From an uncultured Actinomycetes bacterium (lineage in GTDB: Bacteria; Actinomycetota; Thermoleophilia; RBG-16-64-13): 64,000 bases of DNA. Shown one piece after another: positions 1-64,000 of this stretch. Numbering within the stretch: position 1 is the stretch's first letter; every line of letters starts with the position of its first letter. The notes beneath the pieces were generated by a model. It searched no databases. It was not told the origin of the DNA and was given only the letters and a program-made list of their open reading frames with translations. The position numbers were made by a program, and so were the translations under genes. The DNA is taken from assembly GCA_963806155.1 (NCBI GenBank), contig CAWDXC010000009.1, positions 198,520 through 262,519 on the forward strand. The letters run 5' to 3'.

Positions 1-101
1 ATCCTGGCTACCTGGTGGTCGAATCGTCGACAAGGAGGAACGATGGCGGCGAAACAGAACGTCAGATTCCTGCTGTGAAGTCGTGGAGGGGAGGATGCGG
101 G

Positions 102-1076
102 ATGTCTCGCTACCTGGGCACTGACAATACAAGGATCGGCCTCAGGCGCACGGCGCGGGGCCGACGGCGGATCATCACCCTTCTGGTGGCCACTGCCTCG
201 CTGCTAGCAGTCGCTTTGACATCCGCAGCCTGCGGCGCCGCGGATCCGGGCGGCGATGGGGGCAGCACCTCCACCACGGGGCCGGACGGCTCTATCGCCC
301 ATCCCACCGGCGCGAACGAGGTAGTCATCCAAGTCACCGTCGGTGGTGGGTTCGTACCGGTCGAGTACAACTTGACTTTGGTGCCCCAGTTCACCCTCTA
401 CGGTGACGGCACCGTGATAGTTGCCGGGCCGGTCATCGCGATCTATCCGCCACCGGCACTGCCGAACCTGCAGACCACAGTCATCTCCGAGGAAGCGATA
501 CAGGCGATCCTATCGGCCGCCAAGGAGGCTGGACTCTTCGATCCCACTGTCGACTACGGGCAGCCCGGGATCACCGATGTGGCGACCACCACCATCGTGA
601 TCAACGCCGACGGCACCACCTATCGTTCGGATATCTACGCCCTGGGCATGGAGTCGGGAGCCGGAGGACTGACCCTGGAACAGCAGCAGGCCCGAGCCGC
701 CGTCAACGACCTCGTGGGCAAACTCACCGTCCTCGAAGCCTTCGAGACGGGAGAGCTCGTTTGGAAGCCGTACGAGTATGCAGCGCTGGCCGTCTACAGC
801 CAGCCGGTCGACCCGGCGCAGACCACCGACGCGACCGACATCCAGCCGAACGAGCTCGAATGGCCCCTCGGTGATCTGAGCACCCTTGGGGAGCCGGTGC
901 AGCCCGAAGGCTACAGGCGGGTGGTCGTATCCGGCGAAGACCTGGCCACACTGCAGCCCCTCTTGCCGGAAGCGACGATGATCACCGTCTGGACGAGCGG
1001 TGACCAGAAATACCACCTGTACTTCCGGCCGCTGCTCCCGGAGGAGACCGCCCTGGTCGGTTCGGCGGCTGCCTAA
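102..1076 (+). CDS. hypothetical secreted lipoprotein
   Basis: ORF 15..1076; ATG at 102 preceded by GGAGGGGAGG SD; signal peptide with lipobox LTSAAC followed by Gly/Ser/Thr-rich linker; no recognisable catalytic family. Confidence 0.6.
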   Translation: MSRYLGTDNTRIGLRRTARGRRRIITLLVATASLLAVALTSAACGAADPGGDGGSTSTTGPDGSIAHPTGANEVVIQVTVGGGFVPVEYNLTLVPQFTLYGDGTVIVAGPVIAIYPPPALPNLQTTVISEEAIQAILSAAKEAGLFDPTVDYGQPGITDVATTTIVINADGTTYRSDIYALGMESGAGGLTLEQQQARAAVNDLVGKLTVLEAFETGELVWKPYEYAALAVYSQPVDPAQTTDATDIQPNELEWPLGDLSTLGEPVQPEGYRRVVVSGEDLATLQPLLPEATMITVWTSGDQKYHLYFRPLLPEETALVGSAAA

Positions 1077-1166
1077 GCAACCAGGGTAGCGCCGGCGCGC
1101 GTGCCCGCGGCCAGACCTCGTGCTAGTCTGGCTCCAAGTCGCCGCGACCGCGCGAGGAGCGGGCCA

Positions 1167-2070
1167 ATGCCACCAGCCGTACGGACCGAAGCTCTGACCA
1201 AGAGATACGGTCTCCGGCTGGGCATCGAGCACCTCGACCTGGAAGTCGGGCAAGGCGAGATATTCGGGTTCATCGGTCCCAACGGCGCCGGCAAGACGAC
1301 CACCATCAGGTTGCTCCTCGATCTGCTGCACCCCAGCAGCGGGCGCGCCACCGTGCTCGGCCTCGATGCCCACCGCGACAGCGTGGCGGTGCGAATGTCG
1401 ACCGGGTATCTTCCCGGCGAGTTCGGCCTCGATGTGCGGATGACCGGGCGTCAACTCGTCAGGCACTTCGGACGGCTCCGGGGCCTCGACGATCTGGGGA
1501 CAGCGCTACAGATCGCCGAGCGCCTGGACCTCGACCTCGACGTGCCGATGGGGCGTCTCAGCCGGGGGAATCGCCAGAAGACTAGGCCTCGTGCAGGCTC
1601 TCTTCCATCGCCCGCAACTCCTGATCCTCGACGAGCCGACCACCGGACTGGACCCACTGGTGCAGGACACCTTCCTGCAGATGCTGCGCGAAGCCCGGAA
1701 CGAAGGGCGCACGGTCTTTCTCTCCTCGCACATCCTCAGCGAGGTGGAGCGGGTCTGCGACCGGGTGGCCATCGTGCGGGGCGGGCGGTTGGCCGCTCTG
1801 GAGACCACCGAGTCTCTCCTGGAGAAGCGGCGCAAGCGGGTGACGCTCGTGTTCAGCAGGCCGGTCGATCCTGCTCCATTCGCCCGCCTGCCCGGAGTGA
1901 GCGACCTGCAGGTCTTTGGGAACACCATTTCGCTCCGTTTGCACGACGGCATCGACGCGGTCATCAAGCTGGCGGCCCAGCACACCCTCCTCGACCTGAG
2001 CGTGGAGCATCCCACATTGGACGAGGTGTTCATGGGCTACTACGACCAGAGGCAGCCGTGGCCGGTCTGA
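1167..2070 (+). pseudogene. ABC transporter ATP-binding protein (ABC-2 type), frameshifted near 1585
   Basis: Walker A GPNGAGKTT, LSRGNRQK signature region, then frame jumps to ORF 1591..2070 carrying LILDEPTTGLD Walker B and H-loop SSHIL; single frameshift splits an otherwise complete ATPase. Confidence 0.7.
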
Positions 2071-2862
2071 GACAGATCTGGACCCTGGTCGCCTACCAGT
2101 TGCGCCGGCGGATGCGATCCATCGGCATCTGGGGCGTGGCCCTGGGCGGGTTGGGCGCGCTGTACGTGGCCCTCTACCCCAGCATGAGCAGCCTTCTCGA
2201 GCAGTACATGGAGCAGGCGCCCGAACAGATGCAGCAATACATGGGCGACATGCAGGGGCCTATCACCATCGAGCAGTGGCTGGGCATGGAGCTCATCGAA
2301 CTCGATAATCCCCATCGCCCTCCCCTTCATGGTCATGGTCATAGGCGCCCGTGCCATAGCCGGGAGCGAGGAGCGCAAGACGCTCGACCTGCTGCTCAGC
2401 AACCCTTTGCCCCGCTGACCGCGTGGTCGCGGGCGCTATGGGGACGATGGCGCTCTCTCTGGCCGGCGTTCTGGCCATCACATGGGTGCTCACCTACGTC
2501 GCCGTGCCTATCGCCGGCGTCGAGCTTGTCCCCGGGACGCCTGGCAGCCGGCCTGGCGGCGCTGTGGCCGATGTGCCTCTTCTTCGGGGCCTTGGCCTTG
2601 CTGGCGTCGACCTTCGTCCGGCGCGCCTTCCTGGCGATAGTCATACCCGGCGTCGTCCTCGTGGCCATGTATGTGATCGATGGCCTGGCCCAGGCGTCGA
2701 AGACGATCGAGCCCCTGCGGGTGCTCTCGCTCTTCCACCACCTCGGTCGTCCCCTGGAGGGGGACTTCCCGTGGACGGCGGCGCTTCTTACGCTTGCTGG
2801 CAGTATGCGTCCTGGGAGTAGCCGCCGCGGCCGCCTTCGCTCGGAGGGATATCTACACTTAA
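2058..2862 (+). pseudogene. ABC-2 family permease, multiple frameshifts
   Basis: GTG at 2058 overlaps ATPase stop; hydrophobic ABC-2 permease segments are spread over three frames (1101..2891, 2423..2821, 2680..2862) with an in-frame stop at ~2417. Confidence 0.55.
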
Positions 2863-2871
2863 GCGACGGGG

Positions 2872-4071
2872 CTAGGGTCCGATGCGGATGATGCGATCGT
2901 CTCCAGAACGCGGGTCGCCACGACCGTCGAGATTGCTCGTGGAGATGTAGATGTCCCCTTCCGGGCCGACGGTGATGGCGCGCAAACGGCCGAATTCGTC
3001 GTCGAAGAGCACCTGTTCTTCAGCCACAGCCGTGAAGTCTGCGGTATCCGTGGGAACGAGGATGCGCAGATCGCTCTCTTTGAGGGTCACGAATACAAAG
3101 GCGCCGTCAAGAGAGCTCGGGCGATCACCAGTGTAGAAGAGAGCGCCGGCGGGGGCGATGGTGGGGCTCCACGTCGCTATGGGATCGGTGAAGCCCGGTT
3201 CGTCCACTTTTCCCCGAAGATCGGGCCAACCGTAGTTCCCGCCGGCCTGCAGCTTGTTGATCTCGTCGTTGTCGGAGGGTCCGTGCTCGGTCACGTAGGC
3301 TTCTCCGGAGACCGGGTGAAAGGCCAAACCTTGGGGATTGCGGTGCCCCAGCGTGTAGATGAGTGAGAACGGATACGGCTCGTCCGGGAACGGGTTGTCG
3401 GGCGCCGCCTGACCGTCCTTGGTCATACGCAGGACCTTCCCGGCGAGCGAGTCCATCTGCTGGGCGAGGTCGCCGTCCCCGGAGTCGCCCGTGGTCACCC
3501 AGAGATAGCCGTCGGGACCGAACGCGAGTCTACTCCCATTGTGGTTGGAACCGGCCGGGATGCCATCCAGGAGCACCGTCTCCACGCCCAAGCTGGGCGT
3601 CGGGCCATCGAGTCCCTCCAGGGCAAAGCGGCTCACTCGGTTCTGCGCGTCTCCGCCCTGCGAATGCGTGTAGCTCACGTAGATGTGGGGCGGATCCGGG
3701 AAGCCCGGATCCAAGGCGAATCCCATGAGCCCGCCTTCTCCCCGGGCGAGGACGTCGATCCGGCCCACCTCCGTCACGTCACCCGACTCGACGTCCGCAA
3801 GCACGACTCGTCCCTGTCGCTCGGTGACCAGAAGCCGCCCGTCCGGCAGGAAACGCATCTCCCAGGGGATGCTCAGACCTTCCACCACCGTCACAGCCTG
3901 CAGTGCGGCGACCGCAGAAGACGAGCTGCTCGAGGGGGTGGTGGTCGAAGCAGTGGTCGAGGAAGTGTTGGTCGATCCCTGCCCGCCGGACCCGCACGCC
4001 GGCGCGAGCAACAGGAGCGCCCCCACGGCGGCGCCGCCCAACCATCTGACCACTGGGGTTCGAGATCCCAT
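2872..4071 (-). CDS. PQQ-dependent sugar dehydrogenase (soluble aldose sugar dehydrogenase YliI/Asd-like), lipoprotein
   Basis: ORF 2872..4155; motifs LPDGRLLVTERQGRV, GLAFHP, NYGWP typical of the sorbosone/glucose dehydrogenase beta-propeller family; signal peptide with lipobox LLAPAC and Ser/Thr linker; start ATG 4071 (alternative TTG 4080). Confidence 0.8.
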   Translation of the reverse strand: MGSRTPVVRWLGGAAVGALLLLAPACGSGGQGSTNTSSTTASTTTPSSSSSSAVAALQAVTVVEGLSIPWEMRFLPDGRLLVTERQGRVVLADVESGDVTEVGRIDVLARGEGGLMGFALDPGFPDPPHIYVSYTHSQGGDAQNRVSRFALEGLDGPTPSLGVETVLLDGIPAGSNHNGSRLAFGPDGYLWVTTGDSGDGDLAQQMDSLAGKVLRMTKDGQAAPDNPFPDEPYPFSLIYTLGHRNPQGLAFHPVSGEAYVTEHGPSDNDEINKLQAGGNYGWPDLRGKVDEPGFTDPIATWSPTIAPAGALFYTGDRPSSLDGAFVFVTLKESDLRILVPTDTADFTAVAEEQVLFDDEFGRLRAITVGPEGDIYISTSNLDGRGDPRSGDDRIIRIGP

Positions 4072-4178
4072 CACGCCCAAGGTATCCTGTCCCTGACCAG
4101 CTTGACAAAGTCCTCGTACGCCACTTCTTGCATCGTTGACACCTCCTCTGCCCACTCCAGGTGGCGCCCGCCTTAGTC

Positions 4179-4925
4179 CTATGGTTCGAAGGCTTTCCTC
4201 ACGTCGTCGGTGACGCCCTTCTTGAAGGCTTCGAGCTTGGCTTCACCGGCCGGGGTGATATGCAACCGCCCGCCCTCGACCCGGACGTAGCCTATGACTT
4301 CTACCTCGTCGGTGAGCGCCGCTATGAGCACGGGCGCGGCCAGCGGGTAGATCTTCTCCCGGTGCGCCGAAGAAAGCTTGTCCCGCACGTCCTCCACGCC
4401 GATGCCGTCGTTCTTCCTCACCACCTCCAGAATTGCCATCTGCTTGCGGAAGTAGGGGGAGGCCTCCCCCTTCTCCGCTAGGTCGAAGGCCTCTACCCTG
4501 AAGAGAGCCGAGGTTCGAGCATCCGGGCAAATGACCATCACCTCTTTGAGGACGTCCCGCTGGGGATTGGTGGGGTAGGTGAAAGATCCCTTGGGCAGAA
4601 GGGCTTTCAGAGTGTGGGGAGGTTCCGGGATATCCTCCGGCAACGCCCGCCAGCCGGTCCCATCGTAGTCCTTCATGCTCGCGTCTCGGGCGCTGAGCGG
4701 CGCGTACCAGAAAGGAGAGTAGTAAGGCGGCTGTACGTAGCGAGGTCCGGCGTCGTACACGGCCTCGATCTTCGGCATGAGAACGCCGATCACGTGCGGG
4801 CACAGCCGGCCGTGGAACTGCTCGCCGTCGAACACCACCTCGTCCCCGATCTGGTAGCTGAAATGACAGGGGTACTTCTGCTCGTCTCCCAAAAACTCCA
4901 CCAGCGTGGCTTTAACCTGGAACAT
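4179..4925 (-). CDS. uncharacterised protein with N-terminal TIGR04076-like Cys-containing domain and ~160-aa C-terminal extension
   Basis: ORF 4179..4946; N-term MFQVKATLVEF..YPCHF..GDEVVFDG..GRLCP resembles the TIGR04076 small-protein family; paralog at 62444..63199 (~55% identity). Confidence 0.6.
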   Translation of the reverse strand: MFQVKATLVEFLGDEQKYPCHFSYQIGDEVVFDGEQFHGRLCPHVIGVLMPKIEAVYDAGPRYVQPPYYSPFWYAPLSARDASMKDYDGTGWRALPEDIPEPPHTLKALLPKGSFTYPTNPQRDVLKEVMVICPDARTSALFRVEAFDLAEKGEASPYFRKQMAILEVVRKNDGIGVEDVRDKLSSAHREKIYPLAAPVLIAALTDEVEVIGYVRVEGGRLHITPAGEAKLEAFKKGVTDDVRKAFEP

Positions 4926-5116
4926 ATCTAGCTCGCTTCCTGCCATTTAACTCGTGGCTCCGTGTTGGCTTCGCGCACAGGGCAATTCGATGTCGGCTTC
5001 GCCTGGGTGCCGCCCTGGTATCACCTCGGTCGACCCTCGTTACTTCGCCAAGTATTAGTCGCCGGAGAACGCACTAGACTGCTCCGCCGAGGAGTTGCTC
5101 GGCATGCCAGATGCGC

Positions 5117-6195
5117 TCACGCGTTAACCGAGTCTACCAATGCTTGGACGTTCTCGAACTTCGCGTCGGGCGGGACAGCGCAGCCCTGAGCCATGATATA
5201 ACCGCCCGGGCCCAACTCCGACAGCAGTCGCCTGCAGTAGGCCCTTACCTGATCGACCGTTCCCAGGGTGAGCAGGGCAGGAGGCACGTCGCCCATGAGA
5301 CACATATGCCCGTCCAAGATGCTCTTGGCCCTAAAGATGTCGGTCTTCCCGTCGAGAGTCAAGATGCACCGAGCCTTGGGCAGCTCGAGAAGGCGTTCGA
5401 TCTCCCGGTCCCAGTTGGCGTCGCAGTGAAGAATGGGGGTGCCGCCTTCCTCGGCCACGATCTCGACGAGCTCTTTCATGTAGGGCCAGACGAATGCGGT
5501 TCCACAACTTCGGGGCAAGGAACTCCGGAGATGCGCGCCAGCTACCCACCTGGTAGCCGTATGGCCCGATCGCACGCACCGTCTGGCGGGCCTCCTCCCG
5601 CCTTTCCACCATGATGACGTCCATGACGGCCTGCACCTTGTCGGGCACTTGGTATAGGTCGAGTATGAACTCCTTGACCGAACGCCCTCCGCTGAGTTGC
5701 TCGAAGGGGACGACGATATTCGGCTGCGGTGAAGGCCACGTAGCCCCGCTTCATGCACTCCCCGGCCCAGCGCGGCCCCGCCCGCATGATCGCCTGGGCG
5801 GCAGCGACCTCTTCCTGGAGATACTTGCCGATGTACCCGCCTAGCCAGGCCACTCCAGCCCATCGTCGAGGATCCTGTCGTAGTCCTCACGCTGCATCCG
5901 CATCTGCTCGTCCATTTGCCACAAGCTGTCTTCGGGCAGGTCGCGGCCGGGCAGTTTCACGGGCGTCAGCCAGATCATGCCGAGCAGTTTGGGAATGGTC
6001 GGTGGCGAACTGGATGGCGTCCACGTCCCCCAGCTTCTCCAGGGTAGCCAGAGCGGCCGCGCCGGCCACGTCACCGTCGACCGAGTAATCCGACATCTTG
6101 AGTCCCATCGTGCGAGCCGCAAAGCTGTCGAATAACAGGCAGACCGGCACACGGTCGGGAGTACCAAGCGCGACGGCAGTCTTCAGACGGGTCAT
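5117..6195 (-). pseudogene. uroporphyrinogen-decarboxylase-family (MtaA/CmuA-like) methyltransferase remnant, at least 4 frameshifts
   Basis: URO-D-like N-term (5887..6195: MTRLKTAVALGTPDRVPV), middle pieces (5841..6167, 5542..5853, 5331..5648) and C-term (5117..5890 frame: ...ILHCDANWD...MAQGCAVPP) lie in four different frames. Confidence 0.6.
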
Positions 6196-6321
6196 CCGCT
6201 CCAGGAAGAGCCGGTTAGGCGCGAAGGCGCCCGGGCTTTCTCACCGCTGTTCTCAGCCATCTCTAGAATACCCCCAGCACCTGCTTTGGCCGCATCGGTC
6301 TTATTCCTCCTTCGCTCTGAT

Positions 6322-8064
6322 TCAGTCTTGCGGAATCACGGGCAGTAGGAGGTGAGAGGGGTAAGCCGCATTGTGGAAGACCTTGTGCAGCACGGTCTTG
6401 CTGCTGCAGACATGCGGGCCGATGTACTCCACCGCGGTTTCCCCTGCGACCCCCTCGGCCAGGTCGAGGCTGGTGATCTCCAGGCAGATCCGATGTCCCG
6501 CCTTGAACATGTTCGCGGTTGACAGGATCTCGATCTCATACTCGTTCACTTCCCCGGGCATCACCGCCTGAGTCTTGTCGGGTGTCAGGTAGTGCCAGGG
6601 GCGTCCGGGTTTGGAGCGCTCCGGGTCGATGGCCCGGTAGGAGGCCTTGAGCCAACCCCGAGTCAGCTCGCGCTCCGGCAGATCCTTGGGAACCTCGCGC
6701 TCACCCATGCGGGCCGTCTGTACGGAAACGTCCGGGCCCACATCTTTGAGGATGACGATCCAGTTCGTGTCGTCCTGGTCGAGCGAGGCGTAGAGGGTGA
6801 GGGAGATGGGACCGGCGACAAGTGTGTCTTCGGACAGGGGCGCCGTCATGTAGCGAAGCCGCTCGATCGTGTTGGTCTGAGTGGGCGGCATCTGGACGAA
6901 AGCGTCCGGCGGCTCGTTGACAAAGGTATCGGTCTCCGGGAGATGACCCTTGGTGTCGAGCTTCTCCCAGCTGTGCAGGTAATAGGGGGTCCAGACCGTC
7001 TCGGGCAGGGGCCAATCCTGCCCGGTCCGCCACTTGTTCTCCCCCATCACCCAGTACCTGACCGGCGGCTCGTCCATGATGCCGGTGTCGATTCCCTTGA
7101 GCCAGTAGTCGTACCAGCGCAGGATCTCGTCGTGCCAATCGTGGAAGGGCCGCTCGCAATGGGCTGGGGGCGTGAGCAACAACTTCTTGTTCGGGGTGTC
7201 GATGCCCATGAAATGATGCTGGGCGCCCTGCCAATGCATCTTGTAGGTGTACGCACCCTCGAAGGCCCCGGTGCAGAAGGGGATCTTGATCCTGCTCAGC
7301 CGCTCCTCGGCTTTCGCCACCGCGTCGGGAGTCTCAAAGGGGAAGACAAGGGTGTAGAAGACGGCCGGGTCGCGCTGCCCCTTGAGGGTCAGGATATTGT
7401 AGAGATTCACGTACATCATGTAGTCCGGGTTGGCCATGGCCGACTGCCAGGCCTCTTCGACAGGCGGGGGAAGCTCCGGCGGCGTGTCGATGATCGTGTG
7501 GAGGCTGTTGTTCAAGCCCAGGTGGTAGAACATGGTGCCGATGACCCCGCCCGGATGCGCTTCGCGGAAGCCGATCGGCCCTCCGTACAGCCCGGTGGCG
7601 TCAAGGGGGAAGATGGCTTTCAGGGCCGGGTGCTGTTGCGCGGCCGCCTTCCATTGCTGTCCTGCGAAGCCGGACAGCCCCACCATGCCGATGTTGCCGT
7701 CGCACCAGGGCTGGGCGCAGATCCACTCGAACATGTCGTACTCGTCCCACTCGCCGCCCTCTTCGGGCATACCCTCCGACTTGTGCCCACCGCGCACCTG
7801 TCCGATGACGTGCACGTAGCCGTTGGCGACGAAACGCTTGCTGTCACCGGCTTCGATGATGCCGTACCACATGGTGGACCAAGCCGGCTGGCCGACTTTG
7901 AGGTTCTCTGCGACTTCGACCCGCTGCAGATCCTTGTTGTGCATGGCGGTGGCGTAGAGCACCGGATACCTGCCGGGCGCATCCGGCCGGTAGACATCCA
8001 CCATCAGCTTGACGCCGTCGCGCATGGGGACGGGAACGTCGTACTCCTTGATCATGCCGGGCAT
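6322..8064 (-). CDS. CocE/NonD family hydrolase (S15 X-Pro dipeptidyl-peptidase-like alpha/beta hydrolase)
   Basis: 580 aa intact ORF; GGGAGGG SD 7 nt before ATG; N-terminal region and 580-aa size typical of the CocE/NonD family; paralog at 9682..11445. Confidence 0.8.
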   Translation of the reverse strand: MPGMIKEYDVPVPMRDGVKLMVDVYRPDAPGRYPVLYATAMHNKDLQRVEVAENLKVGQPAWSTMWYGIIEAGDSKRFVANGYVHVIGQVRGGHKSEGMPEEGGEWDEYDMFEWICAQPWCDGNIGMVGLSGFAGQQWKAAAQQHPALKAIFPLDATGLYGGPIGFREAHPGGVIGTMFYHLGLNNSLHTIIDTPPELPPPVEEAWQSAMANPDYMMYVNLYNILTLKGQRDPAVFYTLVFPFETPDAVAKAEERLSRIKIPFCTGAFEGAYTYKMHWQGAQHHFMGIDTPNKKLLLTPPAHCERPFHDWHDEILRWYDYWLKGIDTGIMDEPPVRYWVMGENKWRTGQDWPLPETVWTPYYLHSWEKLDTKGHLPETDTFVNEPPDAFVQMPPTQTNTIERLRYMTAPLSEDTLVAGPISLTLYASLDQDDTNWIVILKDVGPDVSVQTARMGEREVPKDLPERELTRGWLKASYRAIDPERSKPGRPWHYLTPDKTQAVMPGEVNEYEIEILSTANMFKAGHRICLEITSLDLAEGVAGETAVEYIGPHVCSSKTVLHKVFHNAAYPSHLLLPVIPQD

Positions 8065-8117
8065 GGCAATCCCTCCCTATCGAGTACAGGGGTATCTGAG
8101 AGTCACCTGGCCGCCGC

Positions 8118-8432
8118 CTAGCCGGCGGCGGCTTCTGCTTTGATCGCCACGAGCAATCCGGAGGCCCGTATCTCGTCATAGATATGGCCGAAGGCGGGCA
8201 CCGTCGCCAGGGCACCGGTTGAGTGAGCGCTCACGAAGCAGATGGGAAGCTTCTTCGCACGGAAGGCGGCCAGAAGATCCTGGATGCGATCGATCATGCC
8301 CGACTCCCGGATGGCGACGATCGCGTCGGAGCCCCAGTTCGGGATCATGCTCTGCTCACCGGCGAGGCCGTTCTGCATGTGCATGAGCACGAGCGCCGGT
8401 TTCCCCGGCATCTGCCATTCCTTCATCCGATG
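8118..8432 (-). CDS. isochorismatase-family (cysteine hydrolase)-like protein, possibly truncated N-terminal remnant
   Basis: 105-aa segment MKEWQMPGKPALVLMHMQNGLAGEQ... resembles the N-terminal ~100 aa of isochorismatase-like hydrolases but lacks the C-terminal ~80 aa; upstream part of ORF 8118..8777 is non-coding-like. Confidence 0.35.
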   Translation of the reverse strand, partial: HRMKEWQMPGKPALVLMHMQNGLAGEQSMIPNWGSDAIVAIRESGMIDRIQDLLAAFRAKKLPICFVSAHSTGALATVPAFGHIYDEIRASGLLVAIKAEAAAG

Positions 8433-8508
8433 AACCTCCCCTGCTGTGCTTCGTAGAATGAATCTTTGAATTCGCAGAGCAAGCCTATTAAAGTGGTGCC
8501 AGTAGTAT

Positions 8509-9399
8509 TTGTCAAGCAATACCAGCATATGTGTTACACTTGGCTCACCTGATGAGTCACTACTACAGGGAACGGCTGAATTGAGGGACACCCAGCAGGA
8601 ACTCGAGCAGAAGGATGCAGGACGAGTGGCCACTGCCCAGAACGGGGGCGGAGTCCGGGCGCTGGAGCGCGGTCTGCAACTCATCAAGTGCTTCGATATC
8701 CAGCACCCAAGCTGGCGGATCGCCGACCTCGCCAGGGAGGTGAATCTCCACAAAGCGACGACACGCAGACTGGTCAAGACGCTTGAGTCGGAGTCATTTC
8801 TTGTCCTCGATCCTGATTCCGGAGAATACCGGCTGGGTTCCGCGCTTCTCCCGGTGTCGTATGTCGTCCGCTCTCACAACGAGCTGGTCCGAGTGGCCCA
8901 CCCATTCCTCGAGCAGTTAGCCGCCCGCACGGAGGAGACAGTCGGGCTCGCCGTATGGACGAGTCGCGGCATCATGCACGTCGACCACGTGTCGACCGTC
9001 CACTTCTTCAAGCCAGTGTTGATAGCCGGCAATGTCTCGACCACGTACGGCACTACTCATAGTAAGATCCTTCTTGCCTTCGGTCCCGAAGAACGGCTGT
9101 CCAAGCTATCCATCGGCGACCGCGCTGCCAGCCTGACGCTGGCCGAAGCTGCGAGACTGCACGAGGAACTGCAGAAGGTGCGCGAGTCGGGGATCGCTTA
9201 CGACGTCGAGGAGAGAGCCAGGGGTGTCTGTGCGGTTGGCGCGCCGATCAGGGATGGCTCAGGGGAGGTCGTCGCTAGTCTCTCGGTTGTCGTTCCCACC
9301 GACCGCTTCGGGCCGACGGAGCGCGAGTCGGCGACGGATGCGATCAGGGAAACGGCGATAGCCATATCTCGCGAGCTGGGGTTCAAGGAGGAGAGATAG
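8509..9399 (+). CDS. IclR family transcriptional regulator
   Basis: HTH (IADLAREVNLHKATTRRLVKTL) plus IclR effector domain; only ATG in frame is 8509, true start may be internal. Confidence 0.8.
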   Translation: MSSNTSICVTLGSPDESLLQGTAELRDTQQELEQKDAGRVATAQNGGGVRALERGLQLIKCFDIQHPSWRIADLAREVNLHKATTRRLVKTLESESFLVLDPDSGEYRLGSALLPVSYVVRSHNELVRVAHPFLEQLAARTEETVGLAVWTSRGIMHVDHVSTVHFFKPVLIAGNVSTTYGTTHSKILLAFGPEERLSKLSIGDRAASLTLAEAARLHEELQKVRESGIAYDVEERARGVCAVGAPIRDGSGEVVASLSVVVPTDRFGPTERESATDAIRETAIAISRELGFKEER

Positions 9400-9681
9400 C
9401 GGATCGTCGGACTATCAGTCCGGTGGCTCCATCGGACTGATAGTGAGATAGGGCCCGTTTCCAGCCGTGACAGCTAGTGACGGGCCCTGACGTTTCCCTG
9501 CAAAACTCGGTCTTGCCCAGATCCGTCCTGACTGTTCGTGACGCTCCGTCTTCAGCGGTTCGTTTGCAGAATGTTTGCAGAATGCCAGCATGAAATGGCC
9601 CCTCGCGACCCGATTTCCTGGCCGCCAGAGCGCCTCCCGACCGAGCGACTATCTCTGGGCAAGGGAGAGCCGGTTTTCTGC

Positions 9682-11445
9682 TCACCACTCCGGGATTAAC
9701 GGCAACAGCAGATGCGACGGGTACTCAGCATTGTGGTAGACCTTGTGCAGCACCGTCTTGCTCGAGCAGACGTGGTTGGGGATGTACTCCACGGTGGTCT
9801 CCCCGCCCACACCCTCGGCCAGGTCGAGGCAGGTGATGTCAAGACAGATGCGGTGTCCCTCCTTGAACAGGTTGGCAGTGGAGAGGATCTCGATCTGATA
9901 CTCGTTCACTTCGCCGGGGACTACCGGCTGGATCCTCTCAGGGCTGAGGTAATGCCAGGGCTTCCAGGGCTTCGTGCGCTCCGGATCGAGCGCCTGGCGG
10001 GAAGCCTTGAGCCAGCCGCGGGTCAACTCCCGTTCGAGCAGGTCGGCTGGGACCTCGCGCTCGCCCATGCGGGCGGTCTGGACGGAGACGTCGGGGCCCA
10101 CGTCCTTGAGGATGACGATCCAGTTGGTGTCGTCCTGGTCGAGTTCGGCGTATAGGGTAAGCGAGATAGGGCCGATCACCAGGGTGTCTTCGGCCAGAGG
10201 CTCGGTCATATAGCGGAGCCGCTCGATCTTGTTAGTTTGGGTAGGGGGCATCTGCACAAAGGCATCGGGAGGCTCGTTCACGAAGGTCTGCGTCACCGGC
10301 AGATGTCCCTTGGTGTCGAGCTTCTCCCAGCTGTGCAGGTAGTACTTGGTCCACTGCGTCTCGGGGAGCGGCCAGGCGGTCCCTTCGCGCCATTTGTTGG
10401 CGCCCATGACCCAGGTCCTGACCGCGGGCTCGTCGGCCACACCGTTGTCGATCCCCTTGAGCCAGTGGTCATACCAGCGGATGATCTCGTCGTGCCACTG
10501 GTGAAAGGGCCGTTCGGCATGGGCCGGCGGAGTGACGAACAGCCTCTTGTGGGACGCGTCGATGCCCGCAAAGAAGTTCTGGGCCCCCTGCCAGTGCATT
10601 TTGTAGGTGTAAGCACCCGCGAAAGCCCCGGTGGTGAAGGGGATCTTGATTCTCTTGAACATCTCCTCCGTGCGCTCGATCGTGCCCGGGCGCTCGAAGG
10701 GGAAGAGCAGCGGGTAGAACATGCCCGCGTCCCGCTGCCCGCGCAGGGTTAGGATGTTGTACAGGTTCACGTACATCATGTAGTCAGGGTTCTGCATGGC
10801 CTCCTGCCAGGCGGCCTCCACCGGCGGGGTAAGCTCGGGAGGCGTACCGATGTGCGTGTGCAGGCTGTTGTAGAGGCCGATGTGGTAGGGCATGGTCTGG
10901 ATGACTCCGCCCGGGTGCTGGTCGCGGAAGCCTTCCAGACCTCCGTAGCAGCCTCCCGCATCCAGGGGGAAGATGGCCTTGAGGGCCGGGTGCCCCTGGG
11001 CGGCCGCCCGCCACTGCTCGGCTGCGAAGGCCGAGAGTCCCACCATGCCGATGCTACCGTCACACCAGGGCTGGTCCACGATCCACTCCATGGTGTCGTA
11101 GTGGTCCCAGTCGTCGTTGGTGAACAGGTCGCCTTCGCTCTTGTGGCCGCCCCGTACCTGGCCGATGACGTGCACGTAGCCGTTGGCCACAAACCGCTTG
11201 GAGTCACCCCCTTCGATGATGCCGTACCACTGGGTCGACCAGGCCGGCTGTCCGACCTTGAGGTTTTCGGCCACCTCCACCCGCTGCAGGTCTTTGTTGT
11301 GCAGGGCGCACGTGTAGAGGACTGGGTACTTCCCCGGCGCGTCCGGGCGGTAGACGTCGACGCGCACGGTGACGCCGTCCCGCATGGTTACGGGAAGGTC
11401 ATATTCCTTGATCATCGTGTCGTAGTAGGTGTGGTCGTCTGACAT
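9682..11445 (-). CDS. CocE/NonD family hydrolase (paralog)
   Basis: ~70% identical to 6322..8064 protein; GGAG SD favours ATG 11445 (MSDDH..) over 11457. Confidence 0.8.
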   Translation of the reverse strand: MSDDHTYYDTMIKEYDLPVTMRDGVTVRVDVYRPDAPGKYPVLYTCALHNKDLQRVEVAENLKVGQPAWSTQWYGIIEGGDSKRFVANGYVHVIGQVRGGHKSEGDLFTNDDWDHYDTMEWIVDQPWCDGSIGMVGLSAFAAEQWRAAAQGHPALKAIFPLDAGGCYGGLEGFRDQHPGGVIQTMPYHIGLYNSLHTHIGTPPELTPPVEAAWQEAMQNPDYMMYVNLYNILTLRGQRDAGMFYPLLFPFERPGTIERTEEMFKRIKIPFTTGAFAGAYTYKMHWQGAQNFFAGIDASHKRLFVTPPAHAERPFHQWHDEIIRWYDHWLKGIDNGVADEPAVRTWVMGANKWREGTAWPLPETQWTKYYLHSWEKLDTKGHLPVTQTFVNEPPDAFVQMPPTQTNKIERLRYMTEPLAEDTLVIGPISLTLYAELDQDDTNWIVILKDVGPDVSVQTARMGEREVPADLLERELTRGWLKASRQALDPERTKPWKPWHYLSPERIQPVVPGEVNEYQIEILSTANLFKEGHRICLDITCLDLAEGVGGETTVEYIPNHVCSSKTVLHKVYHNAEYPSHLLLPLIPEW

Positions 11446-11663
11446 TAGGTGCTCCATTCCTCACTGGGTCTAGTACTGCGCTTGCTAGGGCCGGGCCCGG
11501 GTGGCGTTCGACGGGCACATCCTTGGTCGAGACGAGCATGTCCCCATCCTTCTCCTGTAGCAGTATCCACTTGAGCCAGGCGGCGTCATCGCGCTCCGGC
11601 TGGTCCTCGCGCAGGCGTCAGCCCCCGCTCTCTATCCACGGCGATATGCCTTAGAAGTCCCCG

Positions 11664-13094
11664 CTAGTAGTTCATGGGCTGTAGTTCGACGGCCGGAACC
11701 ATGGGGGCCAGGCCGTTGCTCACCACGACCACCTCGTAGGGCCACTTGGTCCCCTTCACCCATTGCTGCCCGGTCATGAGGGGCTTGACGATGTTCGGAT
11801 GGGGGCGGGTGCCGGTAGGCGACATAGGATTCTGATCGAGCGGAGCGGTCATGTCGATGGGACCGAGAATCGTCTCCATCTTGGTGGTCGTGATGGCTTC
11901 AAGGATGGATTCCTTGTCATCCGGATCCTTGGTGCGACTAAGCACGTCGATGGCCCAGCTGATCTTGGCGTGGCCACCGATCGCCCCCGTCCATTCGCTG
12001 CTGGTGGTCTTTTCGTAGTCATCTGCCAGTTCCTGACAGGTCATTCCCGTAACCGAATCAGTGAAGGGGAAGGTGGGGTGCCACGAGCCGTCCGGACCGA
12101 TCAGTCCATACACGCTCGGCCCGATGGCCTCCGCGGCCTGGGGAAAGCCTAGGGCAAGGGCTTGACTGGCGACGGGCGGCTTGAAGCCTTGCTGAAGGCT
12201 CTGCTTCCAGAAGTTGGTGAAGTCGGGAGTGGTGCTGGCACCGGTGAGCACCTCGCAGCCCTCCTTCTTGAACAGGCTTATCTGGGCGGTGAAGTCCTCA
12301 CTGCCCGGGGTGAAGAGTCCAGGTGCCACGATCGTGTATCCGGCAGCTTCGAGGAAGGGGGGAGCACCGGTGGTCTCGTCGAGCCAGGCCATGCCGTCGG
12401 CGTTGTTCATGGCGAGGAAGGCGACCTTCTTGTTGGTCGGGGTCCTATCGAAGATATCGACCATGGAGGCGCAGACCTGCTCCAGGCCGAGAAGTTGGCC
12501 GAATGTCCACTTGAAGGGCTTCTCGAAGCTACCTCCCCGACCGAACACGAAAGCCGACCAGATGTTGAAGCAGCTGAGGAAAGGGGTCTCCAGAGCCTCA
12601 GCCTGGTCGGCCGCCGGGTTCACCGTATCAGGCGAGCCCGCAGCCAGAAGGAGGTCCACCTTGTCGTTGGTGATCATGTCACCCGCCACCTGGGCCGCCC
12701 GGTTGGAGTCGGATTGGGTGTCGCGGAAGATGATGCTGACGGGGTGATTCTTGCCGTCGCCGAGCACCAGCCCGTCCGCAAGTGTCTTATTCGTAAGGTC
12801 GGTCGACCACTTGTCCGCGATGCCGAAGACGGCGAGCATTCCCGTTTGAGGAGAGACCACGCCTATCTTCATCTCTCGGCCGGCCTCGGCAGCCGTGCTC
12901 ACCGTGGTAGTACTCGCCCCGGTCGTCGAGGTAGTGGAGGCCGCCGTCGTCGCAACCGCGGCGGTAGTGGTGGTCTCCTTCTCCTCGCCACAGGCCGCGA
13001 CCAACCCACCAAGGCCAGCGCTCACCCCTATTGTGGCGCCGGCTAGGCCGGCGATCTTGAGGAACTCCCGGCGGCTTACTGATTCCGTTTCCAT
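11664..13094 (-). CDS. ABC transporter substrate-binding lipoprotein, PBP1 (Liv/aromatic-acid binding) family, paralog 1
   Basis: ORF 11664..13142; ATG 13094 with GGGGGAG SD; Tat/lipoprotein N-term SRREFLKIAGLAGATIGVSAGLGGLVAACG plus Thr-rich linker; conserved ...VELQPMNY C-terminus shared with paralogs. Confidence 0.85.
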   Translation of the reverse strand: METESVSRREFLKIAGLAGATIGVSAGLGGLVAACGEEKETTTTAAVATTAASTTSTTGASTTTVSTAAEAGREMKIGVVSPQTGMLAVFGIADKWSTDLTNKTLADGLVLGDGKNHPVSIIFRDTQSDSNRAAQVAGDMITNDKVDLLLAAGSPDTVNPAADQAEALETPFLSCFNIWSAFVFGRGGSFEKPFKWTFGQLLGLEQVCASMVDIFDRTPTNKKVAFLAMNNADGMAWLDETTGAPPFLEAAGYTIVAPGLFTPGSEDFTAQISLFKKEGCEVLTGASTTPDFTNFWKQSLQQGFKPPVASQALALGFPQAAEAIGPSVYGLIGPDGSWHPTFPFTDSVTGMTCQELADDYEKTTSSEWTGAIGGHAKISWAIDVLSRTKDPDDKESILEAITTTKMETILGPIDMTAPLDQNPMSPTGTRPHPNIVKPLMTGQQWVKGTKWPYEVVVVSNGLAPMVPAVELQPMNY

Positions 13095-13144
13095 GACTCC
13101 CCCTTGGTGCTGTGCTTGTAGACCCGCTGCTCCGAAGAGCACTT

Positions 13145-13162
13145 GGTAAACGATCGTTTACC
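13145..13162. promoter_or_regulatory. perfect 18-bp palindrome GGTAAACGATCGTTTACC, candidate TetR operator in SBP promoter
   Basis: perfect inverted repeat read directly from sequence; 50 bp upstream of SBP start, 70 bp downstream of TetR gene. Confidence 0.5.
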
Positions 13163-13231
13163 ACGCTAGCAAGACCAAGCTAGCAGAACCAAGGAAGCTG
13201 GTCAATGTAATGCGAGTCTTGCTTCGTGCCG

Positions 13232-13885
13232 CTAGGAATCGCTCTTGCGATTCCGGGAGGGAGAAGCCGCCACGTCCGCGAGCATACGCCGGAAGATCCT
13301 GGTAGACGCGCCGCTGGTGATCAGCTGGTCCACTCCCATCAGCCGGGCGACATCCTCTGCCCAGGCGAACATGAGAAGGCTCCAGGCGACATCGCCGGAA
13401 TCGACCTCGGGGCGGATGCTTCCCTCCCGTTTCCCCGCTTCGACGAGATCGACGAAGGCATCGAGGACTCTGAGCTGCCTCACACCCATCTCCCTGCTGA
13501 GACTCCCCTGTCCGCCGGCGGCGATGAACTCGAACAGCGGATGGATGAACGTTTCGAACTCAGAAGAAGCCCAAGAGGCGTGGCGGTCACCCATATCGAG
13601 GAGACGCCTATAGACGTCGGGTCCAGATGATTGGGCCACCCAACCCGGGGGACGTTCTTCCATAAGGTCCATGGCAGCCAGAAGGACCGCTTCCCGGCTG
13701 GGGAAATGCTTGTAGAGAGCCCCTCGTGAGAGTCCTACGGCTGCGGCGATGCGAGAAACCGTCGTGCCGTGAACGCCATACTTGGCCACCAACTTCAGGG
13801 TGGCTTCGGCGATCTCTCTCTGTCTCTCGACCTTTGTTCGCCGAGTGTACTTGTGGGGTTTCTCCAACGGGCCTCCCGTGGCCAC
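13232..13885 (-). CDS. TetR/AcrR family transcriptional regulator
   Basis: HTH REIAEATLKLVAKYGVHGTTVSRIAAAVGLSRGALYKHF; GTG start at 13885. Confidence 0.8.
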   Translation of the reverse strand: MATGGPLEKPHKYTRRTKVERQREIAEATLKLVAKYGVHGTTVSRIAAAVGLSRGALYKHFPSREAVLLAAMDLMEERPPGWVAQSSGPDVYRRLLDMGDRHASWASSEFETFIHPLFEFIAAGGQGSLSREMGVRQLRVLDAFVDLVEAGKREGSIRPEVDSGDVAWSLLMFAWAEDVARLMGVDQLITSGASTRIFRRMLADVAASPSRNRKSDS

Positions 13886-14194
13886 AGGGCTTCATCCACA
13901 GTGGGTCATCTTCTCACAGTGTCGCTTCCGGAGCCTCACCCGGGAGGAGAGAACGTTAGCAGGCTTCACATGGAGGACCGAGACTGGGTCCAGTAACGAC
14001 GCCACACCGGTATCGACGGGGTTACCTGCCGACGTGCCCACTGTAGGGATTACCCCCATCGGCCAGGGGATGGTGACTTCGTTGAGTGGAGATCCGAGGA
14101 TAGGACGCCAGCACAGTGACCCTCTCATCGACAGCTCCGCAGGCAATCGCCCCGTTGCCAAGCAACAGGAGGCGTGAACCCGGCGCATCGGACG

Positions 14195-15040
14195 TCACCC
14201 CGCGCTTTCCCGCGCGCGGTATCCCAAGACAGCGGAAAAGGACTCAGCAGCGGCTTTGACAGCATCGGCATGCAACTGCTGTTGCTCCGGTCCGAAACGG
14301 CCGGGCGGAGCGAGCACGCCCATAGAGGCGACGACCTTCCCCAACTGGTCCCTGACGGGGGCAGCCACGGCACATGTCCCGAGGTCTCGTTCCTCGAAGT
14401 CGTAGGCCACCCCGTCTTCCCGAATCCTGTCTAGCTTGAGGGTCAGGGCCTCGAGGTCGGCGGCGGCCTGCGAAGTGGGTGGATGAAATGGAGCAGCAAA
14501 GACCCGCTCGCGTTCCAGCGGGGACATGTGCGCGACGAAGACCTTCCCGTGGGCGCTGGCCTCGTATCCAATCACACGACCAGGCGCTAATTGTCGCCTA
14601 AAGGGACGAGGCGTGTGAATGCTGTCGATCTCGACGGCGACCCCGTCAACCTCGATTGCCAACGTTACTGTCTCGCGGGTGCGACTCGCCAGATCCTCGA
14701 GATATGGCCGAGCGAGCCTCGCCAATTCACCAAAACGTTGAGAAGAGACATACGTCGCGGCCAAGATCGCCGGACCCAAGCGGTAGCGATTGGTTGCCGG
14801 ATCGCCAACCAGATAGCCTTCGCTCTCAAGGGTTCTCACCACGCGATAGACGGTCATACGCGGCAACCCAAGCTCCTCGGTGATCTCATCGACTGTCCAT
14901 TCAGGACGAAGTGAATCGAACAGGCCAAAGACGGCTAGTCCCTTGACCAGCGCTTGCAGAAGCACCCGGTCTGCGGCAGAGGAGTTGTTTCCCGAGCTTT
15001 CCTGCTTGGATCGATTCCGCGCCCCGATCTTTCTCGCCAT
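14195..15040 (-). CDS. IclR family transcriptional regulator
   Basis: ORF 14195..15070; GGGAGGA SD 5 nt before ATG 15040 (MARKIG..); IclR HTH and effector domain, ~40% identical to the 8509 IclR. Confidence 0.85.
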   Translation of the reverse strand: MARKIGARNRSKQESSGNNSSAADRVLLQALVKGLAVFGLFDSLRPEWTVDEITEELGLPRMTVYRVVRTLESEGYLVGDPATNRYRLGPAILAATYVSSQRFGELARLARPYLEDLASRTRETVTLAIEVDGVAVEIDSIHTPRPFRRQLAPGRVIGYEASAHGKVFVAHMSPLERERVFAAPFHPPTSQAAADLEALTLKLDRIREDGVAYDFEERDLGTCAVAAPVRDQLGKVVASMGVLAPPGRFGPEQQQLHADAVKAAAESFSAVLGYRARESAG

Positions 15041-15354
15041 CAGTCCTCCCAATAGGCCGCCGGAATCCAATGGTTCGGCTGGCTGTGTCCAAGGACATTA
15101 TAGTAGCTTGACATGGGCCATTTGCGTAATCATAATTTCTTAATCGACAGTATGTGCCAGTAGCTCCGCGGAGCCAAGAGAGGAAATCGAGACACGCTAT
15201 TGGAGGTTGGGAGCCGCTCACCGGATGAGCGAAAGGAGGCAGGAGGCACCAATTCCTGGCTGGCGCAACGGCAACCCGGTTCTTGATGAAGAAGATGAAG
15301 CGGAAGCTCGGCCGAACGTGAATCCACACATGACATGACCGAAGGAGAGGGGAA

Positions 15355-16842
15355 ATGTCGGACAGCCCACACAGTCATCAATCGGAAGATACGGAGCCGG
15401 CAACCCTTGTCGGCAAGGGCGTGAGTCGACGTGAGTTTCTCAAGACGGCTGGTATCGCAGGCGCGACTATCGGCATCGGCGGCGGTCTGGGGAGCCTTCT
15501 TGCCGCATGCGGCGAAGAGGAGACTACCACGACGGCTGCTGCCGAAAGCACCACGACCACAGCCGCAGCCACCACAACCACAGCCGCGGCCAGCACGACT
15601 ACTGTCAGCGCTGAAGCGGAAATGGGACGCGAACTCAAGATCGGTTTTGCCTCGCCGCAGACCGGCGTCCTGGCCTTCTTCGGCGTCCCCGACAACTACT
15701 GCGTCGACCGAGCGACGGAGGCCATTGGCGACGGCCTCGTGTGCGCCGATGGTAAGAAACACCCGGTCACCATCCTTGTTCGCGACACCCAGTCAGACAC
15801 GAACCGCGCCGCCCAGGTGGCCGGGGATATGATCAACAACGACAAGGTGGACCTAGTGACGGCTGCCTCCACCTCCGACGTCGTTGTCCCCGTGGCGGAC
15901 CAGTGCGAAGCGGCCGGCATGCCCTGCATCAGCACCGACATCCCCTGGAACAACTACATATTTGGGCGGGGCGCTACTCTCGATAAGCCGTTTACCTGGA
16001 CCTACAACGTCTTCTGCGGCATGGATGATTTCTATGCCAACTACATCTATTTCTGGAACCAGGTGGAGACCAACAAGAAGGTGGCTTTCCTCAATTCCAA
16101 CGACGCTATGGGTCAAGCCACGCAAATGTCGGCCGAGGCGTATTGCCCGCCCGCCGGTTACACCCTGGTTTCTGCCCCCCTCTACAACGTGGGCACCGAG
16201 GACTTCTCCTCGTCCATTGCTCTCTTCAAGAAAGAGGGCTGCGAGATCATGCACGGGAGCGCCAATCCCGGGGACTTCGCCAACTTCTGGAACCAGTGCC
16301 TGCAACAGTCTTTCCACCCCAAGACCGCCGCCTGGTTTGTGGCTCTGATGTTCCCCGAGGGGGCCGCTGCTCTAGGCGACCTCGTCATCAATCAGAACGC
16401 CGATCTGATCTGGCACAATTCGTTCCCCTTCACCTCCCCTCTTCTCGGTGATACCTGTCAGCAGTTTGCCGACGAGTACGAAAAGAGGACGGGCGCCAAG
16501 TGGAACGTGGCGCTGTGCCACGGCATACTGTTCGACTGGGCAACAGATGTCCTCATGAGGACGGCGAACCTCGACGACAAGAACTCGGTCCTTGAGGCTG
16601 CAAAGACGACGAAGATGGAGACTATCGGCGGCGCGATCGACTTCACGGCTGCCGTTGATACGTCCACCACCGCTCACGGACCACGGCGGATCAGCCAGAA
16701 CTGCTATACGACCCCCCTTGCCATCGCTCAGTGGCGGAAAGGCACAGGCGCGTTCCCTTACGATCAGGTGGTCGTCGGCAACACAGCTGCTCCGATGGTC
16801 ACGATTCAAGACAAAGTGCAACCGCTCACGTACAGCAATTGA
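15355..16842 (+). CDS. ABC transporter substrate-binding lipoprotein, PBP1 family, paralog 2
   Basis: AGGAGAGGGGAA SD; SRREFLKTAGIAGATIGIGGGLGSLLAACG lipobox, Thr/Ala linker. Confidence 0.85.
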   Translation: MSDSPHSHQSEDTEPATLVGKGVSRREFLKTAGIAGATIGIGGGLGSLLAACGEEETTTTAAAESTTTTAAATTTTAAASTTTVSAEAEMGRELKIGFASPQTGVLAFFGVPDNYCVDRATEAIGDGLVCADGKKHPVTILVRDTQSDTNRAAQVAGDMINNDKVDLVTAASTSDVVVPVADQCEAAGMPCISTDIPWNNYIFGRGATLDKPFTWTYNVFCGMDDFYANYIYFWNQVETNKKVAFLNSNDAMGQATQMSAEAYCPPAGYTLVSAPLYNVGTEDFSSSIALFKKEGCEIMHGSANPGDFANFWNQCLQQSFHPKTAAWFVALMFPEGAAALGDLVINQNADLIWHNSFPFTSPLLGDTCQQFADEYEKRTGAKWNVALCHGILFDWATDVLMRTANLDDKNSVLEAAKTTKMETIGGAIDFTAAVDTSTTAHGPRRISQNCYTTPLAIAQWRKGTGAFPYDQVVVGNTAAPMVTIQDKVQPLTYSN

Positions 16843-16898
16843 TAGAGAGGCGGCCCCAAAGCGGCGTTCTTTCAATGCCCTATTGAGGAGAGGATCGC

Positions 16899-17555
16899 AT
16901 GTACACGCTCAGGCTTTACCACGATAGGTATGCTCCGGGCGCGAAGCCGACCGCTGACCTTAAAGCACAGCACTCTAACGTCTACGTCTTTGACGGTTCC
17001 GCGACCATCAACGGGTCGGTGCTCAAAAAGGACGAGGCCGCGTACGCAAAGGATGTCCTTCAGATCGAAGCAGGACCCGAGGGCGCCGTGGTCTGGCGCT
17101 GGGATCTAGTTCGGACCAGCGAGCCTGACAACATCGCCCAAGGTGAAGGCATTACCTCCCGCCTCAAAATGTCGCGGCGTATCAAGATGTTCGAGCTCGT
17201 TCCCACCTCGAAGTGGCTATTCCGCCTTGATGCCATTACAGACATGATGGGTAGTACCGGCCTACACTCCCACCCGGGATCGGGCATCCGCTGCATGATC
17301 GAAGGCCAGATGAGGGTGGAGTCCGACAAAGGCGAGTGCTCGGATAACCAGCGTTCGGGGGATTGCTGGTATGAAGAGGGGAGCTACCCTCTCGTATCCA
17401 CCTCCGACCCAGGAAACATGGCCCACTTCCTGCGCGGCATGGTACTCCCCCCCGAATATGACCGCTATCCCGACACCGCCATATGGATCGAGGGCGAGAA
17501 GAAGGTCAGCGCTGGCTGGAGGAACTACGTCCAGAACATCGTTACTCTGATATAG
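16899..17555 (+). CDS. cupin-like hypothetical protein
   Basis: GAGGAGAGG SD; His-rich GSTGLHSHPGSGIRCMIEG motif suggests a cupin metal site; no specific family assigned. Confidence 0.5.
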   Translation: MYTLRLYHDRYAPGAKPTADLKAQHSNVYVFDGSATINGSVLKKDEAAYAKDVLQIEAGPEGAVVWRWDLVRTSEPDNIAQGEGITSRLKMSRRIKMFELVPTSKWLFRLDAITDMMGSTGLHSHPGSGIRCMIEGQMRVESDKGECSDNQRSGDCWYEEGSYPLVSTSDPGNMAHFLRGMVLPPEYDRYPDTAIWIEGEKKVSAGWRNYVQNIVTLI

Positions 17556-17802
17556 GTTTCATTCGTGCACTGGAGTTGGAGTTACCCCAGTTCCGTGGAC
17601 ACCTGAGAGCTTTCAAATCTAGGTCACGGCGCAGGTCTGACTCCCGCATGTCTCGGATGATGTGGCGGTCAGTTGGCCTGACCAACACGCTCCCCATCGG
17701 CATCACCCAGATCGTCCCCGAGTATCGGACTTCCTGGAGGTCGTCGCGCCAGCCCGCCTCGTCCCGGAGATGCTCCAGTTCCGCGGTTCCGTTGATGATG
17801 TT

Positions 17803-18273
17803 CTACTCGCCTGCGACCCAGGGACCATCAGCAAGTGTGAACCCCAGATTGCCTCGAACGCGGGCGAGAACCCGCTTCACCATCTCCAGTTCCCCAGGCT
17901 CGATCCCTCCGTAGGCCTCCTCCAGAACTTCTGGCCCTACATGGCCGATCTCTTCCCAAAGGGCTATAGCTTTCGCGGTGGGCACGAGCCATTTGATGCG
18001 ACCATCCTTGGCATCTGGCTCCCGAGTCACGAGACCATCTCTCTCCATGCGATCTACCAAACGGACGGCGGTCGCGCCGGTTATGAAGAGGTCGTCTGCG
18101 AGACTCGACTGGTTCATCGGTTCGGACGACATGAGATGACCCAGGGCTATGAACTGGACGGGGCTCACGCCGGTACTCTTGAGCCTGCGCTCCAAAGCCG
18201 CGAAGATGGCCTTCTGCGTCAGACTACCGTGGAAACCTATGCTGTCCTCTCGACGAAGGCCCGGAGTGACCAA
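17803..18273 (-). CDS. MarR family transcriptional regulator
   Basis: winged HTH ...SLADDLFITGATAVRLVDRMERDGLVTREPDAKDGRIKWLVPT. Confidence 0.75.
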   Translation of the reverse strand: MVTPGLRREDSIGFHGSLTQKAIFAALERRLKSTGVSPVQFIALGHLMSSEPMNQSSLADDLFITGATAVRLVDRMERDGLVTREPDAKDGRIKWLVPTAKAIALWEEIGHVGPEVLEEAYGGIEPGELEMVKRVLARVRGNLGFTLADGPWVAGE

Positions 18274-18385
18274 GGTAGATATCCCGTCCTGACTCCTGGG
18301 TGCACTTATGTAGCATACTAGGTAGTTGGCGACGCCCTGTCAAGGCGACTGTCGAAACGGCTGCAGTAGGCGCGCCCCGTACACG

Positions 18386-20611
18386 CTAGACCCCCTCCAC
18401 CCTGCAGGGCACATAACGGTGATGGGGCGTGCCGGCGATCCGGTCGCGGTGCGTGTTCTTGGTGAGCAGGTTGACGTTGACCCCGTAGGTCTTGCCCTCG
18501 AAGTCCAGCCCGAAGCCGTGGGGCATGATCACCTGTCCGGACCGGGCAGCTTCGGTCACTTCCAGCTCGATCTCCACACTCCCGGCCTCGGTGGTTATGC
18601 GCACGGTCTGCCCGTCCACCAGCCCCAGGGATCCCGCATCCATGGGATTCATCGAAAGCGTGCAGGCCCGTCTGCCCCGGTTCCATGCGGGATCGCGCAG
18701 CTGGGTGTTGGCTGTTATGTCGATGTGAGCACCGGCCATGAGTATGAGCGGATACCCATGGGGCGGCTCGAGCGCGGCAGCCTCCGACGCCGCGTCGATG
18801 CTCTCCACCCACTCGGCCATTTCGGGCACGAGCAGATCGACGCGCTTGTCCGGGGTGCCAAGGGCAGCCAGGTTGTGCTCGATGGAACTCCGCCCCACCC
18901 ACATCCCTTCCGGATGGTCGATGAGGGCTTGAAGCACCTCATCGGCCAGCCCGGGTCCGGGCGTGAAGCCCACCTGCGCCATTTCCGCAATCGTATGGTC
19001 ACGAGCCGTGAACAGGTTGAACCAGATGTCGGCCAGCTTCGCCGAACCCATGGCTTTGCCCAAAGTCCGGGCCAGGATGAAGGGCAGGGCCGGGCTCAAC
19101 CTGCGGTTAAGGTCGAGGAAAGCCATCAGCTCTGCGGCGAATGCTACCCGGTCACCTTTGGCCGCCTGCACCAGCGAATCGGGGATAGGTGGGATAAGTC
19201 CCAGTCTGTCCGCCAGCCGCACCAGGATCTCGTAGGTCTCTAGAACCTCACCCTCGGGTTGGAGGATGGGCTGGCGCAGTTGATAGAAGATGTTGGGGAA
19301 GGTCCCATCGACCGTGGGCAGAATCCCACCCCAGGACTCAAAGCACGATTGCGCCGGCAGAACGTAGTCGGAGACCATGGCGGTCTCGGTGGAGGCGATA
19401 TCGATGGTGACCAGTAGCTCAAGCTGGCCGAAGGCCTCCTCATAGGCCTTGGTGTCGGCCCAGGAGCGCAAGGGGTTAGCCGCGCACACGATCAGTGCCC
19501 GCACCCGGTCGGGAGCGTCGGTCAGTATCTCTTCGGGAAGGACGTTGGGCGGAAGCATACCCATGATGGGGAAGTAGCCGGTGGCCGGAGTTCGCCAGAG
19601 GGGGGCTCCGGGTTCCGGAGCGTGAGCGTCACTGTGGAGAAGGGTGCCGTGAACGACATTGCCCCCAGGGACCCCCAGGCGCCCGCAGACGGTCTTGAGG
19701 ATCGCTTCCAGGTAAGAGGTGGCGGTACTATGCCGGCTCATCTCTATGCCCAGGCCTGAATGCAGCGAGGACCTGCGGGTGGCGAACAAGCGGCAGACTT
19801 CGCGCACCTGATCGTAATCGAGCTCGCAGACCTGGATGGCCGCCTTGGCGTCGAAATCGGCGAACCAGCCCTCGATCGACGCAAAGCTGTTGGTGTGCCG
19901 CCCGATGTACTCCCTATCCTCCCAACCCTCCTGCAGGATGATGGAAATCATGGCCTTGGTGAGAAGGGCGTCGGTACCCGGGCGGATGGGAAGGTGGATG
20001 TCGGCCAGGGCGGCGGTCTCTGACCGGCGGGGGTCGGTGACCACCAAGGTCCTGTTGGGATCTTTGGAAAAGGCCCGTAGGTAGCGAGGAGCCTGGGGCA
20101 TCATGTTGCTCGTCATGCCGTTCCAGCCGACGATCATGAGCATGTCTGTGTCGTCGTAGTCCGGCAGGGCGGCAAGCCCCAAAGCCGGGTTTCCCATCAT
20201 TCGGGCTGCTACGAACATCTCGCCGGTGAGTTCCTGGGCGAGTGACCCGTAGTAGTTCCGGGAACCGAGCGCGCCCATCAGAAGGCCACCCCAGGCCCCC
20301 GGCTCACCGGCGTAGGCGACGGTACCGGGGCCGCTGTCACCTATGATGCTCTGGATCTTCGCGGCGATCTCGCCCAGCGCCTGCTCCCACGAGATCCTCT
20401 CGTAGCCGCTCCCCGCTTTCTTGAGCGGATGGGTCAGACGCTGCGCGTGCTGGTGATACCGGATGTTGAGCCCTTTGCGGCAGCAGTAGCCCTCGCTGCG
20501 CGGGTTCTCCTTATCCCCCCTGGCCCTGGTGATGCGGTTGTCCTCGATCAGGACTTCCAGCCCGCAGCCCGTCGGGCAGAGATCGCACATGGTCCGTCGC
20601 CATTCGCCCAT
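18386..20611 (-). CDS. molybdopterin-dependent oxidoreductase, stand-alone catalytic subunit with N-terminal 4Fe-4S Cys motif (formate-dehydrogenase/NasA-like MopB)
   Basis: GGAGGGAG SD before ATG 20611; N-term CDLCPTGCGLEV...CCRKG Fe-S motif; ~740 aa MopB-like body and C-terminal domain. Confidence 0.75.
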   Translation of the reverse strand: MGEWRRTMCDLCPTGCGLEVLIEDNRITRARGDKENPRSEGYCCRKGLNIRYHQHAQRLTHPLKKAGSGYERISWEQALGEIAAKIQSIIGDSGPGTVAYAGEPGAWGGLLMGALGSRNYYGSLAQELTGEMFVAARMMGNPALGLAALPDYDDTDMLMIVGWNGMTSNMMPQAPRYLRAFSKDPNRTLVVTDPRRSETAALADIHLPIRPGTDALLTKAMISIILQEGWEDREYIGRHTNSFASIEGWFADFDAKAAIQVCELDYDQVREVCRLFATRRSSLHSGLGIEMSRHSTATSYLEAILKTVCGRLGVPGGNVVHGTLLHSDAHAPEPGAPLWRTPATGYFPIMGMLPPNVLPEEILTDAPDRVRALIVCAANPLRSWADTKAYEEAFGQLELLVTIDIASTETAMVSDYVLPAQSCFESWGGILPTVDGTFPNIFYQLRQPILQPEGEVLETYEILVRLADRLGLIPPIPDSLVQAAKGDRVAFAAELMAFLDLNRRLSPALPFILARTLGKAMGSAKLADIWFNLFTARDHTIAEMAQVGFTPGPGLADEVLQALIDHPEGMWVGRSSIEHNLAALGTPDKRVDLLVPEMAEWVESIDAASEAAALEPPHGYPLILMAGAHIDITANTQLRDPAWNRGRRACTLSMNPMDAGSLGLVDGQTVRITTEAGSVEIELEVTEAARSGQVIMPHGFGLDFEGKTYGVNVNLLTKNTHRDRIAGTPHHRYVPCRVEGV

Positions 20612-20829
20612 TCGCTCCCTCCAGGGAAACCAGATACTCGGCGTTACCGGGGCGACCAAGCCCAGATTCCCGCCGGGCCGGGCTACCGCACTCTAACAGA
20701 TTGCAAGGCCGTTTCGAATCAGTGAGTGCGGTCCCATGGCACCCGCCGAAACCGCTACTCCTGGCCGTCAGCTGATGGGGGCGCCGGCCAGGTCCACGAG
20801 GTTGACGCCCTTCATGCTTCAGCGTTCTC

Positions 20830-21624
20830 TTACACCTGCGCCGTAATCCCGCCGTCCTGAACGAAGGTGGCGCCCGTGATGTAGCTCGAAGCATCGGAGG
20901 CGAGTAGCGCCACCAGTCCCTCGAGTTCATGCGGGTACGCGACGCGTCCCAGGGGGATGGATTGAGCGGCCACGTCGCACAGGAAGTCCAGCCGCTCGGC
21001 CTTTTCGGCCTCGCCCTCCGGCATCCCGAGATCGGTGACGTGCAAGCCGGGGAGGATGGAGTTCACACGTATGCCGAACCGGCCGTACTGCACGGCCGCG
21101 TGCTTGCTTAGGGCGATGATGCCGGCCTTGGACGCGCCGTAGCTGGCAGGAGCGACGTTCCCGCCGCCGAGCGCACCGACGGAAGATATGTTGATGATGC
21201 TGCCGGACTTCTGCGTCATCATGGTCGGCAGGACCGCCTTCATGCACAGAAACTGACCCCTCAGGTTGGTAGCGATCGTCGTGTCCCAGCACTCGACGCT
21301 CTCCTCGTCGATCCTCACCCAAGGCATGGCGATCCCCGCATTGGCCACCAAGACGTCTATTCTCCCGAACCTGGCAATGGCGTCGTCGGCCATCTGCTGG
21401 ATGGTCTCGGCCTTGGTCATATCGGCGGTGAGCGCCAAGACTTCGTGCCCGTACTCGCCGACGAGGCGTACAGTCTCCTCCAGAGCGCTCTTGTCGCGGC
21501 CGACGCAGACGACGTCGGCCCCGTACTTGGCAAGAGTCTCGCAGAAGGCTCTCCCCAGGCCCCGGCTGCCCCCGGTGACGATCGCCACCTTGCCTGTGAG
21601 ATCGAAGATGTTCTTGTCCAGCAT
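20830..21624 (-). CDS. SDR family oxidoreductase (3-oxoacyl-ACP reductase-like)
   Basis: TGGSRGLG cofactor motif, NAG, S...YGASK catalytic triad; 264 aa. Confidence 0.85.
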   Translation of the reverse strand: MLDKNIFDLTGKVAIVTGGSRGLGRAFCETLAKYGADVVCVGRDKSALEETVRLVGEYGHEVLALTADMTKAETIQQMADDAIARFGRIDVLVANAGIAMPWVRIDEESVECWDTTIATNLRGQFLCMKAVLPTMMTQKSGSIINISSVGALGGGNVAPASYGASKAGIIALSKHAAVQYGRFGIRVNSILPGLHVTDLGMPEGEAEKAERLDFLCDVAAQSIPLGRVAYPHELEGLVALLASDASSYITGATFVQDGGITAQV

Positions 21625-21767
21625 GTCAATGCTCCCGGCGGTCAAGATTCCCTGAGACGTGGTCTTGAGCCACGTGGTCTCCAGCGTCGCGGGTAGGCGA
21701 GCCCACTCGGCGGCCTGAGGAACGCTGGGGGCGCGGCGGCTCACGCCGCCGCGCCCCCAGGTTCGAC

Positions 21768-23318
21768 CTAAACGTCCTTCGCTGTTATGTGGTTGCTCGC
21801 CTCGGACACGCCCTTGGGGTCGAAGCTCTTCTTGATCCTTCTCAGCCAATAGGTGTAGTTCGAGGTGTGCGGACCGAAGAAGTCGTGCTGGAAGTCGTTG
21901 AACAGATGATGCGGCAGGCCGTAGTGACCGTTGACCGCGTTCGCGTTGGCCTTGCCCACGTATTCCATCGTCGCCGCGGCGACATCCGGAGCGGGCGTCC
22001 AGCGCAGGAGGACCTCCGCATGGGCGAGCTGTCCCTGCTCGAGAGAGGTGATGAACGGGTCGGTGTTGTCCGGGAAGACCAGTCCTCGCTCGATGAGATC
22101 CTTCTTGTCCTCGCGCGAATGCTGGATGAAGTTCGACTGCACCAGATAGGAGTCTGTGCCGAAGACCTCTCCGCCGAAGACGCCCGTGGCCCGCATGGTC
22201 TCCCGTATGGAAGAGGTCACGCGTATGAACCGCCACATGTAGGCGTTGTGCACGTCGCCCTCTTCCACCGCCTTCAAGGAAGTCGCTTTGGTCTCCTTGA
22301 TGATCAGGTCGAGGACCGCCTTCTTGTACTCGAAATCTCGGGGCGAGTTCCCAGCTATGACGACGCACAAGCCCGGGCCCACGATCTCTTTGGAGAACTG
22401 CTCGGCCAGTACGAGCTCCTCCTCGTTGCTGGTGGCAAGGTTCGCGGCCACCATGTTGGGGTTGAAGCCCATGGCGCCGAAAGCGACCTCGCTCTCGCCT
22501 AACTTCTGGATGGCGGCCTTGCGGCCCTCCTCGTTGGGCCAGGAGAGGTACCTGAGCAAGAAGTTCTCCGGTGCTTTGGCGGGCGCGTAGTTGGGCGAGA
22601 TGCCCTTGATCTCCATCGTCGGAGGACCGGGCCAGTGGTAGACCTTGAGCGCGGCCCTCGTATACACGCCCAGTCCCCCGAGCGGCATCACGTTCCCGCG
22701 CACGATCCCCCGCACCGAGGGTCCGGGGCCGTCCCCGCAAAACCACTCACCGAGGGCGGCCAAGGAGCCGGCCCGGATGACCTCTCCCTCGGGCGTGACC
22801 CATTCCAACGCGAGCTGGTTCCTCTCCCCGATGCTGCACGCCCCGCTCATGTGGCCGATGCCTTCGTGAGCGGCCAGCGGCAACGCGGACGTGTTACCTC
22901 CCGCTCCGTTCACGTTGCAGGTAAGGCCCCTCTTCATCAGCTCGGCCTGGAGTTGCGCGTACACGACGTACGGCTCCACCACTGCGTACATGTTCTCTTC
23001 GTTGATCTCGATGATGCGGTTCATGCGCCGCATATCCAGCTTGATGCAGCCCGGGCCGCCTGCGTCGCAGTAGATCCCCCAGCCTGTGCTGGAGGCTTTG
23101 AACTGGACTCCGAACCTGTTGCACAGCCTTACGATCGCCTGGACCTCTTCGGTGCTACCCGGCATGAGGATGGCTTCGAAACGGGGCATGAAGTCCTGGG
23201 CCGAGGCGGCCTGGCCCGAGCGCCAGGCCCAGGCGTCCAGGTCCACCGGCTCGTTCGAGATGTTCTCCGGCCCGACGATGGCCTCGAAGGCCTGATACTG
23301 CTCTTTCGTGAGTGCCAT
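21768..23318 (-). CDS. FAD-binding oxidoreductase, PCMH/VAO-type FAD-linked oxidase (type A, ~520 aa)
   Basis: FAD-binding PCMH domain; paralogs at 35733..37298 and decayed 37312..38897. Confidence 0.75.
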   Translation of the reverse strand: MALTKEQYQAFEAIVGPENISNEPVDLDAWAWRSGQAASAQDFMPRFEAILMPGSTEEVQAIVRLCNRFGVQFKASSTGWGIYCDAGGPGCIKLDMRRMNRIIEINEENMYAVVEPYVVYAQLQAELMKRGLTCNVNGAGGNTSALPLAAHEGIGHMSGACSIGERNQLALEWVTPEGEVIRAGSLAALGEWFCGDGPGPSVRGIVRGNVMPLGGLGVYTRAALKVYHWPGPPTMEIKGISPNYAPAKAPENFLLRYLSWPNEEGRKAAIQKLGESEVAFGAMGFNPNMVAANLATSNEEELVLAEQFSKEIVGPGLCVVIAGNSPRDFEYKKAVLDLIIKETKATSLKAVEEGDVHNAYMWRFIRVTSSIRETMRATGVFGGEVFGTDSYLVQSNFIQHSREDKKDLIERGLVFPDNTDPFITSLEQGQLAHAEVLLRWTPAPDVAAATMEYVGKANANAVNGHYGLPHHLFNDFQHDFFGPHTSNYTYWLRRIKKSFDPKGVSEASNHITAKDV

Positions 23319-23331
23319 TTCCCAACGCCCC

Positions 23332-24588
23332 TTAAATCGCTTTGTCCAAGATCTCGACAACATCGAGGACCTTGAGGTGGCTGCCGTTCCCATCAAGGTT
23401 CTGCACGCAATGAGGACAGGCTGTGACCAGAGCCTCCGCGCCCGTGGACTCCGCTTCGTTCAGCCGTTCGGCGGCGGTCCATTTGGCGAACTCGGGGTTG
23501 GTCTCCCTCACCCCTCCCCCGGCCCCACAGCACCAAGCGTATTCCCGGACGCGGTCCATCTCCACCAGCTTGAGGCCGGGTATGCTCTTGAGGAGGTCAC
23601 GGGCGGGTTCGTAGACACCATAGGTGCCGCGCCGCAGGGTGCGGGGCGGATCGTAGACCCGCATGTGCCTCTCCCGCTGCACGCCTTTCCAGTGGATCCA
23701 GGGCTCGCTCAAGCGGCCCAGGTGGCAGGGATCGTGGTAGGTGACAGTTATGTCCACGGCTTTCTTGGGCTTGAGCTTCTTCTTCTCGACCAACTGGGCC
23801 AGGTACTCGGTGATGTGCCACACCTTGATGTCCATGCCCAGCCCGAGCTTGTCGTAGAGCACCTTGAAGTACTGGTAACAGTGAGCACAGCCGGTGACCA
23901 GTTCCGTGGCCCCTGACTCCTTGAAGCGCGCCACGTTCAGTTCGGCCTGTTTGAGAGATTCGTCCAGATATCCCATCTCGTAGGCCCGGCCCCCGCAGCA
24001 CAGCTCGCGGTCCTTGGCGATGCCCACGTCAACTCCCGCTTTCTTGAGCAAGGAGAGGGCGGCTCGGGCCGCGTTGCCGGCGGCTTTGTCGTAGTTGGCC
24101 AGACAGCCGGCGTGATAGACGACCGGGACTTTCTTCTGTGTATAGTCCTTGACGTCCAGCCCTTTGTACCACTGGTCCCGTTTGCCTTTTGCTCCGAGCA
24201 CCATCGGCCCCTGCTTCTGCATGGTCTGCACGAGCTTGTCCCACACCGGCACGGTCTGGCCGTTCTTCACGCACTCCTGACGGATAGCGTACAGAGGCTC
24301 GAGGACGTCCATCTCCATCGCATACTTGCAGGAGATGTCGCAGGCGCCGCACAGATTGCAGTCATAGACGACCTCCGCCACTTTGGGGGTGTACTCCACC
24401 CGGCCGCGGAGCAGCCCCAGGCCGGAGCCCATGCGGCCGCCGCCGGAGTAGGAATGGAAGTTGTAGCGCGAGATGCTGGGGCACGCATTGGCATGCTCGT
24501 AGCCGGTCACCTTCTCCAAGGGGATGAACTTGCAGGCAGAGCACCGGCAACACGACTCCATCTCCGCTCGATAGTCTTCTAGCGCCAT
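23332..24588 (-). CDS. (Fe-S)-binding protein with two CCG domains (GlcF/HdrD-like)
   Basis: two 4Fe-4S Cys clusters (CCRCSACKF..., CNLCGACDISC) plus CCG motifs (ELCCGG, WCCGAGG). Confidence 0.8.
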   Translation of the reverse strand: MALEDYRAEMESCCRCSACKFIPLEKVTGYEHANACPSISRYNFHSYSGGGRMGSGLGLLRGRVEYTPKVAEVVYDCNLCGACDISCKYAMEMDVLEPLYAIRQECVKNGQTVPVWDKLVQTMQKQGPMVLGAKGKRDQWYKGLDVKDYTQKKVPVVYHAGCLANYDKAAGNAARAALSLLKKAGVDVGIAKDRELCCGGRAYEMGYLDESLKQAELNVARFKESGATELVTGCAHCYQYFKVLYDKLGLGMDIKVWHITEYLAQLVEKKKLKPKKAVDITVTYHDPCHLGRLSEPWIHWKGVQRERHMRVYDPPRTLRRGTYGVYEPARDLLKSIPGLKLVEMDRVREYAWCCGAGGGVRETNPEFAKWTAAERLNEAESTGAEALVTACPHCVQNLDGNGSHLKVLDVVEILDKAI

Positions 24589-24605
24589 AGTTCTGGTCCC
24601 TTCCC

Positions 24606-26072
24606 TTAGAAGCACAGTTTGCCCGGACTCAGGATGCCGGCCGGGTCAACGATCGCCTTGAACTTCTTAAGCGCTTCCACGCTGGCAGCATCCCGATTCA
24701 TGATGTCTCTGGCCGCTTCCCCGAAAGGTCTCGAGAAGAAGGCGCCGGCGCTCATCAACGGCTGGATGGCGCTCGTGGCAAGACCTCTAACGGCGCAGGT
24801 CTCGGTCTTGTCCGTGGGGTCGTAGAAGAGGTTGAACTCCACGTGGCAACTGCTGCCCTGGACGATAGGCTGCAGGTAGACGCCCATCTTGGGCGCGGGA
24901 TACCCGACCGCTTCGGCGGTTTCGCTCATGACCTTGACCAGCCCGGGGATCTTCGCGTAGGTGGTGAGGAAGAAGATATCCTGGCAGCCTCCCTGCCGCC
25001 GGAGCTTCCAGTAAGGCTCGCCGGACGGCCGGCGTATGGCTTCCAGGAACTGGCCGGCACCGACCCCGCCGAGACTCTGCGCGGTCTGCAGACCGAGGCG
25101 CTGCAGGAGCTCACGGGTGTCCTCGATCTGGCCCTGCATCCTCATCTCGGGCAGATACTTGTAAGCGCCCAGGTTGAAGAAGAGGACCCACTGAGGCAGC
25201 TTGGCGACCAGCCGGGTGTAGTCCTCGTCGCTCTGGCTCATCAGCGCGACGACATCGGCACCGTTGAGGAGCAACAGTTCGTTGCCCAGTCTCAGCCGCA
25301 TCAGCCAGTGGGCGGCCTCCAGGAGCTTGGCCACGTCGCCGGACCCGATGAAGTAGGGCTGCTCGATCTCCGGGACCAGTTCGCACCGGGCCGAAGCCCA
25401 GGTGACTATGCCCATCGTCCCCTGCGCGCCCTGGAAGAGACGGTGCAGAGACATGGCCGACGGACCCGCGGCTTCCTTCTGCCGGCCCCCCGCCTTGCGC
25501 TGCTCTTCGATGGTGCCGGGGCCGGCCGCTGCGCCGGTGCGGAACATATCTCCCGTGCCGAAGATGACTTCGGTGGAACCGATGGGATCGGCGATATCCC
25601 AATGGTAATGAGGCATGGTCACCGGTTCCCGGGAGAGCATGCTACCGACCACCGACTTGGTCTTGCGCGGCTGCAGCGGCATGTTCAGCCTCAGTCCCTT
25701 CTTGGCCGCCGCCTTGCTCAGTTCGCCGAAGGTGACTCCCGGTTCGACGATCGACACCACACGCTCGAAGGGATCGATCAGGTCGATCTTCTTCATGCCG
25801 CTCATGTCCACGACCACGGCATCGCCGGTGGAGGGGACGGTGTCGCCGTAGAAATGAGGGCCGCCGGAGCTGACCGGAACGAGAGGTGTGCCGGCCTCTT
25901 TGGCCAGGTTCACAAGCTTCTGGACGGTCTCCGCCGAATCGGCCTTGACCACGAACCGCGGACGCACTCTGCCGACGAAACTGAGATCACCGGCGTAGGC
26001 GTCCAGGACGGACGGGTCCTGGCTGACGCTACGTGCCCCGGCGATCTCCTGCAATGCCTTCTCCGTTATCAT
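24606..26072 (-). CDS. FAD-binding oxidoreductase, GlcD/D-lactate dehydrogenase-like (type B)
   Basis: FAD-binding domain PLVPVSSGGPHFYGDTVP; C-terminal FAD-oxidase_C; paralog at 34217..35689. Confidence 0.8.
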   Translation of the reverse strand: MITEKALQEIAGARSVSQDPSVLDAYAGDLSFVGRVRPRFVVKADSAETVQKLVNLAKEAGTPLVPVSSGGPHFYGDTVPSTGDAVVVDMSGMKKIDLIDPFERVVSIVEPGVTFGELSKAAAKKGLRLNMPLQPRKTKSVVGSMLSREPVTMPHYHWDIADPIGSTEVIFGTGDMFRTGAAAGPGTIEEQRKAGGRQKEAAGPSAMSLHRLFQGAQGTMGIVTWASARCELVPEIEQPYFIGSGDVAKLLEAAHWLMRLRLGNELLLLNGADVVALMSQSDEDYTRLVAKLPQWVLFFNLGAYKYLPEMRMQGQIEDTRELLQRLGLQTAQSLGGVGAGQFLEAIRRPSGEPYWKLRRQGGCQDIFFLTTYAKIPGLVKVMSETAEAVGYPAPKMGVYLQPIVQGSSCHVEFNLFYDPTDKTETCAVRGLATSAIQPLMSAGAFFSRPFGEAARDIMNRDAASVEALKKFKAIVDPAGILSPGKLCF

Positions 26073-26231
26073 GTCCACTGCCTTCCTGAGGCTCCTTGAC
26101 GCCATCTCCTCAAACCATCTTTGACCGGACCTGACGACCTGCTGCGGTCTTCCGAAGAACGCTCCGTAAGGCCCCCTTTCAAAGCGAACGCATTAGCACC
26201 CCCTCCCATCTGAACGAGGGGTCCTGGAAGC

Positions 26232-26270
26232 ACAGTATCATCAGAAGAAACCGATATCAAGTCCGTGAGT
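26232..26270 (-). promoter_or_regulatory. candidate promoter for the FAD/FeS dehydrogenase operon: ACTCACGGACTTGATA extended -35, 17-nt spacer, -10 TACTGT
   Basis: read on minus strand; upstream element nearly identical to the one at 50862..50880. Confidence 0.4.
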
Positions 26271-26323
26271 AAAACCCAATACTGCCCAGCCTCGCACCAT
26301 CCATCAACGTCCCGCGAGAGGCG

Positions 26324-27259
26324 CTAGAGCTCGAGCTCCGGGGGCAGAGGCGGCATCTGGCCGGCCAGTTCGGCGATGAGCCCCTCGTACTTGGCAAGCC
26401 GCGAATCGATGTCGATCTCGCCGCTGCGCGCCGCCTGCGCAGCGAGGAACAGCCACAAGTGAGCGCGAAGCAGGTCCGCCCGCGTGTGATTCCCTGGAGA
26501 GACCGCTCCGAAGACCGTCTCCTGGTAGGCGCCGAACAGGCTCAGGGCTATGAGGTCATCACGCGCGGCCGGTCTTCCCGCAGGCGCGGGGACCGCCGTG
26601 AGCTCCTTCATGATGCGCGCCACAGTACCGGCGAGACCTTCCTGGATGGACCGGCGCAGGTCGACGTCCTCCTGCGTTCCTTCCACGCGGATCACGGCAA
26701 AGGCGGCCACACCGAGTTGAAACACGCGAAAGTGGCTGAAGACGTCCCACAGCAAGCGCTCCGCCGGATCCTCCAAAGAAGCCGTCTTCTCGTCGGCGTA
26801 GCTGACACCCCAGTTCGTCAGCACACTCACGCATTCGGCCAGGAGCCTGCGTTTGCTGGGAAAGTGGGTGTAGAAGAGACTGGCGGTGATGCCCAGCCGA
26901 CGCATGAGGGTGGAGACGTGCGTGTTCTTGTAGCCCTTGGTGGAGAACTCGCGCGTGGCAAGAGCCAGGATGCGATTGTGCATCCGCTCATACTCCAGAG
27001 ACACAAGATCCACCGCGGTCTCGTTCGCCTGGTCGACGCGATGCTGAAGTCTATCCTCGATCTCGAGGATGGAAAGTCCGGTCCGTTTCAGCTCGGCGAT
27101 CTCCTGCAGGATCTTGACGTGGTCTTCGGTGTACAAGGATCGGCTGGCAGCGGTCTTCTGAGGGCGGGGGAGCAATCCCAGCCTGAGATAGTAGTGGATG
27201 GTGGTTCGGGGTACCCCACTCACCTTCTCGAGCTCCCGAATGGTAAACGCCTGGATCAC
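26324..27259 (-). CDS. MerR-HTH / TetR-like fusion transcriptional regulator, paralog 1
   Basis: N-term MerR HTH TIRELEKVSGVPRTTIHYYLRLGLLP, then TetR-like HTH domain (~residues 90-150); GTG start with GAGGAG SD. Confidence 0.75.
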   Translation of the reverse strand: MIQAFTIRELEKVSGVPRTTIHYYLRLGLLPRPQKTAASRSLYTEDHVKILQEIAELKRTGLSILEIEDRLQHRVDQANETAVDLVSLEYERMHNRILALATREFSTKGYKNTHVSTLMRRLGITASLFYTHFPSKRRLLAECVSVLTNWGVSYADEKTASLEDPAERLLWDVFSHFRVFQLGVAAFAVIRVEGTQEDVDLRRSIQEGLAGTVARIMKELTAVPAPAGRPAARDDLIALSLFGAYQETVFGAVSPGNHTRADLLRAHLWLFLAAQAARSGEIDIDSRLAKYEGLIAELAGQMPPLPPELEL

Positions 27260-27577
27260 CTTTGCTCCTCGCTAGGGACCGACGCGAGCCGAGAGGACTC
27301 CTCAGGTGCGTCGACTCCGACCGCTGCACATGCCGACAACAAGATTAGTCTCAAGTGACGGTCCGTGGCAACAACACCGCAGACGCTCGGGGCTTGCCGC
27401 CGACGTGCACAGACCGGGCACTAGCTTCGCTGAGGACCGTTCTCGATGTGGGAGGCAGGAGGGGCGCTGCTGGATCTAATTGAACTCCACTTGACAGAAA
27501 GCTATATCAAGTCTTAGACTTCAATCATGTAGCGCTGTAAGGGCCGATCGGCAGGCCGGTGACGAGCCACGCAGATC

Positions 27578-27598
27578 AGTGACCGTCTTGCGGTCACT
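27578..27598. promoter_or_regulatory. inverted repeat AGTGACCG-n5-CGGTCACT, candidate operator
   Basis: 8-bp perfect arms, ~20 bp upstream of the -35 of the alpha1 promoter. Confidence 0.4.
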
Positions 27599-27615
27599 AT
27601 GTATATTAACTTTAA

Positions 27616-27647
27616 GACTTGAGATGTTCTTTCAAACTTGCTAGTGT
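27616..27647 (+). promoter_or_regulatory. candidate promoter: GACTTGAGAT (-35 TTGAGA), 17-nt spacer, -10 TAGTGT
   Basis: shared architecture with promoters at 41333, 50875 and 63294 (minus strand); implies ~185-nt leader before ATG 27839. Confidence 0.45.
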
Positions 27648-27838
27648 GACGGAGGAGCGGGATGTCGCTGCAGAGAGTCGTGGGTGATCGGCCAGGATGG
27701 AGTCCTCACAGGAACAGTCGACGAGGATAGCGCGCATGACCCATCCTCCGGGTTGTCTTCGCCAAACCTCAGCTGAAGAAGACTGATTATGGAGAATCGA
27801 GCCGGATCCCAACTGGGGCAACATGAGGAAAGGAGCAC

Positions 27839-30541
27839 TTGATGCCGGCGGAAAACGATCGTCGCGCAGAATTGCGCATCAAAGACAAGACGGTACTCAA
27901 GACCCTCGCCCAGTGCTCCTATGCGCAGGGGGGCGAACTGGCGTCAGTGGACGTGAAGGACGGCAAGATCGTCCGCATCCGCCCCCACCACCACACCGAA
28001 AGATACACCGAAGAAGAGCTGGGGCAGTACGAGCTCGAGAAGGACGGCGTGAAGTACAAGACGCCACCCAAAGGTCTCCTCGCCCCCTATCAGATCGCCT
28101 ACAAGAAACGGGTCTACTCTCCCAACCGCATCCTCTACCCGCTCAAGCGAGTCGACTGGGATCCCGATGGGGAGAGGAACACCCAGAACCGGGGCAAAAG
28201 CAAGTACGTCCGCATCTCCTGGGACGAGGCGACCACCACCATCGCCGACGAGATCAAGCGCATCCACAAGGAGTACGGGCCCTATGGGGTGCTCGCCCAC
28301 GGTGACGGCCACGGCGAGACGAAGACCGTGCACGGAGCCCACGCCGTGATGATGGACCTCCTCGAGCTCACCGGCGGCTTCACCCAGGCCATCCGCAACG
28401 CGGACAGCTGGGAGGGTTGGTTCTGGGGCACCAAGCACGTCTGGGGCAACGGGGAGAACGGCCTCGTCCTCCCCGCCGACAACATGATGAACGACGTCAC
28501 CCAGAACACCGACATGATCGTCCACATCGGGGCCGATCTGGAGACCACCCCCTGGGGATTCGCGGGCCAGTTCCCCTCGAACGTCCTTTACTTCTGGCAG
28601 AAGCTAGGTAAGAAGCAAGTCTTTGTCTCCCCCGATCTCAACTACTCGGGCGCCATCCATGCGAGCAAGTGGATCCCCATCCTTCCTAACACCGATGCTG
28701 CCCTGCATCTGGCCATAGCCCATACCTGGATGACCGAGGGCACCTATGACAAGGACTACGTCGCCACCCATGTGGTGGGGTTCGACAAGTTCGAGGACTA
28801 CGTGCTCGGCCGCGAAGACGGGATCCCCAAGACTCCCGAGTGGGCCTCGGCCAAGACCGATGTGCCCGAATGGACCATCAAGGCTCTTGCCCGGGAATGG
28901 GCGGCGCAACCGACCACGGTCATGCACTTCTACGGTGGCTCCTACATCCGTGGCCCCTACTCCCACGAACCGGCCCGGCTGGAAGCCTGCCTCCTCGGCA
29001 TGCAGGGGTTGGGCAAACCGGGCTGCCACCAGTACTACAAGATGGGCGGCGACGACCACTGGATGAACGACACGCCCCGCCCCCTGAAGACCATCCCCGA
29101 CATGCGCATGAGATTCGACCCCACCATCGCCAAGGGCAGCGCGGATGGGCAACAGGGGCCACCTAGCTGGAACATCTTCCCCGGCCAGAAACAGCTGGCG
29201 GTCTCCTCCAAGCAGATCATCCCCAAGACGCAACTGGCTCAGGCCATCCTCGAGGGAACCTGCTGGAGCTCCGGGAGCACCCAGCAGTTCATGCACCTGG
29301 AAGACCAGTTCAAGAGGTACGAGTATCCCATCCCGGCGGAAGAGGGCGGCACCGAGATCCACATGATCTGGATGGACAACCCCTGCCGCACCACCTGCTG
29401 GAACGACGGCTTCATGACGGTGGAGGCCTTCCGCAGCCCCAAGATCGAGACCATCGTGGTGCAGCACCTGTGGCTGGAGAACGACACCATCCTGGCCGAC
29501 CTCATCCTGCCCGTCAACACCAAGCTGGAGGAGGAAGACATCGGCCGTATGTCCGCCGGCGGACGCTCCGTGCACGGCATCCTGCTCGAGAACCAGGCCA
29601 TCGAACCCTTGGGCGAATCGCTCTCCGACTACCAAGCCGTGGGTGAGGTGGCCAAGAAGCTGGGCCTCTACGAGGAGTTCAGCGCGGGGATGACCATAAA
29701 GGAGAAGATCAAGGCGGGCTTCGACAACATGGACATCCACGATTTCGTCACCTGGGAAGATTTCCAGGACAAGCAGTACTTCATCATGCCCACCGATCCC
29801 GAGTGGGATAAGGTCCCGGCCGGTCTGCGCCAGTTCTACGAAGATCCCGAGAAGCATCCGCTGGAGACCCCCAGCGGCAAGCTCGAGTTCTACTCCCAGC
29901 GTCTGGCCGATCACTACCCCGACGACAAAGTGAGAGGCCCTCTGCCCAAGTGGATCGAGAAGGACGAGTTCCACGACGAGCGGGTCTCCAGCCCGCGGGC
30001 GCAGGAGTACCCGCTGCTGCTCGTGACCAACCACGGCCGCTGGCGGACCCATGCTCAGAACGACGACATCCCCTGGCAGCGGGAGATCATGACCTGCAAG
30101 GTCAGAGGTTGGGACGGTTATCTGTACGAGCCCATCTGGATCCATCCCACGGATGCCGAAGCGAGGGGCATCAAGGACGGCGACATCCTCAAGATGTTCA
30201 ACGAGAGAGGTACCGTCCTCGGCGGAGCCCTCGTCTGGGAGCGCATCATGCCTGGAGCCGTGTCCATGGACCACGGCTCCCGCGTCGACCTCATCAACGT
30301 CGGTCCGGACGGTTTCCTCGATCGCGGGGGGGCGAACAACCTCATCTCTCCCATCAACGGCATCTCCCCCAACTGCTGGGGTATGGCCACGAGCAGCTTC
30401 CTGGTGGAGGTGCAGAAGGTGAGCATGGCCGAGATGGAGGAATGGCGGGAGAAGTACCCCGAGGCCTTTGCGAGGAAATACGACCCGGCCTCGGGTCTGC
30501 GCTTCGAGGCCTGGGTGTTAGAGGAAGGAGAGGCCCTATGA
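27839..30541 (+). CDS. molybdopterin (bis-MGD) oxidoreductase large subunit, pyrogallol transhydroxylase / resorcinol hydroxylase-like, cytoplasmic (alpha1)
   Basis: 900 aa; no Tat motif and no N-terminal Cys cluster; conserved YERISWDEA-like, NADSWEGWFWG, LEDxxKH.., FxDP, MopB C-terminal domain; stop overlaps beta start (ATGA). Confidence 0.8.
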   Translation: MMPAENDRRAELRIKDKTVLKTLAQCSYAQGGELASVDVKDGKIVRIRPHHHTERYTEEELGQYELEKDGVKYKTPPKGLLAPYQIAYKKRVYSPNRILYPLKRVDWDPDGERNTQNRGKSKYVRISWDEATTTIADEIKRIHKEYGPYGVLAHGDGHGETKTVHGAHAVMMDLLELTGGFTQAIRNADSWEGWFWGTKHVWGNGENGLVLPADNMMNDVTQNTDMIVHIGADLETTPWGFAGQFPSNVLYFWQKLGKKQVFVSPDLNYSGAIHASKWIPILPNTDAALHLAIAHTWMTEGTYDKDYVATHVVGFDKFEDYVLGREDGIPKTPEWASAKTDVPEWTIKALAREWAAQPTTVMHFYGGSYIRGPYSHEPARLEACLLGMQGLGKPGCHQYYKMGGDDHWMNDTPRPLKTIPDMRMRFDPTIAKGSADGQQGPPSWNIFPGQKQLAVSSKQIIPKTQLAQAILEGTCWSSGSTQQFMHLEDQFKRYEYPIPAEEGGTEIHMIWMDNPCRTTCWNDGFMTVEAFRSPKIETIVVQHLWLENDTILADLILPVNTKLEEEDIGRMSAGGRSVHGILLENQAIEPLGESLSDYQAVGEVAKKLGLYEEFSAGMTIKEKIKAGFDNMDIHDFVTWEDFQDKQYFIMPTDPEWDKVPAGLRQFYEDPEKHPLETPSGKLEFYSQRLADHYPDDKVRGPLPKWIEKDEFHDERVSSPRAQEYPLLLVTNHGRWRTHAQNDDIPWQREIMTCKVRGWDGYLYEPIWIHPTDAEARGIKDGDILKMFNERGTVLGGALVWERIMPGAVSMDHGSRVDLINVGPDGFLDRGGANNLISPINGISPNCWGMATSSFLVEVQKVSMAEMEEWREKYPEAFARKYDPASGLRFEAWVLEEGEAL

Positions 30542-31344
30542 GCAAGGTTTTCGTGTTTGATACCGCCATCTGCAACGGCTGCTACTGCTGCCAGATCGCC
30601 TGCAAAGACGAGCACTGCGGCAACGACTGGACTCCCTACGCCAAGCCGCAGCCCGATACGGGCCAGTTCTGGCTCAAGCTCTCCGAGCATGTGCGCGGGA
30701 CCGTGCCCAAGGTGAAGATGCACTACCTGGCCTCGCTCTGCGCCCACTGCGACGAGGCCCCGTGCATGGCCGCCTGCTCGGTGGAAGGAGCCATCTACAA
30801 GCGCGCGGACGGGTTGGTCATCATCGATCCAGAGAGGTGCACAGGCTGCATGAGCTGCCTGGACGCGTGCCCCAGCGATTCCATCTACTTCAACGAAAAC
30901 CTCACCATCGCTCAGAAGTGCACGGGCTGCGCCCATCTGCTCGACGCCGGCTGGACCGAGCCCCGCTGCGTGGACGCCTGCCCGACTCTGGCCCTGAAGT
31001 ACATGGACGAGGATGAGGCAAAGGAACTGATCGCCGGGGCCGAGACCAGGAATCCGGCCCGAGACGAGCCTCGCCTCTACTACCTGAACATCCCCAAGAA
31101 GTTCGTCGGCGGAACGGTCTACGATCCCGTCGCGAAAGAGGTCGTGAAAGGAGCGACCTGTACCCTTACTGGTAACGGCAGCACCTGGACTGAGGCCACC
31201 GACGGCTTCGGGGACTTCTGGTTCGAGGGCCTCGTGGCGGGCGCATACTCTCTGGAGATAGCGGCCGCGGGCTTCCCGACCAAGCGATTCCCGGAGATAG
31301 CCGTCGAGAATGACGTCAACCTGGGAGACATCCCTTTGGCTTGA
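30538..31344 (+). CDS. 4Fe-4S ferredoxin-type beta subunit with C-terminal carboxypeptidase-regulatory/TTR-like beta-sandwich domain (beta1)
   Basis: CNGCYCCQIACKDEHCG, CxxCxxxPC, CTGCMSCLDACP, CTGCAHLLD...RCVDACP cluster motifs; C-term GTVYDP...GDFWFEGL...Y.LE; translationally coupled to alpha1. Confidence 0.8.
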   Translation: MSKVFVFDTAICNGCYCCQIACKDEHCGNDWTPYAKPQPDTGQFWLKLSEHVRGTVPKVKMHYLASLCAHCDEAPCMAACSVEGAIYKRADGLVIIDPERCTGCMSCLDACPSDSIYFNENLTIAQKCTGCAHLLDAGWTEPRCVDACPTLALKYMDEDEAKELIAGAETRNPARDEPRLYYLNIPKKFVGGTVYDPVAKEVVKGATCTLTGNGSTWTEATDGFGDFWFEGLVAGAYSLEIAAAGFPTKRFPEIAVENDVNLGDIPLA

Positions 31345-31407
31345 CGCGTGCTTAGGATTAAGCTTGATAGGTCGGCTGGCGGCCCCAGCGAGATAGAAGG
31401 AGCGAGA

Positions 31408-32439
31408 TTGATCCCGGTACTCACTATCCGAGATCTCGAGGAATCGAGCGGGGTTCCGCGGACCACGATCCACTACTATCTGAGCATAGGCCTGCTCCCC
31501 CGCCCCCAGAAGACCGCCCGTAGCCGGTCTCTCTACACCAGGGACCACCTCGACATACTGCGAGAGATCGTGGAGCTCAAGCAGGCCGGGCTCGCTCTGG
31601 AGGAGATCCAAGCACAGCTGCAGCATACGGTCGACCGGGCCAACAACGGCGAGGTTGATCTTGCCGCTCAAGAGCATCGGCGCGTGCACGATAGGATCCT
31701 GGCTCTGGCTGCCCAGGAACTGGTCGCAAAGGGTTATAGGAAGACGCATGTCACGACTATTGTGCGCAAGCTCGGCATCACCACAGCCGTCTTCTACAGC
31801 CATTTTCCGAGCAAGCGCGCGCTCCTCTCGGAATGCGTCAGCGCGCTTCTGGGCTGGGGCCTCGAGTTTGTAGATGCCAAAGAGGCCTCGACGGACGACC
31901 CGGCCGAGCGCTTGCTCTGGCTTGTCTTTGGGCATTCGCACGTGTTTCAACTCGGCTCGACCGCCATGGCCCTGACCCGCGTCGACGGCGTCCAGGACGA
32001 GAGCGACCCACAAAGGCCTATGGAGGCGCTCTTCAAAAACATCGTGGAGCACATCAAGGGGGACCTGGCATACGTGCCCAGCGAAGGCTCGAAGCCACCC
32101 GCGGTGCCGGACGAACTCGTGGCCCACAGCCTGTTCGGTGCATATGAGCAGACTGTATTCAGGTCATTCTCGGACAAGATGTACACCCGTGAGGATCTGC
32201 TATTGACTCACCTATGGCTGTTCTTGGCCGTGCAGGCTGCGCGAAGCGGCGAGATCGACGTCGATTCAAGACTGGATAGATACAGGGAACTGGTGTCACA
32301 GCTCGCCACCCAGATGCCGCCTCTTCCCCCGCTCTTGCAGAATGAGAGCACCCATGACCGAGGCGGGGGGACGACGGCCGATCGGATGACTGCTGATGGT
32401 TTATCCCCGATCACTACGCAAGCTGACTCAATGACTTGA
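31408..32439 (+). CDS. MerR-HTH / TetR-like fusion transcriptional regulator, paralog 2
   Basis: TTG start with AAGGAG SD 6 nt upstream; LTIRDLEESSGVPRTTIHYYLSIGLLP MerR HTH plus TetR-like domain; ~55% identical to paralog 1. Confidence 0.7.
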   Translation: MIPVLTIRDLEESSGVPRTTIHYYLSIGLLPRPQKTARSRSLYTRDHLDILREIVELKQAGLALEEIQAQLQHTVDRANNGEVDLAAQEHRRVHDRILALAAQELVAKGYRKTHVTTIVRKLGITTAVFYSHFPSKRALLSECVSALLGWGLEFVDAKEASTDDPAERLLWLVFGHSHVFQLGSTAMALTRVDGVQDESDPQRPMEALFKNIVEHIKGDLAYVPSEGSKPPAVPDELVAHSLFGAYEQTVFRSFSDKMYTREDLLLTHLWLFLAVQAARSGEIDVDSRLDRYRELVSQLATQMPPLPPLLQNESTHDRGGGTTADRMTADGLSPITTQADSMT

Positions 32440-32624
32440 GACCGCTTTCTAAACATGTTAGCGTATGGTCTGGTCTTCTAAGGGCGGGACGGGAAGTACC
32501 GTTCGAAGGTCGTGAAGGGGGGTAGTCGACAAGAGAAGTGATCCTCGATCAGGCGTGTTCTTAGGCTCTTCAACCAAAGGATGCTTCAGCAACTGCATGT
32601 GCGACCTGTGAAACGGAGGGGGAC

Positions 32625-34121
32625 ATGAGCGAGGCGAACGAAACTCACGAAGACCGCAGCCGGGAAGAACAAGAGGAGAAGAGGCCGGCGAGACCGGTCA
32701 GCCGGCGTGATTTCCTGAAGATCGCCGGAATCGCCGGAGCGGCTGTGGGGGCCGGCGCCGGCCTGGGCGGCCTACTCGCCGCCTGCGGCGAAGAAGAAAC
32801 GACCACGACGACCGCGGGCGAGACGACCACCACCACGACCGCCGCCACCACAACGACCGCCGCCGCCGCGACGACCACCGTCAGCACTGCGGCAGAGACC
32901 GGCCGCGAGCTCAAGCTCGGTTTTGTTACGCCGACAACCGGGGCCCTGGCCTCCTTCGGCGTGCCCGACGGATACTGCGTCGAACGGGCGAAAGAGGTGA
33001 TCGCGGACGGGATCGTATGCGGTGACGGACTGAAGCACCCTGTCACAATCAAGGTCGTTGACAGCCAGTCAGACCCCAACCGGGCGGCACAGGTAGCAGG
33101 CGACCTCATCCTAAACGACAAGGTGGATATTATCCTCGTAGCCTCCGCACCCGACAACGTCGTGCCGGTGTCCGGTCAGGCTGAAGCGCTCGGGACACCG
33201 TGCCTCTCCTGCGACGCCCCCTGGCAGAGCTATATGGAGCCTCGGACCGGAGGCGACCTGACGGCGGTGTTCAAGTGGACCTATCACGTCTTCTTTGGTG
33301 GGGAGGACAGCTTCGACATCATGGCCGACGTGTTTCACCGGTTGCCGACCAACAACGTCCTGGCTTTGCTGTATTCCAACAGCTCCGACGGCAACGCCGT
33401 ACATGATCTCGAACTGCCGGTGCTCGAGGAGATGGGCTTCACCGTTGTCGATGGTAGTGGTTTTTCGGAAGGCACCGAAGACTTCACCTCGATAATCAGC
33501 ATGTTCAAGAAGGCGGGGGCCGAGCTGGGGCACGGTCTGCTTTCTCCCCCGGACTTCATCAACTTCTGGAAGCAATCGATCCAGCAGTCCTGGCTGCCAA
33601 AAACGTCCATATGGGGCAAAGCCCTACTTTTCCCCCAGTCCATGGAAGCGATCGGCCCCATCGGCTACGGTCTCTGTGCGGACCAGTGGTGGGGAGCGGA
33701 CTGGCCCTACAAGTCGGCTCTACTTGGAGAGACCTGCCGGCAGTTCGCAGATGACTATGAGGCCCGGACCGATTCGCAGTGGACACAGCCCGTGGCTCAC
33801 TTCATGCTCTTCGAGTGGGCCTATGACGTACTCAGTCGAACGGCCAGCGTGGATGACAAGGACGCGATCATGACGGCGGTCAAGAGCACCAAGCTTGAGA
33901 CCATTCTCGGCACCGTCGATTTTTCAGCGCCGGTGGAGCCGGTCGGACCGCCCTGGGCCGCGGGTCCACGGCACGTCGTGGAGAACGTCTACAAGATCAA
34001 CCATCCTGCCGGCCAGTGGATCAAGGGCACGAAGTGGCCCTTCGATTTGGTTACCGTCAGCAATGCCGGGTGTCCCGCCATTCCCGTGGCAGCCGAGCTA
34101 CAGCCCTATACCGTGAGCTGA
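32625..34121 (+). CDS. ABC transporter substrate-binding lipoprotein, PBP1 family, paralog 3
   Basis: GGAGGGGGAC SD; RRDFLKIAGIAGAAVGAGAGLGGLLAACG lipobox; Thr-rich linker. Confidence 0.85.
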   Translation: MSEANETHEDRSREEQEEKRPARPVSRRDFLKIAGIAGAAVGAGAGLGGLLAACGEEETTTTTAGETTTTTTAATTTTAAAATTTVSTAAETGRELKLGFVTPTTGALASFGVPDGYCVERAKEVIADGIVCGDGLKHPVTIKVVDSQSDPNRAAQVAGDLILNDKVDIILVASAPDNVVPVSGQAEALGTPCLSCDAPWQSYMEPRTGGDLTAVFKWTYHVFFGGEDSFDIMADVFHRLPTNNVLALLYSNSSDGNAVHDLELPVLEEMGFTVVDGSGFSEGTEDFTSIISMFKKAGAELGHGLLSPPDFINFWKQSIQQSWLPKTSIWGKALLFPQSMEAIGPIGYGLCADQWWGADWPYKSALLGETCRQFADDYEARTDSQWTQPVAHFMLFEWAYDVLSRTASVDDKDAIMTAVKSTKLETILGTVDFSAPVEPVGPPWAAGPRHVVENVYKINHPAGQWIKGTKWPFDLVTVSNAGCPAIPVAAELQPYTVS

Positions 34122-34135
34122 GCCGCAGACGACCT

Positions 34136-34174
34136 GGGCGGCGGTGCGCCTCGCGCCGCCGCCCAGTGTGTTTG
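34136..34174 (+). terminator. putative intrinsic terminator (GGGCGGCGG stem / CCGCCGCCC, then GTGTGTTTG)
   Basis: GC-rich hairpin 15 bp after the SBP stop, weak U-tract. Confidence 0.35.
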
Positions 34175-34216
34175 AATCCTTCGAGGAAGTAACGACCGAG
34201 AAGCATCCGTTCCAAC

Positions 34217-35689
34217 CTACTGGAAGCAGAGCTTCCCAGGGTTCATCACGTTGTTCGGGTCGAAGATCCCCTTCACCTTTCGGAGCGCCATCGTGGTACC
34301 AGCGTCTCTCCTATAGGCCATGTCCGCCCAGGGGCCGTAAGGCCGGGAGAAGAAGGCCCCCCTATTCGCCAGAGCGCCGGCGGCGGCGTCCACCAAAGTC
34401 TTCACGGTCTCCTTCTCGGCGAGGTTGTCCTTGTCGAAGAAAAGATTGAACTCGCAGTGGTAATTGACTCCCTGGACCGCCGGCTGGAGATAGATGCCCA
34501 TGTCTGCGACGTCGTACTCAGACTCCATCGCGACGGTCTTCATGGTGTCTATGAGTTCTGGGAGCTTCTCGTGGACCGTTATGAAGAAGATGTCCGCGCA
34601 GCCACTCTTCGCATCGGCTTTCCAATACCCATCCGCAGAGGGCTCGTGCAGCAGGCTCATCAGCTCGAACGCGGAGATCGTGCCCACAGACCTGAGCGGC
34701 TCCACTCTGATGGACTGCGCGATGGTGGAGATGTCCTTCTGGACGTAGCTTATGCGGTCCTCTGGGAAATAGCGGATGCCGGAGATCGTGTAGAACAGTA
34801 TCCAGTTGGGAAGCCCGAATCTCAGCTTCTCGTAGTCGCCAGACCCATCCCGAGTCATCATCCGAGCCAGGTTGGAATCGTTCAGCAGCAGACAGTCGTC
34901 AGCCAAGCGATTGCGGATGAGCCAGTACGCGAACTCCAACAGACTGCCCAGCTTGTCCGAGCCGACCAGATAAGGTTCCTCGATACTGGGCAGATGCTCG
35001 CATCTGACCGTGGCCCAGGTCACGATGCCCATCGTGCCTTGACCGCCCTGGATGAGCCTCAAGAAACCAGCCTGCATAGGGCCTGCAGCCTCGTTTTGGG
35101 CAGCCCCGGCCGCCCACTGCTCCTCCAGAGTGCCGGGGCCGGCGGCCGACCCAGTCCTAAAGACCTCCCCCGAGCCATAGATCACTTCTGTGCAGGCCAT
35201 CGGGTCGGAGGTGTCCCAGTGGTATTTGGGCATGATCACCGGCTCCCGCTCCAGGAGGCTTCCGACTACCGATTTTGTGGCGCGCGGCAGAAGGGGCAGG
35301 TTCAGGCGAAGTCCGGCTTCACGCGCAGCAGGGATCAAGTCGCGGAAGGTGACTCCCGGCTCGACCATAGCGATGCGGTGCTCGAGGTCGAGCCTCACGA
35401 TCCTGTTCATCCCGCTCAAGTCGACGATGACCGCTCCCCCGACACTGGGGACGGTGTCGCCCCGGAAGTGGGGCCCCCCAGAGCTGACGGGGATCAGCGG
35501 AGTGGCCGAAGTATTGGCCCATTGGACTATCTTCTGTATCTCCCCCGCATCTTTGGGTCTCACCACACAGCGAGGCGTGATGGGATGGACGAAACTCTCG
35601 TCCGACGCGTATCCACTGAGGACCGCCGGTGCGTCGGTCACGTTGTCCGCACCGACTATGTTGGCTAATTCTGTCTTCTCTGACATCAC
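34217..35689 (-). CDS. FAD-binding oxidoreductase, GlcD-like (type B paralog)
   Basis: ~60% identical to 24606..26072 product. Confidence 0.8.
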   Translation of the reverse strand: MMSEKTELANIVGADNVTDAPAVLSGYASDESFVHPITPRCVVRPKDAGEIQKIVQWANTSATPLIPVSSGGPHFRGDTVPSVGGAVIVDLSGMNRIVRLDLEHRIAMVEPGVTFRDLIPAAREAGLRLNLPLLPRATKSVVGSLLEREPVIMPKYHWDTSDPMACTEVIYGSGEVFRTGSAAGPGTLEEQWAAGAAQNEAAGPMQAGFLRLIQGGQGTMGIVTWATVRCEHLPSIEEPYLVGSDKLGSLLEFAYWLIRNRLADDCLLLNDSNLARMMTRDGSGDYEKLRFGLPNWILFYTISGIRYFPEDRISYVQKDISTIAQSIRVEPLRSVGTISAFELMSLLHEPSADGYWKADAKSGCADIFFITVHEKLPELIDTMKTVAMESEYDVADMGIYLQPAVQGVNYHCEFNLFFDKDNLAEKETVKTLVDAAAGALANRGAFFSRPYGPWADMAYRRDAGTTMALRKVKGIFDPNNVMNPGKLCFQ

Positions 35690-35732
35690 ACACCCCGTTC
35701 AGTATGGTTCGCCCTGGCTTTCATCGAGCGGT

Positions 35733-37298
35733 TCAGTCCTTGGCCGAGATGTACATCGCAGGTTCGGAGACCCCGTTGGGGTCGAAAGTCTTCTTGATCT
35801 TCCGCAACCACAGATGGTAGTCGCCCAAGTGGGGACCCCACTTGTCGTGCGCGCGGTCGCCCCACACCGTCACTGGAGCCGTGTAGCATCTCGCGATGCC
35901 CAGGTCTTCGCACGTGTCGGAGAATTCCATGAGGTCTCTCCAGCCCTCCCCCGTCGGGTGGGTCATGACGAGTTGTTCCGCGTGGCCGGTGTGGCCGTTC
36001 TCGTAGACCATCCCTATGACGCAGTCGAAACCGTCGTCCGCCCTGACGGTGCCCTTGGCCTGCAGCGCCTTCTTGAGCTCCATGCATTCCAGCATGAACT
36101 TGGTGGACGTCTGGAACATGGCAGAGTCACCGATCAGACCGTGGAACCTGCCTGTCGCTCGGAATCCCTCCCTGACGCCCCCGCTGAACCTGGTCTCGCA
36201 CCAGAGGATCTCCCGCTTGACCTCAGGCTTCTCGATATGGCTCAAGAACACGCCGCCGGTCTCCTCCAGAATCTGGGCCAGGACCTTCTGCCTATAGCGA
36301 AACTCTGGGATGGTGGCACCTGAAATGATCACTAGGAACCCAGGACGTCCGTTGGACTCCTCTTGCATCTGCCTGAGCAGGACGTCTGCTTCGCTGCCGG
36401 TACCGGTGAAGGCCTCGGCCATCATCGGCAGGGGCAGGCGGAAGATCATGGTGGCTATCTCGCTCTCCCCCATCTTGATCGCGGCTTCGATCAGCTTCTC
36501 CCAGTCGGGGAAGAGGGGATGGTGGATCTCGAAGTTCGGCGGCATCTCTTTGAGGCTGTAGCTCGGAGAAACACCCTCCAGTTCGGGCTCCGGCGGACCA
36601 TAGTACGGGTACAGCTTGAGCCCGGCCTTGGTGAAGATCCCCAGACCGCCCATGACCGCCTGAGTGCCTCGTATGACTCCTCGCAGGGAGGGGCCGGGGC
36701 CGTCGCCGCAGAACCAGCCGGCGCCGGCTCCTGACGATCCGAACTTGAGCAGCTCGCCGTCGGGAGTCACCCATTCCACAGCCAGGGTGTTGCGGTCTCC
36801 GCAGCTGGTGCTCACGCCGCCGGACCCGGTGCCCTGGTGGGCCGTGATGGGCATGGCGCTGGTATTGCACCCGGCCCCGATCATATGGAGGTTGAGACCT
36901 TTCTTCATGGCCTCGGCCTGCAGGAGGGCACAGGTGACGTAGGGTTCCACGACTGCATACATGCTCTTCTCGTTCAACTCGATGATACGGTTGAAGCGGC
37001 GCATGTCCACATGGATGGCGTCGTCATCGAGACCGAGCGCGCTGTAGAAGCCCCAGCCGTTGCTGATGGCCTTGTACCTGACCTTGTACTTGTTGCAGGC
37101 TCTGACTATCGCCTGCACTTCCTCGGTCCTCCCCGGCATGAGAATGGCTCCGGATCTCGGGAGAAAGGGAGTGCCCGTAGATATCTCCGCGCCCCATTCG
37201 AACGCATAGGAGTCGAGTACGGCCGGTTCCTCAGAGATGTAGTCCGGTCCTACGATCTCCTCGAGGGCCTTGTATGCGTCCCTACTGTTTAGAGCCAT
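35733..37298 (-). CDS. FAD-binding oxidoreductase, PCMH/VAO-type (type A paralog, intact)
   Basis: 521 aa, ~55% identical to 21768..23318 product. Confidence 0.8.
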   Translation of the reverse strand: MALNSRDAYKALEEIVGPDYISEEPAVLDSYAFEWGAEISTGTPFLPRSGAILMPGRTEEVQAIVRACNKYKVRYKAISNGWGFYSALGLDDDAIHVDMRRFNRIIELNEKSMYAVVEPYVTCALLQAEAMKKGLNLHMIGAGCNTSAMPITAHQGTGSGGVSTSCGDRNTLAVEWVTPDGELLKFGSSGAGAGWFCGDGPGPSLRGVIRGTQAVMGGLGIFTKAGLKLYPYYGPPEPELEGVSPSYSLKEMPPNFEIHHPLFPDWEKLIEAAIKMGESEIATMIFRLPLPMMAEAFTGTGSEADVLLRQMQEESNGRPGFLVIISGATIPEFRYRQKVLAQILEETGGVFLSHIEKPEVKREILWCETRFSGGVREGFRATGRFHGLIGDSAMFQTSTKFMLECMELKKALQAKGTVRADDGFDCVIGMVYENGHTGHAEQLVMTHPTGEGWRDLMEFSDTCEDLGIARCYTAPVTVWGDRAHDKWGPHLGDYHLWLRKIKKTFDPNGVSEPAMYISAKD

Positions 37299-37311
37299 CG
37301 GGCGTATCCCC

Positions 37312-38897
37312 TCAATCCTTGGCCGAGATGTACATCGCTGCCTCGGAGACGCCGTTGGGATCGAAGGTCTTCTTGATCTGGCGTAGCCACAGATGGTAGT
37401 CGCAGAGATGCGGACCCCATTTGTCGTGCGCGCGATCGCCCCAAACGGTCACCGGCGCCGTGTAGCGTCCTTTGATGGCTAGGTCCTCGCATCTGTCGGT
37501 GAATTCCATGAGGTCTCGCCAACCGGCCCCGGTCGGGTGGGTCATGACGAGCTGTTCCGCGTGACCTGTGTGCCCGTTCTCGTAGACCATCCCGATTACG
37601 CAGTCCGGACCGTCATCGGCCCTGATGTTGCCTCGAGCCTGGTACTCCTTCTTGAGTCTCCATGCATTCCAGCATCAGTCTGGTGGAGGTCTGGAACATG
37701 GCGGAGTCGCCGATCGAGCCCAGGAACCTCCCCACCGCCCGGAATGCTTCTCTCACAGCGCCGCTGAACCTGGTCTCCGACCAGAGAATCTCCCTCTTGA
37801 CCTCGGGCTTCTCGATGTGGCTCAAGAGCACGCCGCCCGTCTCCTCCAGGATCTGGGCGAGGACCTTCTTCCTGTACTCGAACTCCGGCATGGTGGCGCC
37901 GGAGATCATCACCAGGAAGCCGGGGCGGCCGGCGGACTCCTCCTGCATCTGCCGGAACAGCACCTCCGCGTCACTGCCGGTGCCGGTGAAGGCCTCGGCC
38001 ATCATCGGCAGGGGCAGCCGGAAGATCATGGTCGCTATCTCACTCTCCCCCATCTTGATGGCGGCTTCGATCAGCTTGTCCCAATCGGGGAAGAGGGGAT
38101 GGTGGATATCGAAGTTCGGCGGCATCTCCTTGTACGAGTAGGAGGGCGAAACACCCTCCAACTCCGGCTCGGGCGGGCCGTAGTAGGGGTATAGCTTCAC
38201 CCCAGCTTTGGTGAAGATCCCCAGGCCGCCCATCACACCCTGAGGACCGTGTATCAGTCCTCGTAGGGAGGGGCCCGGACCGTCGCCGCAGAACCAGCCG
38301 GCGCCGGCTCCCGACGGAACCGAACTTGAGCAGCTCGCCGTCGGGAGTCACCCATTCCACCGCCAGGGTGTTGCGGTCTCCGCAGCTGGTGCTCACGCCG
38401 CCGGACCCGGTACCCTGATGAGCCGTGATGGGCATGGCGCAGGTGTTGCTACCCGCTCCGATCATGTGCACGTTCAGGCCTATCTTCATCGCTTCGGCCT
38501 GGAGTATGGCGCAGGTGACATAGGGTTCCACGACGGCGTACATGCTCTTCTCGTTCAGTTCGAGGATGCGGTTGAACCTCCGCATATCCACGTGGATGGC
38601 ATCGTCGTCCAGGCCGAGCGCGCTGTAGAAGCCCCAGCCGTTGCTGATCGCCTTGTATCTGACGTTGTATTTGTTGCAGGCTTTGACGAGCGCCTGCACT
38701 TCCTCCGTAGTGCCCGGGAGCACGATGGCGCCCGACCTGGGAAGGAACGGTGTGTCGGTGAAGAGTTCTGCGCCCCACTGGAACGCATAGGAGTCCAGTA
38801 CGGCCGGTTCCTCAGAGATGTAGTCTGGCCCGACAATCTCCTCGAAAGCCTTGTAAGCGTTCCTGTTGTTCAGAGCCACCGCCGGCATCTCCTTCAA
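37312..38897 (-). pseudogene. tandem duplicate of the 35733..37298 FAD oxidase, two 1-bp insertions (frameshifts)
   Basis: three ORF pieces (38040..38897, 37613..38236, 37312..37590) ~90% identical to the intact upstream copy; DNA alignment shows extra bases near 38290 and 37670. Confidence 0.7.
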
Positions 38898-40171
38898 TCC
38901 TCGAGGGACTGCTGCAACAACTCGACGACGTCATAGACCTTGAGACTGTCCCCGGAGGCCTCGACGGAATCCCTGAAGTTCCTGATGCACCACGGGCACG
39001 CGGTGACCAACGCTTCCGCCCCCGTATCCTTGGCCTCCGTGATCCTCTCCGCGGCCGTCCACTCGCTGAACTCGGGGTACGCGTCCAGCACACCGCCCCC
39101 GGCACCGCAGCACCAGGTGTACTCCTTGATCCTGGTCATCTCGACCAGCTTGACCCCTGGGATGCTCTTGAGCACGTTCCTCGGCGGCTCGTACACGCCG
39201 TAAGTGCCCTTTCGTATCTGCTTGTCGGGTATATGCCGCCACCGTTCGTCGGGCTTGGTGCTGATGACCCCTTCCCAATGCACCCACGGCTCCCCCAACC
39301 GGCCCAGGTGGCAGGGGTCGTGGTAGGTGACGGCCATGGGGACTTCTTTCCTGGGTGTGAGACGACCTTCCGCCATGAGCTTGTCCAGGTATTCGGTGAT
39401 GTGGAAGACCTGGATGTCCTTCTTTAGACCTAGCTTGTCGTAGAGGACCTTGAACGCGTGGTAACAGTCGGAGCAGCTGGTCACCACGGTGCCTGCCTTC
39501 GCGGCCCGGAGCATTTCCACGTTGTTCTCGGCGTACTTGGTGAGCTCACTGACATAACCGAGATCGTAGGCCCTGCCCCCACAGCAGTTCTCGTCCTTGC
39601 CCCCGATGGCGACGTCCACTCCGGCCTTTTGCAGGAGACCCACGGCCGCACGTGCAACGGGCCAGAGCTCGGTGTCGTAGCTATAGCGACACCCGGTGTG
39701 GAAATAGACTCCCGCCCCGTCCCTGGTGATGTTCTTCACATCGAGGCCTTCGGCCCAGTTGCCCCTGTCGGCTTTCCGCTCGAGGAGCATGTTGTCTTCT
39801 TTTCGTAGTCCGTCGATGATCGCCATATGCGCCGGATTGAGTTCGCCGTCGCCCACGCATTTGATCCGCATCTCATAGAGCGGCTGCAACACTTCTATAT
39901 CATTACCGTACTTACATGAAATATCGCATGCTCCACACATCTGGCATTGGTAAACGATTTCCAGCAGTTTCTCACTATAGTCGATACGTCCATCGTTCAA
40001 GGAGAGTGCGGTGATCAGCCTGCCACTCCCAGAATACGTGTGGAAGAGATACTTGGTTATGCTGGGGCAGCTGTAGGCGTATTTAGCATTGCTTATTACT
40101 GGTTGGGGTATGAATTTGCAGTTAGAGCACCGGGCACATCTGATCATGTACTCTCGTAAGTCTTGCAGCAT
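38894..40171 (-). CDS. (Fe-S)-binding protein with CCG domains (GlcF/HdrD-like paralog)
   Basis: ~60% identical to 23332..24588 product. Confidence 0.8.
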   Translation of the reverse strand: MLQDLREYMIRCARCSNCKFIPQPVISNAKYAYSCPSITKYLFHTYSGSGRLITALSLNDGRIDYSEKLLEIVYQCQMCGACDISCKYGNDIEVLQPLYEMRIKCVGDGELNPAHMAIIDGLRKEDNMLLERKADRGNWAEGLDVKNITRDGAGVYFHTGCRYSYDTELWPVARAAVGLLQKAGVDVAIGGKDENCCGGRAYDLGYVSELTKYAENNVEMLRAAKAGTVVTSCSDCYHAFKVLYDKLGLKKDIQVFHITEYLDKLMAEGRLTPRKEVPMAVTYHDPCHLGRLGEPWVHWEGVISTKPDERWRHIPDKQIRKGTYGVYEPPRNVLKSIPGVKLVEMTRIKEYTWCCGAGGGVLDAYPEFSEWTAAERITEAKDTGAEALVTACPWCIRNFRDSVEASGDSLKVYDVVELLQQSLED

Positions 40172-40235
40172 CTTCCTTCTCCCTGATCTTTCATTAGCCT
40201 TTCAACTCAGCTGCGTTCCTATCTGTCTGCCCCGG

Positions 40236-41195
40236 TCACCCCCAGCTTAGGCTTGCCAGGTCCCGCATGGCGATGCGGACGGTGCCCAGAGAGGCATCGC
40301 CTGAGATGACGGTGGAACCATCGATGCGCAGGCGGACCTCCGTCCCATCGGCGGCGACCAGATCGACCAGACACTCCTCGCCGGGCTCGCTGACGCTAAG
40401 GCGGGAGACGCGGGTCAACTCGACGTCGATCTGAGCCGGGCCGAGGGCTCCGGTGAGTTGGGTCTTGCCATTGCAGCGGACTACGCCGAGGTCGAACGGC
40501 GTGCCGTCGCGGCTGACCACCCGGGCTGGAGCATCCGGACCCGGCGAAGTGCCCTGCTCTGAAGAAGCCGCCGAAGCAAGCCAGCGCGTGACGGCATCGA
40601 CCATGAAGTTGACCACTTGCTCCGGTGGATAGCGGTCGTCGAGGCGGGAACGGAACCAGAGGTTCTCGGCGAGGCCGATGAAGCCATAGGCGGCAAGTTC
40701 GGCATCGACGTCACGAGCCCGCCCCGCCTGTATCGCAGCCTCCAGATCCCTCCGGAGAGGCTCGGTGAGGATCTCGTACGCTTCGCGGGCCTTGGTCTTG
40801 ACCTCCACGTCCGGGGACAGTTCGGCCGCGCGCAGCAGGTTGATGATCCCCGGCCACCAGTCGTAGAGGTGGACGGCCTCCACCCGCGGACCGACTCTCG
40901 TGAAGAAATCGCCTTCTCGTATCTTGGGAAGTGATTCGAATTCCCTGATCCGCTCGGTAACGTGGTCGAAACAGGTGAGCAGGAGCTCCTTCTTGTTGCG
41001 GAAGTAGAGATAGAAGGTGCCCTTCCCCATGTTCAGCGAATCAGTGATGTCGCCGACCCGCACGCGATCGTAGCCGACCTCGTTGAACATGATGACCGCC
41101 CGCTCGATGATGCGGTCTCGCTTGTCCTTGAGCTCGTCTCCCGCAGGGGCCGCGGCGACGGCGGAGAGGGCAGCATGCTTGCCTGAAGCCATCAT
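40236..41195 (-). CDS. TetR family regulator with ~120-aa C-terminal extra domain
   Basis: ORF 40236..41378; start placed at ATG 41195 (MMASGK..) so that the downstream promoter lies in intergenic DNA; HTH RIIERAVIMFNEVGYDRVRVGDITDSLNMGKGTFYLYF. Confidence 0.65.
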   Translation of the reverse strand: MMASGKHAALSAVAAAPAGDELKDKRDRIIERAVIMFNEVGYDRVRVGDITDSLNMGKGTFYLYFRNKKELLLTCFDHVTERIREFESLPKIREGDFFTRVGPRVEAVHLYDWWPGIINLLRAAELSPDVEVKTKAREAYEILTEPLRRDLEAAIQAGRARDVDAELAAYGFIGLAENLWFRSRLDDRYPPEQVVNFMVDAVTRWLASAASSEQGTSPGPDAPARVVSRDGTPFDLGVVRCNGKTQLTGALGPAQIDVELTRVSRLSVSEPGEECLVDLVAADGTEVRLRIDGSTVISGDASLGTVRIAMRDLASLSWG

Positions 41196-41332
41196 AGACT
41201 GGTCTCTTCCTTGTGCCTCGCGTTCGTTCGCCCGCGGATGGGAAGTGACTCCCCAGTCACTGTCTGAGAGCATATCAGAATCGCGTTTTAGAGCCAAGCG
41301 TTCTGTTGGCCCTAACGCCGCGAGGGCAAAGC

Positions 41333-41361
41333 TTGACAGGCTCATAAGAAATCGGTAGTGT
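41333..41361 (+). promoter_or_regulatory. candidate promoter TTGACA, 17-nt spacer, -10 TAGTGT
   Basis: sigma70/sigmaA-like hexamers with ideal spacing, ~170 nt upstream of alpha2 ATG. Confidence 0.5.
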
Positions 41362-41366
41362 GGTTG

Positions 41367-41394
41367 TGACTGACCCACCAGTCATTCTGACTGA
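41367..41394. promoter_or_regulatory. TGACTG-n6-CAGTCA inverted repeat plus extra TGACTGA copy, candidate operator at +1
   Basis: same TGACTGAC core as the etfBA palindrome at 46713..46732. Confidence 0.4.
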
Positions 41395-41530
41395 TGCGAC
41401 GGTCATCCAGCGAATCCCGGGGGGGCTTCACATCTTTGCAGAACTTCTATTCATCACGGGCTTGTCGATCTGACGGGCAAACAAGCCACCCCCTCACGGC
41501 CCAGCGACACGGACAGAGGAGAGGTACGCG

Positions 41531-44179
41531 ATGACAGCGGATGAATCCAAGAGGCAGGTTCGCATCTCCGACAAGACGGTCCTCAAGTGTCTCGCCCAGT
41601 GTTCCTTCGCCCAGCAAGGCGAGTTGGCGTCTGTTGACGTGAAGGACGGGAAGATCGTCCGCATCCGTCCCCATCGCCACACCGAGCGGTACACGGTAGA
41701 AGAGCTGGGGCAGTATGAGCTAAACAAGGACGGCGTGAAGTACAAGACGCCACTCAAGGGTCTTCTGGCTCCCTACCAGATCGCCTACAAGAAGCGGGTC
41801 TACTCCCCCAACCGGATACTCTATCCACTCAAAAGGGTGGACTGGGATCCCAAAGGGGAACGCAACCCGCAGAACCGGGGTAAGAGCAAGTACGTGCGGA
41901 TCAGTTGGGATGAGGCCACGACCATCATCGCCGACGAGATCAAACGCATCCACAAGGAATACGGACCCCTTGGCATTCTTGCCCACGGAGACGGACACGG
42001 GGAGACCAAGACGATCCACGGACCTCACGCTGTCCAGATGGATCTGCTGCGTCTGATGGGTGGCTACACTCAGGCCATCAGAAATGCCGACAGCTGGGAG
42101 GGCTGGTACTGGGGCGCCAAGCATGTCTGGGGCAACGGGGAGAACGGCCTCCTACTACCCGCCGACAACATCATGAACGATGTGACCCAGAACACGGACA
42201 TGATCATCCACATCGGCGCCGATCTCGAAACGACGCCGTGGGGCTTCGCCGGCCAATTCCCCAGCACGGTCATCTACTACTGGCAGAAGTTAGGTAAGAA
42301 GCAGGTGTTCGTCTCTCCCGATCTCAACTATTCCGGAGCCGTGCACGCGAGCAAGTGGATCCCCATCCTGCCCAACACCGATGCCGCGCTGCATCTGGCC
42401 ATCGCCTACGTGTGGATGACCGAAGGCACCTACGACAAGGATTACGTAGCTGACCATGTGGTCGGCTTCGACAAGTTCGAGGACTATGTGCTGGGAAGAG
42501 AAGACGGGGTAGCTAAGACCCCGGAGTGGGCTTCGGCTAAGACAGGCGTGCCCGAGTGGACCATCAAAGCTCTTGCCCGGGAGTGGGCGGCTCAGCCCAC
42601 CACGGTCATGCACTTCTACGGCGGCTCCTACATCCGCGGTCCTTACTCGCACGAGCCCGCCCGCCTGGAAGCGTGCCTGCTCGGCATGCAAGGGTTGGGC
42701 AAACCGGGCTGCCACCAGTACTTCAAGATGGGGGGCGATCACCACTGGATGTGCGATACGCCCCGCCCGGTGAGAACAATCGATGACGTGCGGTTTGGGG
42801 TCGCGGGGAACGTCTGGGCTGGTCAGGGGCAGGTCTATATTTCATCGAAGCAGATCATTCCCAAGACGCAGGTCAGCCAGGCCATCCTCAATCCACCCAC
42901 CAGCACGATGGGGAGCACCATCCTTATGGGGCCGCTTGAAGACCAGTTCAAACGCTACGACTACCCCATCCCCGCGGAAGAGGGCGGCACCGAGATCCAC
43001 ATGATCTGGATGGACAACCCCTGCCGCACCACCTGCTGGAACGACGGCTTCCTGACTGTGGAAGCCTTCCGGAGCCCCAAGATCGAGACTCTGGTTGTGC
43101 AACACCCCTGGCTGGAAAACGACACCATCCTGGCCGACATCATCCTGCCTATCAACACCAAGCTGGAAGAAGAAGACATCGCTCGGTTCGCTCAAAACGT
43201 GGCGGTTCACGGGTGCGCTATTGAAGACCAAGCCATAGAGCCTGTCGGGGAGTCTTTGAGCGATTATGAAGCTGTGGGTGAGGTGGCTAAGAAACTGGGT
43301 CTCTATGAGGAGTTCACCCGCGGGAAGACCGTCCGGGAAAAGATCAGACTGGGCTTCCAGGACATGGCCATCGACGATCTGATCAGCTGGGAGGAGTTCT
43401 CCGACAAGAGGTACTACATCGTCCCCACCGACCCCGAATGGGAGAAGGTTCCCGCTGGTCTGAGAGAGTTCTACGAGGATCCGGAAGCGCATCCCTTGGA
43501 GACCCCCAGCGGCAAGCTCGAGTTCTACTCACAGCGGCTGGCGGACAACTTCCCCGACGACACCGAAAGAGGGCCCCTTCCGAAGTGGGTCGAAAGCAGC
43601 GTCACCCACGATGAGAGGGTCTCCAGCCCCCGGGCGAAGAAGTATCCGCTCCTTCTCATGAGCAACCACGGAAGATGGAGGACCCACGCCCAGAACGACG
43701 ACATCACCTGGCAACGGGAGATCATGACCTGCAAGGTCAGGGGCTGGGACGGCTACATGTACGAACCCATCTGGATCAATCCCAAAGACGCCGAAGCCCG
43801 AGGTATCAAGGACGGGGACATCGTCAAGCTCTTCAACGAACGAGGCACGGTGCTCTGCGGGGCTCTGGTGTGGGAACGGATCATGCCGGGAGCGGTCTCG
43901 AGCGACCACGGCTCCCGGGCGGACCTGATCTGCACCGACGGCCCCGAGGGCTACCTCGATAGAGGCGGGGCCAACAACCTGATCTCGCCAATAAACGGAA
44001 CGTCCCAGAACTGCTGGGGCATGGCCACCAGCGGCTATCTGGTGGACGTACAGAAGGTGAGCATGGCCGAAATGGAGGAGTGGAAGAAGAAATATCCGGC
44101 GGCCTTTGCGAGGAAGTACGACCCGGCTTCCGGTCTCAGGTTCGAGGCGTGGGTGCTGGAGGAAGGAGAGGCCCGATGA
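41531..44179 (+). CDS. molybdopterin oxidoreductase large subunit, transhydroxylase-like (alpha2; ~85% identical to alpha1)
   Basis: 882 aa; GAGGAGAGG SD; same motifs as alpha1. Confidence 0.8.
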   Translation: MTADESKRQVRISDKTVLKCLAQCSFAQQGELASVDVKDGKIVRIRPHRHTERYTVEELGQYELNKDGVKYKTPLKGLLAPYQIAYKKRVYSPNRILYPLKRVDWDPKGERNPQNRGKSKYVRISWDEATTIIADEIKRIHKEYGPLGILAHGDGHGETKTIHGPHAVQMDLLRLMGGYTQAIRNADSWEGWYWGAKHVWGNGENGLLLPADNIMNDVTQNTDMIIHIGADLETTPWGFAGQFPSTVIYYWQKLGKKQVFVSPDLNYSGAVHASKWIPILPNTDAALHLAIAYVWMTEGTYDKDYVADHVVGFDKFEDYVLGREDGVAKTPEWASAKTGVPEWTIKALAREWAAQPTTVMHFYGGSYIRGPYSHEPARLEACLLGMQGLGKPGCHQYFKMGGDHHWMCDTPRPVRTIDDVRFGVAGNVWAGQGQVYISSKQIIPKTQVSQAILNPPTSTMGSTILMGPLEDQFKRYDYPIPAEEGGTEIHMIWMDNPCRTTCWNDGFLTVEAFRSPKIETLVVQHPWLENDTILADIILPINTKLEEEDIARFAQNVAVHGCAIEDQAIEPVGESLSDYEAVGEVAKKLGLYEEFTRGKTVREKIRLGFQDMAIDDLISWEEFSDKRYYIVPTDPEWEKVPAGLREFYEDPEAHPLETPSGKLEFYSQRLADNFPDDTERGPLPKWVESSVTHDERVSSPRAKKYPLLLMSNHGRWRTHAQNDDITWQREIMTCKVRGWDGYMYEPIWINPKDAEARGIKDGDIVKLFNERGTVLCGALVWERIMPGAVSSDHGSRADLICTDGPEGYLDRGGANNLISPINGTSQNCWGMATSGYLVDVQKVSMAEMEEWKKKYPAAFARKYDPASGLRFEAWVLEEGEAR

Positions 44180-45018
44180 GCAAGGTCTTCATCTTTGACA
44201 CATCCATCTGTAATGGGTGCTACTGCTGCCAGCTCGCCTGCAAGGACGAGCACTGCGGGAACGACTGGACTCCCTACGCCAAACCGCAGCCCGACACCGG
44301 TCAGTTCTGGCTCAAGCTTTCCGAGCATGTGCGGGGTACGGTCCCCAAGGTGAAGGTGCACTACCTGGCGGCTCTGTGTAACCACTGTGACCAGGCCGCC
44401 TGCCTGGCCGCCTGCCAGGTAGAAGGGACCCTCTACAAGAGGGACGACGGTCTGGTCATCATCGACCCCGAGAAATGCACGGGCTGCACCAATTGCGTGA
44501 GCGCCTGCCCCTACCACGTCATCTATATGAACGAGAACCTGAACATCGCCCAGAAGTGCACCGGATGTGCTCATCTCTTGGACAACGGCTGGACGGAGCC
44601 CCGGTGTGTAGACGCGTGCCCCACCGGAGCGCTACAGTTCATGGAGGAAGCGGAGGCTCAGGGGCCAGTCCAGAGCTCGGAGGTGCTCCACCCGGAATAC
44701 GAGCAGAAGCCCCGGGTCTACTACCTGAACATCCCCAAGAAGTTCATCGCGGGTACCGTCTACGATCCTGTGAAGAAAGAGGTGGTGATCGGAGCTAGTT
44801 GCACCCTCACGAGCAACGGCAGCACCTGGACCACCACCACCGACGGCTTCGGGGACTTCTGGTTCGAGGGGCTCGAGATTGGCAGCTATTCCCTGGAGAT
44901 CGCGGCCCTGGGATTCCCCGCCAAGACCTTCGAGGACATTAGTACTGCGATGGACGTGAACCTGGGAGACATAGCCGTGGCCAAAGACAGCAGCAGCCAA
45001 GCCGGAGGTCGCCAATGA
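44176..45018 (+). CDS. 4Fe-4S ferredoxin beta subunit with C-terminal beta-sandwich domain (beta2)
   Basis: ATGA overlap with alpha2; same Cys clusters as beta1. Confidence 0.8.
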   Translation: MSKVFIFDTSICNGCYCCQLACKDEHCGNDWTPYAKPQPDTGQFWLKLSEHVRGTVPKVKVHYLAALCNHCDQAACLAACQVEGTLYKRDDGLVIIDPEKCTGCTNCVSACPYHVIYMNENLNIAQKCTGCAHLLDNGWTEPRCVDACPTGALQFMEEAEAQGPVQSSEVLHPEYEQKPRVYYLNIPKKFIAGTVYDPVKKEVVIGASCTLTSNGSTWTTTTDGFGDFWFEGLEIGSYSLEIAALGFPAKTFEDISTAMDVNLGDIAVAKDSSSQAGGRQ

Positions 45019-45115
45019 GGTGAGTGCCAGAAGACGTGCGCCGGGATGGACCTGATCTAGAAGCAGGCGCTCGAACCAAGGTGTCCGCGGGACGAAAGGA
45101 AGGCAGGGGGGATAG

Positions 45116-46594
45116 ATGTCGACCGACTTGGAAGACAACAATGCAGGCATCAGTAGGAAGGCCGGCGTCAGCCGGCGCGAATTCTTGAAGATTGCCGGCG
45201 CCGCCGGCGCAACAGTAGGCTTGGGCGCAGGATTGGGCGGGCTGGTGGCCGCCTGTGGAGAGGAAGCCGAGACGACCACTACGGCCGGTGTTACCACCAC
45301 GGCCGGTGTAACCACCACAGCCGGTGTCACCACCACAGCCGCCCCTACCACAGTCAGTAGCGCCGCCGAAGTCGGGCGTGAGGTCAAACTCGGTTTCATC
45401 ACCCCGATTACCGGCGGCCTGGCTCCTTTCGGAGCGACCGACCAGTACTGCGTCAAGCGGGCGCAGGCGGTGATCGGTGACGGGCTGGTAAGTGGCGACG
45501 GTCTGAAACACCCCGTCACCATCAAGCTCCAGGATAGTCAGTCGGACCCGAACCGGGCGGCCCAGGTCGCAGGCGACCTCATCATGAACGACAAGATAGA
45601 CCTTATGCTCGTGGCCTCGACGCCCGATAACGTTGTCCCGGTGGCCGGGACGTGTGAGGCCATGGGGATGCCGTGCATCTCCTTCGACTGCCCCTGGCAG
45701 GGCTTCTTCGCCCCCCGGACCAACGGCGACTATTCAATTGTGTTCAACTGGACCTATCACGTCTTCTTCGGGGCGGAAGAGGGGACCGCCATCATGCTGG
45801 ACCTTCTGAGCCAGTTGCCGACCAACAAGATCGTGGCCATGATGTATCCCAACGACGCCGACGGCAACTCCCTTCACCCTATCCATGCTGCGGCGTTCGA
45901 GGCGGCGGGCTTTACCCTCGTTGATGCCAGCGGTTTCCCGGTCGGCCTGGAGGATTTCACGGAGCAGATCAGCATGTTCAAGAAGGCGGGCGCCGAACAA
46001 GGGCACGGCGTGATGCCTCCGGCGGACTTCACCAACTTCTGGAAACAGTCGATCCAGCAGGGCTGGACGCCGAAGATGTCCATGTGGGCCAAGTCGCTGC
46101 TCTTCCCGGAGTCCCTCGAAGCTCTGGGGCCCATCGGCAACAATCTCTGCTGCGACCAGTGGTGGGGACCGGACTGGCCCTTCACGTCTACCGTCCTTGG
46201 ACAGACTTGCCGACAATTCACAGACGACTTCGAGGCCGAAGCGAAGCGGCAGTGGACCCAGCCCTTGGCCCACATGATGCTCTTCGAGTGGGCCATCGAC
46301 TTGCTCCAGCGGACGGTCAACGTGGACGACACGAACGCTATCATGGCGGCGATCAAGACCACGAAGCTGGACACTATCGCCGGCCCGGTCGATTTCTCGG
46401 CTCCGGTCGAACCGGTCGGCCCACCGTGGGCCGTTGGTCCGAGGCACATCGTGGAGAACGTCTACAAGGTGGGCCTCTGCGCCGGCCAGTGGCGCATGGG
46501 CGGCAAGTACATGTTCGACCTGATCAGCGTCAGCAATGGCGGGCACCCCCTGATCCCGGTGCAGGACAAGGCGCTGCCGTATACCGAGGCCTGA
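45116..46594 (+). CDS. ABC transporter substrate-binding lipoprotein, PBP1 family, paralog 4
   Basis: lipobox LVAACG; 15-bp tandem repeats encode (TTTAGV)x3 linker; ~65% identical to paralog 3. Confidence 0.85.
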   Translation: MSTDLEDNNAGISRKAGVSRREFLKIAGAAGATVGLGAGLGGLVAACGEEAETTTTAGVTTTAGVTTTAGVTTTAAPTTVSSAAEVGREVKLGFITPITGGLAPFGATDQYCVKRAQAVIGDGLVSGDGLKHPVTIKLQDSQSDPNRAAQVAGDLIMNDKIDLMLVASTPDNVVPVAGTCEAMGMPCISFDCPWQGFFAPRTNGDYSIVFNWTYHVFFGAEEGTAIMLDLLSQLPTNKIVAMMYPNDADGNSLHPIHAAAFEAAGFTLVDASGFPVGLEDFTEQISMFKKAGAEQGHGVMPPADFTNFWKQSIQQGWTPKMSMWAKSLLFPESLEALGPIGNNLCCDQWWGPDWPFTSTVLGQTCRQFTDDFEAEAKRQWTQPLAHMMLFEWAIDLLQRTVNVDDTNAIMAAIKTTKLDTIAGPVDFSAPVEPVGPPWAVGPRHIVENVYKVGLCAGQWRMGGKYMFDLISVSNGGHPLIPVQDKALPYTEA

Positions 46595-46626
46595 ACAGCT
46601 GGCTCACTGCGCGGTTGAGTGGACGC

Positions 46627-46664
46627 GGCGGCGCCCGCGAGGGCGCCGCCGCTCCCCCTTTTTG
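46627..46664 (+). terminator. intrinsic terminator: GGCGGCGCCC-GCGA-GGGCGCCGCC hairpin plus CCCCCTTTTT
   Basis: perfect 10-bp GC stem, 4-nt loop, T-tract, 33 bp after SBP stop. Confidence 0.65.
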
Positions 46665-46678
46665 CCCCGCCGGCGGGC

Positions 46679-46707
46679 TTGACAAGCCTTGGGTAACTGG
46701 GTAGGGT
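46679..46707 (+). promoter_or_regulatory. candidate etfBA promoter TTGACA, 17-nt spacer, -10 TAGGGT
   Basis: ideal spacing; immediately followed by palindrome. Confidence 0.5.
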
Positions 46708-46712
46708 GGTGC

Positions 46713-46732
46713 ATGACTGACGAGTCAGTCAT
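46713..46732. promoter_or_regulatory. palindrome ATGACTGA-cgag-TCAGTCAT, candidate operator
   Basis: perfect 8-bp arms directly downstream of the -10. Confidence 0.45.
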
Positions 46733-46834
46733 AACCCGAGCCGGCATCTACTGGACAGGTGTTTGACCCCGATGACCAAGGGGACGGGTCGGTCTGCATG
46801 CCGCCCGTCTTTCCCTAGAAGGGACGCGAAGCCC

Positions 46835-47623
46835 ATGTTGACTATCGTGGTCTGTGCCAAGCAAGTGGTCGACCCCGAGGCGCCTCTCTCCTTGTTCGAG
46901 ATCGCAGCCGATGGGAAAAACCTGGTCCCCCCCCCGGGCACTCCGCCGGTCTCAAGCACGTTTGACGAAAACGCCCTGGAGGCGGCGCTGCGCGTCAAGG
47001 AAGCGGTCGGCGCCAAAGTCGTCGTCCTCAGTATGGGGAACAAGCTGGCGAAGGCGGTCCTTAAGAAGACATTAGCGGCAGGCGCGGATGAACTGATCCT
47101 TCTGGAGGACGAGCAGTTCGTCGACTTGGAGAGCAGGGGTACGGCTCTGGCTCTGGCTAAGGCCATCGAGAAGATAGGCGACGTGGACCTCATCCTCTGC
47201 GGCCGGCAGGCCGCGGACACCGATGCCGGCCAGGTGGGGACTGGCATCGCGGCCATTCTGGACATCCCTGCCATAACCCTGGCCCAGAAACTAGAGGTCA
47301 AAGACGGCACCGTCCGGGTGGAGCGTCTCGTCGCCGAGGGGTATGAGGTCGTCGAGGCTGCCCTGCCGGCGTTGGTCACGGCCAGTAACGAGGTCGGGGA
47401 GTTGCGCTTTCCCCCAGTGAAAGCAGTGATCGCCGCGCAGAAGATGGATGTCACGGTCTGGGATGCTCAGGCGCTCGGGGTCGATCTTGCTGGTTCCGCC
47501 CGGACCGATCTCGTGAAGTTCTATGTTCCTGATCGCAAAGTCGAGTGTCAATTGATCGAGGGAAGCAGTCCGGAGGAGATCGCGGAGGGCATAGCCGCGG
47601 TCCTGAAGACCCGTGTCGTCTGA
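46835..47623 (+). CDS. etfB: electron transfer flavoprotein beta subunit
   Basis: MLTIVVCAKQVVDPE N-terminus, ETF beta fold. Confidence 0.85.
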   Translation: MLTIVVCAKQVVDPEAPLSLFEIAADGKNLVPPPGTPPVSSTFDENALEAALRVKEAVGAKVVVLSMGNKLAKAVLKKTLAAGADELILLEDEQFVDLESRGTALALAKAIEKIGDVDLILCGRQAADTDAGQVGTGIAAILDIPAITLAQKLEVKDGTVRVERLVAEGYEVVEAALPALVTASNEVGELRFPPVKAVIAAQKMDVTVWDAQALGVDLAGSARTDLVKFYVPDRKVECQLIEGSSPEEIAEGIAAVLKTRVV

Positions 47624-47663
47624 CGACCGGCCCGCCGCAAAGTCTATCTAGGGGGCACCGAAA

Positions 47664-48662
47664 GTGAGTGAAAGCAAGGGTGTGCTGTTCCTGGCCGAAC
47701 GTAGGGGCCAGGGACTCTCCAGGATGAGCGCCGAGCTTGCCACCGTCGGCCTCGAGCTCGCGGGTCACATGGGCGAGGGCTTGTCTGCAGTGCTGGTGGG
47801 CACCGATCTGGGAGACGGTGCGCAAGAGTTGATCGACATGGGCGTGCAGAAGGTGTACGTGGTCGAGGATCCGTTGCTCTCTCGATACGGTCCGGAGCCC
47901 TATCTGGCGCTCATGACTCAGATCTGCGAGGACGTGAAACCCAGGGTGCTATTGATGGGCCACACTGAGATCGGCCGAGACCTGGCGCCCCGCCTGGCGT
48001 TCAAGCTGGACACCGGCCTCGCACCGAACTGTGTCGCCCTGCACTTCGAACAGGGATCCGGGAACCTCCAGGCGACCCGTCCGGTCTTCGGGGGGAAGGC
48101 TCACGGGCTCTTCACCCTGACGGGTGCTACGCCGCACATACTCACGGTGGGCCTTAAAGTCTTTGAGCCGGCTGCCGCCGAGGCCGGCCGGCAGGGTGAA
48201 GTGGTGACTTTCGCTCCTGCGATCGACCCCGGCGCCTTCAAGATGTCGGTCGTCGACCGGGTCGAGGACATCACCGAGGGGGTCCGACTCGAGGACGCGG
48301 CCGTCATCGTCGCGGGAGGGCGCGGTGTGGGCAGCACCGAGGGTTTTGCCCAACTCCGGGAACTGGCGGCCTTGTTGGGAGGATGCATAGGCGCATCCCG
48401 GGCGCCGGTCGACAACGGGTTGGTCCCCAGCAGTCTACAGGTGGGTCTGACCGGCACGGTGGTGAGCCCCAACGTTTATATCGCCATCGGCATCTCTGGT
48501 GCCGCGCAGCATATGGCCGGTTGCTCGGCGTCCAAGACCATCATCGCGGTCAATCGCGACCTAGAAGCCCCGATCTTCCAGAGGGCCCATTTCGGAGCCG
48601 TCGCCGATTGGAAGGACATCCTGCCGCCGCTGACCGAGAAGTGCCGGTCGATGCTGAGCTAG
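47664..48662 (+). CDS. etfA: electron transfer flavoprotein alpha subunit
   Basis: GTG start; C-terminal FAD-binding motif SGAAQHMAG...IAVNRD. Confidence 0.85.
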   Translation: MSESKGVLFLAERRGQGLSRMSAELATVGLELAGHMGEGLSAVLVGTDLGDGAQELIDMGVQKVYVVEDPLLSRYGPEPYLALMTQICEDVKPRVLLMGHTEIGRDLAPRLAFKLDTGLAPNCVALHFEQGSGNLQATRPVFGGKAHGLFTLTGATPHILTVGLKVFEPAAAEAGRQGEVVTFAPAIDPGAFKMSVVDRVEDITEGVRLEDAAVIVAGGRGVGSTEGFAQLRELAALLGGCIGASRAPVDNGLVPSSLQVGLTGTVVSPNVYIAIGISGAAQHMAGCSASKTIIAVNRDLEAPIFQRAHFGAVADWKDILPPLTEKCRSMLS

Positions 48663-48708
48663 AGGGAACAGGACTTCATCCCGGCCGCTTGGCCCAAGGA
48701 GAACGGAG

Positions 48709-50717
48709 TTGACGTACACGTCCGCAGTCTTCGTGGTGGTCCTCCTGGCCGCCCTCGCGCTCTTCGTCTACTTCCTCGTGCCGCGGGTGCCGCTACCTGC
48801 TCCTGGGCCGGCCCGAGCCCAGGGCCGACCAGGTGGCGCGAAGGACCGGGGGGTTCCTGGCGCTAGTGTTCGGACAGAAGAAGCTCTTCAAGGAGCGCGT
48901 GGGCATCATCCACTTCTTCATCTTCTGGGGCTTCATCGTCATCGCGTTCGGCACTCTGCAGATCATCGGGGAGGGCCTGAGCGAGGACTTCTCGCTTCCT
49001 CTCATCGGTGACAGCAAGGCCTTCTATCTTCTGAAGGACATACTGAGCGTCCTGGTGCTGGTCGGGGTCGTCGTCGCGGCCTATATCCGCTACGTCGTGC
49101 GGCCGGCGCGCCTCAAGGCGAACCTCGAGGCCGGCGTGATTCTGGCTCTGATCTTCGGCCTCATCGTCACGGAGTTCTTCTACAGCGGCATCTCCTACGC
49201 CCTCGATCCCAGCGAGAGCCATTCACTGGCCTTCGTGACCGTGGCCATCGTCGCAGTTGGTGGACGGGGCAAGCGTGAGTACGTTGGAGTTGGCCCAGGA
49301 CATCCTCTGGTGGCTGCACATCCTTCTACTCCTGGGGTTCCTCGTCTACATCCCCATCTCCAAGCACCTGCACCTCCTCGCCTGCCCCTTCAACGAGTGG
49401 CTGAGGAACCTCAAGCCGCGAGGCGGGCAGATCTACCCGGTAGATTTCGAGAGCGAGGACGTGGAAGAGTTCGGCGTGAGCCGGGTGGAAGGCTTCACCA
49501 AGAAGCAGCTCCTCGACCTGTACGCATGTGCCGAGTGCGGCCGCTGCCAGGACAACTGCCCGGCCTACCAGAGCGGCAAGACTCTCTCCCCCAAGCTGCT
49601 GATGACCAAGCTCCGCGATCACCTGGTGGAGCAGGGGCCGAGCCTTCTACGAAAGACCAACACATCATCCTCCGAAGAAACGCCTGCCGGGGATGCAGCC
49701 GCACCCGCCATGATCGGCGACGTGATATCCACCGAAGAGATATGGGCCTGCACCACCTGCTACTCCTGCCAGGAGCAGTGCCCCGTGATGAACGAGCACG
49801 TCAACAAGATCGTCGACATGCGCCGGCACCTCGTCCTTATGGAGGGTGAGTTCCCCCACGAAGCGACCCTCGTGTTCAGGAACATGGAAGTGAACGGTAA
49901 TCCGCTCGGCGAGAGCGCGCTCATCCGCGGGGATCACCTCCGCAAGCTGGGGGTCCCCACCATCGGGGAAAACCCGGATGCGGAGATGATGTATTGGCCA
50001 GGATGCAGTGGTGCGCTCGACGCACGGAATCAAAAGGTCTCGACCGCTTTTGTGAAGCTGGCGGAATCTGCAGGCGTGTCGCTCGCCACGCTCGGGAATG
50101 AGGAGAAGTGCTGTGGGGAGGCGGCCCGGCGCCTGGGCAACGAGTACCTCTACCAGACCCTCGCCCTGGGAAACGTGGAGGTCCTCAACAGTTACGGCGT
50201 CAAAAGAATCGTCACCCAATGCCCACACTGTTTCAACACGCTCAAGAACGAGTATCCGCAGCTGGGCGGCGACTTCGAAGTCCTGCACCATACCCAGCTC
50301 CTCTCGGAACTCATCGAGGCCGGGAGGCTCGAGCTGGGAGCGTCGGAGCGCAAGAAGGTCACCTATCACGACGCCTGCTACCTAGGCCGCTACAACGGCA
50401 TCTACGAACTGCCGCGACAACTTCTTCGGACCGCCGGGCTCGACCTGGTAGAGATGCCCCGCAGGAAGACCAAGGCGTTCTGCTGCGGCGGGGGCGGTGG
50501 CCGGATGTGGCTGGAAGAGGACGAGGGTGAGCGCATAAACAACATCCGGACCGACGAGGTCCTCGGCGTGTCGCCGGATATCGCCGCCGTCGCCTGCCCT
50601 TATTGCCTGACCATGCTGAAGGACGGTGTCGATGCTCGCGAAGCGGGCGACCGGGTGCGAGTCATGGATATAGCCGAGATCCTCCAAGTGACCGTTTCGA
50701 GCAGTCCCACCCCCTAG
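48709..50717 (+). pseudogene. EtfD-like membrane-bound (Fe-S)-binding oxidoreductase (NarI/HdrE-like TM domain fused to CCG-domain FeS protein), two apparent frameshifts (~48788, ~49265)
   Basis: TM helices across frames 48709/48833/49257; cytoplasmic part has CAECGRCQDNCP, CTTCYSCQEQCP and CCG motifs (EKCCGE, FCCGGGGG); follows etfBA directly. Confidence 0.6.
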
Positions 50718-50861
50718 TTCTGAAGACCACTGGCCCCGGGCGCCGGGCAGGCGCCGGCGGGCCCCGGACCAGAGAAGGGCATCGCGAGTGGATGGTGTCA
50801 TCTTCCACGGGAACGTGCCGCATCAGAGAGAGATCGCTGGCTCCGCGATTCGCTACCCATT

Positions 50862-50903
50862 GTCACTCACGAACTTGAGTCAGTGTTTTATAAGTGATAG
50901 TGT
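50862..50903 (+). promoter_or_regulatory. candidate promoter: GTCACTCACGAACTTGAGT extended -35, 17-nt spacer, -10 TAGTGT
   Basis: ~130 nt upstream of alpha3 GTG start; ACTCACGAACTTGA matches ACTCACGGACTTGA at 26251..26270. Confidence 0.5.
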
Positions 50904-51037
50904 AGGACGCGATCTACGGTTTTGGTCAGGAACAGAGTTGCTCGAGAGGGCCAAAGACCAGAGGAACGGGGGGCGATGAGAGTAGGACACACCAACAGCC
51001 ATCCTCGCTCAACTTCCAGAACGAAGGGAGCCCACTG

Positions 51038-53551
51038 GTGACAGAGCAGGTCTTCATGAACGCGACGATCGCCGGCCCGGTCTCCGTCTACGTGAGAGAC
51101 GGCAAGATCGTGAGGATCCGGCCGCTGCAGGTCGATGGACAAGACCTGAAGCCCTGGACGATCGAAGACTCCCGAGGCGCGAAGTATTCTCCCCCCAAGA
51201 AGCTGAAGCTCGGGCCCTATGTGATGGCCGCTCGAACGCAGCTCTATTCCGACGACCGGCTTCTTCGCCCCATGAAACGGGTCGACTTCGATCCTAAGGG
51301 GGAAAGACACCCGGAGAACCGCGGCAAGTCCGGATACGAGCCGATAAGCTGGGACGAGGCTCTGGACCTAGTGGCCGGCGAGATGGAGAGAATACGGACC
51401 GAGCACGGTCCGGCGGCGATCGCGGCCCTCGACCAGGACCACCATAACTGGGGCATCGTGGGCTACCGGTTTGGGCCTTATTTCCGGTTCTTCAACACCA
51501 TCGGGTTCACAGAGGTGCTGCACAATCCGGACAGCTGGGAAGGCTGGCACTGGGGCACTCCCCATGTGTACGGCTACTGGTGGCAACTAGGCGTGCCCGA
51601 GCAGTTCGATCTGCTCGAGGATACGCTGAAGCACGCCGAGAACATCATCTACTGGTCGAACGACCCGGACTACACCAGGGCCGCCTACAACGGCATGGAG
51701 TCTGCCATCTGGTTCGACTGGATGCGCGACGCCGGCAAGCAGCAGATATTCATCGATCCCTTCTGCAACTACACCGCCTCCAAGCTGGCCGACAAATGGA
51801 TCGCCCCCCGGCCGGGCACCGACTCGGCCTTGGCTCTGGCCATCGCTTGGGTCTGGATCGACGAAGACAGCTACGACGCTCAGTACGTGGCCGAGAAGAC
51901 AGTCGGCTTCGAAGAGTTCAAACGATACGTGACGGGCGAAGAAGACGGGGTGCCCAAGACCCCCGCGTGGGCGGCCGACATAACAGGCGTTCCCGCCCGC
52001 ACTCTTGAAGCTCTGGCCCACGAGTGGGCCGCCAAAAGGACGACGATCGCAGGAGCCGGCATGGGCGGCGCGTGCCGCACCGCCTACGGGCACGAATACC
52101 CCCGGTTGGTGGTTTTGCTGCAGGCGATGCAGGGGCTAGGCAAGCCGGGCGTCAATCTGTGGGGCAACGCCACGGCCGCGCCGGCGAACTACAACGTCCT
52201 CTTCCCCGGATATGCCGATCTGGACGCCATGATGAGCTTCTCGAGCGCCGCACGGAAGAAGGCTATCAACCCCGTGGAGCAGCGCCTCTATCGCCTCATG
52301 CTGGCCGACTCCATCCTGGATCCGCCCGTCAAGTGGATGGGCGAGGGGTTCTGCGGCCAACAACTGGAGCAGCAGTTCGCCCGCTTCGAGTACCCCATGC
52401 CCGGCTACCCGGAAGTGAGGATGCTCTACCGCTACGGATCCGCCTCGCTCGGAACGATGACCGAGGGCAATAAGCTCGTGAAGATGTTCCAGAGCCCCAA
52501 GCTGGATATGGTGGTAGTGCAGGACTGCTGGTGGAACACCGAGACCAGGTTCGCGGACGTGATCCTGCCTGCGTGCACCAACTTCGAGCGCAACGACATC
52601 GCCGAGTGGGGAGAAGCCGGCGGGTACCTCAAATGGTGCTCGACCGGATCCAACTACCGCATCGTCACCTACCAGCAGAAATGCATCGAGCCTCTGGGCG
52701 AATCGAGATCGGATTACTCGATCTTCTCGGAGCTCGCCAAACGACTGGGGGTGTGGGAGGACTTCTCCGACGGAGGTCGCTTGGAAGATGATTGGATCAA
52801 GGCCTACTTCGACGTGAGCGACCTGCCCAAGTACATCTCCTGGGAGGAGTTCCTCAAGAAGGGGTACCACGTCATCCCGGTGCCCGAGCCGTATGAGTCC
52901 ACGCCAGCGTTCCGCTGGTTCTACGAAGGCAGGGACTGCGACACCCCCGACATGATGAACCCAAACAAGGGCACCGAGCGGGCCGGTCAGCTGGCTACCC
53001 CCAGTGGGAAGATCGAGTTCGTGTCCGGCAGCCTGACCAAATTCACGCCCGACGACGAAGAGCGGCCGCCCGTGCCTCACTACATCCCCAGTTGGGAAGG
53101 TCCCGAGTCCGAGTTGGCCAAAAGGTATCCGTTACAGCTGATAACCCCCCACCCCCGCTACTCCTTCCACACCCACTTCGACAAGAAGGGCTCCTGGATC
53201 AACGACATCCCCGGTCATCGCCGTCTCGTCAACGGCTACTACTACTGGACGGTCAGGATCAGCCCCTCCGATGCAGCGGAGCGCGGGATCAAGGATGGAG
53301 ATGTCGTGCGACTCTTCAATGACCGCGGGTCGGTCCTCGGAGCGGCGACGGTGACCGAGAGGATCAAGTCCGGGGTGATCCACAGCTACTGCTCCTGCGG
53401 CAGGTACGACCCCGCGGAGCCCGGGAAGGCCTACTCCCTCGATCGGGGCGGCTGCGTCAACCTGCTCACCTCCGATAGGCTCATGTCCAAGAACGCACCG
53501 GGGATGGCACCCAACTCCTGCCTTGTCGAGATCGAAAGATGGGAGGCCTGA
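51038..53551 (+). CDS. molybdopterin oxidoreductase large subunit, closest to pyrogallol transhydroxylase AthL-type (alpha3)
   Basis: 837 aa; GTG start with GAAGGGAG SD; motifs GPVSVYVRDGKIVRIRP, YEPISWDEA, HNPDSWEGWHWG, FDLLEDTLKHAE, ACTNFERNDI, KCIEPLGES, DRGGCVNLLTSDR. Confidence 0.8.
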   Translation: MTEQVFMNATIAGPVSVYVRDGKIVRIRPLQVDGQDLKPWTIEDSRGAKYSPPKKLKLGPYVMAARTQLYSDDRLLRPMKRVDFDPKGERHPENRGKSGYEPISWDEALDLVAGEMERIRTEHGPAAIAALDQDHHNWGIVGYRFGPYFRFFNTIGFTEVLHNPDSWEGWHWGTPHVYGYWWQLGVPEQFDLLEDTLKHAENIIYWSNDPDYTRAAYNGMESAIWFDWMRDAGKQQIFIDPFCNYTASKLADKWIAPRPGTDSALALAIAWVWIDEDSYDAQYVAEKTVGFEEFKRYVTGEEDGVPKTPAWAADITGVPARTLEALAHEWAAKRTTIAGAGMGGACRTAYGHEYPRLVVLLQAMQGLGKPGVNLWGNATAAPANYNVLFPGYADLDAMMSFSSAARKKAINPVEQRLYRLMLADSILDPPVKWMGEGFCGQQLEQQFARFEYPMPGYPEVRMLYRYGSASLGTMTEGNKLVKMFQSPKLDMVVVQDCWWNTETRFADVILPACTNFERNDIAEWGEAGGYLKWCSTGSNYRIVTYQQKCIEPLGESRSDYSIFSELAKRLGVWEDFSDGGRLEDDWIKAYFDVSDLPKYISWEEFLKKGYHVIPVPEPYESTPAFRWFYEGRDCDTPDMMNPNKGTERAGQLATPSGKIEFVSGSLTKFTPDDEERPPVPHYIPSWEGPESELAKRYPLQLITPHPRYSFHTHFDKKGSWINDIPGHRRLVNGYYYWTVRISPSDAAERGIKDGDVVRLFNDRGSVLGAATVTERIKSGVIHSYCSCGRYDPAEPGKAYSLDRGGCVNLLTSDRLMSKNAPGMAPNSCLVEIERWEA

Positions 53552-53553
53552 CT

Positions 53554-54384
53554 ATGTCGCGCTATGCCCTGCTCATAGACATGGAGAAATGCAACGGCTG
53601 CTACGCCTGCTTCATGGCCTGTCGCGACGAGCACTGCGGGAACGATCACCTGCCTTACTCGGCGGCCCAGCCCTATTCGGGCCACTTCTGGATGCGCATC
53701 ATCGAACGCGAACGCGGGTCGTATCCCAGGGTCAAGGCCGCCTACATCAAGGTCCCCTGCATGCACTGCGATGACGCTCCCTGTGTCACCCAGTATCCGG
53801 ACCAAGTCTACAAGCGCCCGGACGGCATCGTCATCATCGATCCGGTCAAAGCCAAAGGGGCGAAGGAGATCCTGGATTCCTGCCCCTACCGGGTGATCTT
53901 CTGGAACGAGGAGACCGATCTGCCGCAGAAATGCACCATGTGCGCGCATCTTCTCGACGAGGGTTGGGAAGAGCCCCGGTGCGTGGAAGTATGTCCCACC
54001 AAGGCCCTTCTCTTCGGCGACCTGGACGACCTGGAGAGCGAGGTAGCCAAACGTCTAGCTGAAGGTGAGGCTGAGGTCTTCCACCCCGAATACGGCCTCA
54101 AGGGGAGCGTCCGGTACCTGGGCCTGCCCAAACGGTTCATCGCCGGCAGCCTGGTCTTCGGCGATACCGACAAATGTGCGGGCGATGTCACCGTGACCCT
54201 GGCCGGCGACGGGGAGAAGAGGCAGGCCACGAGCAACGGCTTCGGGGATTTCGAGTTCGAGGGAGTGGACAAGGACAAGGAATACATCCTGGAGGTCAAG
54301 CACCCAGGCTACCGGGACAGGCAGCTCGCCGTGTACACACAGATCGACAAATACCTAGGCGACATAGTGTTGGAGAAGATCTAG
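53554..54384 (+). CDS. 4Fe-4S ferredoxin beta subunit with C-terminal beta-sandwich domain (beta3)
   Basis: GGGAGG SD; CNGCYACFMACRDEHCG etc.; 3 nt downstream of alpha3. Confidence 0.8.
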   Translation: MSRYALLIDMEKCNGCYACFMACRDEHCGNDHLPYSAAQPYSGHFWMRIIERERGSYPRVKAAYIKVPCMHCDDAPCVTQYPDQVYKRPDGIVIIDPVKAKGAKEILDSCPYRVIFWNEETDLPQKCTMCAHLLDEGWEEPRCVEVCPTKALLFGDLDDLESEVAKRLAEGEAEVFHPEYGLKGSVRYLGLPKRFIAGSLVFGDTDKCAGDVTVTLAGDGEKRQATSNGFGDFEFEGVDKDKEYILEVKHPGYRDRQLAVYTQIDKYLGDIVLEKI

Positions 54385-54431
54385 TACCGGATCTCGAGGC
54401 ACGCTAGATCTTAACGGCTAGTAAGGAGAGT

Positions 54432-56945
54432 GTGGTGGAAGAGGTCCTGACCCAGTGCACTTCAGGCGGAGCGGTCCAGGTCCATGTCGAGGATGGGGTG
54501 ATCACCAAGATCCGGCCGCTCGTCTTCGACGAGACAGATGCCCCTGGGTGGACGCTCGAGGCCAGAGGTAGAGAGTTCAGTCCTCCGCGCAAGACAACGG
54601 TGATGCCGTACGTCGTCGCGGAGAGGAGCCGCATCTACTCGGAGAACAGGATCAAGTATCCCTGCAAGCGAGTGGATTTCGATCCCAAGGGGGAACGGAA
54701 CCCCCAGAACAGAGGGAAGTCCGCCTACGAGCGCATAAGCTGGGACGAAGCGTTCGACATAGTCGCGGGCGAGATGCAGCGAGTGCGCGAGATCTACGGG
54801 CCGGCCGCCATAGCTGCCTCCACCGGATCGCACCACAACTGGGGTCTGCTGTTCTACAAGATGGGACCCTTCGGCCGCTTCTTCAACATGCTCGGCTACA
54901 CCGAGATCGTGGACAACCCGGACAGCTGGGAGGGTTGGCACTGGGGCGCCATCCACACCTGGGGCTACTGGTGGCGGCTCGGGGTCTCGGACAACTACGA
55001 CATGCTCGAGGAGGCCCTCAAGAACACCGACCAGGTGGTCATGTGGTCGGTGGACCCGAATACAACCACCGGCTATCCGGGCCAGGATTCGCTCCTGTGG
55101 CGGATATGGTTGAAACAACTGGGCATCAAGCTGATCTTCATCGATCCCTGGTGCAACTTCACGGCCGGTATGCTGGCGGACAAATGGTTCGCCCCGCGGC
55201 CGGGCACGGACGCGGCTCTGGCTCAGGCCATCGCCTACGTGTGGATCAAAGAGGGCTCCTACGACAAGTGGTTCGTCGAGAACCGGACCGTGGGCTTCCC
55301 GGAATTCGAGAAGCACATCCTGGGCGAGCAAGACGGGATAGCCAAGACGCCGGAGTGGGCCGCGGAGATAACCGGCATCCCGGCCCGCGACATACAGGCG
55401 CTCGCTCGCAGTTGGGCCTCGAAGCGGACCATGCTTGGGTGTGGGGCTATGGTCGGGCTCGGGGGCGCGTGCCGGGGAGCGTACGCGACCGAATGGGCCC
55501 GGATGATGGTGCTCCTCATCTCGATGCAGGGCTTGGGCAAACCGGGTGTCAACGTCTGGGGCGGGTGCGGAATGGGCCAGCCCGCCGACTACTCCTTCCG
55601 GTTCCCCGGCTATTCCTCAGCCGGTTGGGACGCCTTCAACCTCGTCTCCGAGAAGAGAGCGATCAATAACGTGTCCCAGAAGATCTGCCGTCTGCTCCTG
55701 CCCGAGGCCATCCTCGCTCCACCGGTGGAGTGGGATGGGGAGGGCTTCTGCGGGTTTGCGCTCGACCAGCAGTTCACTCACCACACCTACCCCGAACCCG
55801 GGACCACCGAGATCAAGCTGCTCTACCGGCACGGGGGCTCCTACATCTCCACCATGACCGACACCAGCCGGTTCGTCCGGATGTATCAGAGTCCCAAGCT
55901 CGAGTGCGTGGTCAGCCAGGATTGCCACTGGCAGAGTGAGACCAAGTTCGCCGACGTGATCCTGCCGGCCAGCACCAATTTCGAGCAGGAGGACATCTGT
56001 GAGTGGGGGAATCCCGGTGGATACGCGGAAAACAAGGGTGGAGAGAACTTCCGCGTCGTCATCAGTCAGAAGAAGTGCATCGAGCCCCTCTGGGAATCGA
56101 AGCCGGACTGGGACATCTACTGCGAACTGGCCAAACGCTTGGGCTTCCTCGAGGACTATACAGAGGGCAATACGCGGGAGGATTGGATCAGAAAGCTCTT
56201 CGACTCCACCTCGCTGCCGGAGCACGTGAGCTACGAGGACTTCAAGAAGAAGGGCTACTTCGTGGTGCCTCCGCCTTCGGGCGACTACAAGCGCACCGTC
56301 TCCAACCGCTGGTATTACGAGGGCCGCAAGTGCGACGTCCCCGACTCGTTCAATCCTACGATCAGGGGCGAGGGCACGGACAAGCTGGGCACCTACAGCG
56401 GCAAGATCGAGTTCGTCTCGCAGAGTCTGCTGGAGCACTTCCCGGATGACGAAGAACGGCCGCCGCTGCCCCGGTACATCCCCAGCTGGGAAGGGTACGA
56501 CAGCGCGCTCGCCAAGAAGTACCCGCTGCAGCTCCTCACGACACACGCCCGCTTCTCGTTCCATACGCAATACGACAACAAGACCCCGTGGCTGGACGAG
56601 ATCCCGGTGCACCGCGTCATCAAGGACGGGTACGCTTATCTTCCGGTCCGGATCCATCCTTCGGATGCCGCGCCGCGCAACATCCGCCACGGAGACATCG
56701 TGAAGCTCTTCAACGACAGGGGTTCCGTGCTGTGCATCGCTCAACTCACCGAGCGGGTCAAGCCCGGCGTCCTTCACACCTACCAGGCGGGAGCCAAGTA
56801 CGATCCGCTCGAGCCGGGCAAGGCCGGAAGCACCGACAAGGGTGGCTGCGTCAACATACTGACCCCCGGGCGGATGATCTCGAAGCACGCGCCAGGCATG
56901 GCCAACAACTCCTGCCTGGTGGAAGTGGCGAGGAGTGATGTCTAG
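54432..56945 (+). CDS. molybdopterin oxidoreductase large subunit, transhydroxylase-like (alpha4, ~50% identical to alpha3)
   Basis: 837 aa; AAGGAG SD; only 47 bp after beta3, so probably co-transcribed. Confidence 0.8.
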   Translation: MVEEVLTQCTSGGAVQVHVEDGVITKIRPLVFDETDAPGWTLEARGREFSPPRKTTVMPYVVAERSRIYSENRIKYPCKRVDFDPKGERNPQNRGKSAYERISWDEAFDIVAGEMQRVREIYGPAAIAASTGSHHNWGLLFYKMGPFGRFFNMLGYTEIVDNPDSWEGWHWGAIHTWGYWWRLGVSDNYDMLEEALKNTDQVVMWSVDPNTTTGYPGQDSLLWRIWLKQLGIKLIFIDPWCNFTAGMLADKWFAPRPGTDAALAQAIAYVWIKEGSYDKWFVENRTVGFPEFEKHILGEQDGIAKTPEWAAEITGIPARDIQALARSWASKRTMLGCGAMVGLGGACRGAYATEWARMMVLLISMQGLGKPGVNVWGGCGMGQPADYSFRFPGYSSAGWDAFNLVSEKRAINNVSQKICRLLLPEAILAPPVEWDGEGFCGFALDQQFTHHTYPEPGTTEIKLLYRHGGSYISTMTDTSRFVRMYQSPKLECVVSQDCHWQSETKFADVILPASTNFEQEDICEWGNPGGYAENKGGENFRVVISQKKCIEPLWESKPDWDIYCELAKRLGFLEDYTEGNTREDWIRKLFDSTSLPEHVSYEDFKKKGYFVVPPPSGDYKRTVSNRWYYEGRKCDVPDSFNPTIRGEGTDKLGTYSGKIEFVSQSLLEHFPDDEERPPLPRYIPSWEGYDSALAKKYPLQLLTTHARFSFHTQYDNKTPWLDEIPVHRVIKDGYAYLPVRIHPSDAAPRNIRHGDIVKLFNDRGSVLCIAQLTERVKPGVLHTYQAGAKYDPLEPGKAGSTDKGGCVNILTPGRMISKHAPGMANNSCLVEVARSDV

Positions 56946-57776
56946 ATGACCAGATACGGCATGGTAGTCGATATCGTCAAGTGCAGTGGCTGTTACAACT
57001 GCTTTCTAGCCTGCAAGGACGAGCACTGCGGCCATGATCAGCCGGGGTACGCCGCCCCTCAGCCGATGACCGGACACTCCTGGATGCGGCTGGTGGAGAC
57101 TGAGCGAGGCTCGTATCCAAAGGTCAAGGTCGCCTACACGGCCGTCCCCTGCATGCACTGCCAGGAAGCCACCTGTCTCGAGAAGGCCGAAGGCGGAGCG
57201 GTCTATCGCCGGGCCGACGGCATCGTCATGATCGACCCGGTGAAAGCGAAAGGGCAGAAGCAGCTGGTCTCTTCCTGCCCCTACCGGGTCATCTACTGGA
57301 ACGAAGAGCTAGACCTGCCGCAGAAGTGCACGTTCTGTGCCCATCTCCTCGATGCCGGCTGGAAAGAGCCCCGGTGCGTGGAGCTATGTCCCGCCGGCGC
57401 TCTGACCTTCGGGGATCTGGACGATCCCGAGAGCGAAGTGGCGAAATTGGTCTCCGGGCAGAGGACGGAGGCCCTACATCCGGAGTTCGGGCTGAAGGAG
57501 AACGTCGTCTACGTCAACCTGCCCAAGAAGTTCATAGCCGGGACCGTGGCGTTCGGGGATACGGACGAATGCGCCCCCGGGGTGACCGTCACCGTGGGCA
57601 TTGACGGCCGGCAGCAGACGGCCATGACGGACGAATTCGGCGATTTCGAGTTCGAAGGTCTGGCCGAGGGGCAGGACTACACCGTGATCCTTGCCGCGGA
57701 CGGATACCGTTCCCAGGAATTGAACGTGAAGACACTGAGGGACATCTACCTGGGAGTCATAACGCTCGAGAAGTGA
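56946..57776 (+). CDS. 4Fe-4S ferredoxin beta subunit with C-terminal beta-sandwich domain (beta4)
   Basis: ATG directly after alpha4 TAG; same Cys pattern. Confidence 0.8.
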   Translation: MTRYGMVVDIVKCSGCYNCFLACKDEHCGHDQPGYAAPQPMTGHSWMRLVETERGSYPKVKVAYTAVPCMHCQEATCLEKAEGGAVYRRADGIVMIDPVKAKGQKQLVSSCPYRVIYWNEELDLPQKCTFCAHLLDAGWKEPRCVELCPAGALTFGDLDDPESEVAKLVSGQRTEALHPEFGLKENVVYVNLPKKFIAGTVAFGDTDECAPGVTVTVGIDGRQQTAMTDEFGDFEFEGLAEGQDYTVILAADGYRSQELNVKTLRDIYLGVITLEK

Positions 57777-57969
57777 TAACGAGCTGATGGTGGCCCTCCC
57801 CCAGCCAGGCCCGGCCAAGGGTCGGGTGTGGCGGCGGGAGGGCCCCACCATCCGGTTTGAACCGCCCTGCCTCCCTCGTCCGCCAAGCCAGAAGCCGGCC
57901 GCCCCTCCGAACGCTCGAAGAGTTCCGGAGGGGCGGCCGCTGGGGGGGCGCTGGAAACCCGGTTTCCTG

Positions 57970-59446
57970 TTAGTAGGTAAGCGGCTGAAGAGTCCCATCC
58001 AGCACGACGATATCGGGGTCGGTGCTGAAGACGAGCAGCTTGTCGATGGGCCATTTGCCCTCTGTCGCCTTGACCCACTGGCCGCAGGCCTGCGGCGGGC
58101 TGCAGCCGTTGATGAACGGATGATGGGTCATGTCCTTCACCGGCGCCGTGAAGTCGATCTGACCTAGACTCGTGTCCAGCTTCGTCGCACCGATGGCGGA
58201 CGGCGATCCCCGCCTTGTCGTCGACGTTGGTGACGCGTTTGAACACGTCGGCCGCCCATTCGAAGAGGACGAGGATGATCACGGCCTCGCTATACTGGCT
58301 GCCGCTGAAGGCTTCGTACTCGTCCGCGATCTGCTGACAGTTCATCCCCGTCAAAGAGTCGACGAACTTCTGGCGCGGAGTCCAGGTGCCGGCGCTGGAG
58401 AGGTTGTAGCCGATATCGCCCATGGAGAGCACGCCCTCCGGGAAGATCAGGCCTTTGTGACCGATAGCCACCACCGGCTGGAATGCCTGCTGATGGGACT
58501 GCGTCCAGAAGTTGGTGAAATCGGGCGTGAGCATGACCGCGAGCAACAGCTCACATCCCGCCTTCTTGATCGCGGTGATCTGGGCTGTGTAGTCCTCAGC
58601 CCCCGGGGTGTAGAGATCGGTCATCACCACCTGATAACCGGCCTGCTCGAGGATGGGCGGCCCCCATTGGGCCCAGTTGTTGCCGTCCACATCGTTGGCG
58701 AGCACGAGGCCGACGATCTTGTTGCTCGGGACCTGCGGGAGAAGCCCGGTGTAGTTGACCGTGGTGAGCACGTCGTCGAAGGCATAGGTATAGGTCCATT
58801 TGAAGCCCTCTGCCGGCATCTTCCTACCCACGGTGAACGCGTGCACCTCGGTCCAGTTGGAGATCAACGGGCATCCCATCGATTCGGCGACATCACCGGC
58901 CGGGTTCACGGTATCGGGGGTGACCGCCGCCATGACGAGGTCGACCTTGGTGTTCTGGATGAGGTCGCCGGTGACCTGCGCCGCCCGGTTCGAATCGGAC
59001 TGGGTATCCACCAGACTGACCTCAAAGGAGTGCATCATCTTGTCGCCGAGGACGAGGCCCTCACCGATAGCATCCTCGAAATGCTTCTGCGCCCATTTGC
59101 CCGCGGCTGCGAACGGCGCCAGCGGACCGGTGATGGGTACGACATAGCCCAGCTTGATCGGCCGGCCGACCTCTGGTCCGGCGCTCACGGTGGTCGTGGA
59201 CGCGGGGGCCGTAGTGGTAGTGGACGCAGGAGCCGTGGTGGTGGTGCTCGCCGGAGCGGTCGTGGTTGTTACTTCCTCTTCGCCGCAGGATGCGAGGAAG
59301 GTGCCCAACCCTCCGCCGATCCCGATAGCGCCGCCCGCCACGGCGGCAAGCCTGAGAAACTCGCGGCGACTCACCGGTCTCGTGCCCGTAGGCTCTTCGA
59401 TTCCTTCGCGGTCGTGTTGGTCGTCAGATCTGTCGCGCTCGTTCAC
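57970..59446 (-). pseudogene. ABC transporter substrate-binding lipoprotein, PBP1 family, paralog 5, frameshift near 58215
   Basis: N-terminal 400 aa in ORF 57746..59446 frame; conserved C-terminus (...KLDTSLGQIDFTAPV...LQPLTY) found in another frame ending at TAA 57970; 21-bp tandem repeats encode (TTTAPAS)x3. Confidence 0.65.
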
Positions 59447-59552
59447 GTCCCCTCCTTCTTCATCTCTCTTCCCTGCCGTATGAGGACTGTTCCGCGTAGC
59501 CTTGTTCCCCGCCTGATTCTGGTCGATTGTCGCAGTAGGTCCTCATGGGAGT

Positions 59553-60491
59553 TCAGCCCTCGAGGATCGGCGGCAGCGGCGGTGCGTCTGTCGCCAGGCG
59601 GTCGATCAGTTCGTTGTAACGACTCATCCGCGAATCAATGTCTATCTCCCCCCTTCTTGCCGCCTGAACGGCTAGGAACAACCACAGGTGCGTCTTCAGC
59701 AGGTCCTTGTGGCTGTACTTCTTGTCGGAGAACATGCGAAAGATCGTCTGCTCGTAAGCACCCAAGAGGCTATGGGCGACAAGCTCGTCGGGGACCGCGG
59801 GTGGCTTCGCGCCTCTCGCCGAGGTGTCGGCGAAATCTCTGGTAATGCGCTCGATCACGCCTTCGAGAGCTTCCTCGATGGGTTTGCGCAGTTCGCTATC
59901 GTCGTGTGTCCTCTCCACCCGGACAAGGGCGAGGCCCGACGAGCCCAGATCGAAGACATGAAGGCTTGCGAATGCCAGCCAAAGCAGTCTCTCGGCGGGG
60001 TCCTCCGTCGAGTCGCGTTTCGAGTCCCCATACGTGAGGCTCCAGGCCATCATCACCGAGACGCATTCGGCAAGAAGTCGCCGTTTGCTGGGAAAATGGC
60101 CGTAGAAGAGGCTTGCCGTTATCCCGAGCTTCTTCATGATCGTAGTCACGTGGGTGCTCTTGTAGCCTTTGGTGGTGAACTCCGCCACGGCCACCGCGAG
60201 GATGCGGTTGTGGACCCGCTGGTACTCCTGCGCGACCAGATCGACTCCGGCTTCATTGGCGCGATGGACCCGGGGCTCCAGTTCGGTCTCGATCTCGTCG
60301 AGAGACAGGCCGGCCTCCTTGAGCTCCCCGATCTTCTTGAGGATCTCCGCGTGCTCCTCGGTGTAGAGCGATCGGCTGGCGGCGGTCTTCTGAGGCAGGG
60401 GAAGCAGCCCCTGCCTCAAGTAATAGTGGATGGTGGTCCGCGGCACCCCCGTGGCCCGTTCGAGCTCCCCGATGGAAAGGACTTTGACCAC
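59553..60491 (-). CDS. MerR-HTH / TetR-like fusion transcriptional regulator, paralog 3
   Basis: GTG start with AGGAG SD, immediately downstream of the AOR stop; LSIGELERATGVPRTTIHYYLRQGLLP. Confidence 0.7.
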   Translation of the reverse strand: MVKVLSIGELERATGVPRTTIHYYLRQGLLPLPQKTAASRSLYTEEHAEILKKIGELKEAGLSLDEIETELEPRVHRANEAGVDLVAQEYQRVHNRILAVAVAEFTTKGYKSTHVTTIMKKLGITASLFYGHFPSKRRLLAECVSVMMAWSLTYGDSKRDSTEDPAERLLWLAFASLHVFDLGSSGLALVRVERTHDDSELRKPIEEALEGVIERITRDFADTSARGAKPPAVPDELVAHSLLGAYEQTIFRMFSDKKYSHKDLLKTHLWLFLAVQAARRGEIDIDSRMSRYNELIDRLATDAPPLPPILEG

Positions 60492-60499
60492 GCTCGCTC

Positions 60500-62410
60500 C
60501 TACGGCATCGCCGACGCCACGTCTTGCAGTCCGAGCGAGCGCAGGGTCTCCTCTTTGGGGATCCCCGTCTCCTCGTCCCACCCGCGCAGCTGATAGTACT
60601 CCTTGAGCATCTCCGTGAACCTCGCCTTGTCGAGCCGGTTGCCGGCCATGTCGACCACGGCGTCCCCTGGGCCGGGGACCAGCATCCCGTGCGTGCCGGA
60701 CCCACCCCAAGGCTTGGTGAAGTTGTATTCCAGAGGATAGTCCGCGGCCGGGACCTCGCGACCTTCCCGGATCAATATCGCCCGCTGGAGATTGGCGATG
60801 ATCTCTGCGCATCTTTCGAGCTCCTCGGCCGGACGTCCGGTGACCGCCGAATAGAGCTTCGCTTCCAGATCGGGGTCTCCGACGTGATCGGGAGTGACGA
60901 AGGAGTAGATGATGGGCCAGGTGAAATCGCATAGGCCCAGGCTGTCCATTAGATAGACGCGGTTCTGGATGAGCTTGGCCGCCAGCGCCTTGCCCTCGTA
61001 CGTGTTCAGGGCCCCCGCCTCCTCACTTCCCCAGAAAGCCTTGGCGATGTTGCGGAATTCCCTGTTCGTGATCGGAGTGCTGCCGGGGTCCAGCTGGTTG
61101 AGGGTCCAGGGGACCAGCGCGAAACCCGTGTCGTGCAGGAGCGGCTGGTGGACCCGAGGCTCCATGTAGTAGAGCAGGGAATGCACGATGTTGAGCCGGG
61201 GCGGTTGCAGCTCGAACTGGCCGATAGGCGCGACTTCCTCGCCCATGAGCGCACGAGCCACCGGTGACACTTCCTCCATCTTGGCAACTCTGGCCATACC
61301 TTCCGCCAGCAGGTCCCCGAAACCCTCGCGATGGGCGACCGCATGGAGGAGCTTCTCCAGGAACTCCTGGGTACCGATCTCGGCCAGGGGCAGGCCGGTC
61401 TCGGCCTCGGTCAGCGCCCCCGCCTTGTGGCACGCGTAGAGCCAGTTGATCATGCTTCGCAGTTCGAAGGTGTCGATGCAATAGTCGTTGGCCAGATCGG
61501 GCGCGTTGAAGAAGGTGTCCACCGGCTCGTCATCCCGCCCATACATCCAGGGCAGGTAGTACTCCATGGTCTGGCAGTGGCGCATTCCCTCGAGCCGCTT
61601 GTCATATCTGTATACATTGCGGATGCACTTGGCCCCGCACAGGTAACAGCCTCCCTTTCCGATGACCTCCACCACCTGTGCGTGACCGGTGCCGAGCACA
61701 TCGGGACCGATCGCCAGATGAAGCCTTTGGTTGATCTTCACTGTGTGACGGTTGAGCTCTCTGAGCCTCTCGGGATCCGCCGCGGAGACCCTCTGCGAAC
61801 CCCTGACGGCGATGCCTTTGAGGTTCTTGGAGCCCATCACGGCGCCAAAACCGCAGGAGAGGGCCGATTCGTGGGAGGCATAGGCCGTCGCCGTGCGGAC
61901 CAGGTTCTCTCCCGAGACCCCGATGGCGATGAACTTGGCGTCTGGGCCGTGGAGCTCCTGCAGCCGTTGTCCCGTCTTGAAGGCGCCCAGGCCCCACAGG
62001 CCGGCAGCCTCCCGGACCTCCACCTTTCCGTCGTCGATCCAGAGATACACAGGACTCGCGGCCTTGCCCGTCACGACCAACCCGTCGTAGCCGGCCTTCT
62101 TGATCTCGGCCCCCACGTACCCGGCGATGTTGCCGTAGCAATAGCTCTCCGGCAGCGCGCCGGGTGACTTCGCGACTACACATACCACCGTGGCTGCCTG
62201 AGCCCGCGAGGCCACCAGGGGGCCGGTCATGAAGATCAGCGGGTTTTCCGGGTCGAACGGCTTGATCCCGGGGTCCGTCATCTCCCAGTAGAGCCGAGCC
62301 GCGATCCCGCGGCCGCCGACGTAGTCCTCGATGTACGGCTCAGTGGGCGATTCCCGGGTCTCTGACGTACCAAGGTCGACGAAGAGGATCTTCCCCATCC
62401 ATCCGTCCAT
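60500..62410 (-). CDS. aldehyde:ferredoxin oxidoreductase (tungsten/molybdopterin AOR family)
   Basis: N-terminal MDGWMGKILFVDLG...GGRG AOR signature; 636 aa; Cys-containing Fe-S region GKGGCYLCGAKC. Confidence 0.85.
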   Translation of the reverse strand: MDGWMGKILFVDLGTSETRESPTEPYIEDYVGGRGIAARLYWEMTDPGIKPFDPENPLIFMTGPLVASRAQAATVVCVVAKSPGALPESYCYGNIAGYVGAEIKKAGYDGLVVTGKAASPVYLWIDDGKVEVREAAGLWGLGAFKTGQRLQELHGPDAKFIAIGVSGENLVRTATAYASHESALSCGFGAVMGSKNLKGIAVRGSQRVSAADPERLRELNRHTVKINQRLHLAIGPDVLGTGHAQVVEVIGKGGCYLCGAKCIRNVYRYDKRLEGMRHCQTMEYYLPWMYGRDDEPVDTFFNAPDLANDYCIDTFELRSMINWLYACHKAGALTEAETGLPLAEIGTQEFLEKLLHAVAHREGFGDLLAEGMARVAKMEEVSPVARALMGEEVAPIGQFELQPPRLNIVHSLLYYMEPRVHQPLLHDTGFALVPWTLNQLDPGSTPITNREFRNIAKAFWGSEEAGALNTYEGKALAAKLIQNRVYLMDSLGLCDFTWPIIYSFVTPDHVGDPDLEAKLYSAVTGRPAEELERCAEIIANLQRAILIREGREVPAADYPLEYNFTKPWGGSGTHGMLVPGPGDAVVDMAGNRLDKARFTEMLKEYYQLRGWDEETGIPKEETLRSLGLQDVASAMP

Positions 62411-62443
62411 ACCAGCAACCTCCCCTGGCCGCGGCCGCGCCGA

Positions 62444-63199
62444 CTAGTCGATGTACTGCTCGAAGGCCTCCAGATCTGCCGCCGGTAATCCTTCCCTAAA
62501 AGTCTTAAGCTTGGCTTCACCCTTGGGTGTAATGGAGGTGACTCCGTCGACGGTCTGCACGTAGCCCATAAGTTCAAGCTCTTCCCTCAGAACGCGGACC
62601 ATCTGGGTACCCAGCGGAGGATAGATGCCTTCTATCTCCTCCTTCGCGAAGGTATCAAGGATCTCGTCCGACGCTACCCCTCCCCTCGTGGCGAGCTTCT
62701 TGAGGATGGCCATCTCCCTTCTGAAGTAAGGAGTGTCGTAGCCCTTCTCGCTGAGGTCGAACGCCTCGAGCTTCAGGAGCATCGAGGTCCTCGTATCGGG
62801 GCAGATAACGGTCGGCTCACTCTGAAGATTCTCTCTTTCGCTTGGCGGCCAAGCAAAGACCTCGGGATTGGTGAGATTGGCCATATCGAAGGGAGGAGGG
62901 ACTACCGTCTTGAGCACGTTCCTGAAACCAAGCCCGTCGTACTTCTTCATTTCGTCGTCATAGACGCTGAGTGAGCAGTACCAGAAGGGATAATAGGAAA
63001 TCCACTCCACGTACCTTGGCCCGGCCTGGTGAAGGGCCTCGACCTTGGGGACTATCCTGCTCCACACATCCGGGCACAGTCTCCCGTGATAGCTCTCACC
63101 ATCGAAGATGACTTCATCGCCCACCTTATGCTTGAAATGACAGGGATAGACTTCCTCATTGCCCAAGAAAGCGACGACGGTGGCTTTGACCTGAAACAC
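62444..63199 (-). CDS. TIGR04076-like domain protein (paralog of 4179..4925)
   Basis: MFQVKATVVAF...YPCHF...GRLCP; 33 bp upstream of AOR, so likely same operon. Confidence 0.6.
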   Translation of the reverse strand: MFQVKATVVAFLGNEEVYPCHFKHKVGDEVIFDGESYHGRLCPDVWSRIVPKVEALHQAGPRYVEWISYYPFWYCSLSVYDDEMKKYDGLGFRNVLKTVVPPPFDMANLTNPEVFAWPPSERENLQSEPTVICPDTRTSMLLKLEAFDLSEKGYDTPYFRREMAILKKLATRGGVASDEILDTFAKEEIEGIYPPLGTQMVRVLREELELMGYVQTVDGVTSITPKGEAKLKTFREGLPAADLEAFEQYID

Positions 63200-63293
63200 G
63201 CGTCCCTCCTTCGTTCGTTCCTGTACGAGGTCTGCGCCCGGTCTACGGTCCCATCAGCAGACGACTGTGACCAGCCGAACCAACTCTTCAGCC

Positions 63294-63325
63294 AACCTAT
63301 CACTCACAGAAATGAATCTCAAGTC
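63294..63325 (-). promoter_or_regulatory. candidate promoter (minus strand): GACTTGAGAT, 17-nt spacer, -10 TAGGTT, with CTGTGAGTGA in spacer
   Basis: exact GACTTGAGAT decamer also at 27616..27625; ~90 nt upstream of ATG 63199. Confidence 0.45.
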
Positions 63326-63460
63326 ATCTAGCCGCGTCCCATAGCCAGACCGGGCGACACCGCGTGGAGCGGAAGATGATCGGCGGCCCGAGGGAAGCGG
63401 GCGGCGGCGGCGGTCCCTCCTGGGAACGCCGCCGCCCCCAGTGCAGCAGTATCTCGCGCC

Positions 63461-64000
63461 CTATTTCTCTACGAAGATGACCCCCAGGCTGAGGCTGTCG
63501 ACGAGGTCGACCTGCTGCGCGACCGGCTTGTAGCCGGCGGCGCTCAGGACCAAGTCATAGCGACCCGGCGCCAGGCCGTCGAAGATGAAGTCGCCGTAGT
63601 TGTTCGTCGCCAGATCGGCGACTTTGACGCCCTCCAACTGCAGGATGACAACCGCGCCTTCGGCGCAGTCATCAGTGTCTTTGTAGGCAACGGTGCCGCC
63701 TAGGAAGGCCTTGGTCCAACGGTGGAGGTTCTTGTACCAGACCCGGGGGTTGGTCCCCCAGTCCGCCTGATACGCCTCCAGACCCTCCGCACTCACCCGG
63801 ACCGCCATGTCGTCATCCTCGGCCAGGACGAGCTTGAGCGCCCCGGTGGGGCACACCTGGGTGCAGCGGGTCTCGGTCCAATCGTCGTCGATCAGGTGGG
63901 CGCAGCCGGTGCACTTCTGGGGAAGGCCGGCTTCCTCGTTCCAGTAGATGACGTCATAAGGACAGCTGCCGACGATCTGCTTCTGGCCTTTTGCCTTCTT
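63461..64000 (-). CDS. 4Fe-4S ferredoxin beta subunit with C-terminal beta-sandwich domain (beta5, 5' end outside window)
   Basis: C-terminal 131 aa plus upstream in-frame QKCTGCAHLIDDDWTETRCTQVCPTGAL running to window edge; implies a fifth alpha gene beyond 64000. Confidence 0.7.
   Translation of the reverse strand, partial: KKAKGQKQIVGSCPYDVIYWNEEAGLPQKCTGCAHLIDDDWTETRCTQVCPTGALKLVLAEDDDMAVRVSAEGLEAYQADWGTNPRVWYKNLHRWTKAFLGGTVAYKDTDDCAEGAVVILQLEGVKVADLATNNYGDFIFDGLAPGRYDLVLSAAGYKPVAQQVDLVDSLSLGVIFVEK

What the first reader, a model, noticed from the sequence alone, without database searches (positions are those of the whole stretch)
26232..63325. Shared promoter architecture with extended -35 (GACTTGAGAT / ACTCACGRACTTGA) across five operons
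Five candidate promoters have a TTGA(C/G)(A/T) hexamer, an exact 17-nt spacer and a -10 of TAG(T/G)GT, TAGGTT or TACTGT. They lie upstream of alpha1 (27616), alpha2 (41333), alpha3 (50875), the TIGR04076-AOR-regulator operon (63294..63325, minus) and the FAD/FeS dehydrogenase operon (26232..26270, minus). The decamer GACTTGAGAT occurs exactly at two of them. The 14-mer ACTCACG(G/A)ACTTGA occurs at two others. GTGAGTGA / GTCACTCAC elements recur in the spacers and flanks. This looks like a co-regulated regulon with a dedicated activator or sigma recognition element rather than chance.
Basis: seen in the sequence. Interest (0 to 1): 0.7.

Follow-up and report, generated by a model that had tools for sequence, protein, structure and literature searches.

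The report
Shared promoter-operator module of MerR-TetR regulon
The underlying promoter type is the organism's ordinary one, and the fifth promoter belongs to a different TetR-type circuit.

Summary
The sequence observation is real. All five sites are TTGAnn-17 nt-TAnnnT, and both exact repeats sit where stated and exceed chance.

- **The core is not regulon-specific.** The same pattern hits 10 times in the 64 kb window, against about 1.4 expected. All 10 hits are intergenic and point at the gene downstream. Three lie outside the finding, in front of IclR, binding-protein and MarR genes.
- **Class A is a specific module.** Consensus: cTAtG-N7-ACTCAAnGAC-TTGAnAT-N3-TTTcT-N5-TGa-TAGTnT. It occurs six times in the window: P1, P3, P4, P5, plus new sites at 32436(+) and 27510(-). 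It scored no hit of 16 bits or more in about 0.95 Mb of control loci or in 1.28 Mb of shuffled sequence.
- **It tracks the regulator.** It recurs beside MerR-TetR fusion regulator genes in independent metagenome contigs. That includes 7 sites in 5 of 6 held-out loci. There it precedes the regulator itself, molybdenum-enzyme alpha subunits, FAD dehydrogenases or binding proteins.
- **P2 (alpha2) is a different class.** It shares a TGACnG-N6-CnGTCA palindrome over the transcription start with a new electron-transfer-flavoprotein promoter at 46679.
- **The GTGAGTGA repeats are not enriched.**

Most likely the fusion regulator binds the module over the -35 box and represses until an inducer arrives. 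Binding and its direction are inferred, not shown.

The parts
27596..27647 (+). Class-A module P1, in front of the alpha1-beta1-regulator2 operon. ACTATG (27596), ACTTTAAGAC, -35 TTGAGA (27619-27624), 17-nt spacer with CTTTC, -10 TAGTGT (27642-27647).
   Evidence: Conserved block in the L001 alignment. Orthologous promoters upstream of alpha homologues in L017, L002, L013 and L010.
27482..27533 (-). Class-A module facing regulator 1 (26324-27259). AGTCTAAGAC, TTGATA (27510-27505), TTTCT spacer, degenerate -10 GAGTTC (TAGTTC in L001). A plus-strand promoter TTGACA-18-TAGACT (27491-27520) overlaps it face to face.
   Evidence: 25.4 bits on the upstream sub-matrix. The whole block is 100% conserved in L001, while the intergenic region overall is 81% identical.
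26232..26283 (-). Class-A module P5, in front of the FAD/FeS dehydrogenase operon (24606-26073 and downstream). ACTCACGGAC, TTGATA (26260-26255), TTTCT, TGA-TACTGT (26237-26232).
   Evidence: Near-identical module downstream of a 69%-identical regulator in L082.
32413..32464 (+). It overlaps the stop codon of regulator 2 and precedes the binding-protein gene 32625-34121. ACTACG, ACTCAATGAC, TTGAGA (32436-32441), TTTCT, TAGCGT (32459-32464).
   Evidence: Same arrangement in L086, L088, L089, L165 and L001.
50852..50903 (+). Class-A module P3, in front of alpha3-beta3-alpha4-beta4. GCTACC, ACTCACGAAC, TTGAGT (50875-50880), TTTT, TGA-TAGTGT (50898-50903).
63294..63345 (-). Class-A module P4 (weaker upstream half), in front of the TIGR04076-AOR-regulator3(-binding protein) operon. 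GCTATG, GCTAGATGAC, TTGAGA (63322-63317), TTTCT, TGA-TAGGTT (63299-63294).
   Evidence: (34.4 bits).
41333..41405 (+). Class-B promoter P2, in front of the alpha2 operon. GCTTGACA-17-TAGTGT (41333-41361), followed by two tandem 18-nt palindromes TGACTG-N6-CAGTCA (41367-41384 and 41388-41405) over the expected transcription start. No class-A element.
   Evidence: 3 matches in the window against 0.06 expected; no class-A score.
46679..46731 (+). GCTTGACA-17-TAGGGT (46679-46707), then palindrome TGACTGAC-GA-GTCAGTCA (46714-46731). A terminator-like hairpin (46618-46659) precedes it.
41244..41297 (-). Promoter of the TetR gene 40236-41195 and the FAD/CCG operon behind it. TTGGCT (41297-41292)-17-TGaTATGCT (41274-41269), with palindrome AGTGACT-CCCC-AGTCACT (41244-41261) over the start. 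The half-site is related to the class-B operator but the spacing differs.
   Evidence: Read from sequence.
26324..27259 (-). MerR-TetR fusion regulator 1. MerR winged-helix domain at residues 5-72, TetR_N at 97-143, TetR-like C-terminal domain.
31348..32439 (+). MerR-TetR fusion regulator 2, last gene of the P1 operon.
59553..60491 (-). MerR-TetR fusion regulator 3, inside the P4 operon. The start at GTG 60491 is inferred from alignment to regulator 1.
40236..41195 (-). Plain TetR-family regulator, candidate binder of the class-B palindromes.
8466..8494 (+). Generic promoter TTGAAT-17-TAAAGT in front of an IclR gene. No class-A element.
13177..13205 (-). Generic promoter TTGACC-17-TAGCTT in front of binding-protein gene 11664-13142. 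No class-A element.
18315..18343 (-). Generic promoter TTGACA-17-TAGTAT in front of a MarR-like ORF (17803-18273). No class-A element.

Best explanation
The window comes from an uncultured Thermoleophilia/Gaiellales-like actinobacterium. It is a catabolic island built around paralogous pyrogallol-transhydroxylase-like molybdenum enzymes. Its transcription units start at ordinary housekeeping (SigA-type) promoters, TTGAnn-17-TAnnnT, often with a TGn extended -10.

Two regulator-specific control sites are laid over this common core.

**Class A.** Sites: P1 27619, P3 50875, P4 63322, P5 26260, plus 32436 and 27510(-). It is an asymmetric module of about 52 nt running from about -58 to -7. It holds an optional cTAtG, then ACTCAAnGAC directly abutting a TTGA(G/T/A)A(T/C) -35 box, an invariant T-tract in the spacer, and TGaTAGnnT. 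I infer that this is the binding site of the MerR-TetR fusion regulators encoded beside or inside these operons. There are three copies of that regulator in the window.

The intrinsic promoter is near-consensus, with a good -35, the optimal 17-nt spacer and an extended -10. The site also covers the -35 box and the DNA upstream of it. The most likely mode is therefore TetR-like repression and autorepression, relieved when a substrate-derived ligand binds the TetR-like C-terminal domain.

**Class B.** Sites: P2 41333 and the ETF promoter 46679. Here the operator is an 18-nt palindrome TGACnG-N6-CnGTCA over the transcription start, probably bound by the plain TetR regulator at 40236-41195.

**Shown:** the motif, its statistics, its conservation and its association with the regulator gene.

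**Inferred:** that the fusion protein binds it, that the effect is repression, and the identity of the inducer.
For: **Core promoter.**
- 10 matches against 1.37 expected.
- All 10 lie in the 8.5% of the window that is intergenic and are correctly oriented.
- The closest relatives are Actinomycetes, Gaiellales and Thermoleophilia genomes assembled from metagenomes.

**Class-A specificity.**
- 22 non-redundant sites align with invariant T-8, A-2, T+12 and A+24.
- The matrix gives 6 hits in the window, all at 25 bits or more.
- It gives no hit of 16 bits or more in 765 kb of non-actinobacterial alpha-subunit loci, none in 187 kb of distant MerR loci, and none in 1.28 Mb of shuffles.

**Association with the regulator.**
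- Loci fetched with the regulator protein alone carry the module.
- There it sits directly upstream of the regulator gene (L085, L090, L093, L082, L084, L010).
- Or it sits upstream of alpha subunits (L092, L089, L088, L010, L013, L017, L002).
- Or it sits upstream of FAD dehydrogenases (L086, L082).
- Held-out loci never used for the matrix give 7 sites in 5 of 6 loci. Each precedes a regulator operon or a neighbouring alpha, binding-protein or FAD operon, except L163 +11035, which faces a convergent SDR gene. Other promoters in those same loci lack the module.

**Not explained by gene duplication.**
- alpha1 and alpha2 are 82% identical but have different promoter classes.
- alpha1 and alpha3 are 37% identical but share class A.
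- Class A also precedes unrelated genes: FAD dehydrogenase, binding protein, TIGR04076/AOR.

**Class B.** 3 palindromes against 0.06 expected, all directly after the two GCTTGACA promoters.

**Regulator domains.** MerR_1 plus TetR_N, with canonical matches to both families among solved structures.
Against: - No binding, transcription-start or expression data exist, so the link between regulator and site is by association only.
- The module is not clearly palindromic. The best dyad is only TCAA-N4-TTGA, with 0.42-0.43 of pairs complementary and several competing centres. It is not a direct repeat either. That is unusual for a homodimeric TetR or MerR protein.
- An asymmetric, helically phased conservation from -58 to -7 is also what contacts by RNA polymerase itself would give.
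- Every locus examined was fetched through alpha-subunit or regulator genes. I could not scan a whole genome to show that the module is absent from housekeeping promoters.
- Some regulator homologues (L081, L083, L087, L162) show no module nearby. Several of them sit mid-operon or on short contigs.
- Repression versus activation is not decided by sequence.
Confidence: 0.68

Rival explanations
1. Same module and same regulator, but the fusion protein is a class-II-type activator. It would bind at about -41 to -45, touching the -35 box, and recruit RNA polymerase when the substrate is present.
For: - The conserved ACTCAAnGAC block lies exactly where class-II activators sit, immediately upstream of and abutting the -35 box.
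- The module is strictly oriented relative to the gene, with fixed spacing to the -10 box, in all aligned sites. That suits a protein that must contact polymerase.
- MerR-family proteins are often activators (general knowledge).
Against: - The promoters look strong on their own: a 5/6 match at -35, the optimal 17-nt spacer and a TGn extended -10. Activator-dependent promoters usually have a poor -35.
- The effector-binding half of the protein is TetR-like, and that family consists mostly of repressors.
Confidence: 0.2
2. The extended -35 is read by a dedicated alternative sigma factor or another polymerase-associated factor, not by the MerR-TetR protein. The regulator genes would simply belong to that sigma factor's regulon.
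For: - The module is asymmetric, directional and conserved in helically phased blocks across the whole polymerase footprint, with no convincing dyad or direct repeat.
Against: - The -35 core, the 17-nt spacing and the -10 (TAGnnT) are the same as in class-B and generic promoters of the same window and of related loci.
- None of the ORFs submitted to Pfam matched a sigma-factor family; several had no match at all.
- The module follows the MerR-TetR gene, not the alpha-subunit gene. Alpha-subunit operons that sit next to IclR or TetR regulators lack it.
Confidence: 0.07
3. There is no special regulon. These are ordinary strong housekeeping promoters, and the shared decamers are chance or residue from duplicated promoter cassettes of paralogous operons.
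For: - The core pattern is generic and also occurs at unrelated genes.
- The operons do contain paralogues.
Against: - The exact repeats exceed chance.
- The extended matrix has no hit of 16 bits or more in about 2.2 Mb of control and shuffled DNA, but hits 7 times in 118 kb of held-out regulator loci.
- Promoter class does not follow gene phylogeny.
- Conservation is position-specific, with the bases in between randomised, even across contigs whose regulators are only 52-70% identical.
Confidence: 0.05

Closest known systems
Actinobacterial housekeeping (SigA/HrdB-type) promoters: TTGACA-like -35, 17-18 nt spacer, TAnnnT -10, frequent TGn extended -10 (consensus from my own knowledge of published start-site maps in Mycobacterium, Streptomyces and Corynebacterium).
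   Same: All ten core sites fit this consensus, in the right place and orientation. The organism is an actinobacterium.
   Different: Class A adds about 25 conserved positions outside the two hexamers that generic promoters of the same genomes lack.
TetR-family repressor/operator circuits (TetR-tetO, QacR-IR1, KstR): a ligand-released repressor encoded next to its targets, autoregulated, with the operator overlapping the promoter.
   Same: - The regulator has a TetR_N helix-turn-helix and a TetR-like C-terminal domain.
- It is encoded beside or inside the controlled operons, and the site also precedes its own gene.
- Class B is a textbook case, with an 18-nt palindrome over the transcription start.
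   Different: - The class-A site is about 50 nt long and essentially asymmetric.
- The protein carries an extra N-terminal MerR-type winged-helix domain.
- I found no description of this fusion in the searchable literature.
MerR-family promoters (MerR, CueR, SoxR, BmrR): a dyad operator inside an over-long 19-20 nt spacer, with activation by DNA untwisting.
   Same: The regulator's N-terminus is a canonical MerR winged-helix domain. Best solved matches: 4ua1 (E-value 1e-8), MtaN, CadR.
   Different: The spacer is exactly 17 nt in every site, and no dyad is centred in the spacer. The DNA-distortion mechanism is therefore not needed and not indicated.
HspR and its HAIR operator, CTTGAGT-N7-ACTCAAG (Grandvalet et al. 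1999, as quoted in PMC6102357). HspR is a MerR-family repressor of actinobacterial heat-shock operons whose operator overlaps the -35 box.
   Same: - The class-A core ACTCAA-nGA-CTTGAG contains the same two 6-7-nt words and overlaps the -35 box.
- There is a weak match of the MerR domain to the HspR model (E-value 1.4e-4, far below the curated cut-off).
   Different: - The words are in the opposite order and 3-4 nt apart, not 7.
- Only TCAA/TTGA is consistently symmetric.
- The target genes are catabolic, not chaperones.
Mce3R-type single-chain regulators with two DNA-binding modules (PDB 9b7y turned up as a distant match).
   Same: One polypeptide carries two helix-turn-helix modules, which could explain a long non-palindromic operator.
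   Different: Mce3R is two fused TetR modules, whereas this protein is MerR plus one TetR module. The similarity is limited to the TetR part. How the fusion binds DNA is unknown.

Membership tests
Sigma-70/SigA-type promoter | -35 hexamer resembling TTGACA | tested here: met
   TTGA at positions 1-4 in all 10 core sites. Class A reads TTGA(G/T/A)A and class B reads TTGACA.
Sigma-70/SigA-type promoter | 16-18 nt spacer and a -10 hexamer TAnnnT | tested here: met
   The spacer is exactly 17 nt at the 10 window core sites and at all 25 aligned class-A sites. The -10 is TA(G/C)nnT at those 10 core sites (GAGTTC at the 27510(-) module; TAAAGT at the generic site 8466), with TGn upstream in most class-A sites.
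Sigma-70/SigA-type promoter | Located upstream of, and oriented towards, a transcription unit | tested here: met
   10 of 10 are intergenic and correctly oriented, while only 8.5% of the window is intergenic.
Sigma-70/SigA-type promoter | Transcription actually starts 6-8 nt after the -10 | not testable with these tools
   Needs 5'-RACE, dRNA-seq or Cappable-seq.
MerR-type (spacer-distortion) promoter | Suboptimal 19-20 nt spacer between -35 and -10 | tested here: not met
   17 nt in every site.
MerR-type (spacer-distortion) promoter | Dyad-symmetric operator centred in the spacer | tested here: not met
   The dyad scan over 25 sites gives spacer centres (+7.5/+8) only 0.39-0.42 complementary pairs. 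That is no better than other centres.
MerR-type (spacer-distortion) promoter | Cognate regulator has a MerR N-terminal winged-helix domain | tested here: met
   PF13411/PF00376 match at residues 5-72. Solved MerR-family structures match.
TetR-family repressor/operator circuit | Regulator with a TetR_N helix-turn-helix plus a helical ligand-binding domain | tested here: met
   PF00440 at residues 97-143. TetR-family solved structures align over residues 90-250.
TetR-family repressor/operator circuit | Palindromic operator overlapping the promoter or transcription start | tested here: inconclusive
   - Class B: met. TGACnG-N6-CnGTCA occurs 3 times against 0.06 expected, right after the -10.
- Class A: the site overlaps the -35 box, but only a 4-bp TCAA/TTGA symmetry is present.
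TetR-family repressor/operator circuit | Regulator gene adjacent to its targets and preceded by its own site (autoregulation) | tested here: met
   - In the window, regulators 2 and 3 lie inside class-A operons, and regulator 1 is faced by module 27510(-).
- In metagenome contigs, six sites lie directly upstream of the regulator gene, and more appear in held-out loci.
TetR-family repressor/operator circuit | Protein binds the site and is released by a ligand | not testable with these tools
   Needs gel-shift, DAP-seq or ITC experiments.
HspR/HAIR regulon | Inverted repeat CTTGAGT-N7-ACTCAAG | tested here: not met
   Class A has ACTCAA-N4-TTGAG(A/T): the opposite order and shorter spacing. HAIR consensus taken from PMC6102357.
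UP element (alpha-CTD site) | A/T-rich tract between -40 and -60, not gene-specific | tested here: not met
   The upstream block contains conserved C and G positions (C-9, C-7, G-3, C-1). It is confined to operons linked to the regulator.

The most novel reading that the evidence does not exclude
The MerR-TetR fusion may be a new kind of two-headed regulator. Its four DNA-reading heads per dimer, or two per monomer, would read a long, asymmetric, helically phased site of about 50 bp that includes the -35 and extended -10 elements themselves. In that reading the protein co-occupies or templates the promoter with RNA polymerase instead of binding a classical palindromic operator. This would define a widespread regulon for molybdenum-enzyme-based breakdown of phenolic compounds in uncultured soil Thermoleophilia. 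At least 197 protein clusters of this regulator exist, and none is characterised.
Probability: 0.15. Interest if true: 0.65.

Novelty: new variant of a known kind. Interest (0 to 1): 0.42.

Why it matters
- **A usable search pattern.** The module gives a concrete cis-element for a large regulator family that carries only generic names: at least 197 clusters at 90% identity, and no paper on the fusion. These regulators control paralogous pyrogallol-transhydroxylase-like molybdenum enzymes, FAD/FeS dehydrogenases, an AOR enzyme and binding proteins in uncultured Gaiellales/Thermoleophilia from soils and sediments.
- **Regulon prediction in uncultured genomes.** The motif lets one predict regulon membership directly from genomes assembled from metagenomes. 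It also separates near-identical paralogues: alpha1 and alpha2 are 82% identical but sit under different regulators.
- **Parts for experiments.** It supplies defined promoter and operator parts for testing in a host that can be grown.
- **Limits.** Operators overlapping promoters in catabolic islands are routine, so this is not a surprise for the transcription field. The unusual points are the two-domain regulator and the long asymmetric site.

Tried and rejected
- **Riboswitch or leader RNA in the long 5' UTRs.** No Rfam family matched at gathering thresholds. The alpha1 leader has large insertions and deletions relative to the 95%-identical relative L001. Rejected.
- **Generic promoter scanner.** It missed all five sites, because TAGTGT matches TATAAT at only 3 of 6 positions. 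I replaced it with explicit pattern scans.
- **TCACTCAC/GTGAGTGA as a separate element.** Not enriched. In P3 it is simply part of the ACTCA block, and in P4 it overlaps the TGATAG of the extended -10.
- **Palindrome 27578-27598 (AGTGACCG-N5-CGGTCACT) as the P1 operator.** Not conserved in L001. Set aside.
- **Dyad symmetry and direct-repeat periodicity of the class-A module.** Both weak.
- **HAIR-type operator.** The words are shared but the geometry differs.
- **Exact-protein look-ups.** alpha1 and P0076 are not on record.
- **First literature search.** Swamped by word-start matches and uninformative.
- **Class-A sites next to regulator homologues L081, L083, L087 and L162.** None found. These genes sit mid-operon or on short contigs.
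- **Promoter between regulator 3 and the binding-protein gene (59447-59552).** None found.

Full report
**1. The observation**

- GACTTGAGAT occurs at 27616(+) and 63325(-). Shuffles expect 0.11, and no shuffle reaches two copies.
- ACTCACGRACTTGA occurs at 26270(-) and 50865(+). Shuffles expect 0.00.

Reading the DNA confirms that all five sites have TTGAnn, exactly 17 nt, then TAnnnT (TAGTGT three times, TAGGTT, TACTGT). Four of the five also have a TGn extended -10.

ORF and domain searches confirm the genes downstream:
- Three AhtL/pyrogallol-transhydroxylase-like molybdopterin alpha subunits. Each is followed by a beta subunit with a Fer4_11 domain and a CarboxypepD_reg domain.
- A TIGR04076-AOR-regulator operon.
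- An FAD_binding_4/CCG dehydrogenase operon.

Three regulators are fusions of a MerR winged-helix domain and a TetR domain (26324-27259, 31348-32439, 59553-60491). One is a plain TetR (40236-41195).

**2. The core architecture is the organism's ordinary promoter**

The bare pattern TTGANN-N17-TANNNT has only 10 matches on both strands of the whole 64 kb. Second-order Markov simulations expect 1.37, with a maximum of 6. All ten lie in the 8.5% of the window that is intergenic, and all point at the gene downstream.

Beyond the five flagged sites, the other five are:
- 32436(+), in front of a binding-protein gene.
- 46679(+), in front of the electron-transfer-flavoprotein (ETF) genes.
- Three sites outside the finding's span: 8466(+) before an IclR gene, 13205(-) before a binding-protein gene, and 18343(-) before a MarR-like ORF.

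The closest relatives of alpha1 come from Actinomycetes, Gaiellales and Thermoleophilia genomes assembled from metagenomes, at 95%, 82%, 80% and 79% identity. TTGACA-17/18-TAnnnT with frequent TGn is the housekeeping promoter consensus in Actinobacteria (my own knowledge). So the sites are very probably real promoters, but the shared -35/17/-10 frame is not itself a regulon signature.

**3. Two classes sit on top of that core**

When all ten sites are aligned with their flanks, they split into classes.
- **Class A** has (G/A)ACTTGA(G/T)(A/T)(T/C): 26260(-), 27619(+), 32436(+), 50875(+) and 63322(-). A further copy of GACTTGATAT lies on the minus strand at 27513.
- **Class B** has GCTTGACA: 41333(+) and 46679(+). 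The site 18343(-) has the same TTGACA -35 hexamer (CCTTGACA) but no palindrome, so I count it with the generic promoters.

Class B carries its own operator. TGACNG-N6-CNGTCA occurs three times in the window against 0.06 expected. Two tandem copies follow the -10 of P2 (41367 and 41388), and one follows the -10 of the ETF promoter (46714).

The adjacent TetR gene has its own promoter, TTGGCT-17-TATGCT, on the minus strand. A related palindrome, AGTGACT-CCCC-AGTCACT, lies over its start.

P2 therefore belongs to a TetR-type circuit together with the ETF operon, not with the other four flagged promoters.

**4. Class A is a long, specific, conserved module**

*Conservation in relatives.* Upstream of alpha homologues in related genomes the same arrangement recurs, always with a 17-nt spacer:
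- L017: GACTTGAAAT...TAGTGT
- L013: GACTTGATAC...TAGTGT
- L010: GACTTGTAAT...TACCGT
- L002: AACTTGCAAT...TAGTAT

In the P1 intergenic region, which is 81% identical to L001, the fully conserved blocks are P1 itself and the 27485-27540 block.

*Independent test through the regulator.* MerR-TetR homologues flank the alpha genes in L001, L002, L010, L017 and L052. I then fetched 80 metagenome loci using only an alignment of the regulator proteins, so the retrieval could not be biased by the motif. These loci carry the motif next to the regulator gene, for example:
- L085: ACTCAACGACTTGATA...TGATAGTGT
- L086: ACTCAAAGACTTGAAA...TAGCGT
- L082: ACTCACGGATTTGATATCAGTTTCTT, almost identical to window P5

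*Consensus.* Twenty-two non-redundant sites were aligned, with positions counted from the first T of the -35 box:

cTAtG (-22..-18) / T-12 / A-10 C T C A a n G A C-1 / TTGAnA T / TTTcT (+10..+14) / TGa (+20..+22) / TAGTnT

T-8, A-2, T+12 and A+24 are invariant.

*What lies downstream in the metagenome contigs.*
- The regulator itself: six cases.
- Alpha subunits: seven cases.
- FAD_binding_4 dehydrogenases: two cases.

This is the same set of gene types as in the window.

**5. Specificity and held-out validation**

Results for the 52-column matrix:

| DNA scanned | Size | Sites |
|---|---|---|
| Window | 64 kb | 6, all at 25 bits or more, none between 12 and 25 bits |
| Non-actinobacterial alpha-subunit loci | 765 kb | 0 at 16 bits or more (one hit at 12-16 bits) |
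| Distant MerR-only loci | 187 kb | 0 at 12 bits or more |
| Shuffled window | 1.28 Mb | 0 at 12 bits or more |

P2 does not score.

I then fetched six more loci through regulator homologues that were never used to build the matrix. These 118 kb hold seven sites in five of the six loci:
- L161: in front of the regulator gene.
- L163: in front of an FAD-CCG-FAD-regulator operon, plus a second site after the regulator gene.
- L164: after the regulator gene.
- L165: between the regulator gene and a molybdenum-enzyme alpha gene (49.8 bits).
- L166: in front of an alpha gene, and in front of a binding-protein-FAD-CCG-FAD-regulator operon.

Other promoters in these same loci have the generic TTGACn core without the module. 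One of them precedes an AhtL-like alpha gene that sits next to IclR regulators. The module therefore follows the MerR-TetR regulator, not the enzyme family and not the lineage's promoters in general.

**6. The similarity is not a leftover of duplication**

- alpha1 and alpha2 are 82% identical but have class A and class B promoters respectively.
- alpha1 and alpha3 are only 37% identical yet share class A.
- Class A also precedes unrelated genes.

The similarity is confined to specific positions, with the bases in between randomised.

**7. How it probably works**

The regulator has a canonical MerR winged-helix domain (residues 5-72). A helix of about 25 residues follows, then a complete TetR module. 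No curated family covers it. At least 197 clusters of this fusion exist, all with generic names. No paper in the library mentions such a fusion.

- **Classical MerR mechanism: excluded.** The spacer is 17 nt everywhere, and there is no dyad in the spacer.
- **Repression: favoured.** The intrinsic promoter is near-consensus, and the conserved block covers and abuts the -35 box. I favour TetR-like repression with autorepression, relieved by an inducer, at about 0.5 of the total probability. A class-II-type activator gets about 0.2.
- **Dedicated sigma factor: unlikely, about 0.07.** All classes share the same -10 box and the same spacing.

One caveat matters. The module is asymmetric. Only TCAA-N4-TTGA is symmetric, and there is no repeat periodicity. 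That is atypical for a homodimeric operator. It might reflect two different DNA-reading heads per chain, or it might reflect contacts made by RNA polymerase itself.

The core words ACTCAA and CTTGAG are the half-sites of the HspR operator HAIR, CTTGAGT-N7-ACTCAAG (PMC6102357). Their order and spacing differ, so I treat this as a lead and not as membership.

**8. The regulator-1 intergenic region**

The minus-strand module 27533-27482 has a degenerate -10 box: GAGTTC here, TAGTTC in L001. It overlaps a strong plus-strand promoter, TTGACA-18-TAGACT (27491-27520), face to face. One bound protein could control both directions. What the plus-strand promoter expresses beyond reading into P1 is unresolved.

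**9. Verdict**

- A regulator-specific extended -35 module is real, but it covers four of the five flagged promoters plus two that were missed.
- The fifth flagged promoter belongs to a separate TetR circuit.
- The basic architecture is the ordinary housekeeping promoter type.
- The element is more likely a regulator binding site than a sigma-factor element.

This is a new operator motif for an uncharacterised two-domain regulator family. It is useful and moderately interesting, but it is not a new principle.

Noticed in passing
window 27491-27520 (+), overlapping 27482-27533 (-): A near-consensus promoter, TTGACA-18-TAGACT, lies face to face inside the minus-strand class-A module and 128 nt upstream of P1. 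The block is 100% conserved in L001. It contains the short palindrome AAGTCT-T-AGACTT. What it transcribes is unknown.
   Followed up: partly
window 27578-27598: A perfect 8-9 bp hairpin or palindrome, AGTGACCG-N5-CGGTCACT, lies just upstream of P1. It is not conserved in the close relative L001, so it is probably not essential. Its right arm overlaps the cTAtG element.
   Followed up: partly
window 27842-30541 versus 41531-44179, 51038-53551 and 54432-56945: alpha1 and alpha2 are 82% identical paralogues under different regulators: the MerR-TetR fusion for alpha1 and a plain TetR for alpha2. alpha3 and alpha4 are 56% identical to each other and 37% identical to alpha1 and alpha2. This looks like regulatory rewiring after duplication.
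   Followed up: partly
window 17803-18273 (-): A MarR-like ORF lies behind the generic promoter at 18343. The overlapping plus-strand ORF 17662-18321 had no Pfam match.
   Followed up: partly
window 34134-34166 and 46618-46659: Strong GC-rich terminator-like hairpins follow the two binding-protein genes. The second one, with a T-run, is followed at once by the ETF promoter. They mark the ends of transcription units.
   Followed up: no
window 32625-34121 and 45116-46594: These Peripla_BP_6 substrate-binding proteins carry twin-arginine (TAT) signal sequences. Five paralogous binding-protein genes occur in the window, but I saw no adjacent ABC permease or ATPase genes next to most of them.
   Followed up: no
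window 37312-38897, 48833-50717, 1101-2891, 5117-6182: Several genes appear split across overlapping ORFs or reading frames: an FAD_binding_4 gene, a CCG/FeS oxidoreductase, an ABC ATPase and a URO-D-like gene. These could be frameshifts, assembly errors or pseudogenes.
   Followed up: no
L162 11914 and 13498; L166 14050 and 15632: Related genomes share another recurrent promoter type, CTATTGACTTTCG(C/T)CC...GCG(A/G)TACG(T/G)T. It sits upstream of enoyl-CoA hydratase and 3-hydroxyacyl-CoA dehydrogenase genes and probably marks a different regulon.
   Followed up: no
L163 11035 (+): A 33.5-bit class-A site just after the regulator gene points at a convergently oriented SDR gene. It could be an orphan operator, an antisense promoter or the promoter of an uncalled small gene.
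   Followed up: no
window 26074-26231, 27648-27841, 41362-41530, 50904-51037: All of these operons have long 5' leaders of about 90-190 nt. No Rfam family matches them. The alpha1 leader has insertions and deletions of 25-45 nt relative to L001.
   Followed up: partly

Follow-up and report, generated by a model that had tools for sequence, protein, structure and literature searches.

MerR-type DNA-binding domains fused to complete TetR-family regulators in a catabolic gene island of an uncultured actinomycete

Two DNA-binding domains in one polypeptide

Three genes in the window (the whole 64,000-nucleotide stretch of actinomycete DNA analysed here) encode proteins in which a MerR-type winged helix-turn-helix domain, spanning approximately amino acids 5 through 80, continues in frame into a complete TetR-family protein ending in the sequence PPLPP. 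This fusion is genuine; it represents an uncharacterised variation on known regulator families and occurs in many uncultured anaerobes. We see about an even chance that these proteins serve as one-component small-molecule sensors, specifically as ligand-released repressors that act on an extended candidate operator with the MerR head as an accessory anchor.

The three open reading frames are RegA (26324..27259, minus strand, 311 amino acids, GTG start at 27259), RegB (31408..32439, plus strand, 343 amino acids, TTG start at 31408) and RegC (59553..60491, minus strand, 312 amino acids, GTG start at 60491), and a tblastn search of the window recovers exactly three copies. As an earlier note on this DNA had claimed, each begins with a non-ATG codon four residues ahead of the sequence TI(R/G)ELE. 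An AGGAG-type ribosome site lies 5 to 8 nucleotides before each start, and public gene calls use the same starts, with P0076 and P0078 matching RegC and RegB exactly. Pairwise identities of 58-61% fall at the top of the 50-60% range given previously. The tail QMPPLPP, which had been ascribed to all three proteins, is carried by two of the paralogs; the third has DAPPLPP, leaving PPLPP as the common core, and RegB continues for an extra 31 amino acids beyond it.

Pfam scans detect two different DNA-binding domains in each of the three proteins, both well above the gathering cut-offs. MerR_1 (PF13411; E values of 1e-14 to 3e-17) covers amino acids 5/6 through 71/72, corresponding to nucleotides 27044-27247 in RegA, 31423-31623 in RegB and 60279-60476 in RegC, and PF00376 scores at or above its own cut-off. 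TetR_N (PF00440; E values of 6e-13 to 7e-14) is matched over its full length (positions 1-47 of 47) at amino acids 97 through 143, or nucleotides 26831-26971, 31696-31836 and 60063-60203, respectively. An AlphaFold monomer model (pLDDT 85), which supplements the ORF and Pfam evidence in the case of RegA, is consistent with this architecture: a MerR winged helix-turn-helix (helices 7-14 and 18-27, strands 33-43, helices 45-59 and 64-80) is predicted to precede a complete TetR fold of nine helices. The latter includes the DNA-binding helices at residues 85-108, 115-122 and 126-132 and the all-helical ligand/dimerisation domain (helices 4 through 9, to approximately amino acid 299), such that the C-terminal 215 residues constitute a TetR protein. 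The earlier note had named a lone DNA-binding domain, such as TetR with some other N-terminal extension, as the finding that would overturn its proposal, and neither the Pfam scan nor the model reveals such an arrangement.

The FadR-type equivalog NF053878 yields 22-28 bits against a cut-off of 200, and the NCBIfam TnrA model gives a weak match to RegC (E value of 2.6e-5). Among PDB entries, no solved structure covers the MerR and TetR parts together. A gene at 40236-41378 was suspected of being a fourth fusion paralog, with TetR_N starting at amino acid 90, and was rejected on finding no MerR match; its long N-terminus is probably an over-called start.

Distribution and conservation of the fusion

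A profile search identifies 619 representative clusters at E<=1e-10, with members in Actinomycetota, Desulfobacterota, Firmicutes and Chloroflexi that are named only as ‘MerR family regulator’. Both domains are present in all 120 of the listed 90%-identity clusters, a single match stretch spans both domains in approximately 105 of the best 150 of the 619 representatives, and a genome scan for the fusion yields 77 loci. Both domains are likewise scored in distant members from a Desulfobacterota genome bin and from Desulfatibacillum alkenivorans DSM 16219. The architecture had been called unusual, which holds in the sense that it is uncharacterised, but it is common in public data.

These observations bear on the explanation that annotation or assembly has caused adjacent MerR and TetR genes to be read as one. 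Nothing favours such an artefact beyond the fact that few of the regulators studied have two heads, and it is already refuted: the window contains three independent copies, each with an uninterrupted frame, and hundreds of full-length fusion homologs come from many assemblies and phyla, one cultured strain included. We therefore assign it practically no probability.

Across 121 family members, the MerR wing (amino acids 29-44) is the best-conserved segment, with a mean top-residue frequency of 0.95; the corresponding values are 0.81 for TetR_N, 0.76 for the MerR helix-turn-helix and 0.66 for the ligand domain. Judging from these residue frequencies, both heads are under selection. The paralogs are 61-77% identical in the two DNA-binding parts and 49-59% identical in the ligand domain. 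The prior suggestion that they are ligand-specific sensors is consistent with the greatest divergence falling in this domain.

A literature search for MerR-TetR fusions found nothing relevant, which is a weak negative given that most subscription journals lie outside its coverage. BgeR of Geobacter was considered as a candidate for a family member that has been characterised; its family is not stated in the papers found, and no Geobacter locus is among the 77 from the genome scan.

A promoter module associated with the fusion genes

A shared promoter module of approximately 54 base pairs is associated with the regulator genes and is composed of a CTAY box, ACTCA, GAC-TTGAKA-N3-TTTCT, a 17-bp spacer and a TG-extended -10 element. 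It occurs at six sites in the window and recurs beside orthologs in other genomes. On the minus strand just downstream of RegA, the copy at 26232..26285 (TTGATA-17-TACTGT with ACTCA, GAC, TTTCT and an upstream TAT box) heads a GlcD/F/E-like flavoenzyme operon (24606-26105, 23332-24615 and 21768-23396), and is conserved upstream of the orthologous operon in loci L001, L002, L010, L021 and L027. Upstream of RegA, also on the minus strand, the copy at 27482..27535 has a weak -10 element and a perfect dyad, ACTTGA-N12-TCAAGT (27490-27513); it is conserved in L001 and overlaps a plus-strand promoter-like site, TTGACA-18-TAGACT. The plus-strand copy at 27594..27647 (TTGAGA-17-TAGTGT) heads the molybdoenzyme operon at 27839-31344, with which RegB is probably co-transcribed. 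Related copies precede orthologous molybdoenzyme genes in L001 and L022, and L012 has a similar but more degenerate copy between regulator and molybdoenzyme gene.

Two further copies conform to the same plan. The plus-strand site at 32411..32464 (TTGAGA-17-TAGCGT, conserved in L001) overlaps the RegB stop codon and heads a solute-binding protein gene (32625-34121), and the minus-strand site at 63294..63346 (TTGAGA-17-TAGGTT) heads the operon unk62444-AOR-RegC, upstream of which it is also conserved in L008 and L003. RegC starts 9 nucleotides past the stop codon of the aldehyde:ferredoxin oxidoreductase (AOR) gene, which places it inside an operon unk62444-AOR-RegC-(SBP 57746). Finally, a plus-strand variant at 50850..50903 (AACTTGAGTC...TTTTA, with an ACTCA-N6-TGAGT dyad) is conserved in L008 and heads a twin molybdoenzyme operon (51038-57776) that lacks an adjacent fusion regulator.

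The motif was defined post hoc from inspected sequences and was afterwards confirmed on independent loci. A strict pattern, ACTTGAKAY-N3-4-TTTC, occurs five times in the window versus 0 expected, always in intergenic positions that adjoin fusion genes or head their operons. In 387 kb of independent related loci it occurs three times versus 0.02 expected, each time beside an ortholog, and looser copies lie beside orthologs in at least seven further loci. The consensus from 17 instances is cTATG-N8-ACTCA-n-gGAC-TTGAkAt-N3-TTTCT-N4-aTGaTAGtGT with a 17-bp spacer. Visual inspection and regular expressions served to call the promoters, since their TANNNT -10 boxes escape an E. coli-type scan. The additional module elements are absent from other promoters of the window (41333, 46679 and ~15107), and the short motif TCAAGTCTTA alone, unlike the longer module, is not significant.

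The module overlaps the -35 element and spacer, and in the window clade it forms no obvious palindrome, with clear dyads only at 27490-27513 and 50866-50881. A simple inverted-repeat search of the intergenic regions returned nothing useful. Two palindromes had been put forward previously as binding sites, and neither appears suitable. That at 27578-27598 is not conserved in L001, a 96%-identical ortholog locus; the consensus scanner identifies it as a terminator-like hairpin, of which only the right edge overlaps the conserved CTAY box. The other, at 41367-41394, is located at the promoter of 40236-41378, a plain TetR gene, and its TGACTGAC element recurs only at 46714-46731, before electron-transfer flavoprotein (ETF) genes.

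Upstream regions of a distant clade of fusion proteins carry a different element, the palindrome AATGA(C/A)-N2-4-(G/T)TC(A/G)TT, with 21 hits upstream versus 3 elsewhere. This sequence is nearly identical to GATGAATGAATACTCATTCAT, the operator of the acyl-CoA-released TetR repressor FadR (PMC5397183). The FadR-box palindrome is absent from the window clade and is seen only in the distant fusion relatives.

Evaluation of possible mechanisms

The earlier note had envisioned a DNA-twisting MerR head. In this classical mechanism, the promoter-bound protein would respond to ligand by untwisting an over-long spacer to activate transcription, and the TetR body would be a replacement effector domain. 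The MerR_1 match is indeed strong and complete up to profile position 67 of 69, and NCBIfam metal-sensor MerR models align as far as approximately amino acid 100. However, the long antiparallel coiled-coil helix (alpha5) of MerR proteins is absent from the AlphaFold monomer model, wherein helix 64-80 is followed by TetR helix 1. PF09278 (MerR-DNA-bind) reaches only E values of 0.05-0.07, under its cut-off, and the MerR-type effector site at the end of the coiled coil is replaced by a TetR protein. Furthermore, spacers are 17 bp in 17 of 17 candidate target promoters near family members, rather than the typical 19-20 bp, and an intact, conserved TetR_N would be pointless in a pure effector module. 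Thus the fusion probably does not work by MerR-style DNA twisting, and we regard the classical mechanism as very improbable.

The candidate promoters should be strong unaided, because they match the -35 consensus at five of six positions and have an optimal spacer and a TG-extended -10 element. Their near-consensus character and 17-bp spacers point to ligand-released repression rather than MerR-style activation. In such a scheme, the proteins would dimerise via the TetR body in the usual manner of that family, and each dimer would thus possess four DNA-reading heads, two of TetR type and two of MerR type. Single-chain MerR-TetR-TetR and MerR-TetR-MerR-TetR relatives exist, and these tandem chains fit a TetR-type dimer as the working unit. 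The dimer would occupy an extended operator of approximately 50 bp over the -35 element and spacer of the strong promoters that head neighbouring catabolic or transport operons and the regulators' own transcripts. Repression would persist until a pathway substrate or intermediate, perhaps a phenolic compound or a CoA thioester, occupies the TetR pocket and frees the protein from the DNA. The MerR head would provide an accessory anchor on the DNA, making the recognised operator longer and its recognition more precise, with no spacer-untwisting activation. Since the paralogs have their DNA-reading parts in common and vary chiefly in the ligand pocket, they may couple similar promoters to different inducers. 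The ligands of structural neighbours are diverse, including acyl-CoAs, gamma-butyrolactones and resorcinol.

A class-II-type ligand-dependent activator was also considered, which would bind the CTAY and ACTCA boxes upstream of or overlapping the -35 element and recruit RNA polymerase, with a head or the PPLPP tail contacting the polymerase. Some TetR-family proteins activate transcription, and FasR, the top Foldseek match, is reportedly an activator. Likewise, the conserved positions include the -35 hexamer and upstream boxes at approximately -45 to -60, and the conserved proline-rich tail could be a protein-contact motif. Promoters that already approach consensus argue against this possibility, as do the conserved TTTCT, whose position within the spacer would bring a bound activator into conflict with polymerase, and the FadR-repressor-type operator of the distant relatives. 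We therefore judge activation of this type to be unlikely.

Alternatively, the TetR part alone might be the operator-binding repressor, while the MerR head bridges or loops DNA, multimerises on direct repeats or binds another protein. The RegA/molybdoenzyme divergent region has two facing module copies (27497-27512 and 27617-27633, ~105 bp apart), paired CTRYAG boxes are found in the Desulfobacterota clade, and the model shows no coiled coil of the kind through which MerR heads usually pair. MerR-like proteins that lack this coiled coil, BldC among them, are reported to bind direct repeats as multimers. However, the module copies are mostly single, and the wing and recognition helix are conserved to an extreme degree, as expected for sequence-specific DNA reading at every site. 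These features make a TetR-only operator contact quite unlikely, though less so than the classical MerR mechanism.

A more ambitious form of ligand-released repression is offered tentatively, and we would lean against it as a whole. The four heads of one dimer, drawn from two families, would read DNA at once, with the TetR pair and the MerR pair each recognising an element of its own in a bipartite operator of ~50 bp that combines CTAY/ACTCA-type boxes with a TetR-type core. This arrangement would be a conserved one, from Actinomycetota to Desulfobacterota, and would mark out a distinct, previously undescribed regulator class for anaerobic aromatic/acyl-CoA catabolism.

Gene context and significance

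The setting agrees with the proposed role in aromatic catabolism, as evident by a gene island with pyrogallol-hydroxytransferase-like molybdoenzymes, AOR, GlcD/F-like flavoenzymes, ETF genes and solute-binding proteins. The notion of one regulator per catabolic module applies only loosely: RegA and RegB flank a single molybdoenzyme operon (27839-31344), and the other three molybdoenzyme operons of the window have no adjoining fusion regulator.

The TetR and MerR families, which rank with the largest and most thoroughly understood groups of bacterial regulators, follow opposite logics: a TetR protein lets go of the DNA, whereas a MerR protein remodels it without leaving. Their widespread natural fusion prompts the question of how a single ligand pocket could govern DNA-reading heads of two kinds, and also of how composite operators of such length are read. 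The inducers of the paralogs would offer a direct route to the substrates of the molybdoenzyme, AOR and flavoenzyme/ETF modules of uncultured soil Actinomycetota, and their identification could yield new biosensors for phenolic compounds.

Comparison with known regulators

The closest TetR systems are ligand-released repressors, especially the acyl-CoA-sensing group of FadR(YsiA), FasR and PfmR, as well as QacR and EthR. Relative to these repressors, the fusion has approximately 85 extra N-terminal residues that constitute a second, MerR-type DNA-binding domain, and a conserved PPLPP tail. Members of the TetR family typically have ~190-220 amino acids with the DNA-binding domain at the extreme N-terminus, whereas TetR_N begins at amino acid 97 of the 311 to 343 residues of the fusion. 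The recognition-helix Gly42 of FadR appears to be replaced by Ser or Ala in the window clade, as read from motifs rather than from an alignment with FadR. In place of the short palindrome of TetR operators, the candidate fusion operator is a long, largely asymmetric module.

As in the MerR family, the N-terminal helix-turn-helix, wing and helices 3 and 4 match Pfam MerR_1 and PDB entries for MerR, CadR and MtaN over amino acids 5-84, although alignment reveals SRSLY in the wing where MerR proteins have GYRxY. Unlike MerR, CueR, ZntR, CadR, BmrR and MtaN, the fusion has neither the long coiled coil nor its effector site, and its 17-bp candidate promoters differ from MerR-activated promoters with their 19-20-bp spacers. 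BldC and TnrA/GlnR have MerR-like DNA-binding domains without a coiled coil, and the fusion may resemble them in using a stand-alone MerR-type winged helix without MerR-style untwisting; neither a TetR body nor a ligand pocket is present in those proteins. More than one DNA-binding module per polypeptide is also present in Mce3R (two TetR units per chain, PDB 9b7y), which is among the PDB matches, and in HspR of the ‘fused homodimer type’ (NCBIfam NF047377). However, Mce3R and HspR pair copies from the same family, whereas the fusion joins two different families.

Three genes encode proteins with two DNA-binding domains

The three regulator genes lie at exactly the coordinates proposed by the earlier note: RegA at 26324-27259 (minus strand, GTG start), RegB at 31408-32439 (plus strand, TTG start) and RegC at 59553-60491 (minus strand, GTG start). 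Each open reading frame (ORF) follows an AGGAG-type ribosome-binding site and, as had been noticed, begins with a non-ATG codon four residues ahead of the conserved TI(R/G)ELE of the helix-turn-helix (HTH). Public gene calls agree on the starts, database protein P0076 being identical to RegC and P0078 to RegB. The proteins share 58-61% pairwise identity by tblastn and alignment, and tblastn searches of the window with all three recovered no fourth copy. The C-terminal QMPPLPP ascribed to each is present in RegA and RegB (proline-rich tails at 26324-26359 and 32308-32340), but RegC carries DAPPLPP (59553-59591), leaving PPLPP as the common core. The tail (M/A)PPLPPxLE, which may be a protein-contact motif, is kept at 90% or above within the actinobacterial clade and is missing from distant relatives.

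Pfam searches locate MerR_1 at amino acids 5/6-71/72 (E 1e-14 to 3e-17) and a full-length TetR_N match at amino acids 97-143 (E about 1e-13) in all three proteins. Because both scores far exceed the curated cut-offs, the claim of two DNA-binding domains per protein is borne out, and the alternative of a single such domain is not. NCBIfam gave sub-threshold matches only, to metal-sensing MerR models over about amino acids 5-100 and to ScbR, FadR or FasR-type TetR models over about 94-265. A PDB sequence search matched MerR-type and TetR-type entries on separate segments, with no entry spanning both.

An AlphaFold2 model of RegA made with 121 homologs as input (pLDDT 85.3, pTM 0.71) predicts a MerR winged HTH (helices 7-14 and 18-27, wing strands 33-43, helices 45-59 and 64-80), followed after a four-residue break by helix 85-108, which is an N-terminally extended TetR helix 1. 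The TetR HTH (115-122 and 126-132) and six more helices reach to about residue 299, and the C-terminal tail is coil. Canonical MerR proteins dimerize via a long antiparallel coiled-coil helix. The model lacks this element, whose position merges into TetR helix 1.

Metagenomes also hold tandem architectures, MerR-TetR-TetR and MerR-TetR-MerR-TetR, in keeping with a protein that functions as a TetR-type dimer. Two metagenomic examples are P0121 (535 aa) and P0157 (587 aa); such single-chain tandem members of the family amount to naturally occurring ‘covalent dimers’ and could help structural work.

Both heads are conserved across a wide distribution

A word-index search yielded 197 clusters at E<=1e-5. 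Both domains are present in all 120 of the 197 clusters that were listed (52-96% identity), which are labelled simply ‘MerR regulator’, with ‘AcrR/TetR’ used now and then. When 1.84 billion representatives were searched with a profile, 619 matched at E<=1e-10, 78 of them at E<=1e-30. Of the 150 best matches, about 105 align to both DNA-binding domains in a single stretch, and the rest are mostly fragments. Scanning one genome per species provided 77 related loci. Close relatives (at least 43% identity) occur in uncultured Actinomycetota only, in Gaiellales/Thermoleophilia-type bins, many of them from a single Danish soil survey. More distant ones, at 25-40% identity, come from Desulfobacterota, Syntrophomonadaceae and other Firmicutes, Geothermincolia, Chloroflexia, SAR324 and a cultured strain, Desulfatibacillum alkenivorans DSM 16219; Pfam found both domains in the two distant proteins tested. 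Several bins carry two to four paralogs, as evident from loci L004, L009 (a tandem pair) and L022 in one bin and L016, L018 and L027 in another.

In a 121-member alignment of the whole protein, conservation peaks in the MerR wing (amino acids 29-44), whose mean top-residue frequency is 0.95, compared with 0.81 for TetR_N, 0.76 for the MerR HTH and 0.66 for the ligand domain. Compared part by part, RegA, RegB and RegC are 49-59% identical in the ligand domain, against 62-69% for the MerR part and 61-77% for TetR_N. From this part-wise conservation, both heads are under purifying selection, with divergence concentrated in the ligand pocket. An annotation or assembly artefact is excluded, and the fusion is real and selected.

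A shared promoter module adjoins the regulator genes

Five sites in the window carry the pattern ACTTGAKAY-N3-4-TTTC, which was absent from 100 shuffles: just downstream of RegA, heading a flavoenzyme operon (26247-26262); upstream of RegA (27497-27512); upstream of a molybdoenzyme operon (27617-27633); overlapping the RegB stop codon and heading a binding-protein gene (32434-32449); and upstream of the AOR-RegC operon (63309-63324). A variant around 50872 heads the twin molybdoenzyme operon. Since the pattern was recognized by inspecting intergenic DNA and derived from these same sequences, it was tested on the related loci, leaving out the two near-identical ones. Three matches were found in these 387 kb versus 0.02 expected, each directly beside an ortholog, and looser copies adjoin orthologs in L007, L010, L012, L014, L017, L021, L022 and L027.

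All six copies in the window can be aligned gap-free across 54 nt, and 17 aligned instances give the consensus cTATG-N8-ACTCA-n-gGAC-TTGAkAt-N3-TTTCT-N4-aTGaTAGtGT. This contains a -35 hexamer, a 17-bp spacer and a TG-extended TANNNT -10, as well as conserved positions beyond what a sigma factor explains. These extra elements were not seen at the other window promoters at 41333, 46679 and about 15107. The earlier note had proposed a DNA-twisting MerR head. With 17-bp spacers in the candidate promoters and the coiled coil missing from the RegA model, a MerR-style untwisting mechanism is disfavored.

A perfect dyad, ACTTGA-N12-TCAAGT, lies upstream of RegA at 27490-27513, where a plus-strand TTGACA-18-TAGACT promoter-like site faces the minus-strand module copy. 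It may serve as an autoregulation site.

Two palindromes had been suggested as targets of the fusion regulators. The one at 27578-27598, between two divergent promoter modules, was rejected as an operator: the hairpin formed here (AGTGACCG-N5-CGGTCACT) precedes a T-rich tract and gets a terminator-like score, and L001, the closest relative, does not conserve it. The other, at 41367-41394, is likely to belong instead to the plain TetR encoded at 40236-41378 (minus strand). Palindromes of the form TGACTGAC occur in the window only at 41367-41374 and 46714-46731 (regions 41333-41394 and 46679-46735), each just 3′ of a TTGACA-17-TAG(T/G)GT promoter, and are likely operators of this TetR for the ETF operon and the molybdoenzyme operon at 41531. 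The ORF called for this TetR probably extends too far 5′, its real start lying near 41195. The protein carries an extra ~100-aa beta-rich C-terminal domain that also ends some 400-aa MerR-TetR proteins (e.g. P0211).

Candidate operators of distant relatives

Within 350 nt before the regulator genes of L029-L076 (17 kb), the palindrome AATGA(C/A)-N2-4-(G/T)TC(A/G)TT occurs 21 times, as against three in the remaining 582 kb. D. alkenivorans and a Syntrophomonadaceae bin, for instance, have AATGAATAGTCATT, and one form, AATGAC-NN-GTCATT, is FadR-box-like. The palindrome is almost identical to the operator GATGAATGAATACTCATTCAT of Bacillus halodurans FadR, a TetR repressor released by acyl-CoA (PMC5397183). 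This points to the TetR heads as readers of the palindrome and to repression as the mode. The FadR box is absent from the window clade, whose recognition-helix motifs place Ser/Ala where FadR has the DNA-contacting Gly42, and these TetR heads probably read another sequence within the module.

The same upstream regions carry paired CTRYAG boxes (14 versus three elsewhere), found in Desulfobacterota, and 20 of 47 loci have C[TA]A[TC]AGTT 32-59 nt before the gene, a distance that rises to as much as 87 nt in three loci. Both look similar to the window clade's CTAY and ACTCA-type boxes. Because the MerR head is nearly invariant across phyla, we infer that these boxes are candidate MerR-head sites.

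The most likely reading, which we hold with about even confidence, is that the fusion is a ligand-released repressor on an extended operator. It would dimerize through the TetR body, and its four heads would occupy an operator that overlaps both the -35 and the spacer of promoters strong in their own right until ligand releases it, with the paralogs differing mainly in inducer. A class-II-type activator seems unlikely, and a looping or multimerizing role for the MerR head somewhat more so.

Genomic setting

The window holds four paralogous pyrogallol-hydroxytransferase-like pairs, each a molybdopterin large subunit with a Fer4_11/CarboxypepD_reg small subunit (27839-31344, 41531-45018, 51038-54384 and 54432-57776), a further molybdopterin enzyme (18386-20659), an aldehyde:ferredoxin oxidoreductase (AOR, 60500-62410), two sets of GlcD/E/F-like FAD_binding_4 and CCG proteins, ETF alpha/beta subunits and five Peripla_BP_6 solute-binding proteins. 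Its non-fusion regulators are one IclR (14195-15070) and two plain TetRs, the second at 13232-13885. The IclR gene and this second TetR gene lie in the upstream part (2872-15070), together with two S15/CocE-type hydrolases (6322-8064 and 9682-11457), a URO-D-like protein (5117-5890), a glucose/sorbosone dehydrogenase-like protein and another binding protein. The four molybdoenzyme pairs with the GlcD/E/F-like flavoenzymes, ETF and AOR look like a polyphenol-transforming island of an uncultured actinomycete.

RegA is divergent from the molybdoenzyme operon at 27839-31344, RegB lies directly 3′ of the same operon, and RegC sits between AOR and a binding-protein gene. The proposal of one regulator per catabolic module is therefore only loosely true, because one operon has a regulator on either side and the other three molybdoenzyme operons have none.

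Among relatives, the regulator adjoins a FAD/CCG/FAD trio in L001, L002, L003, L004, L010, L011, L016, L021 and L027, molybdoenzyme pairs in L001, L002, L009, L012, L016 and L022, and AOR in L003 and L008. In distant Desulfobacterota it is divergent from a beta-oxidation-like operon with thiolase-like, ChsH2/enoyl-CoA hydratase, acyl-CoA dehydrogenase, CoA ligase, amidohydrolase and old-yellow-enzyme genes, and in many of L029-L076 it is divergent from a conserved operon of this type.

Conserved ORFs at 62444-63199 (minus strand), 16899-17555 (plus) and 17662-18321 (plus) had no Pfam match. The first (251 aa) is probably part of the AOR operon, as it precedes AOR in the window, L003 and L008; a copy is also present in L021, where no AOR was detected.

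Comparison with known regulators

The fusion was not found among solved structures by PDB sequence and structure comparison, and the literature searched yielded no paper describing it. It is best called an uncharacterized form of known one-component regulators, already in sequence databases but unremarked. Although mechanistically intriguing, it still only joins domains from two familiar families; its inducers, for their part, could show what the neighbouring molybdoenzymes act on. [quoted passage not shown]

Follow-up and report, generated by a model that had tools for sequence, protein, structure and literature searches.

Among enzymes of solved structure, the pyrogallol-phloroglucinol transhydroxylase AthL/BthL of Pelobacter acidigallici (also PgtL/S; PDB 4v4c) is the closest relative of the molybdoenzymes described here. 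It is a cytoplasmic alpha/beta pair without FS0, in which Ser175 of a DSW motif is the Mo ligand and the beta subunit carries three clusters followed by a C-terminal transthyretin-like domain. Resorcinol hydroxylase RhLS (Azoarcus/Aromatoleum anaerobium) and 3,5-dihydroxybenzoate hydroxylase DbhLS (Thauera aromatica AR-1), which we compared by description rather than by sequence, are likewise cytoplasmic, Ser-ligated members of the RhL/PgtL family and catalyse net water-dependent phenol hydroxylation. The next-closest solved structures, DorA, TorA, BisC and MtsZ, also have a Ser Mo ligand and no FS0. These DMSO, TMAO and biotin-sulfoxide reductases share the four-domain fold (TM about 0.73), but they are single-subunit, mostly Tat-exported, and lack both the N-terminal domain 1 of AthL and a BthL-like beta subunit. 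Aromatic hydroxyl chemistry without O2 is further represented among bis-MGD enzymes by the clade of the gut catechol dehydroxylases and acetylene hydratase; the characterised catechol dehydroxylases form an FS0-containing clade near acetylene hydratase, different from that of the pairs described below.

We analysed a 64 kb stretch of an uncultured Actinomycetota genome (GCA_963806155.1, CAWDXC010000009.1, positions 198,520–262,519 of the forward strand), hereafter the window. Four alpha/beta operons of the AthL/BthL family are complete in it, and a fifth is represented by part of its beta gene, in agreement with the first-pass annotation, which had counted four and a half paralogous operons. 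The operons are of two types, classical (A3B3, A4B4 and the partial B5) and separate (A1B1 and A2B2). The encoded enzymes are predicted to be cytoplasmic, oxygen-independent MopB proteins of the pyrogallol transhydroxylase family.

Gene pairs and family assignment

The alpha subunits lie on the plus strand at the positions and sizes (837–900 aa) first proposed for them: A1 at 27842..30541 (899 aa), A2 at 41531..44179 (882 aa), and A3 and A4 at 51038..53551 and 54432..56945, respectively (each 837 aa, with a GTG start). For A1 the ATG at 27842 is the likelier start, the TTG at 27839 being also possible (899–900 aa). The complete beta subunits, also on the plus strand, are B1 (30538..31344, 268 aa), B2 (44176..45018, 280 aa, 75% identical to B1), B3 (53554..54384, 276 aa, ATG 53554 being the likelier start) and B4 (56946..57776, 276 aa), which fits the size of about 270 aa originally given. 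Translational coupling was likewise borne out: A1/B1 and A2/B2 overlap by ATGA, A4/B4 meet at TAG-ATG, and A3 and B3 are separated by 2 nt. The fifth beta gene is present at 63461..64000, although on the minus strand, which corrects the earlier reading. It encodes the C-terminal 179 aa (B5p); the N-terminal part with Cys groups I and II is outside the window, and the partner alpha lies past its end.

Pfam models identified Molybdopterin and Molydop_binding domains in all four alphas, with the same domains in A2 as in A1, and Fer4_11 plus CarboxypepD_reg in the betas, including B5p. The FS0 and Tat-signal models matched none of the four alphas, as had been claimed, whereas in the same window they matched a neighbouring 757-aa MopB protein and binding proteins. 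The AhtL-like_1st domain scored above its cutoff of 27 bits in A3 (61.6 bits), reached 77.9 bits in A4, and fell below the cutoff in A1 (20.9 bits). In PDB sequence searches, which covered A1, A4 and, among the betas, B4, the best solved match was AthL (4v4c_A) for A4 (844 bits) and A1 (397 bits), and BthL (4v4c_B) for B4 (225 bits). In a MAFFT alignment, through which A2 and A3 were also compared, A1 and A2 are each 36% identical to AthL, and A3 and A4 each 49%; B3 and B4 share 43% identity with BthL. The AlphaFold model of A1 (pLDDT 85) had 4v4c_A as its top Foldseek match (TM 0.82), and that of B1 had 4v4c_B. The C-terminal domain of the B1 model matched a carboxypeptidase D transthyretin-like domain (TM 0.75), which supports the beta-sandwich proposed at the beta C-terminus. 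Sequence and fold thus agree on the family assignment.

This placement bears on the possibility that every pair is a soluble reductase of S-oxides or N-oxides (BisC/TorA/DorA type), unrelated to phenols. The best NCBIfam matches are bisC_fam, dmsA_ynfE and TorA, and many homologues carry the automatic JGI names "S/N-oxide reductase-like" or "TMAO reductase". The Pelobacter transhydroxylase can itself take DMSO as oxidant in vitro, which also counts for such a reading. However, the NCBIfam scores (347–394 bits against a cutoff of 1017) are far under the family cutoffs, and DMSO/TMAO reductases reached 250–290 bits in the A1 and A4 searches, so that AthL scored 3 times as high for A4 and 1.6 times as high for A1. 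Moreover, BisC, DorA and TorA are single-subunit, whereas every alpha in the window is coupled to a BthL-like beta; A3 and A4 retain the phenol-binding residues of AthL, and Firmicutes orthologues adjoin phloroglucinol pathway genes. We therefore regard an oxide-reductase function as very improbable. Placement with the Tat-dependent, FS0-containing respiratory reductases is likewise contradicted, AthL being the best match and both Tat signal and FS0 being absent.

Two alpha clades and two beta cluster patterns

The two subfamilies distinguished by the first-pass annotation are real: A1 and A2 are 83% identical and A3 and A4 57%, with 39% between the groups. An NJ tree of 155 alphas, rooted at the midpoint, nests AthL within the clade of A3 and A4 and puts A1 and A2 in a second clade. 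A homologue from a Cupriavidus plasmid, of the same bacterial class as the RhLS and DbhLS hosts, is AthL-type and not A1-type. Because the tree does not include resorcinol hydroxylase and 3,5-dihydroxybenzoate hydroxylase, the A1 clade, which we describe as uncharacterised, may already include a characterised member.

The Mo-Ser/Asp/His core, including Ser175, is kept in all four alphas (H144, D174, S175 and W176 in A1 and A2), whereas the cosubstrate-site residues are found only in A3 and A4. The latter share His144, Tyr152, Arg/Lys153, Asp174, Tyr404 and Tyr560 with AthL, residues to which we assign the roles reportedly described by Messerschmidt et al (2004). Their signatures are HYRDSW-M-YY (A3) and HYKDSW-L-YY (A4): at pocket position 354, Trp in AthL, A3 has Met and A4 has Leu, and at position 153 A4 has Lys in place of Arg. 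A1 and A2, with identical residue signatures, lack Tyr152, Arg153, Tyr404 and Tyr560. The AthL clade has the signature HY[RK]DSWxYY. In the A1 clade the signature is H..DSW.--, and HGE.K, GG.YIRGPY and SNHGRWR.HA are further invariant motifs of its own.

The beta subunits follow the same division. B1 and B2 contain 19 Cys each, 16 of which make up a full set for four predicted [4Fe-4S] clusters; groups II and III are complete in both (in B1, CxxCx4Cx3C and CxxCxxCxxxCP, respectively). In B3 (14 Cys) group III reads KAKG...C in place of the Cys motif, as in BthL, and three clusters are predicted for B3 and B4. B5p shows the three-cluster BthL pattern at group III, the group that could be assessed. 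A full set of FS4 cysteines is present in 48 of 56 A1-type betas, as opposed to none of 27 AthL-type betas, and these cysteines are absent from BthL. The first-pass annotation was thus largely correct as to genes, domains and coupling, but its triple-cluster beta holds for B3 and B4 (and B5p at group III) and not for B1 and B2. Cluster number alone does not prove a catalytic electron-transfer role, because BthL has three clusters and the Pelobacter reaction is redox-neutral.

Only A3 and A4 combine the catalytic and cosubstrate residues of AthL with a three-cluster beta. The A1 clade is a separate sister clade with a predicted four-cluster beta, and its members should not be read as transhydroxylases. 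The alternative that the four pairs all have the same function, as pyrogallol-phloroglucinol transhydroxylases, and reflect gene dosage or recent duplication only, seems improbable to us. Automatic annotation as pyrogallol hydroxytransferase is possible for all of them (P0203, 60% identical to A1, is so named), and A1 and A2 are close. The two clades, however, are only 39% identical; four active-site positions and the beta cluster number distinguish them, and each is conserved across phyla. A3 and A4 are both kept in a relative (L082), which, with their 57% identity, indicates old, maintained paralogues.

Gene neighbourhoods and distribution of relatives

A GlcDEF-like triad (FAD_binding_4/CCG-FeS/FAD_binding_4; 21768..26105, minus strand) is divergent from A1B1 and adjoins A1-type pairs in six related loci (L001, L002, L004, L009, L010 and L013). 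Directly 3' of B1 is a MerR-TetR fusion regulator (MerR_1 plus TetR_N; 31348..32439, plus), its position kept in L001, L002, L010 and L017, and then a Peripla_BP_6 solute-binding lipoprotein (32625..34121, plus) with a 95% identical orthologue at the same position in L001. A second flavoprotein/CCG-FeS set (34217..40171, minus), syntenic in L001, is divergent from A2B2, and a TetR gene (40236–41378) lies between them; A2B2 is followed by a Peripla_BP_6 protein with a Tat signal (45116..46594, plus). Genes for ETF beta, ETF alpha and a membrane FeS/CCG oxidoreductase (46763..50717, plus) separate A2B2 from A3B3. The oxidoreductase is frameshifted in the window and is an intact 667-aa ORF in L082, where the order ETF, FeS oxidoreductase, A3B3, A4B4 is kept. 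These ties to FAD/CCG/ETF genes are correlative. The 757-aa MopB protein (18386–20659, minus), a sixth one beside those of the five pairs and of another clade, resembles the catechol dehydroxylase/acetylene hydratase clade, which the five pairs do not.

Homologues of the window enzymes number more than 5000, and neither the family nor its paralogy is rare. Sporobacter and Papillibacter MAGs contain arrays of three to four alphas, one related actinobacterial MAG has at least eight alphas across four loci, and publications of 2013 and 2016 describe Chloroflexi genomes with two to three copies; the paralogy first described as massive is therefore not exceptional. A1-type pairs neighbour AthL-type pairs in 25 of 80 loci, and in 14 of the 30 for which at least 20 kb was retrieved, from three phyla. 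In at least 14 loci from Firmicutes, genes of the families that make up the characterised phloroglucinol pathway (thiolase, SDR, cyclase, 3HCDH and BKACE) border the arrays; there both types stand beside such genes. The window instead has flavoprotein/FeS dehydrogenases, ETF, binding proteins and regulators, and the A1-type pair of Actinomycetota relatives is accompanied by the FAD/CCG/FAD triad, a MerR-TetR regulator and a binding protein. The 64 kb yielded no member of the phloroglucinol-pathway families, and among the ORFs scanned with Pfam no match suggested a gallate decarboxylase. The window thus differs from Pelobacter in having several paralogues rather than one and no phloroglucinol genes nearby. 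Accordingly, the suggested tannin or lignin supercluster rests on family membership and on the context in distant relatives.

Proposed functions of the two types

The classical pairs A3B3 and A4B4 are probably transhydroxylases. A phenol would bind the Ser-ligated Mo through a ring oxygen, assisted by His144 and Asp174, and a hydroxyl would be moved between ring positions or from phenol to phenol; in Pelobacter a tetrahydroxybenzene serves as cosubstrate, held by Tyr152, Arg/Lys153, Tyr404 and Tyr560. No net electron flow would result, which would fit the truncated three-cluster beta. Given their differences at pocket positions 153 and 354, A3 and A4 probably act on different polyhydroxybenzenes or sequentially.

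The four-cluster pairs A1B1 and A2B2 are probably net-redox phenol hydroxylases or dehydroxylases. With the Mo-Ser/Asp/His core kept, the cosubstrate-site residues lost and a complete four-cluster wire predicted in beta, they would carry out a net two-electron reaction on a phenolic, either water-dependent hydroxylation, as in RhLS and DbhLS, or dehydroxylation in the opposite direction. The electrons would travel via beta to a partner that is either soluble or in the membrane; in this lineage, candidates are the flavoprotein/CCG-FeS complexes encoded nearby and ETF with ETF:quinone oxidoreductase.

That these pairs are specifically reductive dehydroxylases, using a polyphenol hydroxyl as electron sink like the gut catechol dehydroxylases, we consider unlikely. 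The four-cluster beta would then be fed by the adjacent flavoprotein/FeS dehydrogenases or ETF, and the complete wire, the conserved GlcDEF-like and ETF neighbours as possible donors, and the abundance of the A1 clade in Oscillospiraceae of the gut and rumen, in which polyphenols are commonly metabolised reductively, would all fit, as would the precedent of catechol-dehydroxylating bis-MGD enzymes. Those enzymes, however, sit in the different, FS0-containing clade; the Firmicutes A1-type genes adjoin those for phloroglucinol degradation, a setting that suggests a part in carbon catabolism and not in respiration, and the direction of the A1-type reaction is not readable from sequence.

Of the first-pass interpretation, the family assignment stands, but not the transhydroxylase-like reading of A1B1 and A2B2 or the view of the paralogy as exceptional. 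Gene structure, family, residue and Cys patterns, fold and conserved neighbourhoods are the observations behind our own reading; the substrates, reaction direction and redox partners we infer. On balance we favour part of a phenolic catabolic island, with five AthL/BthL-family bis-MGD enzymes of two functional types, a pairing that recurs across many anaerobes.

Gene layout and family assignment

The window has a G+C content of about 62% and numerous spurious ORFs, among which the alpha and beta genes could be distinguished by codon-position G+C. We identified four complete alpha (MopB) subunits on the plus strand, A1 (27842–30541), A2 (41531–44179), A3 (51038–53551) and A4 (54432–56945), each followed by its partner beta, B1 (30538–31344), B2 (44176–45018), B3 (53554–54384) and B4 (56946–57776). 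A1 was given an ATG start, which is better spaced from a GGAG than the TTG at 27839, also a possible start. The first-pass annotation had described the pairs as translationally coupled and the junctions agree, with ATGA overlaps at A1/B1 and A2/B2, a TAG-ATG junction at A4/B4 and B3 starting 2 nt past the A3 stop. The partial fifth beta that it listed is also present (B5p, the C-terminal 179 aa at 63461–64000 on the minus strand); the gene runs off the window end, so its alpha lies outside. A2B2, A3B3 and A4B4 belong to a plus-strand series in the order A2B2, binding protein, ETF beta/alpha, membrane FeS/CCG oxidoreductase, A3B3 and A4B4. Upstream of A1, A2 and A3 we found no common operator or inverted repeat of at least 12 nt and no sigma-70-like promoters. 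A perfect palindrome with 7-bp arms (GTGACCG-N5-CGGTCAC, 27579–27597) is located in the divergent promoter region between a MerR-TetR gene and A1 and is absent from the A2 and A3 upstream regions.

All four alphas contain the Molybdopterin and Molydop_binding Pfam domains. The AthL-like N-terminal domain 1 (PF21423, cutoff 27), named after the large subunit of the Pelobacter acidigallici pyrogallol-phloroglucinol transhydroxylase (AthL/BthL; PDB 4v4c chains A and B), scored above cutoff in A3 (61.6) and A4 (77.9) and below it in A1 (20.9) and A2 (15.9). Pfam models of the Tat signal and of FS0, the usual N-terminal FeS site of MopB alphas, matched none of the four, and inspection of the sequences identified neither an N-terminal Cys motif nor an RR motif in any of them, in agreement with the earlier claim. 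The models do work on window proteins, as the FS0 model detects a neighbouring 757-aa MopB and the Tat model detects binding proteins. No NrfD- or DmsC-type membrane-anchor gene was identified by Pfam among the alpha/beta neighbours. This combination of alphas free of Tat signals and neighbours free of anchor genes is consistent with the cytoplasmic location that, along with a Ser Mo ligand, is described for the RhL-PgtL family (Wells et al. 2023, PMC10100899).

PDB sequence searches of the alphas covered A1 and A4 and returned 4v4c_A as the best solved match of both (397 bits for A1, 844 bits for A4), followed by DMSO and TMAO reductases at 250–290 bits. The AlphaFold model of full-length A1, built from 52 sequences (pLDDT 85, pTM 0.89), likewise had 4v4c_A as its first fold match (TM 0.82), with DMSO reductases at 0.73. 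The automatic names of homologues are mostly S/N-oxide reductase-like, with some pyrogallol hydroxytransferases. No NCBIfam model reached its cutoff (347–394 bits versus 778–1465), and the S/N-oxide reductase models scored about one third of their thresholds. Because these scores are far under cutoff and AthL is the best solved match of A1 and A4, we rejected the reading of the five pairs as S/N-oxide reductases. Nor do the pairs conform to the respiratory or periplasmic DmsABC/TorA/DorA type, since Tat and FS0 are missing and a BthL-like beta accompanies every alpha. Membership of the catechol dehydroxylase clade was also rejected for the five pairs.

According to Pfam, the betas carry Fer4_11 and a carboxypeptidase-regulatory-like domain; PF13620 was above cutoff in B1, B2, B4 and B5p and under it in B3 (26.7 bits). 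B4 matches 4v4c_B (BthL) at 225 bits. The AlphaFold model of B1, from five sequences, has an overall pLDDT of 57.6 with a poor ferredoxin part, and its C-terminal domain alone was used. The first fold match of this model was 4v4c_B, and residues 190–266 form seven strands (pLDDT 70–95) similar to the transthyretin-like domain of carboxypeptidase D (5aq0_B, TM 0.75). Pfam and the model thus both identify the C-terminal transthyretin/carboxypeptidase-regulatory-like beta-sandwich that had been proposed. The assignment of the window pairs to the AthL/BthL (RhL-PgtL) family, made in the first-pass annotation from subunit architecture, stands on sequence and modelled fold: 4v4c_A, and not a respiratory reductase, is the best match of A1 and A4 by sequence and of A1 by fold, and the B1 model has a confident C-terminal beta-sandwich domain.

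Active sites and predicted cluster complements of the two clades

The AthL and BthL sequences were reconstructed from printed alignments and aligned with the window proteins. A1 and A2 are 83% identical and A3 and A4 57%, with 39% between the two groups; A3 or A4 share 49% with AthL, and A1 or A2 share 36%. A scan of species-representative genomes yielded 80 loci, from which 114 alphas and 91 betas were extracted for comparison. A midpoint-rooted neighbour-joining tree of 155 alphas, constructed without an outgroup of other MopB enzymes and with the resorcinol hydroxylase RhL/RhS left out, split exactly into an A1-type and an AthL-type clade, matching the two subfamilies recognised earlier. 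AthL is nested among A3/A4-type sequences, and A1 and A2 are in the sister clade, to which the invariant motifs D.HGE.K, GG.YIRGPY..EP and SNHGRWR.HA are peculiar.

The DSWEGW motif, the D-S-W of which contains the Mo ligand (Ser175 in AthL), occurs throughout A1–A4, and 113 of 114 aligned homologues have it too. In 2004 Messerschmidt and colleagues reportedly assigned substrate or cosubstrate roles to the AthL pocket residues His144, Tyr152, Arg153, Asp174, Tyr404 and Tyr560. A3 and A4 retain His144, Tyr152, Arg/Lys153 (Lys in A4), Asp174, Ser175, Trp176, Tyr404 and Tyr560, and where AthL has Trp354, A3 has Met and A4 has Leu. Only His144, Asp174, Ser175 and Trp176 are retained in A1 and A2, which lack Tyr152, Arg153, Tyr404 and Tyr560.

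The betas differ in their cysteines. Ligands of the distal cluster are missing from B3, B4 and BthL, namely the CxxCxxC in Cys group III and the fourth of the group II cysteines. In B5p, for which groups I and II fall outside the window, the CxxCxxC of group III is likewise missing. B3 and B4 are thus predicted to be three-cluster subunits like BthL, with B5p consistent at group III. Because groups II and III are complete in B1 and B2, which have all 16 cluster cysteines (19 Cys in total), these two are predicted to hold four [4Fe-4S] clusters. The triple-[4Fe-4S] composition initially attributed to the betas is therefore predicted for B3 and B4, which have the BthL Cys pattern, and fails for B1 and B2. 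The same division was observed among the homologues. In 27/27 pairs with the alpha signature HY[RK]DSWxYY, the distal-cluster cysteines are missing from the beta. Of the 56 pairs with the A1-type signature, 48 have a beta with all eight of these cysteines and four others have a beta with seven. Judged from these sequences and a tree excluding RhL/RhS, the new element is the A1-type pair, a distinct clade with a predicted four-cluster beta, and its pairing with the classical type.

Genomic neighbourhood, distribution and pathway context

Four gene types recur around the A1-type pairs of the window and its nearest relatives: a MerR-TetR fusion regulator, a Peripla_BP_6 binding lipoprotein, a divergent GlcDEF-like set (FAD_binding_4 / CCG-FeS / FAD_binding_4) and ETF, the last observed adjoining an A1-type pair in comparison locus L002. 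The regulators, of an unusual two-HTH architecture (MerR_1 HTH-TetR_N HTH), are encoded at 26324–27259 (minus), 31348–32439 (plus) and 59553–60932 (minus), and their orthologues adjoin A1-type operons in L001, L002, L010, L013 and L017. The GlcDEF-like sets of FAD_binding_4 and CCG/Fer4_8 FeS proteins (21768–26105 and 34217–40171, minus strand) are each divergent from an A1-type operon, and the FAD/CCG/FAD triad lies beside A1-type pairs in six actinobacterial loci. Their FAD domains show distant similarity to VAO/p-cresol methylhydroxylase-type enzymes. Five Peripla_BP_6 solute-binding proteins are encoded at 11664–13142 (minus), 15355–16842 (plus), 32625–34121 (plus), 45116–46594 (plus) and 57746–59446 (minus), none with adjacent permease genes, and a PDB search with a binding protein returned no informative ligand or solved homologue. 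Those at 32625–34121 and 45116–46594 have Tat-like signals, a lipobox and Thr-rich linkers.

The order ETF-oxidoreductase-A3B3-A4B4 is preserved in a JGI contig (L082) that is 92.6% identical in nucleotides. The ETF-linked membrane FeS/CCG oxidoreductase of the window (48709–50717, plus) is spread over three reading frames by two frameshifts, near 48790 and 49250–49266, and its L082 orthologue is an intact 667-aa ORF; the split gene is either a pseudogene or the product of indel errors in a long-read assembly.

A sixth MopB gene (18386–20659, minus) encodes the 757-aa protein, which carries the Cys motif of FS0. Among solved structures acetylene hydratase matches it best (145 bits), placing the protein in the catechol dehydroxylase neighbourhood. 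The gene is co-oriented with an SDR gene (20830–21591) and a GlcDEF-like triad, an order repeated in L001. Directly downstream of B5p, an aldehyde:ferredoxin oxidoreductase (AOR)-family (tungsten) gene and a 251-aa ORF without a Pfam match occupy 60500–63199 (minus); by PDB score the former is nearer AOR/FOR (about 190 bits) than BamB (154 bits). Two S15 (CocE/NonD-type) hydrolases with IclR regulators (6322–8064 and 9682–11457) and a 255-aa ORF (4179–4946) are also on the minus strand, and in L004 orthologues of S15 and the 255-aa ORF are directly upstream of an A1-type pair, a hint of ester hydrolysis upstream of the Mo enzymes. A URO-D-family ORF (5117–5890, minus) aligns with just the final third of its family model and is possibly truncated or frameshifted.

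For each alpha, a 5.8-billion-protein collection contains more than 5000 homologues at E ≤ 1e-20, with hosts including Dehalococcoidia, Thermoleophilia, Desulfobacteraceae and Bathyarchaeia. The nearest relative is an uncultured Actinomycetes MAG (MFD00032.bin.1.257, 95% amino-acid identity), followed by Gaiellales (82%) and Thermoleophilia (79%) MAGs, the JGI contig being the other near record. These relatives mark the host as an uncultured representative of the Actinomycetota. Plasmid tblastn searches returned generically annotated homologues, and the one examined, from Cupriavidus (L081), is AthL-type. Of the 80 loci, 25 have A1-type and AthL-type pairs side by side; among the 30 for which 20 kb or more was retrieved, the number is 14. 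Three or four alphas occur in eight loci, such as those of Sporobacter and Papillibacter MAGs, and at least eight across four loci of the actinobacterial MAG MFD02979.bin.1.202. Earlier reports describe two operons in Chloroflexi RBG-2 and RBG-1351 and three copies in Dehalococcoidia DEH-C11. Paralogy of these operons is recurrent and not unique to the window. The first-pass annotation was thus essentially right in its gene observations, with one detail wrong, and right on the family, and it overstated how exceptional the locus is.

In at least 14 Firmicutes loci (L049 3–9586, also L027, L041, L044, L047, L051, L058–L062, L072, L073 and L076), from Sporobacter, Oscillospiraceae and Clostridiales MAGs, mixed arrays of the two types directly adjoin thiolase, SDR, cyclase, 3HCDH and BKACE genes, the families of the characterised Clostridium scatologenes phloroglucinol pathway. 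In those Firmicutes, the gene context gives good evidence that phenolic carbon enters phloroglucinol degradation through both clades. L049 also carries a MobA-like gene. Of the phloroglucinol pathway (PGR, DPGC, TfD and TAL), no cyclase, BKACE or 3HCDH genes were detected within the 64-kb window, and a general Pfam scan gave no match suggestive of gallate decarboxylase among the ORFs scanned. The sole SDR is 28% identical to the phloroglucinol reductase (PGR)-like SDR of L049; its PDB search returned no phloroglucinol reductase and we did not assign it that function. By analogy with the Firmicutes, the window operons may have the same role, for which the evidence is indirect.

Proposed reactions and their implications

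Hydroxyl transfer between phenols by the transhydroxylase requires 1,2,3,5-tetrahydroxybenzene as cosubstrate (PMC13039779). By analogy with the Pelobacter enzyme, A3B3 and A4B4 would transfer a hydroxyl at a Ser-ligated Mo using this cosubstrate, and their substrates probably differ because positions 153 and 354 differ. The loss of four pocket residues from A1 and A2, with the Mo-Ser/Asp/His core kept and the predicted four-cluster wire intact, suggests that A1B1 and A2B2 would work with a redox partner and either hydroxylate or dehydroxylate a phenolic substrate in a net two-electron reaction. Rival readings that were weighed are S/N-oxide reductases, reductive dehydroxylases and simple redundancy of the pairs, each judged less likely. 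Tentatively, the A1-type enzymes could be an undescribed, widespread sister clade of the transhydroxylases that has a four-cluster beta and invariant motifs of its own, lacks the cosubstrate site and performs net water-dependent hydroxylation of polyhydroxybenzenes, a proposal we regard as possible though rather doubtful. In its specific version, they would make or regenerate 1,2,3,5-tetrahydroxybenzene for the classical transhydroxylase; if true, this would account for the two types lying next to each other in Actinomycetota, Firmicutes and Proteobacteria.

To our knowledge, just three enzymes of the AthL/RhL molybdenum family have been characterised, and thousands of homologues are bulk-annotated as "pyrogallol hydroxytransferase" or "TMAO reductase". 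The split between predicted three-cluster pairs and four-cluster pairs whose active site differs, repeatedly encoded side by side, offers a testable handle on their actual reactions, and it cautions that not every homologue can be used as a marker of pyrogallol conversion in metagenome studies. In peat and sediments, carbon storage is controlled by the anaerobic turnover of polyphenols, among them tannins, flavonoids and phenols derived from lignin; in guts and rumens this turnover influences diet-microbiome chemistry. If the proposal is true, A1-type hydroxylation would fill a missing step in the anaerobic breakdown of tannins and flavonoids.
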